50,722 nucleotides of DNA, taken from the IMG/VR virus record IMGVR_UViG_3300031992_004563, positions 329,798 to 380,519 of that record. One strand, given 5' to 3'. This DNA comes from a virus. Lineage: Duplodnaviria; Heunggongvirae; Uroviricota; Caudoviricetes. The notes under the pieces are model-generated. The model was not told the origin of the DNA and ran no database searches. It saw nothing but the letters and a program-made list of their open reading frames with translations. Positions 1 to 50,722 of this stretch are shown one piece after another. Positions within the stretch are counted from its first letter, which is position 1, and each line of letters begins with the position of its first letter. The position numbers were made by a program, and so were the translations under genes.

Positions 1-277
1 TAGCAACACGTGATGGAGCAACTACGTTACCAACACCAAGAGTGTTATAAAGGTTATTATATGGAGCATAAGCACCGCCAAATTCAGAGAAGTTATTTGC
101 ACCCATTACTGGAGCAGCTTCGTTTAAGGATTTAGCTGTATTGTGAGCTAATTGACTCATCCAAGCTAATTTTTCTGGGTCCTTAACACCAGTTGTACGT
201 TCGATCATTGGAGACCATGCTTCATTGATCATTTGCTCTGCGTTTTTAGCAACAGCTTTTTGATTGTTTACTTTCAT
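1..277 (-). CDS. gp23: Major capsid protein (T4 gp23-like), N-terminal part; runs off the window start
   Basis: Hand translation MKVNNQKAVAKNAEQMINEAWSPMIERTTGVKDPEKLAWMSQLAHNTAKSLNEAAPVMG... resembles the W-x-P-x-I...W-M-S...L-N-E prodomain of gp23-type capsids of large phages. C-ending (high-expression) codons. Only about 92 aa visible. Confidence 0.6.
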   Translation of the reverse strand, partial: MKVNNQKAVAKNAEQMINEAWSPMIERTTGVKDPEKLAWMSQLAHNTAKSLNEAAPVMGANNFSEFGGAYAPYNNLYNTLGVGNVVAPSRVA

Positions 278-560
278 ATTATTTTTTCTAGTTATTTTTT
301 ATTTAGTGTGTTACCTATAATAAAGTAACGGATAATCATTTTTCTAACTGTTTAACTAATTTGAATCAATTTAATGTCCTTATTTCGTAAATTTAGTTTC
401 TTAATACTCATAAATTACGTTAAAATGAACGAGATGTGTTTTTGTTTCTTACATTACTCTTTCATATTAATTAATTTAGAAAGACAATTATGTATATAAA
501 TTTTTATTATTTATTTTTCAATTTTTGAACATTTCTGCAGTTTGCTATAATTATGCATTT

Positions 561-1280
561 TTATTCAACTGTTTCGCTATTATTGAATATATCTTCAAGG
601 TCAGATGCTAATTCTCTAACAGCTAAAAGATTTAATCGTTCATCATTAGTTGAAACACAAAGAACTGCGCCAAATGCTTTACCATGAATGTCTTTAAGAT
701 TTAAAATTGCATAAGATTTAGCATTAACATAATCCATTTGTTGTGCTAAATATCTATCAGCTTTTTCAAATTCAGCGTGATTAAAGTAAAGTAATTTATT
801 TTTACCAAGATCTTCAGAAAGAAGAATGTCATAACGTGCAACAATATCATCGCGGAATTTTTCAATTGCAACATATTTAGATTTATCTGCAGCAACTTCG
901 AGAGTCATATCAAAACGACAGAATTGAATTCCAGTCATTACATTTTCAGACCCATTGTGGTATTCAATTAAGAAAATATATTCTGCGCCAGTTAATTGAA
1001 TATATTCTTGCATTTTATGTTTTGCAAGAGCATATGCTTGTCTAGCATTTTCAAAATTAATTTTATGTGCAGCTCTATTTCTTTCATCTCTGTTATCCAA
1101 TGAACTAGTTACTGCTTCAGATACCTATTTTTGAGAAAATGCATTATTTATAATTGTTGTTACAAATGGACTAATTAAAATCCATATAACTGCGAGGGCA
1201 AAAAGTGTTTTAAACCACCATTTTTCTCCCCATTTATCGAACACTTTTGTTAAAAAATTCTCAGATATTTTTGTTTCCAT
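561..1280 (-). CDS. 239-aa membrane protein: one N-terminal TM helix plus soluble domain, possibly T4 holin T-like
   Basis: ATG at 1280 is in frame with ORF 561..1100 through one TAG (1125-1127). Hydrophobic WWFKTLFALAVIWILISPFVTTII is followed by an IEYHNG...G..F..FDMT.E segment typical of holin-T-like GAF-fold domains. The function call is weak. Confidence 0.55.
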
Positions 1281-1356
1281 TTGGAGTGTTATGTTACATT
1301 ACTTTCTTTTTTTATTTATTTTAATGTGAAATGATAAAATTTAATAAATAATATGT

Positions 1357-2601
1357 ATGGAAAAAGATTTAAATAAAACAATATTAGAAACCGTATCTAA
1401 TGCCATATAGTTAGCATTGGATGACTTTGATTACAATGAAACAGATAATCAATTAAAAGATTATATTGAAGCTGATGATTCTACTGCAGATTTTCAACGT
1501 CATCTTGGTCAAACATTAATTACATAGAAAACTTTTATACATGAATTATTAAAACGTTTACCAAATGTAGACAAAAAAATGTTTGCACCATTTGGATTTG
1601 TTAACTATAAAATAACAGGAAATAAAAAAGATTGGCCATATATAACGTCATTAAATAACAATATGGCAGAACGAATTCGTGAAAAATATTAGGAAATGTT
1701 AGACACTAAAGGCTGGACAACATTATCTGGTTCACATACATTTTTTGAATTAATTCTTATTAGAAATGATATATTTAAAAAATATCATATATATGATGAT
1801 AAACAACCACGTGGTCAAGATGCATATAATGCATTTACTTCAAAATCATCATATTGGTTTGATTAGTTTAAAGGAAAATATAAAGAATTTAATGATGCAT
1901 TAGAATTATTAGCATATTATCACCCAAAATTAAAAGAAACAATAAACTTTTGGATAAATTAGATTTCATTATCAAATGATGGTGCATTCATTGCAGTAAT
2001 GTATGATGTATATGATGTAGATCTTAATAAAAGTAAACGAAAAGTTGAAATATTTAGTACATCTAAAATTATTGGTGAAAAAGGAATAGATTTAAAAGAG
2101 GAAAGTACAATTAAACGTAAATAGACAAAATTCAAAAATTATTTGAATAAGATTAATATTTTAGATGAAAAACTTCCAAAATTATTTTCACAAACAACTA
2201 TTAATGGGCATGTTGCATTTAGTGTATCTGCAAATTCTAATATAGATTTTGATTATAGAACACGTTGGCATGCTAGAGCAAATGAAGCATATGAATTATT
2301 TAGAAAATAGTTTGAATATACAAAAACATTTGACACAATTTTATATATTAGTCATTTAATGATTAATTGCTTATATATAGAAGACAAATATCATAATGGA
2401 ATATATGATGAATTACAATCTAATGGTATAAAACCATATATATTAATATCTAGTAAAGATGGAAAATATTTAATGGCATTTTATAATATGTATAAAGATT
2501 ATAAAGAATATAAATTAGTATGTGCAATTATAGATAATACCAATTATGATATAATGCCAAAAGAATATTTAAAAGAAATAGAATATAATCCTATTAATTA
2601 A
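1357..2601 (+). CDS. 414-aa hypothetical protein with ILE..LALDD N-terminal leader
   Basis: Open frame from ATG 1357 to TAA 2601 with 7 in-frame TAG. Starts MEKDLNKTILETVSNAI*LALDDFD and includes track ORF 2359..2601. Confidence 0.8.
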
Positions 2602-2632
2602 AAAAGAGACTCAATTTTAAGAGTCTCTTTTT
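2601..2632. terminator. Bidirectional intrinsic terminator between convergent genes
   Basis: AAAAAGAGACTC-aattttaa-GAGTCTCTTTTT inverted repeat with A/T tails. Confidence 0.8.
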
Positions 2633-2651
2633 AATTATTCAATTTTAATAA

Positions 2652-3533
2652 TTAATCATTAAAATTTTTATATTTTTCTTCTAATGCAGGATCATCATTA
2701 TTAACTTTATCTGTTAATCGTGTTTCTGGATTAATATCAAATGTTGCTAATCTTGGAACACCAAGTAATGTACTATTTATAGTGCTTCCTGGAAGATTAA
2801 TCAAATACATTGGGTCTGGCTCAATTTCATCTGGGTCTGCATCATAACAAACACCATTTGATGCAACAATTGTTAACATTTTGAGATTTCCATCTCCATC
2901 ATTAACTACATTTGTTACTTGAGCTTTCATTCCATTTTCTTTAATAATAACCCAGTCCATAGGTTCATAGATAATTTCTATATTTTCTTTATCTATAACA
3001 GATTCTGATAATTCATTTGCTTCTTCAACTTCTACAGATTCCTATTGAGGTTGTTGCATTGGTGCCAATGGATTATCAACACCTGCTTCAGAAGATAATT
3101 TTTCAACTTTCTTTTCAAATTCTCTTCTATCTTTGGTGCCGTTTGTTATATCAGCCATCTTTTGTGACAATTTAATATCACCATTAGTTGTTAAACCTGG
3201 CTTTTTAATTTTGGCTCTTTCTAATAAAAGCGAATCAATCAATTGATAACCATCTTCTAACAATGAAGTGTTTACATAATCTTGATCCTATTCATCAAAT
3301 GCTTGTAAATCTTCTACAGCATTTTCGTTTTCATTAATAGTATATATCAAATCATCGAAATTACCATAGAAAACTTTATCACCAATTTCATATACAGCCA
3401 TTGGCTCTTTCTGCCTCAACAAATCAAAAATTCCAAAGAATTTAATTGATTCGTTTTTGGCAGATTGGACCTATGTTATTTCAACTGCATTACCTGCATT
3501 TTCTAATGCATATTCATACAATTTGTTTATCAT
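2652..3533 (-). CDS. 293-aa acidic hypothetical protein, probably virion/prohead-associated
   Basis: ATG 3533 joins track ORFs 3042..3263 and 2652..2960 through 3 in-frame TAG. Lies directly downstream of the 1228-aa protein. Confidence 0.75.
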
Positions 3534-3545
3534 ACTATTAATTAA

Positions 3546-6500
3546 TTATTTTTCAGATTTTACATACTCAGCTTTTAATTTCACAAATGCTGCTCTTGCT
3601 TCATTTAATGAAATTTTACCAGATGTTTCAACAGATTCATTTTTTTGTTGTGGTTGTTGTTGATTTTGTGCTGGTTGTTGAGCAGGCTATTGTTGTGCTG
3701 GTTGTTGAGGTTGAGCCTATTGTTGAGGTTGAGCCTATTGTTGAGCAGGCTATTGAGCTGGAGCCTGTTGTTGAGGTTGTTGTTGAGGTTGAGCCTATTG
3801 TTGAGGTTGTTGATTTTGTGCTGGTTGTTGAGCAGGCGCATTATCTTCTGTTAATGATTCTTCTATATTTTCATCTTCAACCCCTGGTTTTGGAGCTTCT
3901 TCTTCAGCTTCATGTTCATCTGTTGCAGATGTGTTGTCATCATTAAAATTAATTTCTTCCTCATTATCTTTAGGTTCTTCAAATTCAATATTATCAGCAG
4001 GCTTATCAATAACTGTATCATCAACTTTATATGTTGGAGTAATTACATCTTCTTCATCTGGTTCATCTTCAACACCTTTGAATAATTCAGATGCTTTTAC
4101 GGCTTTAGGTTCTTCTTCAGTTGGAATTACATCTTCAGCTTTTTCTGCTGGGTCTTCAACTGGAGCAACTTCTGCTGGAGTATCTTCTTTTGCGGTAATT
4201 GTTAATGAACCATCTGGCTCATCTTTAAAATCAAAGTAGCCTTCTTCATCATCCTTTTGAAGTTCATCAGATGCGTTATCAACTGTTTTTGCATCATAAT
4301 AAACATCATCATAATCTGGGAAATCTTTTTCATCTGAATTAAATGTATTAGTTGTTTCTTCTGGATTAGAAGTTACTTCTTCAGCTGGAGCTTCTTCTGT
4401 TGGGATTTCTTCAGTTTTTCCACCTTTGCCTTCAGCATCGGCTTTTTCAAATTTATCATTTGATTGAATTGAAGATACCATTGCATTATATAATGCTACA
4501 GGAATTTCACCAGCTTCAATAACTGGAAGATGAGTTTCTTCATCAATATAGAATTGATATGTTTTAGAATCAGTATATAAAGTACCATCAGCTTTAACCA
4601 TATCAGTCATAATTGCAATATTACCGGTTCTGAATAATTCACCAGTTTTAAGATTTTCATCAAATGCAATATTTGCAATCTTATAACCTTCTGGCATTGG
4701 AACAGACATTTCATTTGATTCAACATCGGTTACAGGATTAACTTCACCTTCATCTTCTAATGGTTCTTCTTCATCTGTTACTACAGGAGATTCTGTAGGT
4801 TCTTCTGTAGGTTCTTCTGTAGGTTCTTCATCATTAAGAACTTCAGCAAATGGATCTTTTTCTGGTGTTTCATCTGGAGTTTCTTCAGATGTTTCATCAG
4901 AAACAGGTTTTTCTAATTCTTCTGCATTTGGCTCTTCATTTTCTTTACCATCGCCATCTAATGCATGATGAGACATATTAACTTCTGTATTATCCATTTC
5001 ATCGCCTGGAACTTCTGAACCACCTTCAAGATATTGGTCAAATTCATCATCAGATACACTTAAATTTCCACTTTCTTGTGATAATGGTGCAGATAAATCA
5101 GCTTTTGCTGCATCTACATCTTCAGCATCAATAGGTTCATTACTCTTTTCAACTTCAGTATTGTCGTCTTGAGTATTTTCAGCATTATCTTCTGTATTTT
5201 CTTTTTCATCATCTTCAGGCTTTTCATCCTTATTATTTTCAGGATTAGTTACCTTATCAACTTCATCTTGCCAATCTTTATATTCTTTCTTAAGTTCATC
5301 AACTTTATTTTGTGCAGCTTCAATAGCAGCATCAAGTTTCTTTTCACTATCTTCAGAAATATCTTCTTCTTTAGCTTTCTTAAGTTTTTCGATTGTAGCT
5401 TCATATTTAGCGATTGATGATTCATATTCATCTTTAGTTTCATTCAATTTCAAGTACATTTTATCTTGAGATGGAATTAAATCTTCAAACAAATATGATA
5501 CATTAATACCCATATGGTTATTAATTAAGTTACGACATTGAATTGGATTAACATTATGATAGAATGTTGCATTTAACATTGCTTCATTAACAGCATTTAC
5601 AAAGATGTTTCCATTTAAATTGAATAAATCAACATGAATGCCTTCATCTTCATTAAGTGCAATATGTTTACCAAAGTTAATATTTGCAATATTATCAAAG
5701 TTTTCTGCTAAACATGATGTCATAATAAAGAAATTATTATCAAAATCATATTTAAGTTGCATATTGCCAAGATCTCTTACAGATTCAATAGATTCTTTAT
5801 TACCATTAATATCAATGTAACTCTCATAAATATTAGCAATCTTATTATTTCCAACTAATGTAATATGGTCTTCATTCATAATTACACGAGGATCATTAAC
5901 TAATTGGCATAATGCAATGAAGTTTTCTGATAATTGTGGAATATATTCTTCTGAAAGTTTAGCAAGAGTATTGCCTTTCTTTACATAGAATTGGCCATTA
6001 GCATTGAATACACATTCATTCTCTTTAATATATTGAACTGGAGAATAGATATTAGATACATTAGCATGTTCTTTAATGAGTTTTGCTCTATCTTTAATAG
6101 TCATTGTAATATCATTTACTAAGAATGATGGTTTATTGTTAAAGTATTCAAGTTCTTCCAACATTGCTTTGCAATATGGGTCACCTGCAAATGAAACTAA
6201 TGCAGCTTTTAATTGGTTGCAATTAATATCTGTAGGATTTTTAATAAATCTGCATGCATCCTCTTCAATTATTGGAATAATATAATATGAATTGGTTGTA
6301 TACATTTCTTCAAGAATCTTAGTAATTGCAATTGAAGATGTATTTTCTTCTGCAACTTTTTCAAGACGTTTAATTTCTTTATCAACAGATTTAAGATAAT
6401 TGAAAGGAGTAATATTTTTAATAAATCCTTCATATAATCTTTCTTCATAAAGACCTTGATTTAAAGCACCTTTATATTGTTCAAGTGTTTCAACCAATTT

Positions 6501-7232
6501 CTTATTAGTTTTTGCATCAGAATTCATAATATTTTTAATAGATTCGCCTAAGCAAATTCCATTAGCATTAACTACATTATCAAATACTAATGCAGAACGT
6601 TCTGCTTCTTCTACGGCTTTCATTTCAGCATATTTCTTTTCAGCATATGCATCAATTTCAGCTTTAGCATCTTCTACTTTTTGACGAAGTTTATCTTCTT
6701 CAATTTTACGTTGAATTTCATTAAATTTAGAAGAATTGTCAAATGTAGAAATTTGTTGTGGTTCTAATTGTGCATTTGGATTAGCAATTACAATTGTTAA
6801 TTGTGGTGCAACTGGATCACCGGATTGTTCCAATACATCTACAGCATTAACTAAAATAGCTTTTGATTTAGCATCATTAGCCGCGAGATAATTTGTATAT
6901 GCATCTTCACACGCGCATTTTGCTGCATCATCACAAATACATTCCATTAACTTATAAGTATTAAGTTCTTTACCATAAGTTGCAAGATTTGCATTCATTT
7001 CATTAATAACATTCTTAACTGCTTTGTTTCCAGATACAAAATTTGAAAGGCCATGACCAAATTCTTCATACAACATAAATTCTTTGGTTGCGCCTTCTGC
7101 TAATACTTTTTGATATTCATTTAAATAATGTGATAAACGTTGATTTGAACCAGCGTTTGCCTCAAGCAAAGTATTAACATAAGATTGAATCTTAAAGTTG
7201 TCTAAAACAGCTTTTGTTTCTTTTTTTGCCAT
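3546..7232 (-). CDS. 1228-aa large acidic protein, possible prohead core/scaffold-type structural protein
   Basis: Track ORF 3795..7232 continues through 5 TAG in a Q/P/A repeat to TAA at 3546-3548 (...QQKNESVETSGKISLNEARAAFVKLKAEYVKSEK). Coiled-coil segments and a very acidic C-half. Function is inferred only from composition and context. Confidence 0.7.
3645..3837 (-). repeat. Coding Gln/Pro/Ala low-complexity tandem repeat
   Basis: Units such as CAA-CAA-CCA-GCA, CAA-CCT-CAA-CAA-TAG-GCT and CAA-CAG-GCT; TAG alternates with CAA/CAG at equivalent positions. Confidence 0.9.
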
Positions 7233-7299
7233 AAATTTTTCTTTTATTTTTATATGTTTTTATTATAGTTTTTTCACTATTTTATTATTTATTATTAAT

Positions 7300-7328
7300 A
7301 AAAATGGCCACTTTTAATAAAAAGTGGC
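7300..7328 (-). terminator. Intrinsic terminator after the gp15-like gene
   Basis: GCCACTTTT-aata-AAAAGTGGC hairpin followed on the minus strand by a T-run. Confidence 0.65.
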
Positions 7329-7361
7329 ACAAGTTATTTAATATCAATTAACTAGCTGTAG

Positions 7362-8768
7362 TTAAAATACGTTTATAAATTCATCTTCATCCTAAAAAGC
7401 TGCCATAATTTCAGGTCTATCATGGTCTCTGATAAATAATTGAATCTTTCGAGATTCTATTTCTTTAGGATATATAAAGCATTCCATTTCAATAGGGCGT
7501 TCAGTGTCTAATGCACCATTTAATATGTTTAATTTAATATTTTGTTCTTTTATTTCATCATTAAATTCATATGATAACACTGCATCAATCTATGTTTTTT
7601 CTGTCTAATTGTTTAATAAGAAACATCCTTTGTTAATAACTACACATGTATCTTCTGTTATTTGTCTATTAGGTAGTGCATAAAATTTGATTTCCGGCTG
7701 GCTAACTATCATAATATCATCATCCTATGGAATAATAATATCTATTTCAGGACTATTAACAAAGTCACCAGAAATACTCATATGACAACAATTATGGTTA
7801 TCTATATTATTTAGTATAGTATGGTATGTAGTGTCTCCAAATTCCTTATATAAAATATCAACATATAAAAGATCTGAATAATTATAAAAATATGACCATT
7901 TTAATAAAATATTTTCTAAAGCAACAATATTCATTTTATCAATATGTTCTGCTTCAATATACCCATTTTCTTTTATAGTATCTTTGTCATTTAATGTTGT
8001 TTTATCCTATAATGTTATTCCTCCACTAAATCCTTTTATATTTCTTTCTGCTGGCATTTCTGTATATGGATCAAATACCGGTTGATACGTTTCACATTGC
8101 AAACCAAAACTTAATTTAACATCTGCACCATCTTTTTGTTGAGCACCCATAGTATAATTAGCAGTTTTATTTTCCGTTAATGATTCTGGAAAACCAATTC
8201 TGCATGGAACAATTGTTCCTTTATAATTAATATGGAATGTTTTGTTTTTATAGAAAAATTCTCTGTAAGCTTGTTCTATTTTCCACATTGTGTTGACAGT
8301 ATCACAAGCAATATTAACAGTAAAACTCATTGTTAATGGAATAGAATAAAGGCAGGCAACATATGGTTTTAATTCTCCATTAATTCTTTTTTGAAATTGA
8401 CCCATAACAAATCTGTTAGAAATATTTCCTGATTCGATATTAGTTGAATCTAAAGAAATGACACCATAAGGAATTGGTTTATAATCCCCATTCACTTTTT
8501 TGATTCCCATTGAAGTGCATTCATCATCTGTCCAATTCATATAGTTATCTTGAATAAACTTTTCAGATGTGCCAGAACCACCAGAAAAATCAAAGAAAAA
8601 TGGAACTGTAACTTCCTATGTTCCTTCTTCAGTATCTTCCCAAACTTGAGTGTATTTCAATTTTTGATTAAGAACACGAAGAACACCCATAATTACAAGA
8701 CGTGAAAAAACATCTGAAGTATTTCTATTTTCATACAATTGTTTAGCAGTTATCTATGTTTTTGACAT
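7362..8768 (-). CDS. gp15: Tail terminator/sheath stabilizer (T4 gp15-like) with C-terminal extension, 468 aa
   Basis: ATG 8768 to TAA 7362 through 7 TAG, joining track ORFs 8007..8540, 7725..7934 and 7392..7580. Motifs VPFFFD..G...EKF, IPYGVISL, YS.P.T.SF.V.I and TYQPVF are typical of gp15-like proteins. Confidence 0.65.
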
Positions 8769-8807
8769 TATATATAAAATACAATTTTATTATTTATTAT
8801 GCAAAAT

Positions 8808-8837
8808 AAAAGGTACCTCTTTTTTGAAGTACCTTTT
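8808..8837. terminator. Intrinsic terminator
   Basis: AAAAGGTAC...GTACCTTTT inverted repeat between co-directional genes. Confidence 0.55.
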
Positions 8838-8844
8838 GCTTATA

Positions 8845-9312
8845 TTAATATGAATCATCAAAGAATGAATGTTTAATAGTTTCATCTGTTCTAAAATCTA
8901 TATATACAAGTTGAAATTCCCATGATACTTTACGATGTCTTTCTAACCATGGATACAGACCTTCTTCATTTGCATAATCTGCTATTCTATCATAATCATC
9001 TTTATTAATATATATATTTCCCAATTTATCCTGTATACCATATATTTTAACTATACCCCATAATCCAGATCCTAATAATGCATCAAGTTTTTTATTACTT
9101 TTATTTGTTAATAAACTTGGTATTTTATAAGTACCATCAAGTTTTAACCAACCATCTTCAATACCTTTTTTCATTTCTACATATGACATTAATTTATTAC
9201 TAAATATAAGTGTATCTTCAGGATCAATATCCTCGTTCAATGCCTTCTTAACTTCTTTAGCTACTGAAGCCATGATGCTTTCATATAAAGCTTTTTTATT
9301 ATCTTTTTTCAT
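8845..9312 (-). CDS. 155-aa hypothetical protein with MKKDNKKALYESIM...ALNE leader
   Basis: Intact ORF; leader shared with four other genes in the window. Confidence 0.85.
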   Translation of the reverse strand: MKKDNKKALYESIMASVAKEVKKALNEDIDPEDTLIFSNKLMSYVEMKKGIEDGWLKLDGTYKIPSLLTNKSNKKLDALLGSGLWGIVKIYGIQDKLGNIYINKDDYDRIADYANEEGLYPWLERHRKVSWEFQLVYIDFRTDETIKHSFFDDSY

Positions 9313-9329
9313 ATATTTTTTATTATTTT

Positions 9330-10250
9330 TTAACTTACTGCATCAGCAAAATCCTTTGCCATTTGTTTTGCATCATCTAAAGTTTTAGCAGTCCATGCTT
9401 TTCCTTTATATCCGCAATCGCCTTTTTTAATTTTAGAACCAATTCCAAAACCGTAAATTGCTCTATGACTCCATCCATACCATTTTTGCTCTTTTTCTGA
9501 AAAACCAATAGAACCATTATAAACTTTAGAAATTCCATGCTTAGCAAAAAATTTCATAGTTCCTGATGGTTTCCCATCTGAAGGAACTGATGTTACATAA
9601 GCACCAGTGGACTTATCAACATATTCTTTATAATGAAAGCCTGGTCTGGTTTTTGTTTTAAAATTTTCATCAAAGAACTTTTTAGACATTATTCTTTCTT
9701 CATTTAAATATGCATATTGTTCATTTAATGTTTTTTCTGTAGAATTAAAATCAAAATCTTCAAAAACATTTGGCATTCTAGATGCTGCATAATCATGAGC
9801 GATTTCCATATCTCTTGATCTAAAATAATCTTTTTGAGATAAATCATTAGGTGTATATCTCATTAAAGACTATTTAATTGAAGAACCATCTAATGGAATA
9901 GTGTCTTCAGTTTCAAAATCTTGAACATAAACAAATTTAGGAACCTATTCATCACTTCCAGGAGTCCAATATATATATTTAATCATTCCACCATGTTTCT
10001 TTCCATCATATGGACAATACCCAGTAACATAATCACCAACAAAATGTTTAAATGATTTATTCTTATCTTCTGGCCCTGGATCATTTCCTTTTTGACATAA
10101 TGAAAATGATAATGGTTTTATTTCATATGAAAATCCTGAACAATTATAATCCTATGTAGAAGAAAAACCAGCAGTAGCCGCCCAATCTTCATTAAGCGGA
10201 TTCATTATCTAATTAGGATTAACTTTAATTATTTTTGGATTATTATTCAT
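9330..10250 (-). CDS. 306-aa hypothetical protein, several L-N-E motifs
   Basis: ATG 10250 joins ORF 9330..9863 through 4 TAG; contains PLNED, TLNEQ, YLNEE. Confidence 0.75.
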
Positions 10251-10256
10251 AAAAAA

Positions 10257-10514
10257 TTATTTTCTTATTTCCCAATTCACTCCAAATTCTGCCATTTTTC
10301 TTTTAGCAGATTCTAAACCATCTTTAAGACCTACTTTATACCACTATTCTTCTCTTTCAGTTTCAAATGAATACGGCTCAACTACATGCATTTGCTCAAT
10401 TTCATCTGCATCCATTATATATTCGCGTTCTGGAGTATTTTCATTTAATGCCTTTTTAACCTCTCTGGCTACTGATGACATTATTGATTCATATAATTTT
10501 TTCTTCTTTTCCAT
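10257..10514 (-). CDS. 85-aa hypothetical protein with KKLYESIM...KKALNE leader
   Basis: MEKKKKLYESIMSSVAREVKKALNENTPERE...; one TAG; ends TAA 10257; absent from the ORF track. Confidence 0.8.
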
Positions 10515-10516
10515 GA

Positions 10517-11059
10517 TTATTTACTCTCTAATTTGCAAATTCTAAATAGGTATATATATCTATGAACTATCTCTAAGAATCCAGACAATAAATTTCTGCA
10601 TCCTTCATATTCCATATCATCTTTATGAAGTTCAAACCAATTAACTACGCAAACTTTTAATTCATTAATTAATTGAATTGGATCATTTTGGATTGGAAGC
10701 TCAAGTTTTGTTATTTCATCACCATTAAATTGACCAATAACTGATTGGATATTTTCAGCAATAGCATCTTTAAATTCTTCCAATTCATCTCCAAAATCAT
10801 CAATAGTTTTATGATATGACATAGAAAAACTTGCCCAATGAAGTTGTTTAAATTTATCAGCAAATGCCATAATTTTTGCAACAAATATAATATCTTTGGA
10901 AATTTCTTCTTTAGGCTTTCTATATTCACCATCATGAAGATCAACAAGAATCTATTTAACACCTCTTACATATTCAGCTTGTTCAGGTGTTATTTGTTGT
11001 GTAATAGCCTTTACAGCTTCTTTATTTAATAATTGGTCTTTTGATATAATATATCCCAT
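10517..11059 (-). CDS. Ferritin/Dps-like four-helix-bundle protein, 180 aa
   Basis: ATG 11059 extends ORF 10517..10870 through one TAG. The KQLHW......H...DDF..ELEEF.D.IAE pattern matches the Dps/ferritin-like metal-site helices seen in T4-like phages. Confidence 0.55.
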
Positions 11060-11121
11060 TTTAGACAATAATAACTTTATTTTTATTATTTATTATTAAA
11101 ATAATGATTAGAAATTTACAT

Positions 11122-11220
11122 AAAAAATGGGCAAGGTTTGATAGCCGTAATTGACAATGGTTTCTCTGGCATTATAAAATTGACCAAGAACTTGAGTGGC
11201 TATTTCTCTTACCCTAAAAA
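11122..11220 (-). ncRNA. Candidate small structured RNA (not a tRNA)
   Basis: GC-richer island in an AT-rich divergent intergenic region. Terminal stem GGGTAAG/CTTGCCC, inner stem ATAGCC/GGCTAT, T-run after the stem and GATAAATA motif upstream (11238-11245) on the minus strand. Confidence 0.3.
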
Positions 11221-11527
11221 CTTTTAATTAGTTTTGATATTTATCTAAGAAAAAACAAAATGCGTATAAATAACATATAATATTAAATATGTTAGACATA
11301 TCATAAATTTTGTATAAATTCATATTTTAAGACAATAGTTATAAAATATTTTTAGATTTTTTATAGAGTGGTTAAGCCGGTATAATTAAGATGAATCTAT
11401 TTTATATTAACGTTTTAAAGAATTATTTTAAGATTGATGGAGTTGTTAAGCAGGCATGAAGATTAACTAATTTCATTTAAAGCTAATTATCTTAGTATGA
11501 ATATTATAAAAACAAATTTATAGAGAT

Positions 11528-12952
11528 ATGAAAAAAGAAACTATTGAAAAATTATTTAAAAGATATATTAGCATTTTTGATGATGTTGTTAATTAGACAA
11601 CAGGCACACATTTAGATCAAACTATAGTAAATGAAATAAATTCTGAGGTTGATTTATTATTTAAAGAATATGAACAAATGAGCAATTTAACAGAATTTAA
11701 TTCATTTTCTGAAAAAATTCAAAATATTATTAATAAAGTTCTTAAAGAATCTAAACTACTTAATAAAGCATTTATAGAAAAGGAATTACAAAAAAGATTT
11801 AATCTATTTGAAAGTAATCCATTTGTTTATATTGAAAATGAAGTCAATAACACTATAAACAAAATTATTCCAAATACAAATGGTGATTACTATATTCCTG
11901 CAAATCCTTATTTAGAATCTATAACACGTAAAGGCTATAATATTATATTTAGATCTAATAAAATTAAAGAACATATAGATAAAGTAAGTGCAAAATATAA
12001 AACTGAAAGGGATTTAATAATTAAGGAAAATGAACAATTATATGCAGTATCAGTAACAAAAGCATTACAAGAACTTAATGATTATCCTATTCAATTCTGT
12101 AAAGAAACATTTGAAAAATATTTCTATGATAAATGGGATAGTAAATTATTAGTATTGCCAAACAGCATAAAAAATTATATTCTTATAGATGCTATTAATC
12201 TCGGATTAAAACCTCATACAGAAGAATATGAGAAAGCGGTAGATTTAATATTTACATCTAAAGAACAATTTAGACATAGCATTGCAACTACTAAATGGGA
12301 TTATTTAAATGATCTTAAATATAATTTTATTAATAAAAATTTGGTATCCAGAGTAGAAATTATTAATTTATTCATACAAAGTTGGGAATCATTAATTTTT
12401 AAAAATGAAAATTTATCAAAAAACATTAAAAATGATTTGTTAAGAAAATATAGTATTATATTTAATAACATTGATAAAATTTCAGATACATCTATTATTA
12501 GATTTTATGTGTTTATGAATAATTTTAATGGTGGTGGGTCCTATAAATTATTAGACAGATTTGTAGAATCACTTGCAGATAATTCATATTTAACAATGAT
12601 TGCTAACTTAGTAAATATAGAATTAACACTATTAATAAATGAATTAGAAACTATTAAATTTGATAAAGAACAAGGCGGATTTATTTCAAATGAAAAGAAG
12701 TATTCTAATATAATTAATGAATATTATAAAATATTTGGTGATACTAAATCTTCTAATGATAAAGAAAACTTTTTCGGGGTATCTGATGATAAATCATTAA
12801 CTAAAGAAGAAAATGAACAAGTAACTAAACAATTAATTAAAACTAATATTTTATATTCATTAGTTGAAACATTTAATAAACACTATAAATTTAAATATAT
12901 GTTTGAAAATATTAAATCAAAAGTCAAAAATATTATAAAAATTAAAAAGTAA
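11528..12952 (+). CDS. 474-aa hypothetical protein
   Basis: ATG 11528 is in frame with ORF 11678..12952 through one TAG; TATAAATA at 11265-11272 upstream. Confidence 0.75.
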
Positions 12953-12957
12953 AATTT

Positions 12958-13431
12958 ATGGATATTACAGGAATTTTTAGTGAAGCTTTTTGGTACATTG
13001 CTCCTATCCTTGTTACAATGACTACTTTCTTAGCAGGTCTTTTTAATCAAGGCGTAGTAGAAAAATTTGTTCCAGAACAACATCGCGGTTGGTTAAAACA
13101 ACTTGTTGCTTGGGTATTTGGTGCAGGTCTTTCTGTAGCAGCATGGGGACTTAAGGTTATTACATTTGGTAATCCAGTATGGCTTGGTGTAATTGCACTT
13201 TGTGTTGTAGTTGGTTTATCTTCAAATGGTGTTTATGATGTACAATTCATTCGTAATTGGATTGATACATGGTTTAAACCGGCAGCTGCACTTTTAAATT
13301 TAAATAAAGAAGATGCAGAAACAATTGAAAAAGATTTTGTAGAAGCAGTTGCAACAAATAAGTCAGTTGAAGAAAAACCACTCAAAGTTAAACGAGTAAG
13401 AAAAACAGAGCCAGAAAATACCAAGGCTTAA
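12958..13431 (+). CDS. Multi-pass membrane protein, holin-like
   Basis: 3-4 hydrophobic segments, a VGLSSNGVYD motif as in small phage holins, and a charged C-tail. Confidence 0.5.
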   Translation: MDITGIFSEAFWYIAPILVTMTTFLAGLFNQGVVEKFVPEQHRGWLKQLVAWVFGAGLSVAAWGLKVITFGNPVWLGVIALCVVVGLSSNGVYDVQFIRNWIDTWFKPAAALLNLNKEDAETIEKDFVEAVATNKSVEEKPLKVKRVRKTEPENTKA

Positions 13432-13437
13432 ATTAAT

Positions 13438-13467
13438 AAAAGGAATGGTAAATAAACCATTCCTTTT
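13438..13467. terminator. Bidirectional intrinsic terminator
   Basis: AAAAGGAATGG-taaataaa-CCATTCCTTTT between convergent genes. Confidence 0.8.
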
Positions 13468-13532
13468 ATTTTGCATACATGCATGCATGTATACATGTAT
13501 ATTATATTATAATATTGTTTACACGTGTAGAG

Positions 13533-14240
13533 TTATTCTATTTCTTTAAGTTTATCTAAAACATGTGGAATAATTGGATTCCTAACACAATCTTCAGCTG
13601 TGAATTCAACAGTTCCAATTTTTTCATCATCTTTAAATATATTTAATGCTTTCTATAATATAGAAGTTTTTCTATTTTTAAGATCTATCTAATCTACATC
13701 TCCCATTATAACATATTTGCTATTCTTACCAATACGAGTAATGATTGATTTAAAAACTGACATTGTTAAATTTTGACATTCATCTAATATAACAAATTGG
13801 TTATCTATATTAATTCCTCGTATATATGCTAATGGCTGAACTTTTATTTTTCCTTCAGTTAATAATTTCTTTCTCATTGATTCACCAATTAACTTATCGA
13901 TATTTCCAGTGTAACTTAATATAAAAGGCTCGAGTTTCTCTTGAGCGTTTCCTGGAAGATAACCAACGTCCTCTCCTGGAAGAGGAGTAACAGATTTAAC
14001 TAATGTGATTCCATCAAATTGATTTTTTTCAAGATACTTAAGGCCTTGCCATAAAGCTAAATATGTTTTTCCACAACCAGCTGGGCCTACACATATTGAA
14101 ATTTCTGATGAATTAATAGAATTTAAAAATTCCTTCTGTCGAGAATTCATACATTTAATCTGTTTAACATGTAATTTCTTTTCATCCTCAACATACTCAA
14201 GCTACTGCTTGGTGTTTTTAATTTTCTTAGTTCTACTCAT
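13533..14240 (-). CDS. phoH: PhoH-like ATPase, 235 aa
   Basis: GPAGCGKT Walker A, YIRGINIDN, ILDECQN and GDVD[TAG]ID (family motif GDxxQxD). Read through 3 TAG from ATG 14240 to TAA 13533. Confidence 0.92.
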
Positions 14241-14407
14241 ACTTAATATAAAAATTTTAATATTAATTGATTGTCACTACAATCAATTTTAATTAATAAT
14301 TCTAAATTCTTTATATTTATTTTATTTGGCATTTTATTTGGCCAAATTACCATTTCTTGTGCGAAAAAACTATATTTATGTGAATAAATATAATATATAA
14401 AACAAAT

Positions 14408-14601
14408 AAAACCACGTAAGAACAAATAGGTTCTTGCAACTGGTTTTAGATGTTTAGATTTAATGATTTTTATTTTAAGTTTTAAGTTTATTTAAGTATT
14501 AAGTTTTTTAGTTATTTTAAATTTTTAAGCATTAAACATTTTTAAGATTATTTAGTAAAATTATTAGATCGAAATTTATAAAAATTAAATTATATTTTAC
14601 A
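14408..14601 (+). promoter_or_regulatory. gp32 5' leader: hairpin plus unstructured T-rich tract, putative autogenous translational operator
   Basis: Stem-loop 14408-14447, then about 150 nt with only 4 C and about 6 TTAAG repeats. Analogous to the T4 gene 32 operator. Confidence 0.45.
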
Positions 14602-15765
14602 ATGCAAACGTTAGATGATTTTTTTAACATGTCAAAACCAGTTGTTCAAGAACAACAATCAGCTCCATTGACGGAGTTTAGACCTAACCCTAAAAAGGGT
14701 CAAAATGGAGTATTTGAAGCAGTAGTTCGCTTCCTTCCAAATCCAAAGGATCCAGCAAACAAATCTATTATTACAAAGTATTATGCTTATATTGAGCATC
14801 CTACTACACAAGTAAAGAAAAATATTGATTGCCCATCTACTGTAGGACAACCTGATCCAATTCAAAATACTTTCTTTGCTCTTCGTAATGCTGCAAATCC
14901 TGTTCTTCAAGAAAATTCAAAACAATTTTCTCGTAAACAACAATCAGTATCACTTATTCAAGTAATTTCTTGTAAATCTGATCCAAGTCTTGTAAATAAG
15001 ATTTTGGTTTGGAAATATGGTGTTAAGATTTTGGAAAAACTTAATCAAGAAATGAATCCACCTATGGGTGAAGGACATAATCCATTTAATCTTTTCACTG
15101 GACGTCCATTTAGTGTTCAAGTAAAAGAGGTTAGTGGTTTCCCAAATTATGATGCATGTCAATTTTTTGATTTACCAGTTGAGCAATCAGGTATGCGTAT
15201 CACCGTAAATAATGCACAAGGCCAACCACAAGTTGCTGTAGTAACAACTGCAACAATTGCAACTGAACAAGGAAAGGCAGCAGTATTTAATTATCTTAAG
15301 GAAAACGCACCTGATACTGATAAATATGAATTCCATCCTTGGACAACAGAAGATACAGAATTTGTAAATGAATGTATTCGCATTTATTCAAATCCTCAAG
15401 CTTCTATCCAAGCAAGAGCTGCCGCAGCAAATCCTGGTATGACACAAGTTGCTACTCAGCCAATGGCTGCACAAACAGCTGCTCAACCAGTACAAGTTCA
15501 ACAACCTATGCCAATGGCAGGTGATGGTTTTAATACTTTAGGTGTTGGTAATATTGGTGCAATGCCTCAAGCAGCTCCACAAATTCCACAAATTCCTACA
15601 ATGGGTTTAGATAATGCAGGTGTTGCTCCAGCAACTTCAGCAGGATTCCAACCTACAAATATTCCTGATGTAGATGCATTATTAAATCAAGGCCAAGCTG
15701 AAAAGAAAGAAGCTCCAGCAATGCCTTTAGATTTAAATGATGTATTGAGTGGACAAATATTATAA
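14602..15765 (+). CDS. gp32: Single-stranded DNA-binding protein (T4 gp32-like)
   Basis: AVVRFLP, IDCPST.G..DPI, ILVWKYG.KI.EK and F.PNYD...F motifs; low-complexity C-tail. Confidence 0.88.
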   Translation: MQTLDDFFNMSKPVVQEQQSAPLTEFRPNPKKGQNGVFEAVVRFLPNPKDPANKSIITKYYAYIEHPTTQVKKNIDCPSTVGQPDPIQNTFFALRNAANPVLQENSKQFSRKQQSVSLIQVISCKSDPSLVNKILVWKYGVKILEKLNQEMNPPMGEGHNPFNLFTGRPFSVQVKEVSGFPNYDACQFFDLPVEQSGMRITVNNAQGQPQVAVVTTATIATEQGKAAVFNYLKENAPDTDKYEFHPWTTEDTEFVNECIRIYSNPQASIQARAAAANPGMTQVATQPMAAQTAAQPVQVQQPMPMAGDGFNTLGVGNIGAMPQAAPQIPQIPTMGLDNAGVAPATSAGFQPTNIPDVDALLNQGQAEKKEAPAMPLDLNDVLSGQIL

Positions 15766-15807
15766 TTATGATAATTAAACTATCATAAGTAAATCCTCCT
15801 ATTTAAG

Positions 15808-15843
15808 AATGGTTCTAGATTTTTTCTAGAACCATTTATTTTT
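15808..15843 (+). terminator. Intrinsic terminator
   Basis: AATGGTTCTAGA-ttttt-TCTAGAACCATT followed by a T-rich tail. Confidence 0.8.
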
Positions 15844-15876
15844 AATAAATATATTGAAAATATATGTTTATATTAT

Positions 15877-17832
15877 ATGATAAATTTTATTCCTGATGAA
15901 GAAATTAGAAATGATTTAAAAATATTAAATGGTGCACCAGATGTTCAAACAAAACGTGAAATTGGTGCAAAATATGGGTTATCTCCAAAAGAATGTACAC
16001 AATGGAAGCATGTTGCACAAAAAATATATGAATATTTAAGAACTGTTAGAAATTAGAAAACAGACTTCACAAAATAGGATGTTTCTGATTTTTATCATTT
16101 AACAGATGATGCTCAAAAATATGATAAAATATATCCATTTTTATTATTAGAATCAAGAGCATTTATTGAATATCTATTAAATCATATATACGCATATTTA
16201 ATTGCTAAAGGAGTTAAACAATATACATTAGATCATATTGACACTGTTAGATTAACCCGTGACATATATGGCAGCGCTGCAAATTTATTTCATCTTGAAA
16301 GATACAAATCAATTAAAAAGTATTATGATGAGCATTATGGCCATAAATAGTCATAGGCTCAAAGTAATAACAAATTATCTATTGAATTATAGGGGTTATT
16401 CATAGAAGAAACATATGAACAAAGAATGCAGCTCGAGCAGATTTTAGAAAATTTTATTAATGAATGTTATGATACTTATGTTTATGGAAGTTCTGAATAT
16501 ATAAAAATTTATAAATTAATGAATTCATATATTGAAGAGCGTGATAAATTAAGTGGTGGAAAATATCGTCCAAGATTACATGAATAGTTGCCGCCTGAAG
16601 TTATTAAGCTTAATGGATATATTAATGAATTACATTTATTATTATATACATATAGATATTTTTCACCAGATTGTTCTGCAACAACGCATATAACAAAAGA
16701 AAATAGAATAGAAAAATCAATTGAATATTTTAATAAAGTTTTTGATAAAGCTCTTAATAAAAGTGTTATTAATAAAATTATTTCATCAAATGATTTAACT
16801 GATATAAATGATATAAAAATTAGTGAATTATAGAAATCTGATTTTGGATATTATTTTATTATTTCATATAATGATAATAAAATATATCTTAATTTTGGTT
16901 TGCAACATGAAAATCAAAATATTGATAACATGGATGATCTTATTAAAAATTCAAGACATGTGCAACATTTAAATTACACAACATTAATATACGAAATAAA
17001 AGTTACATCCAAATTATATAAGAAAAAAATAAATGAATCATTTGATTTTAATAGTTTAAATGAGAATGAAATTCATTTAAATATTGATGATTTTAATTTT
17101 AATGATGAAAATCATAACGCAGATTCAAATATCATTGATGATGAAGATGTCATTAAAACACATATAGATTTTTGGAATTAGTTTGTTGATTTAGGTCTTC
17201 CTTCAGGCACATTATGGTGCAAATATAATTTAGGTGCAAAAATTGAGAAAATTGATTATAAAGATTGGCTGGGTGATTATGTTCAATGGGGTGATATAAT
17301 TCCAAATACTGCCAAAAAAACAGGATATTCATATGTATGGACAACATACAAACATTCAAGAGGAGCAACAAATATGTTAAAAAAATATATTACTGATACA
17401 GATTATAGCGCAAAAAATCCAGATAATAATTATCATCCATACTTAGATAATTTAACAAATCTTCTTCCAGAAGATGACATTGCAACATAGGAACTTGGCG
17501 AATATTTTCATATTCCAACTAAAGAATAGTATGATGAATTACTAAAAAATACAGAAACTTCATGGAAAATCAATTACCAAGGAGTTAAATGGCTAGATGG
17601 CAGAATTTTTAAAAGTAAAATAAATGGTAATGAAATATTTTTCCCGGCAGCAGGTGTTAGAAAAGAATTAAATTTAAATGGGTCTGGTGATATAGGTGAA
17701 TATTGGACATCATCATTAGATGAAGCATGTAATTCATTAGCTCATGTCTTTCATTTTAAAGATGGAAGCTATTTTATAGGAACTGATCCACGAGCACTTG
17801 GACATAATATAAGACCAGTATTTAATAAATAA
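15877..17832 (+). CDS. 651-aa protein with C-terminal Fib_succ_major-like (C-type-lectin-fold) domain
   Basis: One frame, ATG 15877 to TAA 17832, with 10 TAG, joining track ORFs 16588..16833 and 16900..17181. C-terminal domain has VDLGLPSGTLWCKYNLGA, FFPAAG, YWTSS and NIRPV. Confidence 0.82.
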
Positions 17833-17833
17833 T

Positions 17834-18655
17834 ATGAATATGAAAAATTATAATAAACATATATTAGAAGCTGTTCATAAAGGTATATAGTTGGCATTAG
17901 ATGACTATAATGATAATGAAGATATTATTTATACATCAACAATGCCAGATATTGCTGGAAATGATAATATGATAGAAGATACTATAGATTTTTATGTGAA
18001 TAAAGTTGATTTAGGACTTCCATCTAGAACATTATGGTGCAAATATAATGTTGGTGTTAATATGCATGAATTAAATGATGCTGAAGATTGGGGTGGCAAT
18101 TATTATGCATGGGGCGAAATATACCCAAAAAGATCATATGGATTTTTTAATTATGAATATTCTAAGTATAATGAAAATCAAACCGAAGACGATTTAGATG
18201 TATTAACTAAATATTGTAGTGATTTCAATTTTAGTCATGATATGACAACAGACAATTTAGTTGAATTGGAAAGAAGTGATATGCCAATAAAATTAAAATT
18301 ACGTAAAGGTGACAATATAAACAAATATTCAATGCCGACTTATGATCAATATAATGAATTAATAAAATATACAACATCTAAATATGTTAAAAATTATAAT
18401 GGAATTATTGGATTAAATGGAAAATTATTCACTAGTAAAATAAACAAAAAATCTATATTTTTCCCAGCTGTTGGATATATGAATGATAATGAACTTCATT
18501 ATGATGCAATGCAGGGTGGTTATTGGACATCTACTGTAGTTAAAGGCATGGATGTATGTGCATGGACATTTTAGATACATAAAAAATCAGATACATTAAT
18601 AGAAAATAGTAGAGTTGTTGGATTTCCAATACGATTAATATATAATCAAAAATAA
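17834..18655 (+). CDS. Leader + Fib_succ_major-like domain protein, 273 aa
   Basis: MNMKNYNKHILEAVHKGI*LALDD leader; VDLGLPSRTLWCKYNVG, FFPAVG, YWTST, FPIRL; 2 TAG. Confidence 0.85.
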
Positions 18656-18715
18656 ACAAAAATAAAAAACAAAGTTCTCTTCCAATATTATAATAATTAA
18701 CCAAATTATTTAAAA

Positions 18716-19873
18716 ATGGAAGAGAATTTTAATTTTAATTTAGATACATCAAGCTTAACAGCTGCAAATATATCTCAAGAACAATTTGAGGATGGAATTC
18801 AAGAAAAAGTTCAAATAATTCTTGATAAAACATTTCCAGAAACAAAACAAAAAAGAGTCATTAGAAAAGAATTAACAGGCATAAAATTTGCTTGTCCAAT
18901 TTGTCATGATTCTGCATATGATCCAAATAAAAAACGTGGTCATATTGCATTTAGAGGAAAACATGCAGGTTTATACACATGTTTTAATAACTGTGGGTCA
19001 ATGCCACTTAAAAGATTTTTTAAATATTTTGGAACAGATTTATCTCTTACAGATATTAATTACATTTCAACTAATTATACAAATCCTGAAGCAAATTCTC
19101 AAGAATTCACAAATAATTTAACATCAAATGTTATTAATAAAGAGGAAGCGTATAAATGGGCTATTGATAGAAATTATATTAGAGATATTCTTGGATTACT
19201 TGATATTGGACGAGAAACCACGCCAACAGCATGGAATTATTTGATTAATAGATGTCAATATACAAATCATAATAGATTCTTATATAGTGACAAATATAAT
19301 CAAATTCTTATTTTGAATTTAGTTGATGATAGAGTTCTTGGAATGCAAATTAGAAATTTATCACCAAAACCAGGACAAGCTAAATATTTGACAATGAATA
19401 TTGAAAAAATGAGAGCTGCAATGCTTGGTGATAAAAATCCAGTTCCTGAAACTATTTCAAAATTATCATGTGTATTTAATATATTTAATGTTGATTTTTC
19501 AAAAACATCATTTAAACCAATATTTGTTACTGAGGGTCCATTTGATGCATTTCTTCTTCCAAATGCAATAGCATTATCCGGTGCAGGAAAAAACTTTGCA
19601 ATGCAATTTCCATTTTGGTATGTTTTTGATAGTGATGATACTGGTAATGAACATTCAATTGAGAAATTAAGACAAGGCTATAATGTTTTCTTATGGAAAA
19701 AATTCTTAAATGATTATAAAATTCCAGATATTAATCCTTATATATCTTCTGGTAATAAACGAAAATGGGATATTACTGATGTTAAAAAGTATTTTAGAGA
19801 TTTAAAAATGAATCCAAAAATATTTTGGAGCCAATATTTCTCAAACAATATGTTAGACGCATTAAATATTTAA
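18716..19873 (+). CDS. gp61: DNA primase (T4 gp61-like)
   Basis: Zn-binding FACPICHDS...CFNNCG; TOPRIM motifs VTEGPFDA and FDSDDTG. Confidence 0.9.
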   Translation: MEENFNFNLDTSSLTAANISQEQFEDGIQEKVQIILDKTFPETKQKRVIRKELTGIKFACPICHDSAYDPNKKRGHIAFRGKHAGLYTCFNNCGSMPLKRFFKYFGTDLSLTDINYISTNYTNPEANSQEFTNNLTSNVINKEEAYKWAIDRNYIRDILGLLDIGRETTPTAWNYLINRCQYTNHNRFLYSDKYNQILILNLVDDRVLGMQIRNLSPKPGQAKYLTMNIEKMRAAMLGDKNPVPETISKLSCVFNIFNVDFSKTSFKPIFVTEGPFDAFLLPNAIALSGAGKNFAMQFPFWYVFDSDDTGNEHSIEKLRQGYNVFLWKKFLNDYKIPDINPYISSGNKRKWDITDVKKYFRDLKMNPKIFWSQYFSNNMLDALNI

Positions 19874-19908
19874 ATGGAACAAACAAAAATGGTTGTTCCA
19901 TTTATTTT
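19872..19908 (+). terminator. Intrinsic terminator
   Basis: AAATGGAACAA...TTGTTCCATTT followed by a T-run. Confidence 0.7.
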
Positions 19909-19924
19909 TTGTATTTAATAATAA

Positions 19925-19932
19925 AATAAATA
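19925..19932 (+). promoter_or_regulatory. Putative late promoter (AATAAATA, T4 TATAAATA-like) upstream of the tail sheath gene
   Basis: The same WATAAATA motif precedes most TAG-containing transcription units (see findings). Confidence 0.5.
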
Positions 19933-20024
19933 ATAAAAGTATATTTGCATTGTAGTGTTAAATGTATTTTTGGTAAACGAATAACTAAATAAATATAAAA
20001 ATAAAAAATTATAAATTTAATAAT

Positions 20025-23000
20025 ATGGGTAAAATTAGTTTAGATTTAAATTCTTTTAAAGCTGCCGGAATTTATACTCTAGAAGTTGACAACACTGCCA
20101 GAATGGCAGATGCCGATGTTGATTCTTTACGCATGTTAGTTGGTTTCTCTAATAAAGGGCCTTTCAACCGTCCTGTTTTATTGGAAGAAGATGCTGACAG
20201 ACTTCGTGTATTCGGTGATATTGATACTAAATTAGAGCATAAAGGATGTTTCTTTAACAGAATGTTAAGAACCTTATTGTCAAATGGCCCTGTTATTGCA
20301 CTTAACTTATTGGATGTATCTACAGCCAATTCTGGTCCTGACCAAGTCAATCTTGCCGTATTATCAATGGATGCTGCTACAGCCAATCCAGCTGTTAGTG
20401 ACCCAGAAAAATATGGTGAATATGACTATTTAGCAGATTCTATAGATAGAATTATTTATGGAACAGTTAAAGGTGATAACCTTCCTTATGTTGGTAAAGC
20501 ACCATATGCTAGTGTATTTAATAGATCACGTTTCTGGGTTCCAGATAAAGAATTGTTAACAGCCGAAGCTGCTCGTAATTTAGGAAAATCAGAAAATGTT
20601 TCATAGTTCTCTTTTGAAACTGCAAACTTACTTAACTTTGCAAATGTTGGTACTGAGGAAATTTCTATCTTAGTATTTAAACCGGCTAGCATGCCAGGTT
20701 ATGAAGTAACTGCTGAGTCTTGGTTTGGCGGTAAAGAAAATATTCCATTTGGTTGGATTCGTCCATATGATAATATTTCTGATTACTTCCTTCAAGTAGT
20801 TTGTGTTAAGGGTAACTGGACAAATTATCCAGTTCTTTCTACAGACCCAGTATGGAAAGGCTACTTCGATAAAAAAGGTATTAAGAAGAATAGAGTTAAC
20901 CAATTCATGAGTGCAGAAGGCATTACGGTTTTAGGTTCATGGACAGGATGTATTATTCCTGACTTTACTGATAAACAAGGCAATATGCTTAACCTTGAAA
21001 AGAAAGTTAATGCCGCTACTGAAAGAACAGGTTTGTTAATGTCATTCAATAATGATTTAGCAAATGTATTAACATATGACTATTCAGGTGCAAATGCAAC
21101 TTCTAGCGATCCAGATTCTGGATGTTGGGGATTAGACATTGATAGCAATGGTGAAGTTGAAGATTTAAATGATAAAGCTGAATACATTGTTGATATGGTT
21201 GGACATGGTGCATTTGTTCAAAAAGATGAATAGAAACAAAAGTGGGATTTTATTAGTCGCGCATGTACATTTGTAGATGTTAGTTCACATACTTATGCAT
21301 GGAGTAATTCTAGAAAGAAATATACTGAAGCAAAAGTTAATTTATTTGGATTAATTAAAGATACATCTGTTGAAGATGTTTCAATATATACAAGTAATGC
21401 TATTCCTGGTCCTGATAATACTAGCGTTGCAGATCCTGCTGCAGTTTGTCATGGCAAATATATTCCAGCCGTAAATGATTTCATTAAGCCTGGTCCACTC
21501 GATACAAGTGTTAAACTTACTAAAGCTAATGCTGGTGAATTAGTAAATCATGTATATTATGAAATATCACAGTCTGGAACAATTGGAAATGCACGTAATT
21601 TATATTTAGATGTTGAATATGTAAATATTAGTGAAAATGTTGTAGATACAAGTGCATACTTTATTTTAGATAATTCTACATTCTGTTTAAATTATACATT
21701 AAACACTTCAACATTTGGAACAGAAGATACTTACATTGAATCTATTGGTGTATGTCCAAATTTATTTGTATTAGATCAATCTGCACAAGCAATTGCTCCA
21801 TATTATGGTATTAACTTCTTATCATATAACTATGTTGCAAATGCATCTGATGGTGTTAATGAAACTATTTCATCTGTTAAATATTTCAGTGATCCAACTC
21901 TCTGGGTTGATGAAATACCAGTATCTGATGATACAAAGAATATATTCATTATTACAGATGCTTCACAATGGACAGATGCTAAAGTTAAACTTGGTGATTA
22001 TGTTCATAATATCACATATAATAATGTTCCTGGTGAAACTGAAGAATATCAACTTATTCCAGGTTTGTCAAGAGTAATTAGAAAACAATTTGTTCAAGTT
22101 AACAATGGTGAAATTACTTACCAAGGTAAAACATTTAAATATGATGGCGCATATGATCAAGCATCATAGAAATTCTGTTTAGTTGTATGTACATCACCAG
22201 TTCTTATTGAACAAGTTGATAATAAAGATGTTATTACACGTCAATTACCAATTTCAGATGATAAAATTTCTGGTTCTTTAAGATTCATTCCTATGAAGGG
22301 TCTTACAATTACTTCTCGTCACCGTCCAGGTTATAAAGAAGATGGTCAACCAGATATTGAAAAAGGTATTGAAAAAGTATATGGTGTATTAAATGACGAA
22401 GGCATCAAACGTGGATTGATGAATGATGCAATGGTTAACTTCCGTTATATCATTGACTCAATGTCCTATGGTTTAGATGCAGAACTTGGTGGTAAACGCT
22501 GGTTATCAATTACTGCGATGGATCGTCAAAAATGTACTGCAATTCTTAACTTACCATCAGCAAAACAATTTGCTGTAAGTTCAAATCCATATTTCTGCAA
22601 TACATATAATCCTGGACAAGAAGCTCGCCCATCAATGAATACTAAATATATTCCTCTTGGTGGTAACACTGAAATGGGTTCAACAGTTGTATTTAGTCTT
22701 CCTTCAGAAGAAGATGGTGCTAAATTTACTGCATGCTTCTGGCCACACTTATTATACAAAGAAAATGGTAAAGAAATTGTAGTTCCACCAGCAGCTGATG
22801 TAGCTAACGTATTGAATCGTAAATTCAATGGTCTTAATGATCCATATGCAATTAGTGCAAACCAAAATGGTATCTTATCAAGTAGATATCTTGCAGGTCT
22901 TGAATTCTTAGCCGATAAAACAGATCGTGAATATCTTGAACCATTTGGTGTTAATACAATCATTAAAGATCAAGGTTCTATAATGATTTATGGTAACCAA

Positions 23001-23339
23001 ACAGCTTATCAAGCAATGAAGTCAGACTTTAACAAACTTCATGTACGTGAAAATCTTAATACAGCTGAGATTGAATGTGAGAAAGTTCTTAAGAAATATA
23101 ACTTCTTATATAACACTCCTGCAACTCGTGCTAATATTGTTCAACAACTTACACCAATTCTTCAAGCAATGCAAATTGCAGGTGCATTAGTTAAATATGA
23201 CATTATTTGTGATGAAACTAATAACACCCCTGAAGTTATCGAAGCCGATACCTGTGTAGTTGAGATCAATCTTTGGATGAACCACGGTATGGAGAAAATT
23301 GTACAAGTTTATACACTTCAACGTTTGTCAGATCAATAA
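20025..23339 (+). CDS. gp18: Tail sheath protein (gp18-like), 1104 aa
   Basis: One frame through TAG at 20604, 21231 and 22167. N-terminal AAGIYTLEVD and LVGFSNKGPFNRPV; C-terminal PPAADVA, LEPFGVNTI, IYGNQT, LHVRE and YDIICDETNNTPEVI. Confidence 0.92.
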
Positions 23340-23356
23340 TTCTAACAAACATAATA

Positions 23357-23391
23357 AAAAAAGAGAATCAATGAAAATTGGTTCTCTTTTT
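23357..23391 (+). terminator. Intrinsic terminator, copy 1 of a 29-bp direct repeat
   Basis: AAAAGAGAATCAA-tgaaaa-TTGGTTCTCTTTTT. Confidence 0.8.
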
Positions 23392-23402
23392 ATTTTTTAA
23401 TT

Positions 23403-23460
23403 AACTTCTATTTTTTCATTTAAATAAAAAATATTAATTTTGCATTGAATTTTAAAATAA
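23403..23460 (+). promoter_or_regulatory. Putative early promoter, Bacteroidetes primary-sigma type
   Basis: TAATTTTG at 23435-23442 matches the TAnnTTTG -7 element; the whole ~58-bp block is conserved with 47000-47058. Confidence 0.65.
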
Positions 23461-23469
23461 GTTTTTATT

Positions 23470-23886
23470 ATGAAAAAAGAACAATTAGATTTAAATCAAT
23501 TAAAACCTAAAATTTTTAGTGATAAAGTAGCTGTTGTTAATATCCATAAAAGAGTTGGTAAACATAAATTTGTTGATATAGGGTATGGTTATTTTCCAGT
23601 AGTGGTGTTATATGTCGATGATGGACCTGATATGGGTGATTGCACAACAATTAGTGTTGTTGTTACTGGAAATTCTATTAAACCTTTATTTGATGTTATA
23701 CGACAAATTGAAAAAGAATATGGTAAGGTTGATGTAATTTCAAGTAGTATGGGCGATTGGTCATATCATCAATGGATATATAGAGATAATAAAGGAGGTT
23801 TTTCAAATAAAGGTCCAAAAAAGTCTGATGGCCAGCGTAAACTTAAATATTTACAAGCAGAACATCTTAATAACACAATAAAATAA
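23470..23886 (+). CDS. Hypothetical protein (early)
   Basis: Intact TAG-free ORF right after the early promoter. Confidence 0.75.
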   Translation: MKKEQLDLNQLKPKIFSDKVAVVNIHKRVGKHKFVDIGYGYFPVVVLYVDDGPDMGDCTTISVVVTGNSIKPLFDVIRQIEKEYGKVDVISSSMGDWSYHQWIYRDNKGGFSNKGPKKSDGQRKLKYLQAEHLNNTIK

Positions 23887-23893
23887 TTAAATT

Positions 23894-24754
23894 ATGAAAG
23901 ATGTCAATTCAAAACAATTAGTAACATTTAGTTATCATGGAGAGCCTATGCGTAAAATGACAAAAGCTCAAATGAAAAAATATATTGAGCATCGAAACGC
24001 ATGTGAAGAAATATATAAAGGCCTATTAACTACTCATGTTTTTGATGATGCAAATTCTGATAAAGAAAAACTTGATGTTTTAATAGATATGTGTTGTGGA
24101 ATTCAAACTGAGATTTGCCACATGGCAGATAGCATTAAAGAATATGCAAAAAGTGCCAAAGAATATTCAAAAACAATGACACCACAAATGTTTAGAGACG
24201 CAATGCAATTTGTTAAAAATCATTCACCAAAAACACAAGATGGTAAATCTACAGATGAAAAGAAAACAGAAGATAAATTTAAAGTTGATGTTTTTAAACA
24301 TAGCTTTAAACGAAATTTATGTCAAACCTTTTTATCATTTGGTAAAATTACTGTCCCTGATGAAAAATCTATTGAACTTCAATTAATTCCATCTGTACAA
24401 ACAATTGAAAATAAAGAGCTTGAAAAAGATCTAAAAATGTGTGCAGGTTGGAGAGATATTATGGATAGCCAATTTTATCCTGAATATCGATTATACGCAA
24501 TGGCAGCTGAACATCTTTCTCATGGCGATTTGGATTATGCACGTTTTAAAACACTTGTAAATTATCATCATTATGGAGCGTTAGATCCCAAAAATGAATT
24601 TTTTAGAAATTCATATTCAAAACCATTAATTCAATTTATGGATGCATATAAATTATGTGAAAAATACGGGTATGAAGATTTTTTCAGTGAAGTTAAAAAT
24701 TATTTCTATGAAATGTTTATGAAAGAACAAGAAAATGAAAGTGAATGTGCATAA
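23894..24754 (+). CDS. Hypothetical protein (early)
   Basis: Intact 286-aa TAG-free ORF. Confidence 0.8.
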   Translation: MKDVNSKQLVTFSYHGEPMRKMTKAQMKKYIEHRNACEEIYKGLLTTHVFDDANSDKEKLDVLIDMCCGIQTEICHMADSIKEYAKSAKEYSKTMTPQMFRDAMQFVKNHSPKTQDGKSTDEKKTEDKFKVDVFKHSFKRNLCQTFLSFGKITVPDEKSIELQLIPSVQTIENKELEKDLKMCAGWRDIMDSQFYPEYRLYAMAAEHLSHGDLDYARFKTLVNYHHYGALDPKNEFFRNSYSKPLIQFMDAYKLCEKYGYEDFFSEVKNYFYEMFMKEQENESECA

Positions 24755-24777
24755 ACATTTAAATTGAAATTGTATAG

Positions 24778-24806
24778 GAGAATCAATGAAAATTGGTTCT
24801 CTTTTT
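24778..24806 (+). terminator. Intrinsic terminator, copy 2 of the 29-bp direct repeat
   Basis: GAGAATCAATGAAAATTGGTTCTCTTTTT, identical to 23363-23391. Confidence 0.8.
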
Positions 24807-24869
24807 GATTTATAAAAACTTAATTATGTATTAAACATATAATATATAATAAAAATATGTGTTTGAAAC

Positions 24870-25991
24870 ATGGGAATAAAGGAAATAGACGTTAAGGCAT
24901 CACACATTTTAATGATTTCAGATATTCATTTTGGTGCTCATGTTAATTCAGAAGAGTGGCAAGAGAATATGAAAAATTACTTCTATGGGTTCTTTATCCC
25001 AAAGATAAAGGAATTAAAAACAACCCTAAAAGAAGATGAGAGAGTGATTCTTGTTAACCTCGGTGATACTTTTAATGACAGAAAAGCAATTGATATTAAT
25101 GTATATAATTTAGCAATTGATATATTTGAAGATATAGCTAAAGAAATTGATGTATATACATTAAATGGTAATCATGATTTAGCTAAAAAGACTAATGAAG
25201 GCAATACTTCTCTTAGAGCAATTCAATATATTCCTAATGTGACTTTAATTACAGATCCAACTTTATTGAATATTAATTATGAAGGCGGGAAACATACTAA
25301 GATTATTGCAGTTCCATTTTTAGGTGATCATTCTCAAGAAACTAAATATTTAATGGAAAATGCAAAGGCTAAATATGCATTTATGCATACAGATTTAGCA
25401 GCAATGAAATATGATAATGGAATGCTTATTACAGAAGGCGTTAATACTGATGTATTTAGTGGTATTGTATATTCAGGACATATTCATAAACGCCAAGAAA
25501 CAAAAAAATGTATATATGTAGGTTCTCCATATCATATTAGTAAAAGTGATATTGGAAATCAAAAAGGATTGTATTTACTTAATCTTAAAACTAATAAACA
25601 TGAATTTATTGAAAATCATTATAGTCCAATATATCATAGTTTATTAATGGAAAAATATATTGAAATGTCTATTGGAGAACGACAAGAATTTCTAAACAAC
25701 AATTATAATTATATTATCATTAAAGAAGAAAATATTCCAGAATATAAAAAGAAATTTGATATTTATAATTTAGGAATTGGAACAACTGCAAAATTTGTCA
25801 AACCTGTTATTAATAAACAAACTCTAAGTGTTAATGTTGATGAGAATATAGAATATAAAGAAAAAACAATATCAGAATTAATAAATGAATCTATTAATGA
25901 TTTAGATGTTGCAGAAGAATTCAAATTACAATTAATAAAAACAAGTGATCAATATTTGAAAGAAGCTGAAGCAGAAATTGCAAATGACTAA
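24870..25991 (+). CDS. gp47: Recombination endonuclease subunit (gp47/SbcD/Mre11-like)
   Basis: SDIHFG, LGDTF, GNHD, SGHIH and YVGSPY metallophosphoesterase motifs. Confidence 0.92.
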   Translation: MGIKEIDVKASHILMISDIHFGAHVNSEEWQENMKNYFYGFFIPKIKELKTTLKEDERVILVNLGDTFNDRKAIDINVYNLAIDIFEDIAKEIDVYTLNGNHDLAKKTNEGNTSLRAIQYIPNVTLITDPTLLNINYEGGKHTKIIAVPFLGDHSQETKYLMENAKAKYAFMHTDLAAMKYDNGMLITEGVNTDVFSGIVYSGHIHKRQETKKCIYVGSPYHISKSDIGNQKGLYLLNLKTNKHEFIENHYSPIYHSLLMEKYIEMSIGERQEFLNNNYNYIIIKEENIPEYKKKFDIYNLGIGTTAKFVKPVINKQTLSVNVDENIEYKEKTISELINESINDLDVAEEFKLQLIKTSDQYLKEAEAEIAND

Positions 25992-25994
25992 TGA

Positions 25995-26029
25995 AAAATA
26001 AAGGAACCATTAATTTGGTTCCTTATTTT
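25995..26029. terminator. Bidirectional intrinsic terminator
   Basis: AAAATAAAGGAACCA...TGGTTCCTTATTTT. Confidence 0.75.
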
Positions 26030-26042
26030 AACTTAAAAAATT

Positions 26043-26462
26043 TTATTTTAATTCAATATTTAAATAATTTGCAACTTTAATTAAAAATTTATTTGCGGCT
26101 GTAAGAGCATTTATCATTTTATTTAAATCAATATTATTATAAGCCACTCCATTTTCCCACTATATATTTATGCTTTTTATATTTTTTCTATAATTTGTAT
26201 AATCAATATTAATTGTAATTCCAGCCTAATATGCATTTGAATTATAAATAGTATCAACCTTATATCCAACACAATCATATATACCATTAATTACTATATC
26301 CTATTTTACAAGCATAAAATTATCATCGCTAAATACTTTTTTCTTAGGTCTATAATACGTTATACGATCATCACTATAATTTTCATTTAACGTTTTCTTT
26401 ACTTCTCTAGCAACAGAAGTCATGATGCTTTCATATAAAGCTTTTTTGTTATCTTTTTTCAT
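26043..26462 (-). CDS. 139-aa hypothetical protein with MKKDNKK leader
   Basis: MKKDNKKALYESIMTSVAREVKKTLNE...; 3 TAG; TAA at 26043; TATAAATA at 26471-26478 upstream; absent from the ORF track. Confidence 0.82.
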
Positions 26463-26483
26463 ATATCATTTATTTATAATTTT

Positions 26484-27422
26484 TTACCATGTTGTTTTTT
26501 TACCAGACTTAATCATATCAATAAAATATTGTTTATCTTCTCTTGGGCAAGGTTGATTAACTGCATCCGTATATCCACAATGCCAAGCCATCCACTGAAC
26601 TAATTCATTAAACTATTGTTTAGTATTATAATGGATATGAAGTTTATATGAATATCTTCCTTCTTCAATTTTTACATTCATTTTATGATTAACCAACCAT
26701 TTAACATGATTTTCAGCTGCTGCCATTCCATCACTAAATTCACCTGGTTCATAATTATCTTTTGAATATATGAAATCAGTTGTAAAATCGCCTTCCATTG
26801 GTTCTTCTCTAGTAATTTTTTCACCGGTTTTTCTCATTATAAGATTAACATCCATTTGAATTCTTCCTTCTGGTGTGTCTTTCCATAAACCTGTAGCATC
26901 AAGCGCAGCTCTAATTGCTTCTGGAGTTCTTTCCATTTCACCATTATTAATCTTTAATATAATATCTAATTTTGCTGGTTGTTTTGGTGTCCAGAATTTT
27001 TTAGGATCCATATATTGACGAGCAATTCTAATACGTTCTGTATCTTCTTTAGCTTCATTTACAGAATCATTTACAGAAATTTTATTAACTTTTTGAATTG
27101 CAATTCTTGGCGCTTGGCCTAATGAATTATCAACATCTAATACATTTGCATTAACTAATAGAGCAATAACTTTAACAACTTCTTCATGTGTTTTGCATGT
27201 AATTCTTACAGACCCTGCACCATAATTATCAAATGCTGGTAATTTGCTAGATAATTTATCTAATACAGATTTATTCATACCATCGCATCTAACTAAATAT
27301 ACTTCACCTGCAATTTCTTGTTTTTTAGGCTCAATATCATCAACTTCATTTAAAGATTGCTTAACTTGTTTTGCAACCTATTCCATTATCTTATTATATA
27401 AATCTTTATTATCTTTTTTCAT
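26484..27422 (-). CDS. 312-aa hypothetical protein with MKKDNK leader variant
   Basis: MKKDNKDLYNKIME*VAKQVKQSLNE...; extends ORF 26613..27278 at both ends through TAG to TAA 26484. Confidence 0.8.
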
Positions 27423-27439
27423 ATTACTTTCATTTAATT

Positions 27440-27745
27440 TTATGCAGGCTCTATCATATCTTTTTCGCCTGGGCCGTACCATTTATCTATAAGTAATTCA
27501 ACACCATCTCGTGGTCCAATTATTTCAACTTGGCTATAGCCATGAATTTTTTCAAATGAAACTTTGCAACCAAATTCGCCAGCATCTTTAATGAATTCAG
27601 CAGTATCAGATGGTTCATCTTCAACAAATTCTCCACAATATTTAACCATTGGAGATGCTTCGCCTTCATTTAAAGCCTTTTTAACTTCTTTAGCGACAGT
27701 TTGCATTATGCTTTCATATAATGCTTTTTTGTTATCTTTTTTCAT
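27440..27745 (-). CDS. 101-aa hypothetical protein with MKKDNKK leader
   Basis: MKKDNKKALYESIMQTVAKEVKKALNEGEASP... Confidence 0.85.
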   Translation of the reverse strand: MKKDNKKALYESIMQTVAKEVKKALNEGEASPMVKYCGEFVEDEPSDTAEFIKDAGEFGCKVSFEKIHGYSQVEIIGPRDGVELLIDKWYGPGEKDMIEPA

Positions 27746-27838
27746 ATCTATAAAATAAACACTTTATTTTTATTATTTATTTTAGAAAACAATGCATCAT
27801 TTTTTAATATAATATTTAATAAAATATGCAGAATAATT

Positions 27839-29509
27839 ATGAAATTTAAAAGTATAGAATGGAAAAACATTAGATCATTTGGTGAAGAAATTCAAAGAAT
27901 TGATTTTAATGATGGTGAATTAGTTTTATTAAAGGGAATTTCTGGTTCTGGAAAATCTACAATTCTTTCATTACCATGCATTGCATTATTTGGAAAAACA
28001 CCAGGTTTGACAAAATCTGCTGTACATAATCGTATTAATAAGCATGGATGGGTAAAAGCTGTTATTGAAAAAGGTGGCCATGAATATGTTATTGAACGTT
28101 CATTCACCCCTAATGATTTACAGGTTTTTCGTGATGGTGTTAATATTAATTCATATGGAACATCTTCTGCACAGGATTATATTGATAAAGAGATTGCAGA
28201 TATTCCAATTAAAGCATTTTCTAATATGATTTCTATTTCTATGAAGAAATTTAAATCATTTTTAACAATGTCTCCTGCAGATAGAAAAGAAATTATTGAT
28301 AGAGTATTTAATCTTGAAGTTGTTAATATTGCATATGAAAAAATAAAGAAAGATGCTCGTGAAATTGGAAATATGATTAATTCTAATAATAATTCATTAT
28401 TTCAATTAACACAAACTTTAAATAATGCAACCTTTGAATTAACAAAGCTTCAAGAATCTGATAAATCTTCAGAGAATCAAGCTACTATTAATGCTAATAA
28501 TATAAAGATTCAAAAAGATAATGATAATATTAAAAAGCTTACAGATGTATTAACTGAACATACTAAAAAACAAACTGATGCATCTAATATCATTAATTCT
28601 ATCAAACAACAACAATATGAGAATAACTATAATATTCAAGTTATTCAGCAAAAAATAAATCTTTATTCACAAGATAAATGTCCTACATGTGGTATGTCAT
28701 TTTCATCTGAGTCTATTAAAACTTTAAAAGGACAACTTGACAATTTATTAAATCAAAAATTAGAAATCACTAAAGATCTTGAGAAAAAGGCAAAAGATGC
28801 AAATAATGATTATAATGCAATTACTGAATATCTTGGAAAATTAAATACTGCAATTTTCCAATTAAATTATGATATTCAACAATTGACTGCACAAAATAAT
28901 GCATTATCTGAACAGCTTAAACAATCTGCAGAATATCAAGGAATTAATAATATCATTAATAATACAACAACTCAAATTAATGATATTAAAACGCAGCTTG
29001 AAAAAGATTCTGCTAAATTAAAAGAACTTCAAATTTTAACAACTGTTTATTCTATTGATGGTGTTAAACAAAAAGTAATTGTAAATTATCTTCCTATTTT
29101 AAATAAAGAAATTGCAGAAGGATTAGAATTAGTTAATTTCCCATATCAACTTGAAATTGATATGAAATTTGAACCACATCTTAAAGAACTTGGAGTTGAA
29201 TTGACACCAGAATCATTATCAGATGGTGAAGAAACACGAGTTGATTTAATAGTTCTTTGTAGTTTATTTAAATTATTGAAGAGAAGATTTCCATCAATTA
29301 ATATATTATCTATTGATGAAGTTTTATCTTCACTTGACAATGAAACGTCTGGAATGGTTCTTGATTTCTTAAGACATTTTGCGCAAGAAAATAATCTTAG
29401 TTGTTTCATTGTTTCACATACAGATTTATATCTTGATAATTTTAATAAGATTATCAATGTTGAGAAAAAAGGTTTTTCAAGAATTGAAATAACAAAAGCA
29501 ATTAACTAA
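27839..29509 (+). CDS. gp46: Recombination ATPase subunit (gp46/SbcC/Rad50-like)
   Basis: GISGSGKS Walker A, CPTCG zinc hook, LSDGE signature, SIDEVLSSLD Walker B and VSH. Confidence 0.93.
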   Translation: MKFKSIEWKNIRSFGEEIQRIDFNDGELVLLKGISGSGKSTILSLPCIALFGKTPGLTKSAVHNRINKHGWVKAVIEKGGHEYVIERSFTPNDLQVFRDGVNINSYGTSSAQDYIDKEIADIPIKAFSNMISISMKKFKSFLTMSPADRKEIIDRVFNLEVVNIAYEKIKKDAREIGNMINSNNNSLFQLTQTLNNATFELTKLQESDKSSENQATINANNIKIQKDNDNIKKLTDVLTEHTKKQTDASNIINSIKQQQYENNYNIQVIQQKINLYSQDKCPTCGMSFSSESIKTLKGQLDNLLNQKLEITKDLEKKAKDANNDYNAITEYLGKLNTAIFQLNYDIQQLTAQNNALSEQLKQSAEYQGINNIINNTTTQINDIKTQLEKDSAKLKELQILTTVYSIDGVKQKVIVNYLPILNKEIAEGLELVNFPYQLEIDMKFEPHLKELGVELTPESLSDGEETRVDLIVLCSLFKLLKRRFPSINILSIDEVLSSLDNETSGMVLDFLRHFAQENNLSCFIVSHTDLYLDNFNKIINVEKKGFSRIEITKAIN

Positions 29510-29523
29510 AAAATACTAAATAT

Positions 29524-30285
29524 ATGGAAACAAAATTGATTGAACAAAAAATTAAAGTTTCTGGATGGAATGAAATATATGAAACAACTATCAAATATCC
29601 AGAAGATTTAGAGTTTTATTATACTGCTGATGAAATTGGCAAATGTAAGCATATTGAATGTGAGCATTATTATGCAATTTTTGAAAAATCTAGATATTCT
29701 GAAGAGATTATTAACAAAATTGTAAATAGTACAACACATATATCAAAACGAGAATTTGGTGATTATATTATTTTAACAGTTACTGAAGTCCATAATGATA
29801 CACCACTTCCAAATATTAGTCGGGATGAATATTTCAAAAAATATAATATTGATTTTTCAAAATACACCGCAGTATTATATACAGAAGATATGTATGTTGC
29901 AAATCTGGCTAGAATTGTTAATTTTAAAAACCCATATAGAATTGATACATTAAGTATCACTACAAAAAATTTATATGATAGTTCACGAAAAATTTTACAA
30001 ATGGGAAAAGATACAATTGAGCTTTCTGCAATGATGCTTGATACATCTTCACAAACTTTTTCTAAATATAAAGTAGAAATTCTCAATAATAATGAAGATG
30101 GTGATATTGTATGGAATATTGCATTACGTAATGCTATGAAAGAATTTGGTTTTAACCCAGATATTTTAGATCATGTCGAAGATGAATCTAAATATGATTT
30201 AGATTTAAAATATGAAAAAGTACATGAAGCAATTAAATTATGGAATAAGATAAAAATTGAACAATTAGAACAAACAGATATGTAA
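29524..30285 (+). CDS. Hypothetical protein
   Basis: Intact 253-aa ORF. Confidence 0.8.
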   Translation: METKLIEQKIKVSGWNEIYETTIKYPEDLEFYYTADEIGKCKHIECEHYYAIFEKSRYSEEIINKIVNSTTHISKREFGDYIILTVTEVHNDTPLPNISRDEYFKKYNIDFSKYTAVLYTEDMYVANLARIVNFKNPYRIDTLSITTKNLYDSSRKILQMGKDTIELSAMMLDTSSQTFSKYKVEILNNNEDGDIVWNIALRNAMKEFGFNPDILDHVEDESKYDLDLKYEKVHEAIKLWNKIKIEQLEQTDM

Positions 30286-30464
30286 TGGAAACAAATGATT
30301 TAAATTATTTTAAACAAAAAATATATGAGATTTCTGGAGTTCCAAAATCTAGTTTAGAAAAAATTGAAGAAGAATCATTGACACGAGATGAAGCTATGAT
30401 TGAACGCAAATTTGAAAAATTCATTGAACACTTAATTAAAACAAAAAGTAATAAAAACATATAA
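30285..30464 (+). CDS. 59-aa protein resembling a short segment of T4-type portal protein
   Basis: METNDLNYFKQKIYEISGVPKSSLEKIEEESLTRDEAMIERKFEKFIEHLIKTKSNKNI. ATG overlaps the previous TAA; below the ORF-track cutoff. Confidence 0.65.
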   Translation: METNDLNYFKQKIYEISGVPKSSLEKIEEESLTRDEAMIERKFEKFIEHLIKTKSNKNI

Positions 30465-30490
30465 TATAAAATAAAAATTATCAAAATTAC

Positions 30491-32530
30491 ATGGCAGTTT
30501 ATAAGAGCAAATTTATAGAAATTGATCCAGATACTTGTTCTAAAGAAGAACTTTATGAAGCTATTAAAAAATGTGAAAATTTATCAGGTTATTATGAAAC
30601 CAAGCAACTTGCAATTAAAACATTTATTAATAGTGTATATGGTGCAACGGCTAATAAGTATTTCGTTGGTTATAATGTGGCTGTCGCAGAATCAATTACG
30701 CTTCAAGGACAGGATTTAAATCACTATTCAGAGAACTGTGTTAATAAGTATTTTAGAGGAATTTTTCAATCACAAGAAGAATATAATAGAGAAATTTATG
30801 TTCCATTATTCGAGTGGATGGAAAAATATGATATTGAAACAGCTAATGATTTTTATGCAAAAAATCAAAATAAAGAATGGGTTTTAATTAAACTTCCAAT
30901 TGATAAAGATATTATTAAGGGTGGGAATATTAATGAAGACACAAAGAAATTATTGAAAAAAGTTTTCGTTAAAACTTCATTTGGACAATATCTTGGAGAG
31001 CCTTATGAAAAAATAAAAGGATTTGAAATTAATAAAGGGAAAATAACTCCAACAATTCCATTGAATACTTTTGCATTAAAAGCAAAAAATTCATTAGATT
31101 CAAAAGAAAATCCATTTGCATATATGGGAAAAACCTCTTATTTGGAAGATGACCCAAGTTGTAGTATGACCGTTGCTGGTGATACGGATAGCGCAATTTC
31201 TTCAACAAAAATCTATTTAGATGATTTTCAAAAAACTATAGAAGATGCATTTATCAAATGTAAATTAGAAAATTTTGATATAGTTTTAAAACTACAAAAT
31301 GGCCAAGAAGTTGTTCCAGTTAAAAATCATACAACAAAGACAGTAGATCCAAATACATTGGAATTAATTGATAGGCCTATTAATTATATAATGAGGCACA
31401 AAGTTTCAAAATCTAAATTCAAAATTAAATCTGAATCTGGAAAAGAAATTATAGTTACAGGAGATCATTCATGTATGGTTTATAGAAATAATGAATTAAT
31501 TTCAATTAAAGCAAAAGATATAAATCCAGAAACAGATAAATTGGTCGAAATTATAAAATTACAAACTAAGCTTTCAAATATAAAATTAGTTGAGCAGCTT
31601 GAAGATTTTCAAGATGAATATGTTTATGATATTGAGGTAGATGATACACATACATTTTTTGGAAATGATATATTAGTGCATAATTCAATTTATGTAGAGT
31701 TTGGTCGTATTACAAATTATCTTAATATAATGGATATTTCAAAAGCCACAAGATTTATTGTTGATATGTGGAATTATGGTTGTGGACCATATATGAATAA
31801 ATGTTATGATGATTATGCAAAGAAATATAATTGTGATGTTAATCTTCAAAATCTTGAGCTTGAAAAAGTTGCTGATACAGCAATTATGACATCTAAAAAA
31901 CATTATGCAATGTCAGAATGTTTTAAAGAACCAAATATCTATTTAACACCTGGTGAGGAAGTTATTTATAAAGGTTTGGAATTAATTCAAGGTTCAACAC
32001 CTCCATTTGCAAAAGAATGTCAAGATAATTTTATGAGATATGTTATGAATTGGTATGCAACTCATACAACATCTCCTGAATTTGATGATATTTTTGCGCT
32101 TCTTAAGAAATATAAAGAAGACTTTATTAAACAAAACCCTGAAGATATTTGCAAAGGTGTATCAATTTCTGATTATGGAAAATTTATTTTAGATGATAAA
32201 AATAATTTTGTATTTGGAGAACATTGCCCAATCCATGTTAAAGCTGCAGGAATTTATAATTTCATTTTAAATCAAGAAAAGAATAAAAAATATAAAATGA
32301 AATATGAATCTATTAAATCAAGAGACAAAGTAAAATTCTATAAAACAACAGATCCTAATTATCCAGTATTTGGATTTGTTCCTGGAAAATACCCATTAGA
32401 ATTTGCATTACCAATGGATTATAATCAACAATTTGAAGATTTGGTTTTAGCACCATTAAATAGAATTATTGAAATTCTTGGGTATCAACCTCTTACTTCG
32501 GATTTATGTTATGTATCATCTTTATTCTAA
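30491..32530 (+). CDS. gp43: Family B DNA polymerase, C-terminal subunit (fingers/palm/thumb), intein-containing
   Basis: Motif B KTFINSVYG, ESITLQGQ, motif C AGDTD^S, KKHYA and YKGLELIQ. Confidence 0.9.
   Translation: MAVYKSKFIEIDPDTCSKEELYEAIKKCENLSGYYETKQLAIKTFINSVYGATANKYFVGYNVAVAESITLQGQDLNHYSENCVNKYFRGIFQSQEEYNREIYVPLFEWMEKYDIETANDFYAKNQNKEWVLIKLPIDKDIIKGGNINEDTKKLLKKVFVKTSFGQYLGEPYEKIKGFEINKGKITPTIPLNTFALKAKNSLDSKENPFAYMGKTSYLEDDPSCSMTVAGDTDSAISSTKIYLDDFQKTIEDAFIKCKLENFDIVLKLQNGQEVVPVKNHTTKTVDPNTLELIDRPINYIMRHKVSKSKFKIKSESGKEIIVTGDHSCMVYRNNELISIKAKDINPETDKLVEIIKLQTKLSNIKLVEQLEDFQDEYVYDIEVDDTHTFFGNDILVHNSIYVEFGRITNYLNIMDISKATRFIVDMWNYGCGPYMNKCYDDYAKKYNCDVNLQNLELEKVADTAIMTSKKHYAMSECFKEPNIYLTPGEEVIYKGLELIQGSTPPFAKECQDNFMRYVMNWYATHTTSPEFDDIFALLKKYKEDFIKQNPEDICKGVSISDYGKFILDDKNNFVFGEHCPIHVKAAGIYNFILNQEKNKKYKMKYESIKSRDKVKFYKTTDPNYPVFGFVPGKYPLEFALPMDYNQQFEDLVLAPLNRIIEILGYQPLTSDLCYVSSLF
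31190..31684 (+). mobile_element. Mini-intein (165 aa) in polymerase motif C
   Basis: GDTD|SAISST...VTGDHS (block B T-x-x-H)...VYDIEVDDTHTFFGNDILVHN|SIYV. No LAGLIDADG domain. Confidence 0.9.
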
Positions 32531-32560
32531 AAAATAGAAGCAAGTTTGCTTCTATTTTTT
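32529..32560. terminator. Bidirectional intrinsic terminator
   Basis: AAAAAATAGAAGC-aagttt-GCTTCTATTTTTT. Confidence 0.8.
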
Positions 32561-32568
32561 ATTATCTA

Positions 32569-32588
32569 TTTTGAAACGCGTTTCAAAA
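32569..32588. other. Perfect 20-bp palindrome (8-bp stem/4-nt loop hairpin or cruciform)
   Basis: TTTTGAAA-CGCG-TTTCAAAA, 31 bp downstream of the stop of the minus-strand Fib_succ_major-like gene. Confidence 0.85.
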
Positions 32589-32619
32589 TGTATTCTTGTT
32601 TTGTCATGAGAAGGTAAAA

Positions 32620-33360
32620 TTACTAAAAAACTGGACGAACATTAAATCCATTGTAACGAATACTGCCATTTATATAAACTCCTTCTTCATTGAAATATAA
32701 GTGCATAGCGTAGTTAGGGTAGTCAGTATAAATACTAGAAGACCAATAACAGCCTTCTACACCAACGCTGTTCGAAACGGATTTACTGCAGTAACCAGCG
32801 GCTGGTAAGAATATATATTTAGAAGAATCTAATTTATTAATAAATTTATAACCATTTACACCACTGCCATTAAAATTTCTTACCCATTTATTATTAGTTT
32901 CTTTAATTAATTCTTCAAAATCTGCTTTAGTAGGCATATGGAATTTAAAATTATATAAATACATATTCTAATAAACTGGATCATCCATAAATTGAAGTTC
33001 AGTTAAATGGTCTTCTTCATTATATTTAATTAAATCTTCATCAAATTGGTATGTTTTCCAATTATATCCATCAGGCTTGTTTGGAATAATTTCGCCCCAA
33101 GCGTAATAATCTCCATACCAATCTTCTGGCTTAGATAATTTATTAGGATCTACACCTAAATTGTATTTGGCCCATAATGTGCCTGATGGAAGACCTAAAT
33201 CAACTGTATACTTATTTAGTTCTATTTTATTTTTAATTACATCACTAGTATTAATTACATCACTAGATACAGAACTATTATCTTCCATATCTTCATAATC
33301 ATCAAGTGCCAACTAGATACCTTTATCAATAGCTTCTAATATTTGTTTATAATTTTTCAT
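32620..33360 (-). CDS. Leader + Fib_succ_major-like (CLec-fold) protein, 246 aa; candidate DGR target
   Basis: MKNYKQILEAIDKGI*LALDD leader; VDLGLPSGTLWAKYNLG, FLPAAG, YWSSS, RYNGFNVRPV; 3 TAG then TAA 32620. Confidence 0.85.
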
Positions 33361-34083
33361 TTAATTTCTATTAAATTTAGGTCTACAAAATATTGGGAAT
33401 TTTGAAATATTATCTGCAAATCCTCTATAAAATTCAACGCTTGATACATCCCAATTGGAAATATCATGTGACATATTAGATTCACAAAACATGTATTCCA
33501 TATCTTTAACACCTGAAACATCCCACTATGATAAATCCTAATTAAAGCTATGGCATTTATAAAACATATATGACATATTTTTTACAGATGAAACATTCCA
33601 TTTTGAAATATCACAATTAAATCCAATGCAATTTGAAAACATACCTTTCATTGTTTCAACATGAGATACGTCCCATCTAGAAACATCAAAGTTAGTTGTT
33701 ATATTCATACGATAAAATAATTCTGACATATCAGTTATATTAGATACATCAATCCAATTTAAATCTGCATTTGCATCTATTGTTGCAATATATGTAATAA
33801 CTTTTTTTAAAACATCTTTATTTGAAAATTGGTATTGAAATCCATATTTATTTGATAACTGTGCTAAATCTATTAAATCATTTTTTGTTAATTTAACTTC
33901 AAATAAATGTTTAATAGTATTATCAAATTTATCTTTTTCTATTTTATTTTTAATAACATCCTTTACATCGATGATATCACTCTATTGAGATATAGATTTA
34001 TTATCTTCCATATCTTCATAATCATCAAGTGCCAACTAGATACCTCTATTGACAGCTTCTAATATTTGTTTATTAATATCCAT
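33361..34083 (-). CDS. Leader + DUF285/BspA-like repeat protein, 240 aa
   Basis: MDINKQILEAVNRGI*LALDD; ADLNWIDVSNITDM; repeats FNxDISxWDVSxVxxMxxMF with TAG at the FNQD position. Confidence 0.85.
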
Positions 34084-34918
34084 GATCTCTTACTATTGAT
34101 GGTATATATTTCTTTTTTATATTACAATCATCAAACATTCCTGATGTTCTTGCTTTCAAATCTATATTCCAATTTGAAATATCCTAATTAAAACTATGTG
34201 CATCTCTAAACATGCAATTAAAATTATTAACTCCTGATACATCCCATTCTGAAATATCTTGATTAAATTGAGTATTATATTCAAACATATATCCCATATT
34301 CAATACATTGCTGACATTCCAATTTTTTATAGAGTCATTGTTAAAAAATGATTCTGCGAACATTGAAAACATATTAGAAACTTTAGAAACATCCCATTTA
34401 GAAAGATCACCATTAAATCTGCAATCTCTAAACATTCCTTCCATTGTTCTTACACTTGATACATCCCATTCTGAAATGTCTCCATTAAAATTAGGTGCAT
34501 AATTTTTGAATAAATTACTCATATCAATAAGATTAGATACGTCTAACCAATTTAAATCAGCATTATTATCTATTTTACATAAAAATTTAATTACATTACA
34601 TAATGTTTCTTTTGCAGTAATTGGATATTTATACCCAAACATTTTAGATAAAGATGCCAATTCACTTAATAATTCTTTAGTTAATCCTCCATATAATTTA
34701 TCAGATATTCTATTATTTAATTCTATACTATCATGATATCCAACATAAAACATTTTTAATAATTTTTTATGTCTAATTTTATCTGCAATACAATCTCTAT
34801 TAATTGTAATAATATCATTAGTTGGTTTTGATTCTTCATTATCATTAAAATCAAAATCATCTAACGCCAACTAAATTCCTCTATTGACAGCTTCTAATAT
34901 TTGTTTAGTTAATCTCAT
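34073..34918 (-). CDS. Leader + DUF285/BspA-like repeat protein, 281 aa
   Basis: MRLTKQILEAVNRGI*LALDD; five to six WDVS-type repeats; both FNQDIS (CAA) and FN*DIS (TAG) occur. Confidence 0.87.
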
Positions 34919-34929
34919 TAAATTTAATT

Positions 34930-35691
34930 TTATGGGAATTTTGGTTTATATTCATCTTTTATTGGGCATCCATTTTCCCATATTAATTGTTTATCTACCA
35001 CATTGGCAACATTCCAATTTGATATATTCTAATTAAATTCTTTATTAGAATAAAACATCATTTTCATATCCATTACATTAGATACATCCCATCTGCTAAT
35101 GTCATTATTAAAACTTGAATATTCAAACATTTGTTCCATACTTTCAACATTAGATACATCCCAATTAGAAATATCTCCAGTAAATGGACAATCATAAAAC
35201 ATACCAAACATATTAGTTGCATTACTTACATCCCATTTTGAAATATCACCATAAAATTGTTTTTGTGCAAATAATGTTGAAAAATCAGTAATATTAGAAA
35301 CATCTATCCAATTTAAATCTGCAAAATTATCAACACCATCCACATATACACCATCCACGGGCTATTTACCAACAATGTAATCAATAATCTATTGTAATTG
35401 TTCTTTAGTTTTAACTTTATATTTTATTCCTGTATATCTTGAATATATTTTTATCCATAAAATATCAGATATTGACATTTTATTAGTCGCATCAAATTTT
35501 TTATTTTCACTGAATGCTTCTTTTTCTAATCTACTAATTAATAAATGTAATTTATGTCTAAACTCAATATATTGATGATTAACATCAATAACATCAGATT
35601 TAGGTGTTGATGATTCTATATCTTCAAAATCATCAAGTGCTAACTGGATTCCTCTATTAATAGCTTCTAATATTTTATTATTTTTCATCAT
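34930..35691 (-). CDS. Leader + DUF285/BspA-like repeat protein, about 253 aa
   Basis: MMKNNKILEAINRGIQLALDD; joins track ORFs 35389..35721 and 35029..35358 through TAG; start could be 35688, 35691 or 35721. Confidence 0.82.
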
Positions 35692-36559
35692 CCTCTTTAA
35701 TATTTTTAGGTTTATACTCATTTTTTATAGGACAATCATCAAACATATATTCGGTGTTTTCTTTATTTTTTATTTTCCAATTAGATAAATCCTAATTAAA
35801 TGATGATGCCTATAAAAACATTCCACTAAAAATCATGCCATTAGAAACATTCCATTTTGATAAATCCTAATTAAATTTAGATGCTCCCCAAAACATTGCA
35901 CCAAAATTTTTAACATTAGATACATTCCAATTTGAAATATCTGAATTGAAATTTTTGCATCTACAAAACATCTATTCCATTGTTGTTACTTTAGATACAT
36001 TCCATTTTGAAATATCTCCAGCAAATGATGCCAATATATCATTTTTTGCGACTCTTGCACCTATATCATAGAATAACATTCTCATATCAGTAATATCAGA
36101 TGTGTCTATCCAGTTCAAATCACAATCTGGACCATATTTCTTTATTGCTTCTTTTAATAGATTTTGTAAGGCTTGTTTTGATTTAACTTTTCTATAAATT
36201 GTTGTAAATAATGCAATATTTTTTTCATACTTTGCTTTTAGCTAGTCATCTAAATGACTTTCTAATTTATTATCATGCATATATCTAATAATATAATATT
36301 CCTCCATAGTCATATCTATTAATGATAAATAATGCTCAAGATTCTTATTTATAATTTTATTTGCATTTGGACTAAGAGAATTAAGATCTTTCTATTTAAT
36401 TGCCTTTATAAACTAATAATCTAATAAATCACCAGCGCCTGTATTGATAGGCAAATGACTTGTATTTGTATCTAAATCATTAATATCATCTAACGCTAGC
36501 TGAATCCCTTTATTAACCGCTTCTAATATCTATTTTGATAATTTCACAACTAAAACATA
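35678..36559 (-). CDS. Leader + DUF285/BspA-like repeat protein, about 290 aa
   Basis: (MFLV)VKLSK*ILEAVNKGIQLALDD; KYGPDCDLNWIDTSDITDM; WNVS repeats; 8 TAG; start ATG 36559 or GTG 36547; absent from the ORF track. Confidence 0.82.
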
Positions 36560-36688
36560 TATTTTTATATTTATTTTTCATAAACATATTCCTAAATTAT
36601 TATATAATTTATAGAAATAATATGCGTAAAAACTATATGACGCACATTTTTATAATATTAAATTAAAAATAACGTTAAGCTAAATTAT

Positions 36689-38224
36689 ATGATTATAAAT
36701 AAAGAACAACTTGATGTAAATGATAGTAATGGTAATCAAACTAAATTATTGGTTATTTCATATGTTAATAAGGAAGGTAAAATCTCATATCTAAAGTGGA
36801 ATATTCCTCAATCTGAAATGTATGAATGGGCTTATACAAATAGAGCAAATGCTGATAAGCCATTTGTTGCATATGATTTAAATACAAGACAACCAATTAT
36901 TGATGAAAAAACTGGTCAACAGAAAATTGTTCAATGGAAATCATATGATAATAAATTCGTTAAAAAAATTCCAACAATTAAAAATCTTTCAGAGGGTAGA
37001 TTAAATGAAATTATTAATAGTTGGGGTGTGGTTGCAGATCCTTTGTTTGAAGCAAATACACCAGAAACTTGGTTTTGTGATATTGAGGTTCAAGTTTCTC
37101 CAGAGGGATTCCCAGATCCAGATTCTGCATCAATGCCAATTAATACAATAGCAATTACTAAATTTCCAAAGACTATAGTATTTGGACGTAAGCCTCTTTC
37201 TGAAAATGAAATTAAACAAATCCAAGAAAATATCAGAACATATTCTACATTAACAAAAGATTATGAATTTGAATATAGATACTTTGAATCAGAATATGAA
37301 ATGATTGAAGCATTTATAGAATTCATTAAAGATATTCCCGCAATTACTGGATGGAACTTTTTAGGATATGACTGGAAATATATTAAAAATCGTTGTGATA
37401 ATCTTGGAATTAGAGATTTAATTAAAATTTGTCCAACAAGGTCATTTACAAAATTTAAATTAAATCGAAAAAATGTAATTGATGTTCAAGTTCCATTACA
37501 TAAAATTATTTATGACTATATGTTGGTTTATCGCCAATGGGATAGATCAATTGAAGTTAAAGAAAGTGATAAACTTGATTGGGTTGCAAATAAAGTTCTT
37601 AATATTAAAAAGGTTGAGCATGAATGGGGATTTGAGGAATTTTATAGAGACCATTATATGGAATATGTATTCTATAACTTAATTGATACTATATTGGTTG
37701 AAAAAATTGATGAAGTTCTTAAAACTGCTCAAATTTGGTATATGTTAGCAAGTGAATTAAGAGTTTCATTAAATGATGCATTTTCAACTGTACTTCCAGT
37801 AGAAGTTGTAATGACAAACTTTGTATATCCACAATATAAAGTTGTCCCAAAGAAAATACAAAATAATAATGATGAAGAATCAGGAGATTATGAAGGTGCA
37901 TTTGTTTGGCCAACTCAAGCCGGTATTTATAAGTATATTGGAGGTTTGGATTTCGCATCACTTTATCCTACAACTCAAAGACAATTTGGAATTTCTCCTG
38001 AAACATTCTTATTTAAAGACCCAACATATCAACCAAAAGCAAATGAAATTAAAACTTGTAGTGGAGCAGTATATGTAAAAAGAGAAGATGCAGTTCTTCC
38101 AGCAATTCTTACACATTACTTTGGAAAACGCAAAGGTGCGAAGAACGACCGAAAAATTGCTGACACTGATAAAGAAGTGTTATTACAAATATATGAAAAA
38201 AGATTTGGTAAATTTGAGGATTAA
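36689..38224 (+). CDS. gp43: Family B DNA polymerase, N-terminal subunit (3'-5' exonuclease plus motif A)
   Basis: ExoI CDIEV, ExoII GWNFLGYD, ExoIII YNLID, YEGAFV, motif A GLDFASLYP; ends just after the first fingers helix. Confidence 0.9.
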   Translation: MIINKEQLDVNDSNGNQTKLLVISYVNKEGKISYLKWNIPQSEMYEWAYTNRANADKPFVAYDLNTRQPIIDEKTGQQKIVQWKSYDNKFVKKIPTIKNLSEGRLNEIINSWGVVADPLFEANTPETWFCDIEVQVSPEGFPDPDSASMPINTIAITKFPKTIVFGRKPLSENEIKQIQENIRTYSTLTKDYEFEYRYFESEYEMIEAFIEFIKDIPAITGWNFLGYDWKYIKNRCDNLGIRDLIKICPTRSFTKFKLNRKNVIDVQVPLHKIIYDYMLVYRQWDRSIEVKESDKLDWVANKVLNIKKVEHEWGFEEFYRDHYMEYVFYNLIDTILVEKIDEVLKTAQIWYMLASELRVSLNDAFSTVLPVEVVMTNFVYPQYKVVPKKIQNNNDEESGDYEGAFVWPTQAGIYKYIGGLDFASLYPTTQRQFGISPETFLFKDPTYQPKANEIKTCSGAVYVKREDAVLPAILTHYFGKRKGAKNDRKIADTDKEVLLQIYEKRFGKFED

Positions 38225-38353
38225 ATGACACAACATGAATTAGAATTATATAGAAAATGTGTTAGAAAAAAGTCAAAGATAAAAACACGTTCTCAATATG
38301 AAGAATCACATGAATATGATAATAATACAAATGAAAATGATTATGACTTATGA
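38225..38353 (+). CDS. 42-aa small hypothetical protein
   Basis: ATG directly follows the pol TAA; its TGA overlaps the next ATG (ATGA). Confidence 0.45.
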   Translation: MTQHELELYRKCVRKKSKIKTRSQYEESHEYDNNTNENDYDL

Positions 38354-39108
38354 TTTTTGATTATTCAACATTTAATAATTTGGTTTTTATTGGAGATGTT
38401 CATAATAAATTTTCCAATATAGTTGAACATATGTCTGAATATTCAGATACATTGTTTATTTCAACAGGTGATATGCATCTTGGTGAAAGATCATTTGATT
38501 TTGACATCGAGAGATTAGAAAACATTGAATATAGTTTGTCCATTAATAATAATATATTAATGATAATAAGAGGAAATCATGATAATCCAAAGTACTTTAA
38601 AAAGAATTCTACATTTAGAACTTTATTAGAAGAAACCGCTCCTCACATTATATTAATTCCTGATTATTCAATTATAAAAACTTCTAAATATAATATCTTA
38701 TGTATAGGTGGTGCGCGTTCTGTTGATAGAGTTTTTGGAATAAAAGACATAACATGGTTCCAAAATGAAAATATTCAAAAACCTGATGATAATTTCTTCA
38801 ATCAAAATAATAATATAGATATTATAGTTTCTCATAGTGCACCATTATTTGCAGAACCATTAGAATTTTCAAATGAATTAAAACATTATAATTCATTTAT
38901 AATAAACGCATATTCTATATATGATGCAAAAATGAAAAATGATATTTATAAAGAGAAATTATTATTAAAAGGCGTATATGAAAAACTAAATAATAAACGA
39001 CATATTCAATATTTAGTTTATGGCCATTATCATAAACCTTTAGAAACACGATATAATAAAACAAATTGTGTAAGTTTAGGGGTTGGTGAATTTAAACAAA
39101 TAGTTTAA
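38350..39108 (+). CDS. Calcineurin-like metallophosphoesterase
   Basis: GDVH, GDM, RGNHD, SHSAP and GHYH motifs. Confidence 0.88.
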   Translation: MIFDYSTFNNLVFIGDVHNKFSNIVEHMSEYSDTLFISTGDMHLGERSFDFDIERLENIEYSLSINNNILMIIRGNHDNPKYFKKNSTFRTLLEETAPHIILIPDYSIIKTSKYNILCIGGARSVDRVFGIKDITWFQNENIQKPDDNFFNQNNNIDIIVSHSAPLFAEPLEFSNELKHYNSFIINAYSIYDAKMKNDIYKEKLLLKGVYEKLNNKRHIQYLVYGHYHKPLETRYNKTNCVSLGVGEFKQIV

Positions 39109-39148
39109 ATAGATTTAAAATATATAGAAAAATTTACAAAATATATGA

Positions 39149-39703
39149 ATGGAAACTAATAGAAAGATTCAATTTACAAAAATTAGAGATGTTAAAACTC
39201 CATCTCGTGCAAATTCTCATGATGCTGGAACCGATTTCTTTATTCCAGAATATTCTAAAGAATTTTTAGAAGATTTAAAAGCTAAAAATAAAAATAATGA
39301 ATTAGGTTATATTCTTGAAGGTGATGATGAAGAAAATCCAAATTATACTTTAAGAATTGTAATTCCTGCAGGTGAACAGATTAACATTCCATCTGGAATT
39401 AAAGTTAATATTCTTGATAAAAATACATATCTTGAGGCAAATAATAAATCTGGTATTGCATCTAAATATCATTTAATTATTGGTGCATGTGTAGTAGATG
39501 CAGATTACCAAGGAGAAGTTCACCTCAATATGTTGAATGTTGGAAATTATGAAGTTGAAATTACTTCTGGAATGAAAATTGTACAATTTATTCATAAGTA
39601 TTATATTGATACAGATTGGGAAGAAATTTCAGTTAATGAATATAATAATTTAGATAAGACATCTCGTGGAGATGGAGGCTTTGGATCAAGCGGTATAAAA
39701 TAA
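39149..39703 (+). CDS. dut: Trimeric dUTPase
   Basis: DAGTDF, KSGIA, VVDADYQGE and RGDGGFGSSG. Confidence 0.93.
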   Translation: METNRKIQFTKIRDVKTPSRANSHDAGTDFFIPEYSKEFLEDLKAKNKNNELGYILEGDDEENPNYTLRIVIPAGEQINIPSGIKVNILDKNTYLEANNKSGIASKYHLIIGACVVDADYQGEVHLNMLNVGNYEVEITSGMKIVQFIHKYYIDTDWEEISVNEYNNLDKTSRGDGGFGSSGIK

Positions 39704-39715
39704 AAATATATAATT

Positions 39716-39976
39716 ATGGAAAAGCGAGCAAATTATAAGGAAACAGGATTATGGATAATTAAAGACAATGATGGCTTATATTTATGTACAAAGAAGCCAT
39801 TTAAAAATTATTATGGCGAACATGAAGATGCATTTACATGGTGTTGTGAAGGTGATTTTATGAAAGTTGATGTATCTAGATATGGTCTTTTTAGTGATAT
39901 GAAATATTCTTCAGATCCACAAAGAATTGAAATTGTGCCAGAGTATGTGTTAAAACAAGATACTGTTGCTGAATAA
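39716..39976 (+). CDS. Hypothetical protein
   Basis: Intact ORF within the operon. Confidence 0.75.
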   Translation: MEKRANYKETGLWIIKDNDGLYLCTKKPFKNYYGEHEDAFTWCCEGDFMKVDVSRYGLFSDMKYSSDPQRIEIVPEYVLKQDTVAE

Positions 39977-39993
39977 AAATTAATTATATATTT

Positions 39994-40446
39994 ATGAAAT
40001 TTAATAATGGCAAAGAATATAATTATTTAAAAGTTCTTATTCCACTTGATGTATTTGAATATAGAGATATTACCATTGGTGTAACATATTATGAAGAAGG
40101 GATTGAAGATTTTCTTACAAAACACCAAGGTCTTCAAGAAGGAGACTATTTAAAATTAGTTATTGATCTTCAAGAAGGATATGTTTCAAATTGGCCAAAT
40201 AATTGTGCAGTTGATTTTCATGATTATAAAGTTGTTGACTGTGGAAAATATGCATTAATGGAGCATGAAGATGGTTCTGGCAATTATCTTGAATATGAAA
40301 GTTATGTTCCAAATGTTATTGGTGAAGGTGGTTGGGGAGATTATTTAGAATTTGAAATTGATGATTATTCAGATATTGTTGATTGGCCAGGATTTGATGA
40401 AACTGACTTTGAAAAATTTATGGATGAATATAATGAATGTCATTAA
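39994..40446 (+). CDS. Acidic hypothetical protein
   Basis: Intact ORF within the operon. Confidence 0.78.
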   Translation: MKFNNGKEYNYLKVLIPLDVFEYRDITIGVTYYEEGIEDFLTKHQGLQEGDYLKLVIDLQEGYVSNWPNNCAVDFHDYKVVDCGKYALMEHEDGSGNYLEYESYVPNVIGEGGWGDYLEFEIDDYSDIVDWPGFDETDFEKFMDEYNECH

Positions 40447-40475
40447 GGATTAGAAAAACTAATCCTTAATTTTTT
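40443..40475 (+). terminator. Intrinsic terminator
   Basis: TTAAGGATTAG-aaaaa-CTAATCCTTAA followed by a T-run. Confidence 0.75.
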
Positions 40476-40510
40476 CTTATAATATATATAAAAAATATGT
40501 TTTAAAATAT

Positions 40511-41791
40511 ATGGCAAAAAAGAAAGAAGTATTAAGTGAAGGTACTAGTCTTCCAAGTGTTTTTGACTTAGTTAAAAAAGTTGATGATAGTGCTGAAATT
40601 ATAGCCGAATCTGCATATAGCAACGTTAAGGAATGGATACCTACGGGTTCATATATTCTTAATGCATGTATGAGTGGAGATTTATTTAAAGCAATTCCAA
40701 CTGGTAGAGTTGTAACTCTTGAAGGTGATTCTGGCGTAGGTAAATCATTCTTAGCTTGTTCTATTTGTAGAGAAGCTCAAAAAATGGGATATACACCAAT
40801 TTATATGGATAGTGAAGGTGCTATTGATTCTGCATTTGTATCTCGTCTTGGTGTTGACCCATCTAAATTAATTATTAAACAAGTTTCTACTATTGCAGAA
40901 ACATCTCAATTTATTGCAAATATTTGTGCAAGTTTACAAGAGCAAGAAGACAAATATGGTGAACACCAAAAAGTTATCATGGTTCTCGACTCTCTTGGAA
41001 ACTTAACATCTGATAAAGAGCGTGATGATATTATGTCAGGAAACAATAAACGTGATATGACAAAAGCACAAGAAATTAAAGCATTATTCCGTGTAAATGC
41101 TACACCTCTTGCACGTTTGCAAATTCCATTGATTGTTAACAACCATGTATATGCAGCTGTAGGTGCATATGTTCCAACAAATATTGGTGCAGGTGGTTCA
41201 GGTATCAAATATAATTCATCTATTACAATTGAATTATCAGCTGCAAAACTTGATGATAAAGATAATGAAGCTGCTGCAGCTAAGAAACAAGGTGCTGATA
41301 CCACAACAAAGAATGGTGTATTAGTAACTGCTAAACCTAAAAAATCACGTATGTGTCGTCCTTATAAAGTTAAATTTCAAATCCCTTATTTTAAGAAACC
41401 AAATGCTTTTTGCGGATTAGAAACATTTATGAATTGGGAAAATGCTGGTGTTGTTAGAGGAAATATATTAGATGAAAAAACATTTAATAAATTATCTCCA
41501 TCAGAACAAGATAAATTAACACCTTATGGATTTGAATTTAATGGTGAAAAATTATGGGCAAATCCAAAAGAAACTGCAAGATCTATTGTATGTAAACATT
41601 TAGGCTGTGCGGTTCCAATTTCAGAGTTTTTTACCGAAAAAGTATTTACAGATGAATTTTTGCATTATTTAAATGATAATGTTATACACCCAATGTTTGA
41701 TTTACCAGATCAAAATTCATTTGATGATATTAAGGAAATTGAAAATTTAATTAAAGTCGGTGAAGATATACGGCCAGAGTCTGAAAATTAA
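40511..41791 (+). CDS. uvsX: UvsX/RecA-like recombinase
   Basis: IPTGSYILNACMSG, EGDSGVGKS, YMDSEGA, VLDSLGNL, NHVY and GGSGIKYNSS. Confidence 0.93.
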   Translation: MAKKKEVLSEGTSLPSVFDLVKKVDDSAEIIAESAYSNVKEWIPTGSYILNACMSGDLFKAIPTGRVVTLEGDSGVGKSFLACSICREAQKMGYTPIYMDSEGAIDSAFVSRLGVDPSKLIIKQVSTIAETSQFIANICASLQEQEDKYGEHQKVIMVLDSLGNLTSDKERDDIMSGNNKRDMTKAQEIKALFRVNATPLARLQIPLIVNNHVYAAVGAYVPTNIGAGGSGIKYNSSITIELSAAKLDDKDNEAAAAKKQGADTTTKNGVLVTAKPKKSRMCRPYKVKFQIPYFKKPNAFCGLETFMNWENAGVVRGNILDEKTFNKLSPSEQDKLTPYGFEFNGEKLWANPKETARSIVCKHLGCAVPISEFFTEKVFTDEFLHYLNDNVIHPMFDLPDQNSFDDIKEIENLIKVGEDIRPESEN

Positions 41792-41936
41792 AAAATAAAG
41801 ATAAATAATAAAAGTAGGATTTAATAATTCGCCTTACATTTATTATTTTATCTTATTTAATAAAATTTATAGTTCTTATATTGAAAGGATGAAGTAAGGC
41901 GCATCTGAGTAAATGTAAGAACTAATTTTTATTATT

Positions 41937-43088
41937 ATGACAGATTAGTTAGCTTTAGAAATTATAAAAAATGGAACACGATTATACAATAAAACAATTT
42001 CTAATAATTAGGAATTAAAAGAATATTTGGATAATAGATATTCAGATATTCCTAAAAATATGTTTTCATATAAAGAAGTTTTATATCGTATAGAACATAA
42101 TATTGAAATTCGTCCAGTATGTAGAGTATGTGGAAATCCTGTAGCATTTATTGGAGACAAACCTGGAAAATCTATTAATGGATTTAGAATGACATGTTCT
42201 CATAAATGTCACGGGCTAGATAAAATATCATTTCAAAAAATGATATTAACAAAAGATAATCGTTCAGATGAACTAAAAAGGTTAGAAAAACAAAGACGTG
42301 AGAAAACTTGTATAGAAAAATTTGGTGAAAGAAATGTATTTATTGCTAAAAAAGATAAAATTAAAGATACAATGAATCAAAAATATGGTGGATATACATT
42401 GCAATCAAATATATTAAAAGAAAAAGTAAAAAATACAAATTTAAAAAGATATGGAGTAGAAAATGTTTTTGCGGCTGAACAAATAAAAAAACAAATAAAA
42501 GATAATAATATATTAAAATATGATGTTGAGCATTTTAATAAAACAGAAATTGGAAGAAAATGTTTATCATTAATATCAAAATAGACAATAGAAAAACGAA
42601 AAATTACAAATTTAAAAAAATATGGAGTAGAAAATATTTTAAATAATCCAGAAATTGCACAAAAACGTTTAAATACATTAAGGAAAAATCATACATTTAA
42701 TACTTCGAAGATAGAACAACAATTTAAAGAATATTTAGAACAAAATTATCCAAATGATTTTGAATATCAATATAGATCAGAATTATACCCATTTAATTGT
42801 GATTTTTATATTAAATCATTAAATCTTTATATTGAAATAAATGGCTCATGGACACATGGTGGCCATGCATTTGATGAAAATAATTAGGATGATATTAATA
42901 GATTAAATGAAATGAAATCTAAAAATTCAGAATATTATTAGAATGCTATTAATACCTGGACTATTAGAGATGTAAATAAACGAAATATTGCTAAAGAAAA
43001 TAATTTAAATTATTTAGAAATATTTTCAAAAAATCCAAATGTTGTAATTAAAACTTTTGAAGACACAATTAATAAAATATATAAATAA
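41937..43088 (+). CDS. Putative free-standing homing endonuclease (Zn ribbon, KYGVEN repeats, Vsr/PD-(D/E)xK-like domain), 383 aa
   Basis: ATG 41937 to TAA 43088 through 5 TAG; CRVCG...CSHKC, repeated KYGVEN, CDFYIKSLNLYIEINGSWTHG. Confidence 0.72.
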
Positions 43089-43097
43089 AAGTTTTAT

Positions 43098-43394
43098 ATG
43101 TATAAGCTTTCATTAGATGATTTTGATGATATAATTAGTACTAATAAATGTAATAGTGATTATATTGAAAGTAATCCATATATAGAAGATCATATAAAAT
43201 TTGATAACTTAATTAACATATTGAAGACTGGAATATTATCACCAGAAGAATATGAAGAATTTATGAAGTTATCAAAAAAATATAAATTAAAAATGTCTTG
43301 TGGAAATCAAAAAAATCTAATGGAAACAATAAAATGCTATAATATATATAAAAAATAGCAAAAATATAAAAGTATGTTAGTAATCAAAAAATAA
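43098..43394 (+). CDS. 98-aa truncated paralog of the leader/DUF285 gene N-termini (possible remnant)
   Basis: MYKLSLDDFDD...SDYI...IKFDNLI...LSKKY resembles residues after LALDD in gene 33361..34083; one TAG; lacks ILEA and the repeats. Confidence 0.5.
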
Positions 43395-43426
43395 AGGAGG
43401 AATTATATTATTCCTCTTTTATTTTT
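43393..43426 (+). terminator. Intrinsic terminator
   Basis: AAAGGAGGAAT...ATTCCTCTTTT. Confidence 0.65.
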
Positions 43427-43451
43427 CAAAAATAAAATTATATTATCATTT

Positions 43452-43994
43452 ATGGAAAAACATTTAGTTATTAATCTTATTGGTGGACCAGGTTGTGGAA
43501 AATCTACAACAATGGCTGGATTATTTTATAAACTAAAGAAACAAGGCGTTAATTGTGAAATGGCAACTGAATATGTCAAAGATAAGGCATGGGAAGAAGA
43601 CTATAGAACAATGGATGATCAAATTTATATTATTGGAAAACAATTCCATAGAATTTCAAGATTAATTGATAAAGTTGATATTGTTATTATGGATACATCA
43701 TTATTGAGCTCAATAATATATGATAAGAATAAATCAGATGCACTCAAGAAACTTTGTATAGAGGCATATAATAGATTTAATAATATGGTATTCTTTATTG
43801 AACGAGGAGACACTTCTTATCAAACATCAGGAAGAAGAGAAAACCCAGATGAAGCAAATGCAATAGATGTTGCATATAAAAAGTTAATGGATGAACTAAA
43901 TATTCCATACATAAGTATGTTAAACGATGATTCAGTTGATTTAATTATAGAGAAATTAAAAGAAACAGGATATATAGAAAAGGGACTCAATTAA
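43452..43994 (+). CDS. P-loop kinase/ATPase, AAA_28/NadR-kinase-like
   Basis: INLIGGPGCGKST, CEMATEYVK, IVIMDTSLL, YQTSGR. Confidence 0.75.
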   Translation: MEKHLVINLIGGPGCGKSTTMAGLFYKLKKQGVNCEMATEYVKDKAWEEDYRTMDDQIYIIGKQFHRISRLIDKVDIVIMDTSLLSSIIYDKNKSDALKKLCIEAYNRFNNMVFFIERGDTSYQTSGRRENPDEANAIDVAYKKLMDELNIPYISMLNDDSVDLIIEKLKETGYIEKGLN

Positions 43995-44004
43995 GAGTCC
44001 CTTT
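43979..44004. terminator. Bidirectional intrinsic terminator overlapping both stop codons
   Basis: AAAGGGACTC-aattaa-GAGTCCCTTT; near-copy of the terminator at 2601-2632. Confidence 0.8.
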
Positions 44005-44824
44005 ATTCAATTAAAAATGTTTTAATTGGATGATATATTTTTCCTTCTTCTAATTCAGATTTATATCTATATTTATGTTCAAATTGAACAGTTTCATCAT
44101 TAATAAATTCAAAATGTTCATCAGAAAAATCATCTACAAATCTATTATCTTTATTATATTCTGTTGTTTTTCCAAACACTTTTAATGTTAATCCATTATT
44201 TATAAATATTGTTGGCATTGCAATTTCAAAAAAACCATAATCGCCTTTTTCATAACTATCACATAATATACTAAGAGCTTTATTAGAAAACCTATCTATT
44301 GGATTAAAGCATTTACATTTAATATTATTTGTTAAATTAAATGATTTTATCCATAGGTAATCAGCAATTGGTTTCCAAGTTGTTTGCCAATCTCCTAAAT
44401 CATAATTTATATGTGTTGTATATAAATCAACATCTTTATGGTTTTTATCATAATATGAAAATAAATCATACCAATTTCCAGTATTATAAACATCATATTC
44501 TATTAACCAATAAAAATTATATTTTGGATGTTCTTTATAAAATGACATAAATGAATATTCCATATTATGTCCATAAAAACCCATTGGATGATTAAAATAG
44601 TATTTATGAAAATGTAATCCAAGATTTTCACATTTTTTAATATTAAATGTATAAATGTTTAAATTTTTAGATGTAACTTCTCCTTTTTCACTATTAAATA
44701 ATATCCATAAGTCATATTCATCCGTATTTTTTATATCATTTAAAATTTTTGCAATTTGATGCTTTATAAAGTCATTTGCTTGATGGCAAACAAACATTAT
44801 ACAGTTTTTCATATTAGTTTTCAT
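44003..44824 (-). CDS. Glycosyltransferase-like protein (DUF3405-like)
   Basis: YNFYWLIEYDVYNTGNW (DxD-like), CFNPIDRFS and FEIAMPT. Confidence 0.5.
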   Translation of the reverse strand: MKTNMKNCIMFVCHQANDFIKHQIAKILNDIKNTDEYDLWILFNSEKGEVTSKNLNIYTFNIKKCENLGLHFHKYYFNHPMGFYGHNMEYSFMSFYKEHPKYNFYWLIEYDVYNTGNWYDLFSYYDKNHKDVDLYTTHINYDLGDWQTTWKPIADYLWIKSFNLTNNIKCKCFNPIDRFSNKALSILCDSYEKGDYGFFEIAMPTIFINNGLTLKVFGKTTEYNKDNRFVDDFSDEHFEFINDETVQFEHKYRYKSELEEGKIYHPIKTFLIE

Positions 44825-44830
44825 TTATTT

Positions 44831-46936
44831 TTAAAATAATGCATCTGAATTAAAATTAAATTCTGGTTGTGGAATTTGACGAGATTTTTTAATTGTTTCT
44901 GTTACACTTTCTCCAAAATCTCCATATGTTTTAATTGGAATACCAGCCTTTCTAGCTTTTTGCATTTTACCACTATTAGAGTCCAAACTATCTGTAATTA
45001 AAACTTGAATCTCTTTCCAGCTTGATACTTCTTCAAGATTTGGGTGTTGCTGTAAGAATACAGATTTTGTTTTATAACCAAATTCTTCAGGTGAACCAGT
45101 CAAAATAACTTTAATTTTTTCAATACCATTATCTTCTTGTTCTTCTTCCTTAAGATCATCTAAATCTAACTCCAATGCATCTATGGCTTTCATTACTAAA
45201 TAATATTGTTGGCTATTTTTATTTAATGCCCATTCATAAGATTCTGCAGGTAAAGAACTAATTGAGTATTTTTCACCTAATAAAATTTTAGCACAAACTT
45301 CAGCAGACTTTGTTCCACATAATTTAAAGTTAAATGATTTAATAATATCAACCAATGTAATGTATCTTACATAATTACGCATGTTTTCAACGTAATTTTG
45401 TATAGATCTTCCATCACCCAATTTGTCATAAATCAATCTATAACCATCTTCATTCATTACAAATAAGATATTAATTAATGGGTCATAAGTGTTCTTGCAT
45501 GCATCATATATATCTTTAGCTGCAGCCGGTCCAATAGTATTAATGTTTAATGAACCCGCAGAATTAATGAATTTATTTTCATTTTCTTCATCTTCTTTAA
45601 ATTCTTTCATAAGATGTAATGAACCAGAATTTGGGTCTTGCCTTACATAAGTATTTTCAGGAAGATTCATATTATTTTCTGCTGGCATATGTTTTGTAAT
45701 TTCATATACAAATGGAATAATATCACCAGCTAATGAAATTCTAACTTGTGAACCAATACCACACTCATTTGCAAGAATCCAATTATAATTATGTAAAGAT
45801 GCTCTATTAATTTTCTTTCCATCTGGCATTGTGATAGGTGCAACAATTGCTGTTGGAAAATATTCTCCAGTTTTACCAGCACGCCATGAAATATCAATAA
45901 TTTCTGTTGCATTAATCATTGGCATAAATTTCATTGCAATACAATCAACTGGACGTCCTCTACTTACATTATATTGACGTGCAGAAACTTCAGGCTTAAA
46001 TACCACACCATCTAATGCATATGGAGAATGCTTACGATATTCATCAAAGTCTTTATAGATATTTTCTAATTCTTCTACATTAAATTCATCAAAATTATAG
46101 AATCTTGTAAATGTAGGAATTTCACCGATATGACCCAAATAGAATTTTAATTCTTGGAATGTATCTTCATTTGGGTTCATCCAATCAAGTTCTCTATATT
46201 CGCCTTCAGAAAATACACGATAATCATAGCATACAAAATGAAGATCACGGCCAACTTTTAATTTTTCTGGAGTAACATCTTCATATTTTAATCCAAGAAC
46301 ACCTGCTACTAAACTACGTGGATTAGTATACATTTCAGAATATTCTTCAGTAAACTTATCTTCTGGAATAAGAACTTCACCTCTAATACATAATAAATCT
46401 TCTGGTTCTGTACAGAAATGACGAACTGCATCATCAATTGCAGCCCAATATTGTGTTTGTAATAATGGTTTAAACCAATGTTTAATATCAGAACCCCATT
46501 GTCCATTACCACGTGTAGCACATGTTCTTAAATATGCTTTATTATTGACATTAGAAAATTCAAGACTAAAACTACAGCCATCAAGTTTTGGAGATGCCTC
46601 TATATATTTACATCCATTTGATTTTCTAAATGCAGATATAATTTCATCTGCAACTTGTTTCCAATTTATAGAACCATCTTTTTGTTCCTTTACTTGGGTT
46701 TTTCCAAGAGAACCCATAAGAAAAGCATGCTTAACTGTATAGTTTCCTTTTGCAGAACCAATGTAACTTTTATTTTCTAGACCAGCTAATCTTTCAAGCT
46801 CATCATATTCAGCATCTGATAAAATTTCTTCACCAGAATTATAATAAGCATCTTTAGCTTTATCTAATAATTCAATCATTTCGGCATGTGACATACCATC
46901 AAATTTTCCTTCAAACATCATCATATTTTGAAACAA
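44831..46936 (-). CDS. ligA: NAD+-dependent DNA ligase
   Basis: SDAEYDEL, KLDG adenylation motif, TRGNG, IRGEV, NPRSLVAG, DGVVFK, ASLHN, LAGDIIP, C-terminal BRCT-like LTGS...LITDS...KMQKA; the real start may be a downstream ATG. Confidence 0.93.
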   Translation of the reverse strand: MFQNMMMFEGKFDGMSHAEMIELLDKAKDAYYNSGEEILSDAEYDELERLAGLENKSYIGSAKGNYTVKHAFLMGSLGKTQVKEQKDGSINWKQVADEIISAFRKSNGCKYIEASPKLDGCSFSLEFSNVNNKAYLRTCATRGNGQWGSDIKHWFKPLLQTQYWAAIDDAVRHFCTEPEDLLCIRGEVLIPEDKFTEEYSEMYTNPRSLVAGVLGLKYEDVTPEKLKVGRDLHFVCYDYRVFSEGEYRELDWMNPNEDTFQELKFYLGHIGEIPTFTRFYNFDEFNVEELENIYKDFDEYRKHSPYALDGVVFKPEVSARQYNVSRGRPVDCIAMKFMPMINATEIIDISWRAGKTGEYFPTAIVAPITMPDGKKINRASLHNYNWILANECGIGSQVRISLAGDIIPFVYEITKHMPAENNMNLPENTYVRQDPNSGSLHLMKEFKEDEENENKFINSAGSLNINTIGPAAAKDIYDACKNTYDPLINILFVMNEDGYRLIYDKLGDGRSIQNYVENMRNYVRYITLVDIIKSFNFKLCGTKSAEVCAKILLGEKYSISSLPAESYEWALNKNSQQYYLVMKAIDALELDLDDLKEEEQEDNGIEKIKVILTGSPEEFGYKTKSVFLQQHPNLEEVSSWKEIQVLITDSLDSNSGKMQKARKAGIPIKTYGDFGESVTETIKKSRQIPQPEFNFNSDALF

Positions 46937-46999
46937 TTTAACATTTTTATATAATATTTATAGGTATTTTTAATTAAATAGTTTTGAGAAAGAAAAATA

Positions 47000-47058
47000 A
47001 ACTTCTATTTTTTAGTTTAAGAAAAAAGTATTAATTTTGCATCGAAATTAGAAATAAA
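47000..47058 (+). promoter_or_regulatory. Putative early promoter, Bacteroidetes primary-sigma type
   Basis: TAATTTTG at 47032-47039; conserved with 23403-23460. Confidence 0.65.
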
Positions 47059-47064
47059 ATAATT

Positions 47065-47430
47065 ATGAAAAATCAAAAATTGCCAAAATGCAAATCAGAA
47101 ACAATTAATGAAGTTATTAATGCAATTAATCAACATTATGGCTTTACACAATTTGAAATTCAATGGGAAATTTCTCTTTCACAATGGGATTTAAGAATTA
47201 GAGAAATTTCATATAATCCGTTTATACATGTTACGAAGGACAATCAAAATATTGTTTTAGTTGATGTCGTTTTTGGAATACAAATTAATATTACAGACCC
47301 AAATTGGAAACAAATGCTTTTTAATGCTATTGACATGGAGCTTAAAAATAATCAAAAAATAAAAAATGAACGTGAAGCAAATGGTTTCAATAATATACTT
47401 AGAGCAGCAGGTTTATATGAATTAATTTAA
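47065..47430 (+). CDS. Hypothetical protein (early)
   Basis: Intact TAG-free ORF after the early promoter. Confidence 0.75.
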   Translation: MKNQKLPKCKSETINEVINAINQHYGFTQFEIQWEISLSQWDLRIREISYNPFIHVTKDNQNIVLVDVVFGIQINITDPNWKQMLFNAIDMELKNNQKIKNEREANGFNNILRAAGLYELI

Positions 47431-47446
47431 TAAAAACTATATTAAT

Positions 47447-47677
47447 ATGAAAGAGTTTATTGTATCATTTACAGATGAAAAAGGTGAGGGACAAACACAA
47501 ACCTTTTATAATCTCATGAAAGCAAAATCTTTTATGAAAGAAAATCCAGGTTCAACCGGTGTAATTTATAAAACATGGTCAAATGGTGATTTTGAATGTG
47601 TAGGTGTAATTACACTTAAAGGAACCAATAAAACATTTGTAGCAAATACAAAACAAAAACAAGAAAACTATAATTAA
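47447..47677 (+). CDS. Hypothetical protein
   Basis: Intact 76-aa ORF. Confidence 0.72.
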   Translation: MKEFIVSFTDEKGEGQTQTFYNLMKAKSFMKENPGSTGVIYKTWSNGDFECVGVITLKGTNKTFVANTKQKQENYN

Positions 47678-47685
47678 TTAAGAAT

Positions 47686-48429
47686 ATGAATTTTGACGCA
47701 AACAAAGTAAAGGACCAATTGGTACAAGGTATTCGTGATTGGTTTGGTAAAAATGGTAAAGGATGTAAAGCAGTAATTGGTTTGTCTGGTGGTAAGGACA
47801 GCACAATTGTTGCAGCATTGTGTGCTGAAGCGCTTGGCAAGGAAAATGTACTTGCAGTTAGTATTCCTGGCAAAGAACAGGGACTGAATGATGCTGATGA
47901 GATTGCAAAATATCTTGGCATTGAACTTAAAGTCGTACAAATTAGTAAAGTAATAGATGCTATTAAGTTTACTTTATATTATAGCGGTGATACTCGTCTG
48001 TCTGACCAGGCTGAACAAAATATTCCACCTCGTGTTCGTATGTTGATTTTGTACGCAATTTCACAATCTGTTAATGGTCGTGTAATTGGTACATGTAATG
48101 CAAGTGAGAACTACATTGGTTATTTCACAAAGTATGGAGACGGTGCTTCTGATTTTGAACCTATTGCAGAGTTGACTGTGCATGAGATTTATCAGATTGG
48201 GGATGCACTTGGAATTCCTAAAAAATGGGTTTATAAAACCCCAGATGATGGGCTTCCTCACAGCTGTCCTGATGATGAGAAGTTTGAGAAAGAAGGTTTC
48301 AATTATGAGAAACTTGACAAATACATTCGTACAGGCACCAGTGGTGATGAACATGCAGATGAGGTAATTGCACTAAAACATGAAATGAATCTTTTTAAAA
48401 TGCGAATGTCTGATACAATTAAATTTTGA
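47686..48429 (+). CDS. nadE: NH3-dependent NAD+ synthetase
   Basis: IGLSGGKDS PP-loop, PRVRM, GTCNASE, GYFTKYGDG, PIAEL and PDDGL. Confidence 0.92.
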   Translation: MNFDANKVKDQLVQGIRDWFGKNGKGCKAVIGLSGGKDSTIVAALCAEALGKENVLAVSIPGKEQGLNDADEIAKYLGIELKVVQISKVIDAIKFTLYYSGDTRLSDQAEQNIPPRVRMLILYAISQSVNGRVIGTCNASENYIGYFTKYGDGASDFEPIAELTVHEIYQIGDALGIPKKWVYKTPDDGLPHSCPDDEKFEKEGFNYEKLDKYIRTGTSGDEHADEVIALKHEMNLFKMRMSDTIKF

Positions 48430-48431
48430 GT

Positions 48432-48683
48432 ATGAGAGATTTAAATGAAAAAATTATATCATGGTATTTAGGTTTATTAAGTCTGGAGGATAATAAAAAT
48501 ACTCCAGGCTTAAATCCTAATTTAAAAGCCAAACTTGCACACTTGCAAAATGAACATATAAAACTTCTTAAAAAGGATTTGAGAGTATGGTATAAAAACC
48601 ATGATGAAGACCCAGATGTAAGTAGTGTTCATTTTCATTCAGGTATTAAGCCATTTACCAAAAAAGATTTACATATTAAATGA
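48432..48683 (+). CDS. Hypothetical protein
   Basis: ORF following nadE; ATG 48432 preferred over TTG 48426. Confidence 0.65.
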   Translation: MRDLNEKIISWYLGLLSLEDNKNTPGLNPNLKAKLAHLQNEHIKLLKKDLRVWYKNHDEDPDVSSVHFHSGIKPFTKKDLHIK

Positions 48684-48751
48684 ATTTTGTTATTTACATT
48701 ATAATTTGCATTATCATTATTGGATATATTATCATACAAATTTATAGATAA
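48680..48751 (+). CDS. 23-aa single-TM peptide
   Basis: MNFVIYIIICIIIIGYIIIQIYR; ATGA overlap with the upstream stop and 2 nt before the next ATG. Confidence 0.5.
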   Translation: MNFVIYIIICIIIIGYIIIQIYR

Positions 48752-48753
48752 TT

Positions 48754-49317
48754 ATGATAGAGATATTTGAAAATTTAAAAGAAATAAAAGGCTATTATGA
48801 TAGAGATTGGGTTAGAATATTTCGTCTTAGTCATAAGCCGTATTGTCGTTCAAAACAATTATCTATTAAAGATATCAAAGAACAATCTATAACAACATAT
48901 CCAATGATATGTTTTATGCCAATTTGTCTTTCAACTGATATATTAAAAGAAAATGGGTTTAATATAACTAATATAGATTTAGGTTGGCTATGTACATATA
49001 ACTGTAAACTTATAAATGCAAATGGTTGCGATGAAAATATTAATATTCATATAAGATTATCAATTAATGGGGATGCATCTATTTATATTTTTAATGATGA
49101 TGAAGTATTAGTTTCATTAAAAATCAAATATGTGCATGAACTTCAACATATTTTGCGTTTATGTAATTTAAGTAAATTTGCAGATTATTTAGAAATTAGT
49201 GATGATATGCAAAATAAATTGAATGAATCATTAGAGAAATCGTATGAGGATTATCAAAAAAGACAATCCCAATTATATGCAATAAATGAATCATTAGAGG
49301 AATCATATATAATATAA
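48754..49317 (+). CDS. Conserved-looking phage hypothetical protein
   Basis: PI.LSTDILKENGF and IKYVHELQHIL motifs recall a Bacteroidetes-phage family. Confidence 0.75.
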   Translation: MIEIFENLKEIKGYYDRDWVRIFRLSHKPYCRSKQLSIKDIKEQSITTYPMICFMPICLSTDILKENGFNITNIDLGWLCTYNCKLINANGCDENINIHIRLSINGDASIYIFNDDEVLVSLKIKYVHELQHILRLCNLSKFADYLEISDDMQNKLNESLEKSYEDYQKRQSQLYAINESLEESYII

Positions 49318-49435
49318 ATTTTTATAACAAATATATTTAATTATAATATATATAACAAAAATGTAATTTTTCAAATAGTGAAATTTTTCTAGAATTTCTT
49401 GAATAAATAATATATAAAATTTATATTTAATTTTC

Positions 49436-50722
49436 TTGCAAGTTATAAAGATAAAATATCAAACTGACTAGTCTTCTAGAGAAACTATTCTAAACTATAT
49501 GAAGCAATATAGTTCAGTTTAGCATTTTATCTATAATAGATTTGCAGATGGTTTTTCATAGAAACAAATAAAAGAACAAATTAAGAATTTAAACAATATT
49601 CAATTAATGAATTCTTGGTTTATTCAATGTGCTTTTTATGATATTCCATAGAAAGAAAAAGTTATATTTGGTGGCAAGAAAAATTATTTTGACAGACTTA
49701 AAGGCAAGATAACTAAAGAACAATTCAAACTAAATAAATTGTCTTCAATTTATTCTATTGGTGAAATAGTTAATAAGTCAGTCAAGTCAAACAGGTTTTT
49801 TCATCTAGAACAAGAACTTGATAAAATAATATTCAAACCAAACAAAGACACTAGAATTCAATTAAATTTAATTGGTGTTGGAAATAGAATTTCAATTCTA
49901 AAGAAACTTTATTAGAAACAAGAGAACAAAGAAATCAAGATAGGTTATAAACTAGACTTGAATTATATTTATATTTGTTTTGAAGAAACTGATATCTAGA
50001 AATTTGAAACAAAACAAATTAAGAATAGAATATTATCTTTGGATTTGAATCCAAATTATATTGGATGGTCTATAGTTGATTGGAAATCAGAGTCAGAATT
50101 TAAAGTTATTAAATCTGGAATTTATTCTATTAAAGAACTTAATGATAAAGATTTTAATTTGAAAGGCAAACATTATTCTAGTGAGTCTAAAGATAGAATT
50201 TATTTGTCAAACAAAAGAAACTATGAAATATTATAGATAGCAAAAAACATAATCAATAAAGCAATCTATTATAAATGTTAGATAGTTTCTATAGAAGACT
50301 TGAAAATTAATTCAGATGACAAAAACAAAGGAAATAAATTCAATAAACTAGTTAATAATTTATGGAATAGAAATGCTTTAGTTAATAATCTAACTAAGAG
50401 ATGCAATATATTCAATATTAAATTATTGAAAGTCAAGCCAGAATATAGTTCATTTATTGGAAACTTTCTCTATAGAAGTTTAAATCTTCCAGACATGATA
50501 TTAGCTTCTATAGAACTAGGAAGACGTGCATACGAATATTATAATTAGTATATTAGTAGAAGTAAAGAAATAAAGAAAAATATAGTTAGACCAAATTTGA
50601 CTGAATTTAGAGAGTTATATCTTAAGTCATTGGAAGAATTTGAGTTATAGCCAATTTATAAAGATTTGATTGAACTATATTATGAATTCAAAAAGTCTAA
50701 ACTTAAGTATAGACTTTCTATA
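49436..50722 (+). CDS. tnpB: TnpB-like (IS200/IS605 accessory) RuvC protein, TAG-recoded; truncated by the window end
   Basis: Open frame from TTG 49436 to the window end with 10 TAG. RuvC-I ILSLDLNPNYIGWS, RuvC-II IVSIEDL, VKPEYSSFIG and PDMILASIELGRR. Confidence 0.75.

Follow-up and report, generated by a model that had tools for sequence, protein, structure and literature searches.

About 30 late proteins of a Lak-like gut megaphage, built of swappable binding domains, begin with a common leader that most likely directs them to the virion. Seven of their genes lie in the window, i.e., the whole stretch of DNA that was analysed (50,722 nucleotides), with the following features:

1357..2601, + strand: protein of 414 aa with leader, linker and alpha/beta domain of unmatched fold
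1357-1431, + strand: diverged leader of the 1357 gene, residues 1-25, MEKDLNKTILETVSNAIQLALDDFD
17834..18655, + strand: protein of 273 aa with leader (17834-17911) and C-type-lectin-like (FISUMP-like) domain
32620..33360, - strand: protein of 246 aa with leader (33360-33292), neck helix and C-type-lectin-like domain
33361..34083, - strand: protein of 240 aa with leader (34083-34015) and DUF285 repeats
34073..34918, - strand: protein of 281 aa with leader (34918-34850) and DUF285 repeats
34930..35691, - strand: protein of 253 aa with leader and DUF285 repeats, start MMKNNKILE at 35691
35678..36547, - strand: protein of 289 aa with leader and DUF285 repeats, GTG start at 36547
33276..33322 and 33999..34045, - strand: 47-nt identical block, two copies

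The 35678..36547 gene, preceded by an ATAAATA-type motif, is the first of a five-gene island, and the 32620..33360 gene is the last. The 17834 gene begins 2 nt past the stop codon of a gene whose 651-aa product has a leaderless lectin domain at its C-terminus. As for the 1357 gene, it is conserved, single-copy and near the major capsid gene; its orthologue in a 491-kb relative lies ∼2.7 kb from the gp23 gene.

The motif given in the preliminary description of this DNA, M-x(3-8)-ILE[AT][VI]xx[GA]IQLALDD[FYI], is present in all seven genes when TAG is read as Gln, and a pattern scan of all six frames found exactly those seven matches in the window. One start needed correction: 36559, proposed for the seventh gene, is a Tyr codon in that frame, and the GTG at 36547 (MKLSKQILE...) is the most likely start. 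The statement that six of the seven leaders contain a TAG holds; the codon encodes the Q of IQL in five of them and lies at KQ-ILE in the sixth. The sole TAG-free leader, that of gene 34930..35691, has CAG at the IQL position, which supports the reading of TAG as Gln.

The family proved larger than first noted once the genome-wide scan with a leader HMM, suggested earlier, was run. A 27-column profile, searched against the six-frame translation of the 380,519-bp genome, gave 30 matches at E ≤ 2.4e-10, the next being at 0.24, and an independent search of the same genome reproduced the count. A plausible start codon is found at 28 of the 30 copies. In a library of 1.84 billion representative proteins, 255 clusters bear the leader, at residue 1 in nearly all. 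The profile had no match in the published Lak genomes A1, B2, B6 and C1 or in LR756500, searches of Pfam and PDB returned no relative of the leader itself, and the Lak papers searched yielded no description of such a family. TALE-repeat rows were considered as relatives and rejected as 9-residue chance matches. A likeness of the QLALDDF stretch to clamp-binding or PIP-like motifs was considered, but its last positions misfit and Q is K in seven copies.

What is conserved in the leader, and where? Pairwise identity is 83% in the 16-residue core versus 37% in the cargos within a class. The leader is maintained by selection at the protein level: its identity is 0.88 at codon positions 1+2 versus 0.65 at position 3. 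Uncut, the N-terminus would read MKNYKQILEAVNR. Variability is highest ahead of ILE (entropy 1.2-2.6 bits), while GI.LALDD after it is invariant, the fixed G, L, A, L and D falling 5-11 residues past the Glu of ILE. This Glu is itself invariant in 30/30 genome copies; in three orthologues of the 1357 gene, ILK replaces ILE.

The idea of a separable, modular tag was borne out by AlphaFold2 models of two cargo classes, which show a helix, a disordered acidic linker and an independent domain; the structural check on whether the leader is an integral part of the fold was thus run, and the leader appears detached from the cargo. The shared unit, of ∼50 residues, comprises the invariant helix, the linker and a second helix. 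In the lectin protein, helix 3-23 (low to middling confidence) is followed by a disordered stretch at 25-36, i.e., a linker of ∼12 residues with pLDDT < 50, and then by a confident domain, which the second helix (38-51) abuts in the manner of a collectin neck. The 1357 protein has the same layout with a longer low-confidence stretch. The internal module copy of a tandem DUF285 fusion has degenerated, which is as expected of a tag rather than of a fold element. Collectively, the leader is a separable module of about 50 residues. Three leader copies modelled as a complex (35512-35691, - strand) scored 0.02, with partner pLDDT under 50.

The cargos had been called unrelated. Three classes do exist, but the term was overstated, since the seven window genes comprise four DUF285, two lectin/FISUMP-like and one of unknown domain. 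Listed over the whole genome, the cargos are C-type-lectin-like/FISUMP-like in 18 cases, DUF285 repeats in 10, and one conserved unknown domain. The DUF285 assignment (PF03382) is firm in the four window genes (122-148 bits against a cut-off of 25, E 1e-35 to 1e-43), and the PARCEL repeat TIGR02167 scores 51.7 against 30. The two cargos described as Fib_succ_major-like match lectin-like folds, but their TIGR02145 hits (E 4e-6 and 1e-3) fall below cut-off: the better reaches 27.6 bits versus 41.65, and Lcl_C (PF07603), 19.6 versus 34.9, is likewise sub-threshold. The lectin model has a pLDDT of 88.6. A Foldseek search against PDB gave nothing clear; the full VIA search matched many lectin domains at Z 5-7.7, which is middling (below 8), and the best were the Lcl C-terminal domain (7.7), Bd2740 (7.4), TvpA (7.3) and Mtd (6.7). 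Collectin and tetranectin rows align with the model from the neck helix on. For the 1357 cargo there was no fold match (best Z 4.0; in BFVD none below E 0.001) and no family match in Pfam, PHROG or NCBIfam. A diversity-generating retroelement acting on these domains was considered and rejected, as no RVT_1 match occurs in the 380-kb record, which is ∼76% complete.

Where do these proteins go? Are they packed inside the head, displayed on the outside, or docked on a partner within the infected cell? The leading reading, which is plausible but tentative, is that the leader is an address module directing its cargo through the prohead to the head interior and on to the next host, with possible cleavage after the Glu of ILE. 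The module would consist of a helix bearing hydrophobic-x-Glu and the LALDD[FY] core, the acidic flexible linker and a lineage-specific second helix, and it would couple interchangeable binding domains, late in infection, to one conserved partner, most likely part of the assembling prohead. Loading into the head, in the manner of T4, would follow, and the proteins would enter the next host together with the DNA. A gp21-type protease possibly cuts after the Glu of ILE, in which case the resulting N-terminus would begin AVNRGIQLALDD. We infer the virion destination, the head interior and the cleavage from several lines of evidence.

The genome encodes both a Peptidase_S77 gp21-type protease (PF03420, 59.7 bits) and a gp23-type capsid protein (PF07068, 74.8), each over its cut-off. 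A conserved fusion of a Pol-beta nucleotidyltransferase, the module and a binder carries the module at an internal position. All 23 of the 23 internal copies there keep the Glu, with L, I or V at P3 but a changing residue at P2 (I, M, S, L, N, Y); a constant hydrophobic-x-Glu with a varying P2 suits a cleavage site. Together, the T4-type head genes and this invariant pattern, internal copies included, support head loading as with the T4 tag. The fusion of module and binder to an NTP-using enzyme further points to a cytoplasm as the place where the binder domains act. Finally, TAG is present in 29/30 leader genes, and TAG-containing genes of Lak phages have been described as late (PMC6784885); packaging is therefore required if a protein made that late is to act early in the next host. 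The free nucleotidyltransferase of the lectin cluster was examined as a counterpart of the fused one (a Rosetta-stone idea) and rejected, the two having no detectable similarity.

The comparison with T4, already drawn in the preliminary description, stands at the level of the motif, hydrophobic-x-Glu; it fails in that there is no peptide of ∼10 residues holding the information before the cut, since GIQLALDD follows ILE. In T4, the targeting sequences of IPI/IPII/IPIII, Alt and gp24 are removed by the gp21 prohead protease (PMC9026906, PMC8442874), and proteases of this family cleave after Glu within a short motif (PMC5694885). IPII and IPIII begin MKTYQEFIAE then A, gp24 MAKINELLRE then S, and Alt MELITELFDE then D (PMC9026906): in all of them P3 is hydrophobic and P1 is Glu, as in ILE then A, and MKNYKQILE then A also shares with the first a small residue after the Glu. 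Both systems put an N-terminal tag on otherwise different late proteins in a genome with gp21-type protease and gp23-type capsid genes, and in both, cargo genes vary and relatives differ in the gene content of the locus. The differences are of four kinds: (i) the conserved unit is ∼50 residues in the leader and 10-19 in T4; (ii) the strongest conservation follows the putative cut in the leader, whereas the T4 targeting residues precede it (PMC9026906); (iii) the leader module, unlike the T4 sequence, is also internal in a conserved fusion; (iv) the leader cargos are acidic binding domains, whereas T4 internal proteins are small and basic. Conservation past the putative cut, variable residues before ILE and ILK in three orthologues all speak against T4-like loading.

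Precedents for large and variable sets of head proteins exist: the internal proteins of T4 are polymorphic, and SPN3US heads hold a family of 20 paralogues (PMC9026906, PMC5694885). SPN3US and phiKZ resemble our phage in having large paralogue families, theirs being found in the head of a giant phage with a gp21-related protease, and an identical stretch of 15 N-terminal residues, holding cleavage motifs, is common to the paralogues gp53 and gp54 (PMC5694885). Their families nevertheless have no sequence relation to the leader, their propeptides mostly exceed 100 residues, and they have been studied by virion proteomics (PMC5694885).

A further family of leaders occurs in this genome. Its consensus, M-K-K-D-N-K-K-A-LYESIMxSVAKEVKKALNE, is found in ∼15 genes, five of them in the window. 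Like the LALDD leader, it is an N-terminal helix common to otherwise unrelated late genes; it differs in being basic (+3) rather than acidic, and its cargos are diverse, with DUF285 in only one. Its conservation stops exactly at [LI]NE, a motif found also in the N-terminus of the capsid protein and, enriched 7-fold, in the protease/scaffold protein. Judged from these sequences, [LI]NE is likely the protease motif in this phage, and the [LI]NE family is a better analogue of the T4 tag than the LALDD leader. The existence of this family weighs against head loading of the LALDD proteins, as do their acidic character and their lectin-fold and DUF285 domains, which are typical adhesin modules. Perhaps the phage has two address systems: a cleavable, T4-like [LI]NE leader would serve the head, and the LALDD[FY] docking module, not of T4 type, would bring a combinatorial set of ∼30 lectin-like and repeat binders to a second site on the particle. 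We regard this arrangement as possible, if rather doubtful.

A serious rival, although we consider it somewhat unlikely, is surface display. Here the helix would anchor binders outside the virion, on the capsid lattice, tail or fibres, via the flexible acidic linker, and the particle would be coated with ∼30 lectin-like and repeat adhesins for binding to host or mucus. In its favour, the matches of the cargo fold include the adhesin Lcl, the fibre tip Bd2740 and the tail-fibre tip Mtd, with TvpA among the same adhesin and receptor-binding matches, and NCBIfam names DUF285/PARCEL repeats as surface proteins. The invariant part of the leader would stay in the mature protein, the [LI]NE family would be available for head loading, and the binder cargos are paired almost only with the LALDD leader. 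The plan resembles that of T5 pb10 and the multi-spike jumbo phages, in which a short, conserved anchor at the N-terminus leads through a linker to a binding domain that varies, and each genome holds many variants. We know of no homology between such anchored proteins and the leader proteins, which are much shorter than fibre proteins. Display is harder to reconcile with the nucleotidyltransferase fusion, which is difficult to place extracellularly, and with the protease-site look of an invariant hydrophobic-x-Glu with a variable middle residue; moreover, there is no shaft or trimeric fibre region, and the fold matches are middling.

Less probable still is a role outside the virion, in which the helix would dock the binders, inside the infected cell, on a shared hub of phage or host origin, or pair paralogues, and the binders would act late, for instance in targeting the nucleotidyltransferase or in blocking host factors. 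The module serves as an internal connector in the nucleotidyltransferase fusion and so does not require a free N-terminus; the leader helix is amphipathic, as read from its sequence, with a hydrophobic spacing of 3-4; and the leader-gene islands are placed among replication genes. Against this, ∼30 TAG-gated late binders would be present without an evident late cytoplasmic role, and some members adjoin head genes, namely those for the capsid protein, the protease and scaffold-like acidic proteins.

It is very improbable that the leader is mainly a nucleotide-level or translational device rather than a protein address, with a TAG at codon 16 halting translation until suppression sets in and gene conversion keeping the copies alike. 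The Q of IQL is indeed TAG in 20 of the 23 Gln-bearing copies, compared with a TAG share of 38% of Gln codons elsewhere in the leader genes (binomial p = 1.8e-6, which overstates selection because the copies share ancestry). The ILE codons ATA-TTA-GAA are also nearly fixed at synonymous sites (30/30, 29/30 and 28/30). The identical block, noted earlier as ∼45 nt, is real, with its size and coordinates now revised to those listed above, and it encodes GIQLALDDYEDMEDN in the lectin gene and in the neighbouring DUF285 gene. However, the Ala, Val, Gly and Leu codons vary synonymously while their residues stay constant, the gate position is CAA or CAG in three copies and Lys in seven further ones, TAG is mutationally trapped, with TAA being a stop and CAG rare in this phage, and a gate has no need of 16 conserved residues. 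Least probable of all is that the leader belongs to one shared folded domain, as the neck-like second helix might suggest, for the first helix is modelled at low-to-middling confidence before a linker of low pLDDT (longer in the 1357 model), the same helix heads three unrelated domains, and an internal copy has decayed.

If the leader is indeed an address tag, it would provide a sequence rule that lists the proteins in or on the particle of an uncultured phage of ∼500 kb, and the leader N-termini would give concrete targets for particle proteomes and inside/outside tests. Such a short, portable tag could also serve as a tool to load proteins into very large capsids or display them there. For the biology of such phages, an address tag would mean that they have expanded one docking standard into dozens of exchangeable binders; and if there are two address systems, the phage would encode a swappable "binder library" with a docking standard of its own.

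The N-terminal leader ILE(A/T)...IQLALDD, with which seven genes of the window begin, belongs to a large family of tagged proteins. A whole-genome scan with a leader HMM returns 30 matches (E <= 2.4e-10; the next-best match in the genome has E = 0.24) in about nine clusters, and an independent tool recovers the 30 copies again. When their cargos, the domains behind the leader, are clustered, 18 are lectin-like and 10 carry DUF285 repeats, one of these being a tandem fusion with a degenerate second leader copy; the others are the window gene at 1357 (plus strand), whose cargo is the unknown domain, and a 38-aa fragment. At this last locus (G000 21783-21943, minus strand; G000 denotes coordinates on the full record), 38 leader residues are followed by a stop and then by a lectin domain in another frame; either this member of the family has suffered a frameshift, or the assembly is in error here.

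The seven window genes of the preliminary description all carry the leader, and the window, searched in all six frames with the leader pattern, yields no others; only the start of the seventh moves, from 36559 most likely to a GTG at 36547. Four DUF285 cargos and one unknown domain also stand as described, while the remaining two are C-type-lectin-like, with sub-threshold FISUMP and Lcl_C matches. Six of the seven leaders contain TAG as stated, five at the Q of IQL and one at KQ-ILE; the remaining one has CAG.

As for the module itself, the shared unit extends beyond the leader first recognized, and comprises helix 1 (MKNYKQILEAVNRGIQLALDDF), an acidic linker, and a second helix that depends on the lineage (DIIDSEDVIKQKI in this genome, VQNIKSKQVQNRDYTKEYLDLM elsewhere) and is identical for lectin and DUF285 cargos inside one lineage. 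The AlphaFold2 model of a lectin protein (63-sequence alignment, pLDDT 88.6) has a helix at 3-23 (pLDDT 65-71), disorder at 25-36, a helix at 38-51, and then a confident domain; that of the 1357 protein has the same layout, with a helix at 5-22 and low confidence to residue 43. The lectin domain model resembles Lcl, Bd2740, TvpA, Mtd, TaqVP, FGE-type, and many C-type lectin domains (Z 5-7.7). Within the leader, I, E, and L-A-L-D are invariant, L, A, G, and D almost so, and variability peaks upstream of ILE. Selection is at the protein level: identity is 0.88 at codon positions 1+2 versus 0.65 at position 3, and the codons for Ala, Val, Gly, and Leu show free synonymous variation. The Q of IQL is TAG in 20 of the 23 Gln-bearing copies (e.g., window 33315-33313), against 38% of the other Gln codons in the same genes, and is replaced by Lys in 7 of 30; this TAG might gate translation at an early point, or it might be a codon trapped by mutation and passed on from a common ancestor. 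A separate observation is that ATA-TTA-GAA for ILE is fixed even synonymously (30/30, 29/30, and 28/30), although Ile and Leu codons elsewhere in the leader vary; the stretch is similar to one portion, ATATTGAA, of the motif that precedes cluster-first genes.

The source contig (380,519 bp, 28% GC, about 76% complete by CheckV) has the window as its final 50.7 kb, and many of its ORFs join up once TAG is read as Gln. The contig opens precisely with the start codon (ATG) of a leader gene (MKNYNKILEAVNRG...); a break of the assembly within repeated leader sequence may be the reason. The head genes are of T4 type:

Window 277..2, minus strand: N-terminus of the gp23-type major capsid protein
Genome 225969-227790: Peptidase_S77 (gp21-type) protease and long acidic scaffold-like tail in one fused protein

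Is the leader, then, a T4-like capsid-targeting signal, cut by a gp21-type protease behind ILE, as first proposed? T4-family proteases cut after Glu within a short motif (PMC5694885), and ILE/A agrees with this rule (the slash marks the putative cut). According to the T4 record, the T4 tags are MKTYQEFIAE/A in IPII and IPIII, MAKINELLRE/S in gp24, and MELITELFDE/D in Alt; residues 4 and 7 of the tag are needed for targeting, and 8 and 10 for processing (PMC9026906). However, three results speak against a plain T4 copy: conservation is concentrated downstream of the putative cut, three orthologues of the 1357 gene have ILK instead of ILE, and the same genome holds a second leader family ending at [LI]NE. 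Genome-wide N-terminus clustering places about 15 genes in the latter, about 10 beyond the window and five within it. They start M-K-K-D-N-K-K-A-LYESIMxSVAKEVKKALNE, and their similarity ends exactly at [LI]NE, with unrelated bodies behind.

Window 8845-9312, minus strand: [LI]NE leader gene
Window 10257-10514, minus strand: [LI]NE leader gene
Window 26043-26462, minus strand: [LI]NE leader gene
Window 26484-27422, minus strand: [LI]NE leader gene
Window 27440-27745, minus strand: [LI]NE leader gene
G000 270245-272395 (locus L007:46-2196), plus strand: 717-aa DUF285 protein with [LI]NE-type leader

The motif occurs twice in residues 1-60 of the capsid protein (MINE/A and SLNE/A, kept in a relative) and is enriched 7-fold in the protease/scaffold protein (0.99 versus 0.13 per 100 residues). 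Near its C-terminus, the 717-aa protein has 42 residues 52% identical to capsid residues 67-108 (E 1.7e-7). Of the two families, the one with [LI]NE comes nearer to the T4 tag.

One result does argue for a cleavage site in the ILE family, and it comes from an enzyme with an internal copy of the module:

G000 101250-102512 (locus L005:351-1613), minus strand: Pol-beta nucleotidyltransferase, internal leader-like module, and lectin domain

This fusion is conserved among Lak-like phages (22 clusters, 21 with a lectin domain and 1 with DUF285). The internal copies keep the Glu in 23 of 23 cases, with L/I/V two positions upstream and a variable residue between, and this pattern counts for a cleavage site. 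They also retain LALDD[FY] and the lineage-specific linker, and a one-residue shift between h-x-E and LALDD[FY] suggests that the two motifs act separately.

Five leader genes form an island (window 32620-36547, minus strand) between the two halves, and on the strand opposite, of a family-B DNA polymerase that is split into two genes in swapped order, the C-terminal half upstream; a close relative (L023) has four genes at the same site.

Window 30491-32530, plus strand: C-terminal half of the polymerase
Window 36689-38224, plus strand: N-terminal half of the polymerase

As to the proposed shuffling of leaders and cargos, the unrelated domains that bear the leader number at least three (and, among the best 150 of the 255 clusters described below, a few small ones bear it too), and a lectin gene and the adjoining DUF285 gene share an identical block, of 47 rather than about 45 nt (33276-33322 and 33999-34045), but most of the 30 copies are products of whole-gene duplication. 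The second half of the module has undergone concerted evolution across cargo classes. A 651-aa protein (window 15877-17832, plus strand; ten TAG codons) has a C-terminal lectin domain of the leader-family type and no leader; its N-terminal 450 residues give zero family matches.

A profile search of 1.84 billion representative proteins returns 255 clusters with the leader, which sits at residue 1 in nearly every case; the best 150 comprise 80 lectin-like, 29 DUF285, 37 short fragments, and 4 small other cargos. The complete Lak-A1, B2, B6, and C1 genomes give zero matches in a search that recovers 30/30 in the phage's own genome, so the family is apparently that of a Lak-related sister lineage with 484-491 kb contigs; it is not mentioned in the Lak literature searched. 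DUF285 proteins are encoded by many jumbo phages, and for AaV, a giant virus, two have been detected in the virion (PMC7507832).

The last question is where these proteins go. The leader genes are late-type: TAG occurs in 29 of 30, and an ATAAATA-type motif stands immediately upstream of cluster-first genes, the remaining genes abutting the previous stop. Binders made late, and an NTP-using enzyme linked to a binder, are most readily understood as cargo of the particle, and some members adjoin head genes. Loading into the head is the reading we tentatively place first. Display on the particle surface, if less probable, is a strong rival, because folds like those of the cargos are typically found in adhesins, and because the mature protein would keep the invariant helix. 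Docking outside the virion context is improbable, and other readings are, even jointly, more so; these readings cover nearly all of the probability.

Follow-up and report, generated by a model that had tools for sequence, protein, structure and literature searches.

In bacteriophage T4, the internal proteins IPI, IPII, IPIII, and Alt carry a capsid targeting sequence (CTS) that gp21, the prohead protease, removes (Mullaney and Black 1996; PMC9026906, PMC3012670). Proteases of the gp21 family cut after Glu in L/I-X-E (PMC9026906) and remove N-terminal propeptides of 7-65 residues, including the 10-residue CTS found on internal proteins of T4 (PMC9026906, PMC5694885). In T4, Asp at P1 prevents processing while leaving targeting intact (PMC9026906). 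Like the Lak phage studied here, the giant phages phiKZ, 201phi2-1, and SPN3US encode a gp21-related protease; theirs cuts after Glu, and some of their paralogues have identical N-termini that are thought to be CTS-like (PMC5694885, PMC10052503). Encapsulin cargo-loading peptides and phage scaffold-binding helices, in which a short helix sends a protein inside an HK97-fold shell, resemble the leader described below, as we propose it to act, in design, with no homology claimed; those peptides are usually C-terminal and are not removed.

Lak-type megaphages are frequent in human and animal guts and, to our knowledge, have never been cultivated; most of their genes lack an assigned function. We analyzed a 50,722-nucleotide stretch (IMGVR_UViG_3300031992_004563:329798-380519, hereafter the window) that is part of a Lak-like megaphage genome from sheep gut (rumen). 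The initial annotation had described five minus-strand genes in the window that share a leader of 25-27 residues ending in (A/T/S)LNE, and both the genes and the leader were recovered as described. This leader, MKKDNKKALYESIMxSVAKEVKKALNE, which we call leader 2, is 24-27 residues long and is present in these five genes and in eight others of the 380-kb record. A six-frame scan of the genome with a leader HMM returned 13 strong copies, the five of the window at E-values of 1e-13 to 1e-17, and the family is thus larger than the five members first seen. Divergent copies lie at G000 154419, 2657, and 182101.

Gene A (8845-9312, minus strand) encodes 155 residues, with the leader in codons 1-27 (9232-9312; MKKDNKKALYESIMASVAKEVKKALNE) followed by a 128-residue orphan cargo; Pfam and PHROG searches gave no match, and a search of the ESM Atlas with the 155-residue protein returned nothing usable. 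Gene B (10257-10514, minus strand) encodes 85 residues, comprising a leader (10440-10514) and a 60-residue acidic cargo, and the homologues P0047 and P0052 align over the position of its in-frame TAG (10344-10346). Genes C, D, and E occupy a variable slot bounded by an SbcD/gp47-like nuclease gene (24870-25991, plus strand; phrog_100, E 1.4e-47) and, at the opposite edge, an SbcC/gp46-like gene (27839-29509, plus strand; phrog_77, E 6.7e-75). Gene C (26043-26462, minus strand; 139 residues; leader 26382-26462) contains three in-frame TAGs (26301-26303, 26226-26228, and 26160-26162) and is shortened to 53 residues (P0003) by standard-code gene calling. Gene D (26484-27422, minus strand; 312 residues) joins a divergent leader (27345-27422; MKKDNKDLYNKIMEQVAKQVKQSLNE) to a two-domain cargo and has 24 full-length orthologues. 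Gene E (27440-27745, minus strand; 101 residues) carries its leader at 27665-27745, followed by a 74-residue acidic cargo with 76% identity to the homologue P0072. Candidate DNA-run joints deleting 26135-27764 (X4) were set aside, having sides of only 22 nt at 90% likeness.

TAG is read as Gln in this Lak-like phage. The sheath gene (20025-23339), which is closed by a TAA, has three TAGs in frame, and genes B, C, and D are intact only with TAG as a sense codon, having one, three, and two in-frame TAGs, respectively. Those of gene D lie at 27378-27380 (codon 15, inside the leader) and 26613-26615 (codon 270); the latter stands opposite a Gln that is invariant in 11 aligned orthologues and nearly invariant among the 24. 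ARAGORN found no suppressor tRNA(CUA) in the 380-kb record, the completeness of which is estimated at about 76%.

Conservation stops abruptly at the end of the leader. DNA identity falls from 74% in the leader core to 36% over the 30 nt past the Glu, bearing out the earlier observation that similarity ends right after this residue. The leader terminates in (L/I)-N-E in 12 of the 13 genome copies and in L-L-E in one, while among 149 metagenomic matches positions P3, P2, and P1 are L, N, and E at 99-100%. In the best 150 of 1059 cluster representatives, column entropy is 0-0.3 bit at P3-P1 and 3.2-3.9 bits from P1' on, part of the leader conservation in this list stemming from the use of the leader profile to rank it. 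At P1', 78% of the same set have S, N, G, D, or E. The leader core has a net charge of +3 and a hydrophobic moment of 0.42, a value reached by 1.3% of shuffles, in keeping with the amphipathic character first ascribed to it. An AF2 model of gene D places a helix at residues 5-25 and low-confidence linkers at 19-38 and 114-127, so that the leader is modeled as a helix of its own that leads into a low-confidence linker. The second linker, predicted to be disordered, holds an invariant SVNE (27054-27065, minus strand; residues 120-123, within an invariant NDSVNE) that is a candidate internal protease site. The leader gave no match in PHROG. Six of the 13 leaders matched Pfam DUF5759, all below the cut-off, and since this match also appears in six control genomes, we attribute it to a chance resemblance with a helix rich in Lys and Glu.

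The same motif recurs in the head proteins of this phage. A Peptidase_S77 (T4 gp21) domain, PF03420, is encoded at G000 226089-226466 (59.7 bits, above the cut-off; E 5e-17), in a 593-residue protein (G000 226011-227792) that joins a prohead protease domain (about residues 22-180) to a scaffold-like tail and has homologues in 126 relatives. This protease-scaffold protein contains nine [LIV]NE motifs, the highest number among 462 proteins (Poisson 1.6e-6). Between 21 and 24 of 24 homologues retain the sites at E21, E180, E193, and E479, and all 24 have E236 in the form [LIV]xE; E21, E180, and E236 fall within low-confidence segments beside the modeled protease fold. In the capsid proteins of this phage and of Lak-A/B/C, the N-terminal segment ends in AK(S)LNE^A/D (^ marks a predicted cut). 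The (L/I/V)-N-E motif that ends the leader is also the motif at the predicted cutting sites of the protease-scaffold protein and the capsid N-terminal segment. Searches of PDB chains with the capsid protein, by phmmer and with a three-sequence profile, found none on which to map this LNE onto T4 gp23, and the motif is accordingly placed only relative to a Pfam Gp23 match that begins near residue 111. A second cutting site at LYE^S, also put forward in the initial annotation, is tentative: LYE is invariant in most copies of the leader and resembles the KAIYE^SW of Lak capsid proteins, but the subfamily of gene D (27422) has LYN.

These features invite comparison with the T4 system. Like the T4 CTS, leader 2 is an N-terminal tag on otherwise unrelated, fast-evolving proteins and ends in hydrophobic-X-Glu. 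Both phages encode a protease of the gp21 family (S77), in both the motif is shared by the scaffold and capsid-protein propeptides, and in both the cargo genes are polymorphic among relatives. However, leader 2 has 24-27 residues, against 10 in T4 and about 10-20 for the class, its P2 is almost always Asn, and it contains the additional internal LYE; we take its sequence to be without resemblance to that of the T4 CTS. Its cargos are mostly acidic, whereas the T4 internal proteins are basic, and it is carried by at least 13 genes per genome and by more than 1000 metagenomic cargo clusters. The giant-phage systems differ in other respects. Sites of the phiKZ/SPN3US type are A/S/G-X-E (PMC5694885), whereas P3 of leader 2 is Leu or Ile and not a small residue. 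Propeptides of the phiKZ type are often longer than 100 residues, and their shared N-termini occur on paralogues, unlike leader 2, which occurs on unrelated proteins.

We consider it probable that leader 2 is a removable capsid-targeting propeptide specific to Lak megaphages. A removable head-loading tag is the most likely reading because the leader ends exactly at the LNE found at predicted head-protein cutting sites. The initial annotation had proposed such a head-targeting propeptide, and the S77 protease, the shared (L/I/V)-N-E, the late-type TAG recoding, and the exchange of cargos all agree with it; from them we infer targeting to the head, cleavage, and virion location. Docking on the core, cleavage, packaging, and injection together make up the proposed mechanism. 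The leader genes would be expressed late, at a stage when TAG is read as Gln. Through its basic amphipathic helix (about residues 8-25), the protein would dock on a prohead core that the protease-scaffold polyprotein forms together with the capsid protein's N-terminal segment. Cutting by the T4 gp21-type serine protease behind Glu in (L/I)-N-E, and perhaps behind L-Y-E too, would then free the cargo within the head. There the cargo would stay with the DNA and would probably be delivered into a Prevotella-type host. As the leader alone would be needed for loading, cargos could be swapped as cassettes.

Leader 2 is present in all 15 GenBank records of Lak phages, at 107 places and with 10-12 copies per genome, and none was found in GenBank phages other than Lak. 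A search of 1.84 billion proteins found the leader in 1059 cluster representatives, and it is N-terminal in about 140 of the best 150 of these. Within this genome, none of the 13 cargos is related to another (lowest all-against-all BLASTP E-value, 0.048), which agrees with the early description of the downstream domains as unrelated and speaks against homology along their whole length. More broadly, 117 cargos of at least 40 residues fall into 91 families. The SbcD and SbcC genes form the edges of the slot in relatives too, where the orthologue of the 312-residue gene D is kept and the neighboring leader-2 cargos differ, which shows the swapping of cassettes.

In an unlikely alternative, the leader is never removed and serves permanently for docking or assembly, its helix tethering diverse small domains to a common hub (the capsid exterior, fibers, another phage structure, or a chaperone), so that cargos would be displayed or used in the cell. 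A conserved N-terminal anchor with a variable C-terminal domain is the usual design of receptor-binding proteins, and one type of cargo is a C-type-lectin-like binding domain (P0017, P0030). Known anchors, however, are folded domains of about 100 residues or more and not a single helix. The leader, at 24-27 residues, is longer than the T4 CTS (PMC9026906), in favor of this alternative, but its conserved block stops exactly at (L/I)-N-E, as in the protease-scaffold protein and the capsid segment. Furthermore, most cargos are acidic orphans of 60-300 residues without fiber or spike features. Pfam and PHROG searches for cargo domains returned only phrog_5070/7964, of unknown function, on the cargo at G000 189741; one methyltransferase-domain protein was present among the best 150 of the 1059 metagenomic matches, and Foldseek found no PDB match to the AF2 model of gene D at E <= 0.001.

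In a further reading, which we regard as improbable, the leader is a cleaved propeptide on expendable parts of the prohead core, comparable to T4 gp67/gp68, which would build or size the very large head and then be degraded and exit. T4 core proteins are indeed cut to fragments that leave the head (PMC9026906). Most leader-2 cargos are acidic, and several small members, at a net charge of -22 to -28, are acidic enough to suit this role; one leader gene also lies directly behind the protease-scaffold gene, at a distance of 21 nt. Yet the cargos do not appear to be made for shredding, with one internal [LIV]NE in 2278 cargo residues of this genome, where 4 are expected. Overall there is no depletion, the best-150 set having 30 observed versus 22 expected; the motif alone can therefore not be a sufficient cleavage signal, which counts against the capsid-targeting reading. 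In addition, the diversity of the cargos and their slot-wise replacement among close relatives fit accessory or arms-race proteins better than core components.

Several observations bear on the timing of expression. TAG as Gln is needed by 7 of the 13 leader genes, in two of which a TAG lies within the leader itself, although leader genes are not significantly richer in TAG than genes of matched length. A motif resembling the T4 late promoter, TATAAATA, lies upstream of gene C, 8 nt from its ATG (26471-26478, minus strand), and another, AATAAATA, lies upstream of gene E, 28 nt from its ATG (27774-27781, minus strand), where it heads the E-D-C string. Genome-wide, AATAAATA is found within 60 nt upstream of 42 of 170 TAG-containing genes versus 14 of 292 TAG-free genes, and it also precedes the portal, protease, and sheath genes. 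The exact contigs are present in RNA libraries, with DNA carry-over possible; RNA depth derived from contigs cannot rank genes and has no part in the timing argument.

It is very unlikely that the leader belongs to another pathway, either export or a precursor cut by a different peptidase in the style of bacteriocins and RiPPs. Families of peptide precursors do combine a conserved leader with a C-terminal part that is hypervariable, but leader 2 has no hydrophobic core, lipobox, or double-glycine motif, its cargos of up to 366 residues include folded domains, and no dedicated processing or export genes were seen beside the leader genes.

Codon differences within the leader core comprise 426 synonymous and 363 non-synonymous changes, Ser codons of both kinds (AGY and TCN) are used, and the DNA upstream of the leader genes is not conserved (43% identity over the 30 nt before the ATG, near background), indicating selection on the protein and not on the DNA. 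The many synonymous differences among copies also argue against recent gene conversion, so that the spread by recombination suggested initially holds as cassette swapping and not in this other form. A shared 5' end acting as a nucleic-acid element (a mobile promoter, RBS, or translation-start cassette, or an RNA structure), with the peptide incidental, is extremely unlikely and largely refuted: the window copies at 9312, 26462, and 27745 are nearly identical, as first noted, with 1-3 differences in the first 42 nt, and AAA-rich starts can favor translation initiation, but conserved residues show these synonymous differences and AGY/TCN switches, upstream identity is near background, conservation reaches codon 27 and ends on a codon boundary, and the leaders of Lak-A/B/C keep the residue pattern although their sequence differs.

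The same phage has a second leader, leader 1 (MKNYKQILEAVNRGIQLALDD...), with about 27 copies in the 380-kb record. Like leader 2, it is a constant N-terminus on unrelated cargos; it differs in sequence and in its longer conserved part, which runs into an acidic linker. Its start is presumably far nearer to the T4 CTS than that of leader 2. A lectin-fold domain is common to both systems: in other phages (P0030) this cargo follows leader 2, in this genome the T4-CTS-like leader 1, and P0030 matches the paralogues of this genome at E 1e-33. A cargo of the lectin type would fit an external binding role better, and as such counts against a capsid-loading reading.

The comparison of leader 2 with the capsid N-terminus gave a P-value of 0.0028 but a probability of 11% in hhalign; in an HMM shuffle test, 7 of 3000 shuffles reached the score of the capsid protein of this phage, while Lak-A was not significant. 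Derivation of the leader from the capsid protein N-terminus is thus a weak lead. Complex prediction of the leader (11-row alignment) with the helical C-terminal domain (residues 400-593) of the protease-scaffold protein scored 0.00, which is no answer and counts neither way. A bolder proposal, doubtful in our estimate, is that leaders 1 and 2 are two separate addressing systems, through which each genome would send some 40 or more different proteins to the head. Leader 2 would then have been copied from the opening segment of the capsid propeptide (MK..NxKxV..YES...AK...KA(I/L)xE^), its cargos would mimic the grip of the capsid protein on the scaffold, and the leaders would distribute cargos according to place, time, or copy number. 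If this were so, the more than 1000 leader-2 cargo clusters would list the effectors that gut and rumen megaphages inject.

If leader 2 is a loading tag, it marks proteins that are carried within the particle and reach the host together with the DNA; these would be the first to act in infection and would likely serve in counter-defense. This would apply to at least 13 genes of this genome and more than 1000 public metagenomic protein clusters. The T4 principle of a short tag and a Glu-specific protease would then have been re-invented with a different, longer tag, which could serve as a handle for packing foreign proteins into Lak-type capsids. The pattern [LIV]-N-E followed by a small or acidic residue also offers a sequence rule for predicting head maturation cuts in the Lak clade. 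Between leader genes B and A lies a 306-residue gene (9330-10250, minus strand) with four in-frame TAGs, no leader 2, and no match in a PHROG search. Its N-terminus reads ...NPLNE^DW, and it may encode another processed protein.

Five minus-strand genes in the window start with a common 25-27-aa leader (leader 2; consensus MKKDNKKALYESIMxSVAKEVKKALNE), and every checkable detail of their description in the initial annotation proved correct. Read with TAG as Gln, they span 9312-8845 (155 aa), 10514-10257 (85 aa), 26462-26043 (139 aa), 27422-26484 (312 aa) and 27745-27440 (101 aa). The near-identity in DNA reported for three copies at the gene start extends across the first 42 nt. As had also been claimed, similarity ends right after the final Glu and the downstream domains are unrelated, the lowest E value past that residue being 0.048 in all-against-all BLASTP. 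A profile scan of the whole record, which the annotation had proposed as a check, recovered 13 strong copies (E 1e-11 to 1e-17) and divergent ones at record positions 154419, 2657 and 182101. Immediately upstream of gene 10514 lies a 117-aa gene (window 10517-10870, minus strand) with a weak match to phrog_858 ('starvation-inducible transcriptional regulator', E 1.2e-4).

The record comprises 380,519 bp at 28% G+C, with the window as its final 50.7 kb. Its tail-sheath protein shares 50-55% identity with the sheaths of Prevotella phages Lak-A1, Lak-B2 and Lak-C1, and the sequencing runs containing the stretch are gut metagenomes of sheep, goat and cattle. The sheath gene (window 20025-23339, plus strand) is a single 1104-codon frame with in-frame TAG at 20604, 21231 and 22167 and TAA as its stop; ORF lists made with the standard code break it up into three or four fragments. 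At codon 270 of the 312-aa leader protein, TAG stands opposite a Gln that shows no variation across 11 aligned orthologues and almost none among 24, and a TAG at codon 15 lies mostly opposite Gln. The sheath TAGs and these alignments indicate that the phage decodes TAG as Gln, as has been reported for Lak phages (bioRxiv 10.1101/2021.08.26.457843). A cluster of about 30 tRNA genes, along with a tmRNA gene, maps to record positions 46069-78310 and 269450-269849, with an odd tRNA-like call at 46548-46641. No CUA-anticodon tRNA was found in the record, which is about 76% complete, so a suppressor tRNA may sit in the absent portion of the genome.

Lak-A1, Lak-B2 and Lak-C1 each carry 10-12 copies of leader 2, and among 50,697 GenBank phage records it occurs at 107 places, only in the 15 Lak records. 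Against 1.84 billion metagenomic cluster representatives, the leader profile matched 1059 proteins at E <= 1e-3, of which 152 reach E <= 1e-10. The leader is N-terminal in about 140 of the best 150 of these 1059. In the same 150, where conservation figures are partly by construction since the ranking prefers well-conserved leaders, columns P3-P1 (L, N, E, the residues before the presumed cut) have an entropy of 0-0.3 bit and those from P1' (the residue after it) on 3.2-3.9 bits, with S, N, G, D or E at P1' in 78%. The N-terminal position and sharp boundary are not by-products of that ranking. The 117 cargos (the protein parts after the leader) of at least 40 aa in this best 150 form 91 families, and Pfam domains are absent from almost all of the 150. 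Many metagenomic matches are short because standard-code calling ends at TAG, as with P0003, which is the 26462 gene ended at codon 54. Relatives with two or three leader copies per protein, or an internal half-leader (GKEVKKSLNE/N, the slash marking the presumed cut), are represented by P0001, P0002 and P0044, and suggest that the leader's C-terminal half may be a portable cleavage cassette.

Genes 27745, 27422 and 26462 sit between SbcC-like and SbcD-like genes. Relatives with the same borders retain the 312-aa orthologue beside different leader-2 genes: 87-aa and 269-aa genes occur there in one contig, and 167-aa and 136-aa genes in another, whose far side is empty. The phage's other, T4-CTS-like family, leader 1 (MKNYKQILEAVNRGIQLALDD...), is much larger, with about 27 copies in the record (for example, plus-strand copies at window 1357, window 17813-18652 and record 229906). 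Lectin-fold (VDLGLPSGTLW...) paralogues make up about half of its cargos, and in other phages this cargo follows leader 2 (P0030, E 1e-33; P0017). These slot swaps, and a lectin cargo under either leader, suggest that the leaders can be exchanged as address modules and the cargos as cassettes.

A Peptidase_S77 (T4 gp21) domain begins a 593-aa protein at record 226011-227792 (plus strand). AF2 places after the protease fold a long acidic low-confidence region and a confident all-helical C-terminal domain (389-591), a predicted layout that is that of a protease-scaffold fusion; the arrangement is conserved in 126 relatives. T4 gp21 cleaves after the Glu of L/I-X-E (PMC9026906). The fusion protein contains nine [LIV]-N-E motifs, including KKLNE/G at residue 21 and LMLNE/DEF at the C-terminus, the highest count relative to length of the 462 called proteins (Poisson 1.6e-6). 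In 24 homologues (48-90% identical), E21, E180, E193 and E479 are retained in 21-24, and E236 lies in [LIV]xE in all. E21, E180 and E236 are located in low-confidence segments bordering the protease fold, a position expected of autoprocessing sites. The first 53 residues of the major capsid protein (record 328203-330074) contain QMINE/AW and AHNTAKSLNE/AAPV, the Lak-A/B/C capsid proteins have KAIYE/SW and AHNTAKLNE/DA at equivalent places, and the Pfam Gp23 match begins only near residue 111. The short motif at which the capsid N-terminal segment closes, and which recurs along the scaffold, is thus also the one that ends the leader (KKALNE). Within the disordered inter-domain linker of the 312-aa leader protein there is, in addition, an invariant NDSVNE.

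Elsewhere, a 133-aa acidic protein (record 273657-274058, plus strand) has three [LIV]NE in its first 40 residues (…KPLNEGEMLQEDVLNEDDVNEA…) and resembles small prohead-core proteins such as T4 gp67 and gp68. Two proteins with an N-terminal [LI]NE, one of 651 aa starting MKRNLNE/N (record 287594-289549, plus strand) and one of 1228 aa with HYLNE/Y at residues 37-39 (window 3546-7232, minus strand), are possible further head-protease substrates.

The head-targeting propeptide proposed in the initial annotation offers the simplest account: leader 2 is probably a capsid-targeting propeptide, removed by cleavage and equivalent in function to the T4 capsid targeting sequence (CTS), although its sequence is different, longer and Lak-specific. 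Its boundary coincides with the head-protein motif. That coincidence speaks against the main rival, a rather unlikely reading in which the leader is a docking tag kept permanently for display or assembly; the lectin cargo and the length of the leader lend this reading some weight. The second proposed site, LYE/S, is plausible: most copies have it without change, and it resembles KAIYE/SW of the Lak capsid proteins. It does not hold throughout, since the 27422 subfamily has LYN. There is a slim chance that some small, very acidic members are instead core proteins of the expendable T4 gp67/gp68 type. Literature searches found no published description of leader 2, and the Lak records in GenBank are unannotated.

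Codon differences in the 19-codon leader core, summed over 78 copy pairs, are synonymous in 426 cases and non-synonymous in 363: Ser uses AGY and TCN, Leu uses TTA, CTA, CTT and TTG, and Ala and Val use three codons each. The 30 nt before the ATG are 43% identical between copies, near background, and the Lak-A/B/C leaders keep the pattern with many residues changed (VSKTVKRKLNE vs VAKEVKKALNE). Selection therefore acts on the peptide, and a promoter or RBS cassette is rejected.

In-frame TAG occurs in 7 of 13 leader-2 genes, an enrichment not significant against length-matched genes, and lies inside the leader in two; these seven would therefore be made only while TAG is decoded. In a crude gene set, AATAAATA lies <= 60 nt upstream of 42/170 TAG-containing and 14/292 TAG-free genes. 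It also precedes the portal, protease and sheath genes and is found 28 nt before gene 27745, while gene 26462 has TATAAATA 8 nt ahead of it. Contigs from sheep-gut RNA libraries cover window 26565-27756, 26111-26467 and 26491-26732 with zero differences, which is compatible with, and not proof of, transcription; one stops 4 nt downstream of the TATAAATA motif preceding gene 26462. One leader-2 gene begins 21 nt past the protease-scaffold gene.

Follow-up and report, generated by a model that had tools for sequence, protein, structure and literature searches.

Proteins encoded by satellites redirect the assembly of the capsid or the terminase of their helper. [quoted passage not shown] Two sensors that recognize portals are described in a further report: Avs4 is reported, with reference to its structure, to read an extended surface of the portal monomer that is made up of stem, clip and wing, and SpbK to read the clip of the assembled portal ring (PMC12847820).

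The locus described here encodes a small relative of this part of gp20. The window that was analysed, 50,722 nucleotides, comprises the final 50.7 kb of an IMG/VR record that is 380.5 kb long, and matching DNA is present in gut sequencing runs of sheep, goat and cattle. Many genes of the record are read through TAG codons. The micro-ORF was found at the position, on the strand and with the 59 residues that the original prediction had given (Table 1). Its ATG and the TAA of the preceding 253-aa ORF share one base (TAATG), genes for SbcD-like and SbcC-like proteins lie upstream of both, and the gene for the C-terminal half of a split family-B DNA polymerase (PolB-C) begins 26 nt past its stop, so that the predicted position directly ahead of the polymerase was also correct. 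The micro-ORF had been described as free of TAG; this is true, yet uninformative, because only one of its 59 codons specifies Gln. A search of the ESM Atlas with the 253-aa ORF and the micro-ORF returned no match.

Table 1. Positions of the micro-ORF, its parts and related features (window coordinates, except for the portal gene)
Feature	Position	Strand	Remarks
ORF of 253 aa	29524..30285	+	no known family; stop overlaps the start of the micro-ORF
Micro-ORF, 59 aa	30285..30464	+	origin as T4-type portal gene fragment, from profile, tblastn, HMM and alignment
N-terminal 26-codon module	30285..30362	+	alpha7 stem helix and GVPxSxL start of the tunnel loop; conserved, portable
57-nt block, codons 8-26	30306..30362	.	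near-invariant nucleotides in the polymerase-linked copies
Middle and C-terminal part	30363..30434	+	fast-evolving; shortened tunnel loop and alpha8-like helix with E..F.KFI
3' end of the micro-ORF, stop and 26-nt spacer	30435..30490	+	AT-rich promoter/5'UTR-like motif for PolB-C, core 30449-30479
PolB-C	30491..32530	+	C-terminal half of split family-B DNA polymerase, with intein; constant downstream neighbour of the micro-ORF
PolB-N	36689-38224		N-terminal half of the polymerase, further downstream of PolB-C
AT-rich motif copies	30449-30479, 24833-24856, 7234-7265 (-), 27800-27838, 40470-40510, 36650-36688		20-45 nt upstream of TAG-free replication genes
The phage's own portal	G000:C1:18367-20235		622 aa; three TAG codons

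The split of the polymerase falls between motifs A and B. The order of its genes is permuted, with the C-terminal half encoded first. In relatives PolB-C is followed by PolB-N after about 30 nt (L012:4199-7306), and in the window the two are separated by 4 kb of minus-strand genes that bear TAG codons. PolB-C contains an intein of about 165 aa (31187-31683, Pfam Intein_splicing), which is missing from the 514-515-aa PolB-C of four relatives (L003, L009, L012 and L023). A contig of one DNA run passes directly from 31187 to 31683, leaving out exactly 495 nt, and represents an intein-free allele of a co-occurring strain.

The original prediction regarded the micro-ORF as a stand-alone mimic of a portal segment. 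Two portal profiles, Portal_T4 of Pfam (PF07230; E=1.3e-4, profile positions 284-335 of 433) and phrog_213 (E=2.1e-5), align its residues 2-50, both at one profile location. The Portal_T4 score is below the gathering cut-off (21.3 vs 22.9 bits), and the best members of the family reach E ~1e-4; Portal_T4 is matched by 24 of 31 family members and phrog_213 by 26 of 31. An HMM of five T4/cyanophage-type portals scored 22.5 bits with the micro-ORF, with 20,000 shuffles at 9.4 bits or less, and 27 of the 31 members outscored every shuffle. When 50,697 GenBank phages (2.3 Gb) were searched with tblastn, all 21 matches, each of them weak (E 1-6), fell within genes for T4-type portals, always in the corresponding place. 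The degenerate DNA pattern for YF..K.Y...GVP was found at 120 loci of IMG/VR, all of them in large ORFs with a median length of 561 aa; the shortest of these are cut by contig ends, and the whole ORFs have the motif at the portal position.

The closest portal segment in IMG/VR, from locus L090, is identical to the micro-ORF at 23 of 51 residues (45%) with one 2-residue gap, and the raw score of this alignment is 93, a value that none of the shuffles reached (24 +/- 4.5). The N-terminal module of 26 codons, taken alone, reaches 16.6 bits with the HMM of T4-type portals (0 of ~10,000 shuffles above 6.3), and the C-terminal half alone aligns with the alpha8 segment of portals at p ~8e-4. The pattern common to the micro-ORF and portals is D-x-x-YF-x-x-K-x-Y-x-x-x-GVP-x-S-x-L ... 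E-x-x-F-x-KF-I/V. The gp20 consensus given in the original prediction proved to be approximately right when it was compared with the residues of T4 gp20.

In database-wide profile searches no portal reached significance, gp20 was not recovered from the PDB sequences with the family profile, and the same profile found only eight small ORFs among 1.8 billion representatives. A search for longer forms returned two chimeric proteins and no portal, and a close donor of the fragment is absent among 5.8 billion proteins. The columns that are conserved in the small family do not follow those conserved in portals: the correlation was discarded, as rho fell from 0.29 to 0.06 without the columns that the search pattern forces. 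At the level of sequence comparison, the likeness of the micro-ORF to portals is shown to be genuine homology, with an origin as a fragment of a portal gene.

The micro-ORF was mapped onto T4 gp20 residues by way of the phage's own portal, using the domain limits of PMC4493910. Residues 3-19 correspond to the stem helix alpha7, residues 20-33 to a shortened tunnel loop and residues 34-50 to the start of the bent wing helix alpha8. The two proteins are collinear and homologous, and the predicted fold of the micro-ORF product is helix-loop-helix. Several differences accompany this likeness. Portals have 520-620 residues, whereas the micro-ORF has 59, without wing, clip and crown, and for this reason its product cannot form a portal. 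The loop is shorter than in the closest portals by 2 residues and than in T4 by 8. The Leu before GVP, the Arg of SRL and the Gly of the loop, which are invariant in portals, are replaced in the small family by other residues that are themselves invariant. The micro-ORF is, moreover, encoded amid replication genes.

The phage has a Lak-type portal of its own, which is 63% identical to the portal of the Lak megaphage Sonny. The gene for this portal contains TAG, and the micro-ORF lies among TAG-free replication genes. The own portal belongs to the same protein family as the micro-ORF, and the equivalent place is aligned (portal residues 374-429), at 29-33% identity and with three gaps. The alignment falls in the right place, but it is weak (BLASTP E=0.016); hhalign of Lak portals likewise found the correct location, with E=0.0044 and a probability of 7.9%. 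An HMM of 33 Lak-type portals gives the micro-ORF 3.8 bits, a score matched by 167 of 20,000 shuffles, vs 22.5 bits with the T4/cyanophage-type HMM, and the own portal is thus not its closest relative. Given the low Lak-HMM score and the gapped alignment, the micro-ORF is not a recent copy of the own portal. What stands of the original prediction is that a conserved piece of a portal, from alpha7 through the tunnel loop into alpha8, exists as an ORF on its own; it is not a mimic of the phage's own portal. The low likeness to the Lak portal suggests that the fragment came from another T4-type lineage, or that it split off before the Lak portal diverged there.

Stand-alone homologues of 46-70 aa form about 45 sequence clusters, 64-100% identical, in ruminant-gut metagenomes. 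Twelve distinct loci contain the start of PolB-C, and in 11 of these a spacer of 26-29 nt separates it from the micro-ORF upstream. What precedes the micro-ORF varies: the 253-aa ORF in the window, in relatives one of 139-155 aa, and in L013 a pair of methyltransferase genes. There are two exceptions to the usual arrangement. In L003 an endonuclease-like ORF of 550 aa that bears TAG codons is inserted 3' of the micro-ORF and replaces its last codons. In L023 the order is SbcC, a methyltransferase remnant and a PolB-C of 80% identity; both the ORF and the conserved block described below are absent there, and the micro-ORF is therefore dispensable. In the 550-aa ORF (L003:6302-7954) TAG occurs six times in frame, and an endonuclease motif of the Vsr/DUF559-like kind is present; the ORF looks like a candidate free-standing homing endonuclease written in the late code of the phage. 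The genes for N6/N4 DNA methyltransferases upstream of PolB-C are intact in L013 (L013:42-1539) and reduced to a 43-aa remnant in L023 (L023:2281-2412), and this variable slot indicates that the interval between SbcC and PolB-C is a hot spot of gene gain and loss.

The conservation of the micro-ORF is uneven. Four independent indels occurred in the family, all of them in frame, and the start codon is always present. Over the whole ORF 43% of the codons vary in amino acid and 6% vary synonymously only, with pairwise dN/dS of 0.2-1.4. The variation is mainly in codons 27-50, where the E..F.KFI residues are nevertheless retained, and the C-terminal half appears, from these counts, to evolve nearly neutrally. 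The original prediction had named a dead fragment that accumulates frameshifts as the outcome opposed to it. The ORF is kept in relatives and its indels preserve the frame; yet one relative is without it, and about seven clusters have truncated or frame-shifted tails behind an intact N-terminal module. This pattern speaks for maintenance as a coding unit, short of proof.

Within the N-terminal module, codons 8-26 form a block that is nearly frozen in the polymerase-linked copies. Only 3 of these 19 codons vary among eight polymerase-linked loci, vs medians of 10-14 in the neighbouring SbcC gene, 253-aa ORF and PolB-C gene, and only 4 of ~980 windows in these three neighbours are as quiet. Expected synonymous variation was calibrated per amino acid on the neighbouring genes. 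Of the 17 codons that are invariant in amino acid, 1 varies synonymously vs 7.2 expected (P ~6e-4), and this freezing of synonymous sites exceeds what selection on the peptide explains. The only other near-invariant stretch in the neighbouring genes of the eight loci lies in the ABC-signature region of SbcC (27839-29509), at codons 474-496; such short frozen blocks may therefore be more general in the clade.

Among all 13 haplotypes of the block, 11 synonymous and 20 non-synonymous distinct changes were counted on 10.7 and 46.3 sites, respectively, which gives omega ~0.45. For the core YFKQKIYE, over all copies, 3 synonymous and 2 non-synonymous changes correspond to omega ~0.1 (binomial p ~0.016), which is modest evidence that the peptide is under selection. 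Copies of the block outside the polymerase context accumulate synonymous changes and retain the peptide core.

Several readings of the block as a nucleotide element were tried and rejected. A structured cis-regulatory RNA was discarded, since the block has no match in Rfam, folds no better than shuffles (z-score -0.3) and shows no covariation: 0 of 23 predicted pairs have a compensatory change, and the variants break pairs. No repeat of the block was found elsewhere in the 380-kb record, where it is single-copy. A slippery site for frameshifting was set aside, as no in-frame canonical heptamer was seen by eye, and an operator for the polymerase, also checked by eye, as the likely promoter of PolB-C comes only after the hairpin. 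The block as a target of a homing endonuclease was rejected because L003, which bears the endonuclease, has it unchanged.

The 3' end of the micro-ORF carries a second conserved feature. The AT-rich motif ACATATAATAT.AAATAAAAAT is found again 20-45 nt ahead of the genes for SbcD, SbcC, uvsX and PolB-N, and it also precedes a 1228-aa ORF; promoter-like motifs of this replication type flank the operon. Late genes that bear TAG codons have a AATAAATAAT-type motif instead, and the two motifs are candidates for two promoter classes. At the 3' end of the micro-ORF the promoter-like motif is conserved at the DNA level in relatives. It spans the last codons, the stop and the spacer, and the tail of the micro-ORF therefore doubles as the promoter-like region of the polymerase gene.

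Two rival explanations involve the polymerase gene. According to the first, the micro-ORF would serve the split polymerase as an accessory or a leader, being either a small subunit that aids both halves or an ORF whose translation sets the expression of PolB-C. The link of 26-29 nt to PolB-C is constant while the upstream context varies, and the reading frame is maintained up to a stop that lies within the promoter-like motif of the polymerase. However, PolB-C has a promoter-like motif of its own and is intact in L023 without the ORF, the insert of 1.8 kb in L003 parts the micro-ORF from PolB-C, and the N-terminal module is also found away from polymerase genes. The linkage may be passive, since the short spacer has little room for insertions. 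We regard a leader or accessory function as quite improbable.

The second explanation is the main rival to the reading preferred below, and a serious one. A piece of a foreign portal gene would have arrived with mobile DNA beside the split polymerase gene and have no protein function; its 3' end would supply the promoter and 5'UTR of the polymerase, and the block would have a role at the nucleotide level, or recombination along the margin of a variable cassette region would keep it uniform. The frozen synonymous sites, the nearly neutral C-terminal half, the overlap of the promoter-like motif with the stop codon and the absence of the ORF from L023 are all in its favour. The upstream gene content, moreover, switches exactly at the start of the ORF, and mobile elements are nearby, namely the intein, the endonuclease-like insert of 550 aa in L003 and the methyltransferase remnants. 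A relic does not account as readily for the conserved ATG and the indels that all keep the frame, for the non-polymerase copies that gain synonymous changes and keep the peptide core, or for a block that is single-copy, without Rfam match or covariation, and folds like its shuffles. On balance a relic is judged somewhat unlikely.

Partners of the N-terminal module were sought by a codon-degenerate scan of metagenome contigs and a profile search. Proteins of 97-123 aa were found that have only the first 26 codons in common with the micro-ORF and that continue into three unrelated C-termini. The nucleotide homology of these chimeras runs from the ATG to near codon 26, their genes lie in small-gene arrays away from any polymerase gene, and their N-terminal modules still match Portal_T4 (E=9e-5 for P0047). 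The occurrence of the same 26 codons on other C-termini makes the 26-residue helix a portable unit. The family is small: 1.8 billion proteins yielded 8 representatives at 50% identity, and the metagenome scan yielded 6 members. One of the arrays (L042:1-3270) consists of small genes whose products all begin with MS(I/V)LKST(N/K)(S/T)G, which is another shared-leader family, and a 120-aa chimera with the portal-like module closes this array.

The arrangement resembles the capsid-targeting sequence of T4, a tag that ends in an L/I-x-E site for the prohead protease. Here too a short N-terminal helical module (~26 aa) is placed on unrelated C-termini, with homology from the ATG. The module might accordingly be an address tag, of which the 59-aa form would be the tag with a minimal payload, and the three other C-termini, one of them in the leader-bearing array, agree with this. 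The differences are considerable. Tag systems of the T4 type would place the same tag on many unrelated proteins of one genome; here there is one copy in the 380-kb record, and payloads are few, in keeping with the small size of the family. The protease site has no conserved counterpart, the junctions being SSLEK, SRLEK, SRLGK, SRLRS and SYLEE. Finally, unlike the T4 sequence, the module is of portal origin and most of its copies are polymerase-linked. An address tag is therefore considered very unlikely.

Structure prediction and expression data were also consulted. AlphaFold2 on the family alignment predicts a helix at residues 3-17, a short helix at 21-24 and a helix at 34-58, with a mean pLDDT of 74; a Foldseek search of the PDB with the 59-aa model returned no match. 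Prediction of a complex between portal residues 70-530 and the microprotein gave a score of 0.00, which is informative neither way. Contigs of RNA libraries cover the region of the micro-ORF, but late genes are covered as well. These contigs break inside the ORF at 30326-30335. The break was rejected as a transcript end, because a DNA run breaks at the same place, and it is interpreted as a branch of the assembly graph at the conserved block.

The explanation that we prefer, with a probability of roughly one in three, is that a T4-type portal fragment of ~165 nt has been domesticated and encodes a small helical protein that docks on portal-fold subunits. From homology, conservation, modularity and genomic position we infer the following course for its translation, timing, binding and effect. 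A piece of a T4-type portal gene would have settled at the 5' flank of PolB-C in the clade of Lak-like megaphages of the ruminant gut. The microprotein would copy the channel-lining hairpin of the portal, that is, alpha7, the slightly shortened tunnel loop and the start of alpha8. The selected part would be the 26-residue N-terminal helix module, with the tail only loosely constrained. The protein would probably be made with the TAG-free replication genes, ahead of the TAG-containing portal. As a free helix of a subunit interface it could dock wherever that helix docks in a portal-fold subunit, or on proteins that bind it, and the expected effect would be that ring assembly is delayed or disturbed. 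Satellite proteins and the tunnel-loop deletions of T4 offer a parallel, in that an added small protein or a modified part of the stem or tunnel alters how a ring is assembled; for the micro-ORF this parallel is no more than functional speculation.

The target of such a protein need not be the phage's own portal. The micro-ORF is closer to canonical T4-type portals, and the portal of a co-infecting T4-type phage is therefore as plausible a target. In its boldest form, the proposal is that a copy of the portal hairpin from another T4-type lineage, made alongside the replication genes and docking on portal-fold subunits or on host proteins that recognize these, poisons the rings of competing T4-type phages, times the phage's own assembly or blinds immunity that senses portals; we hold this to be rather unlikely.

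The original prediction proposed, besides a regulation of portal assembly, a decoy for immunity by portal-sensing Avs/STAND NTPases. Such a decoy would be an early product that occupies or blinds sensors of the Avs4, Avs11 or SpbK type before the real portal appears. The micro-ORF is indeed a true copy of a conserved portal element among replication genes, and the stem belongs to the surface of the portal monomer that Avs4 contacts (PMC12847820). The sensors are, however, reported to read extended surfaces or the clip, whereas the hairpin covers a small part of such a surface and has no clip (PMC12847820). The micro-ORF is, in addition, closer to the portals of other phages than to the own portal, a binder could trigger a sensor instead of blocking it, and no described portal decoy was found in the literature searched. 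A decoy is thus highly unlikely.

The comparisons of sequence and gene order confirm the micro-ORF as a real, conserved and unusual micro-gene. Fragments of genes are usually dismissed as debris; here a fragment of an essential virion protein, with a portable core of 26 residues, has kept its reading frame open and its position constant throughout a clade of megaphages. Even as a relic it would document a flow of genes from ordinary T4-type phages to Lak-like megaphages, and it would show how captured coding DNA can give rise to a promoter. A translated product that binds portal-fold proteins, or the sensors of these, would represent a new type of small phage effector, the principle of which is an excised conserved interface helix. 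If the boldest form of the proposal is true, it would be the first natural 'portal-fragment' effector.

Follow-up and report, generated by a model that had tools for sequence, protein, structure and literature searches.

The gene described here is located on the minus strand at 32620..33360 of the window, i.e. the whole stretch of DNA that was analysed, which covers the final 50.7 kb of an IMG/VR record of 380,519 bp. This record was estimated by CheckV to cover 76% of the genome. The sequence has a G+C content of about 27% and contains many in-frame TAG codons, and the Prevotella phages Lak-A1, Lak-A2, and Lak-C1 were the sole relatives identified by tblastn among deposited phages. Hence, the TAG-rich frames, the low G+C content, and the restriction of relatives to Lak phages identify the source as a Lak-like gut megaphage of about 498 kb in which TAG is read as Gln. 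A protein identical to that of the gene at 32620..33360 is encoded on a 497,886-bp ENA contig, and the part of the ~498-kb genome that precedes position 1 of the record amounts to about 118 kb. The following features were distinguished at and around the locus:

32620..33360, minus strand: whole gene, a leader-tagged FISUMP/Lcl_C-like paralog of 246 aa with three TAG codons read as Gln and a TAA stop at 32620-32622
33289..33360, minus strand: N-terminal leader helix M-x-ILEAI-x-GIQLALDD-acidic, from alignments and the modelled helix at residues 4-23
32623..33207, minus strand: predicted C-type-lectin-fold domain, residues 52-246, from the list of structural matches
32794..32811, minus strand: conserved 5' boundary motif F-L-P-A-A-G (TTC TTA CCA GCC GCT GGT), marked by a break in identity to a relative (L001:7698-8459)
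32629..32793, minus strand: variable-region-like segment, residues 190-244, with NNC/NNT-rich hypervariable codons amid scaffold
32569..32588, no strand assigned: perfect 20-nt palindrome with an 8-bp stem and a CGCG centre, 31 nt after the stop
32529..32560, no strand assigned: bidirectional intrinsic-terminator-like hairpin (A6-stem-loop-stem-T6) between the gene and a convergent DNA polymerase gene
15877..17832, plus strand: paralog of 651 aa without the codon signature in its C-terminal FISUMP-like domain (2/58 C-ending codons)
17834..18655, plus strand: paralog of 273 aa without the signature (TIGR02145, E 1.3e-3; 1/58 C-ending codons)

Once TAG is translated as Gln, the gene forms one 246-aa frame that ends in F-Q-stop. 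It matches the profiles TIGR02145 (E 4e-6) and PF07603 (E 1e-3), both under the curated cut-offs. Its leader is common to neighbouring genes of the DUF285 and FISUMP-like types, as tblastn returned leader-only matches to adjacent genes, and is followed by an acidic linker that is disordered in the model (pLDDT <50, residues 25-36). The ILEAI-x-GIQLALDD leader, the set of about 20 FISUMP-like copies, the use of TAG as Gln, and the G+C content of ~27% place the gene in a leader-tagged family of Lak-like phages.

An AlphaFold model of the protein reached a mean pLDDT of 88.6. Searched against the PDB with Foldseek, the model gave no significant match. The VIA-align list, in contrast, consisted almost entirely of CLec-fold proteins, among them the Lcl C-terminal domain (Z 7.6), TvpA (6.4), TaqVP (6.4), an FGE paralogue (6.4), and Mtd (6.3). 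The Z values are middling, yet the list is coherent and includes TvpA, TaqVP, and Mtd among its top ten matches. Residues 52-246 are therefore predicted to adopt a C-type lectin fold in which the variable segment is C-terminal. This supports the initial annotation, which had proposed such a fold; the domain is of FISUMP/Lcl_C-like type, and the segment lies at the place where bona fide diversity-generating retroelements (DGRs) diversify it. DUF1566/Fib_succ_major (CLec2) is a recognised class of DGR targets (PMC5758913).

The C-terminal part of the gene deviates from the remainder in its codon usage. Within codons 187-244, which run from GCC GCT GGT to CGT CCA GTT, 15 of 58 codons end in C (GCC, TAC four times, TGC, TCC, AAC twice, AGC, GGC twice, GAC, CAC, and TTC) versus 12 of the 186 other sense codons (Fisher p = 1.3e-4), and a single C-ending codon, GGC, is found among codons 141-180 (32821-32940). 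The initial annotation had counted 15 and 1, respectively, and both counts were reproduced exactly, as was its description of the paralogs at 15877 and 17834 as AT-ending in the same region (2/58 and 1/58 C-ending codons). The bias is limited to C at the codon end. G-ending codons are not increased and NNR codons are depleted. Hypervariable codons are interleaved in 32629-32793 with scaffold motifs, i.e. Y-W-S-S-S, T-D-x-P, A-x-x-L-Y-F, and R-x-x-G-F-x-V-R-P-V. Among the 21 paralogs of the 380-kb record, about 20 of which were returned by tblastn, only the gene at genome positions 139070-139891(+) also carries the signature, with 18/58 C-ending codons versus 6/211 in its remaining part (p = 5e-9). 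These two genes were considered as two variable regions (VRs) of one template, which was ruled out by indels and by many differences that are not of the adenine type. A search for C-ending codons in sliding windows across the whole genome was discarded, since spurious non-coding frames confound it.

Orthologs from other metagenomes share this bias, as 12 to 21 of 58 codons end in C in L001:7698-8459, L002:6025-6798, L002:6808-7581, and genes of the records G002 (IMG/VR), G003, G005, and G008. Five signature genes were pooled first. At position 3, the frequencies of A and C were 0.11 and 0.30 in the region versus 0.37 and 0.05 elsewhere, with G unchanged, and NNR codons accounted for 17% versus 44-49%. 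A was depleted at all three codon positions, Lys occurred once in 290 residues, and Gln not at all. When 123 family members were aligned, all 28 columns with an entropy of at least 2.3 bits were located at residues 191-240. The residues K, E, Q, M, and W make up 5.9% in these hypervariable columns versus 31.7% in the upstream variable columns (p = 1.6e-192). The hypervariable codons show C 0.43, T 0.44, A 0.10, and G 0.03 at position 3, compared to an upstream C of 0.03-0.05, and 56% of them retain A at position 2. One or two changes to AAY suffice to give their most frequent residues (N, Y, D, S, G, H, and C). Furthermore, codon-sized indels are present within the segment. In gut and rumen metagenomes, this signature is carried by thousands of relatives from the Lak-like family. 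AAC is the typical codon of DGR templates and yields 15 residues, among which K, E, Q, M, W, and stop do not occur; indels next to AAC also occur in DGRs (PMC5758913).

A 64-aa peptide built on the family consensus, in which Asn occupies the hypervariable columns, served as query in a set of 5.8 billion proteins. The matches were two C-terminal fragments and a single GC-rich template-like ORF (P0183, L021), which is encoded on a contig of ~52% G+C from another organism. This ORF comprises 18 AAC and 2 AAT in 66 codons, and its homology to our family is confined to the stretch from LFLPAAG to RPV. It thus looks like a template repeat (TR) for the same domain. In the alignment with the megaphage family, 19 of its 20 Asn codons coincide with hypervariable columns (Fisher 5e-8). 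An AT-rich template of Lak type was not found with this peptide in the 5.8-billion-protein set, and the peptide had no match in IMG/VR. The AT-rich phage fragment G027 (31% GC) contains a true DGR with a template that includes AAC 11 times and AAT four times. Hence, a mixture of NNC and NNT codons is what a DGR in an AT-rich genome is expected to produce.

The exclusion of K, E, Q, M, and W, the NNY codons, the overlap with the Asn codons of the L021 ORF, and the CLec fold together mark the segment, as judged from codons and alignments, as a DGR-type AAY-to-NNY footprint in a CLec2/FISUMP domain. NNC/NNT-type codons combined with this exclusion and with adenine depletion are what characterizes a variable protein of the CLec2 DGR class. 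In this respect, the initial annotation, which had assigned a DGR-type NNY signature to the C-terminal segment, is supported by the adenine depletion and by the 28 hypervariable columns. Its fallback, a recently acquired fragment of a host gene of higher G+C content, would account for the local enrichment of C, and homologous domains do exist in GC-richer phages and bacteria. However, position-3 G is not raised, A-ending Lys, Glu, and Leu codons are retained, and the scaffold codons are AT-rich with phage-like usage. The signature recurs in the thousands of Lak-like relatives, and the scaffold pattern had no match in bacterial species genomes. This explanation is hardly credible, and the fallback is disfavoured.

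A DGR that acts on this gene would comprise a reverse transcriptase (RT) and a template repeat. No match to PF00078 at E<=1 was found in the 380,519-bp record, i.e. in 76% of the genome, a phmmer search with Brt of BPP-1 against all ORFs of the record under TAG=Q gave nothing below E 3.7, and Avd (PF05635) was likewise not found in the record. A scan for the YxDD motif was negative in all Lak-like sequence examined. RT was not found in the Lak-like records G003, G005, G007, and G008 (related records ranged from 111 to 263 kb) nor in Lak-A1 and Lak-C1, and L001, L002, and G001/G002 were likewise negative. The same search was positive in four other phage records and thus works. In three RT-bearing phages whose RT neighbourhoods were scanned, the local DGR templates another gene and not the FISUMP-like homolog.

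As for the template, a sensitive low-stringency blastn of the 380-kb record returned just the paralog at 139,7xx, which is 66% identical and interrupted by indels, and the best non-self match of an adenine-tolerant scan of both strands of this record had 44 non-A mismatches in 188 nt. No template repeat was found for the VR-type genes in L001, L002, G001/G002, G005, G008, G010, and G013, so that about 12 genes of this type were examined with zero cognate templates. The method recovered the true TR-VR pairs in G027, G015, and G030. Searches of IMG/VR, JGI metagenomes, and GTDB with scaffold DNA patterns yielded only more VR-type genes or chance matches and no template. The complete DTR phage genomes G010 (197.5 kb) and G013 (101.7 kb) each encode a signature-bearing homolog (p = 5e-5 and 2e-4, respectively) and have no RT or TR. 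No cognate TR and no DGR-type RT was found in any Lak-like record, and thus the link from the footprint to a DGR is indirect throughout the family. The initial annotation had described the gene as the target of a remote DGR and had proposed a BLAST search for a template repeat and a search for an RT; both were run on the 380-kb record without a find, and the claim of a remote DGR receives no support from this record, the related Lak-like records, or Lak-A1/C1.

Since the record covers 76% of the genome, an intact DGR that is remote or rarely fires might reside in the ~118 kb outside it, with the RT, the accessory gene, and the TR encoded there and retrohoming being rare. DGRs are able to act in trans on distant sites (PMC5758913), and the footprint is still C-rich, which points to recent activity. 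On the other hand, targets in phages nearly always lie less than 50 kb from the RT (PMC5758913), the gene list of the first ~9 kb beyond the record includes no RVT_1, and no RT is located within ~130 kb of 139070-139891. G008 is collinear with the record from 88 to 370 kb, and the first 100 kb of G005 (204 kb) are so from 271 to 367 kb. The ~100 kb of G005 that follow have no counterpart in the record and are probably, judging by this collinearity, part of the missing 118 kb. They contain no RT and no template, although G005 carries five VR-type genes. PF08010, employed as a landmark for aligning G005 to the missing part, gave no match anywhere, controls included. Furthermore, the indels between the two VR genes of the record mean that each would require a template of its own, and comparison of strains shows the region to be static (see below). 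Therefore, an intact remote DGR appears improbable.

The static nature of the region is evident from close relatives. In L005, a contig that stems from a different sample, the gene and the following 120 nt are identical to those of the record. A second relative (L029) differs at 26 of 567 positions upstream (4.6%), compared to no more than 4 of 168 within the region, and these four changes (C>T, T>C, G>T, and G>A) do not affect any adenine. Five proteins of 96-97% identity show 5 scattered changes and no hypervariation. Variation between strains of the kind generated by a complete DGR was thus not seen in L005, L029, or these proteins, and the designation of the gene as an active target in the initial annotation is not supported by them.

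These data also bear on a DGR supplied in trans by the host (Prevotella or other Bacteroidales) or by a co-resident element, with the phage contributing targets only. DGRs of Bacteroidales often target this class of CLec2 domains, and Brt, Avd, and TR function in trans from a plasmid (PMC5758913). The L021 ORF would represent such a template in a GC-richer organism. Retrohoming would, however, import the scaffold codons of the donor, and the phage has TGG TCT TCT AGT where the L021 ORF has TGG TCG CGG TCG. The scaffold pattern is without a true match in 185,579 species genomes, and neither JGI metagenomes nor IMG/VR yielded it in the form of a template. Together with the lack of change between strains, this renders a donor in trans very unlikely.

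Comparison to an ortholog revealed a mosaic gene. Identity to L001:7698-8459 is 74% in the leader, 97.6% in the middle part (381 aligned bases), and 59% in the variable region, with the break located exactly after GCT GGT of the FLPAAG motif. Within 90% clusters of relatives, the alleles of the region resemble a small number of shared haplotypes, and changes to K, E, and Q are among the differences; this variation is best read as ordinary evolution plus recombination. Identity of synonymous codons is 67% in the region, not above the 73% upstream. Homogenisation of scaffold codons by a template was considered and ruled out, as synonymous identity is no higher than upstream.

Such a mosaic would also fit a history in which no retroelement ever took part. 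In this case, binding loops would evolve under diversifying selection, cassettes would be shuffled among paralogs or co-infecting phages, and the NNY bias would have another mutational or translational cause. RT and TR are absent throughout the family sequence examined, two complete genomes included, synonymous conservation in the region shows no excess, and the few shared haplotypes with K/E/Q changes in the 90% clusters fit as well. A composition rich in Y, S, G, D, and N, as found here, is typical of binding sites, and selection for binding surfaces produces it. Selection on residues, however, leaves unexplained the rise of position-3 C from 0.03-0.05 to 0.43 with flat G in a genome of 27% GC, and likewise the scarcity of K, E, Q, and M, which almost vanish from the 28 hypervariable columns yet make up 32% in the upstream variable ones. 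Moreover, the hypervariable columns match the AAC codons of the template-like L021 ORF. A history without a retroelement is conceivable but rather unlikely.

We infer that the footprint originated from a DGR, and we consider it probable, if by a limited measure, that the segment is an orphan DGR variable region which is now spread by recombination. Adenine-specific mutagenic copying of an AAC/AAT-rich template would have created the sequence class of the last ~55 codons, so that NNC/NNT codons would occupy the ligand-binding positions and K, E, Q, or M would hardly ever occur there. The RT and the template repeat would be absent from the lineage, or at least from the 76% of the genome covered. 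The existing VR alleles would then constitute standing diversity that is moved among paralogs and strains by recombination at the FLPAAG and VRPV flanks. The protein presumably binds a host-surface or other ligand.

Several observations fit poorly with a DGR. At 27% GC, a long-lost DGR predicts decay of synonymous C, yet C persists in many diverged lineages. The third positions of hypervariable codons vary between C and T among relatives, unlike what a single shared template would give, and adenines are present in invariant scaffold codons. The synonymous identity given above likewise bears no mark of homogenisation driven by a template. Alternatively, the thousands of NNY-coded hypervariable lectin alleles in the Lak-like clade and in some smaller complete phages that have no RT or TR of their own may have their source in a retroelement acting in trans or in a novel templated or targeted hypermutation that mimics a DGR. 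To this broader possibility we assign a low probability.

Orphan variable regions as proposed here have a precedent in Treponema denticola, where isolates without RT or TR keep 'leftover' targets with VR differences of the adenine type (Nimkulrat et al. 2016, PMC4891356). In both cases VR-bearing CLec targets persist without the core DGR. In T. denticola, however, the cognate template is present in sister isolates and adenine-only differences were demonstrated, whereas none is known for the megaphage clade. Among the closest known systems are also the CLec2-class DGR proteins (DUF1566/DUF823/Fib_succ_major; Legionella LdtA; category 'd' in Wu et al. 2018, PMC5758913). These share with the present gene the weak FISUMP/Lcl_C profiles, the CLec fold, the variable last ~55 residues amid scaffold, the NNY codons, the richness in N, Y, D, and S, the match of hypervariable columns to AAC codons of a template-like element for this domain, and the codon-sized indels. 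They differ in that no TR, RT, or Avd was found here and the region is static. A phage leader is present where those proteins have a lipoprotein signal, and the genome is that of a TAG-recoded megaphage with about 20 paralogs, two of which carry the signature.

The homologs in Lak-A1 and Lak-C1 (MK250016 and MK250029) belong to the same protein family (33% identity) and likewise to megaphages without RT. In contrast to the gene studied here, their C-termini are AT-ending (4/58 C-ending codons) and rich in K, E, and Q, and the ILEAI..GIQLALDD leader is lacking. The Lak genome papers mention neither retroelements nor lectins, and a survey of jumbo phages that included Lak-B8 did not find DGR-type lectin domains. 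The lectin-fold family is thus new to Lak biology, if a modest addition. These megaphages are uncultured, and their host recognition as well as the roles of their paralogous 'cargo' genes are almost wholly obscure. A Lak-like phage is now seen to encode a large lectin-fold family, one subfamily of which has a putative hypervariable binding face of DGR type. If the machinery is truly absent, this family would be a large-scale case of orphan variable regions serving as standing diversity. If a template resides in the missing ~118 kb, it would belong to a megaphage DGR whose targets and RT are more than 100 kb apart. Such distances are unexpected for phage-associated DGRs, with one possible case in the NAR survey (PMC5758913).

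The phage BPP-1 (AY029185) offers a further comparison. Its Mtd is also a phage-borne CLec protein with a C-terminal VR (Z 6.3), but TR and brt lie within 1.7 kb of the VR, where none was found here. In BPP-1 a hairpin follows the VR, and the initial annotation had assigned a role of this type to the palindrome downstream of our gene. The palindrome itself, described there with an 8-bp stem and a 4-nt loop 31 bp after the stop, is present. Behind the other genes of the subfamily (g139, L1c, L2c, and L2d) no hairpin was found, and the next gene starts directly 3' of them, which lends the proposed role no support. Because the palindrome is absent behind the sister genes, abuts the terminator-like hairpin, and belongs to a class only about twofold more frequent than in shuffled sequence, we regard this AT-rich element as a doubtful candidate for part of a DGR; an IMH is definable only together with a TR. 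The fold energy of the intergenic region, both hairpins together, is -21.3 kcal/mol. The palindrome (TTTTGAAACGCGTTTCAAAA) occurs in one copy in the record, which contains 5 perfect 20-nt palindromes versus 2.3 +/- 1.0 in shuffles; it is real and mildly unusual.

Two complete phage genomes with direct terminal repeats (DTR) carry homologs that share the C-terminal signature of the gene at window 32620-33360(-), namely codons ending in C and a paucity of K, E, Q and M:

G010:C1 about 127272, + strand: signature-bearing homolog, complete DTR phage genome of 197.5 kb
G013:C1 about 62149, - strand: signature-bearing homolog, complete DTR phage genome of 101.7 kb

A reverse transcriptase (RT) and a template repeat (TR) were sought across the whole of both genomes, and neither was found. 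A bona fide diversity-generating retroelement (DGR) was detected in G027, a large-phage fragment of 31% G+C:

L148 (G027:94000-112000), about 9031-9198 and +453, reverse: bona fide DGR

An ORF of 415 aa terminates in its variable region (VR); the TR is located 453 nt downstream, and an RT is encoded nearby. TR and VR differ by adenine-only mismatches, which reach 19 per 60-nt window. This DGR does not target the FISUMP-like homolog about 4 kb from it.

A template-like element and a paralog with an Asn-rich C-terminus were identified in two further sequences:

L021:660-862: template-repeat-like element, AAC-rich (18 AAC in 66 codons), for the same lectin domain as that of gene 32620-33360
G005:C1 about 199877, - strand: paralog with Asn runs in its C-terminus (TNNNNNAY, GNNNNK)

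The former lies on an 873-nt metagenome contig of about 52% G+C from another organism, and the 169-aa ORF preceding it gave no Pfam match. In the paralog from G005, a related Lak-like record, the Asn runs fall at the hypervariable positions, and the codons of the C-terminus are ordinary ones ending in A or T. This gene does not serve as a template for the other G005 genes.

A conserved N-terminal leader, ILEAI-x-GIQLALDD-acidic, is common to mutually unrelated proteins, DUF285 as well as FISUMP-like:

window 33289-33360, - strand: leader of the gene studied
beginnings of the genes whose end coordinates are 34083, 34918, 35721 and 36547, and also 17834(+): further copies

L001 and L002, two related contigs, contain leader-tagged genes in arrays that adjoin a prohead protease (Peptidase_S77) gene. 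In the window, five leader-tagged genes (32620-36547) are located between the parts of a family-B DNA polymerase, which is split into two separate genes on the opposite strand, with the C-terminal part upstream and the N-terminal part downstream:

window 30491-32530, + strand: C-terminal part, 679 aa, containing an intein (PF14890)
window 36689-38224, + strand: exonuclease/polymerase N-terminal part, 511 aa

Two other megaphage genes were recorded:

window 47686-48429, + strand: gene matching NAD_synthase, with a faint QueC match
G000:C1 about 6.8-8.1 kb, outside the window: IS605 OrfB/TnpB-like gene (PF01385, PF07282)

Queuosine tRNA modification targets NAY codons (Tyr, His, Asn, Asp), and such codons predominate in the variable region of gene 32620-33360; the co-occurrence with the faint QueC match may be a coincidence. 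The IS605 OrfB/TnpB-like gene adjoins a paralog array within the megaphage genome.
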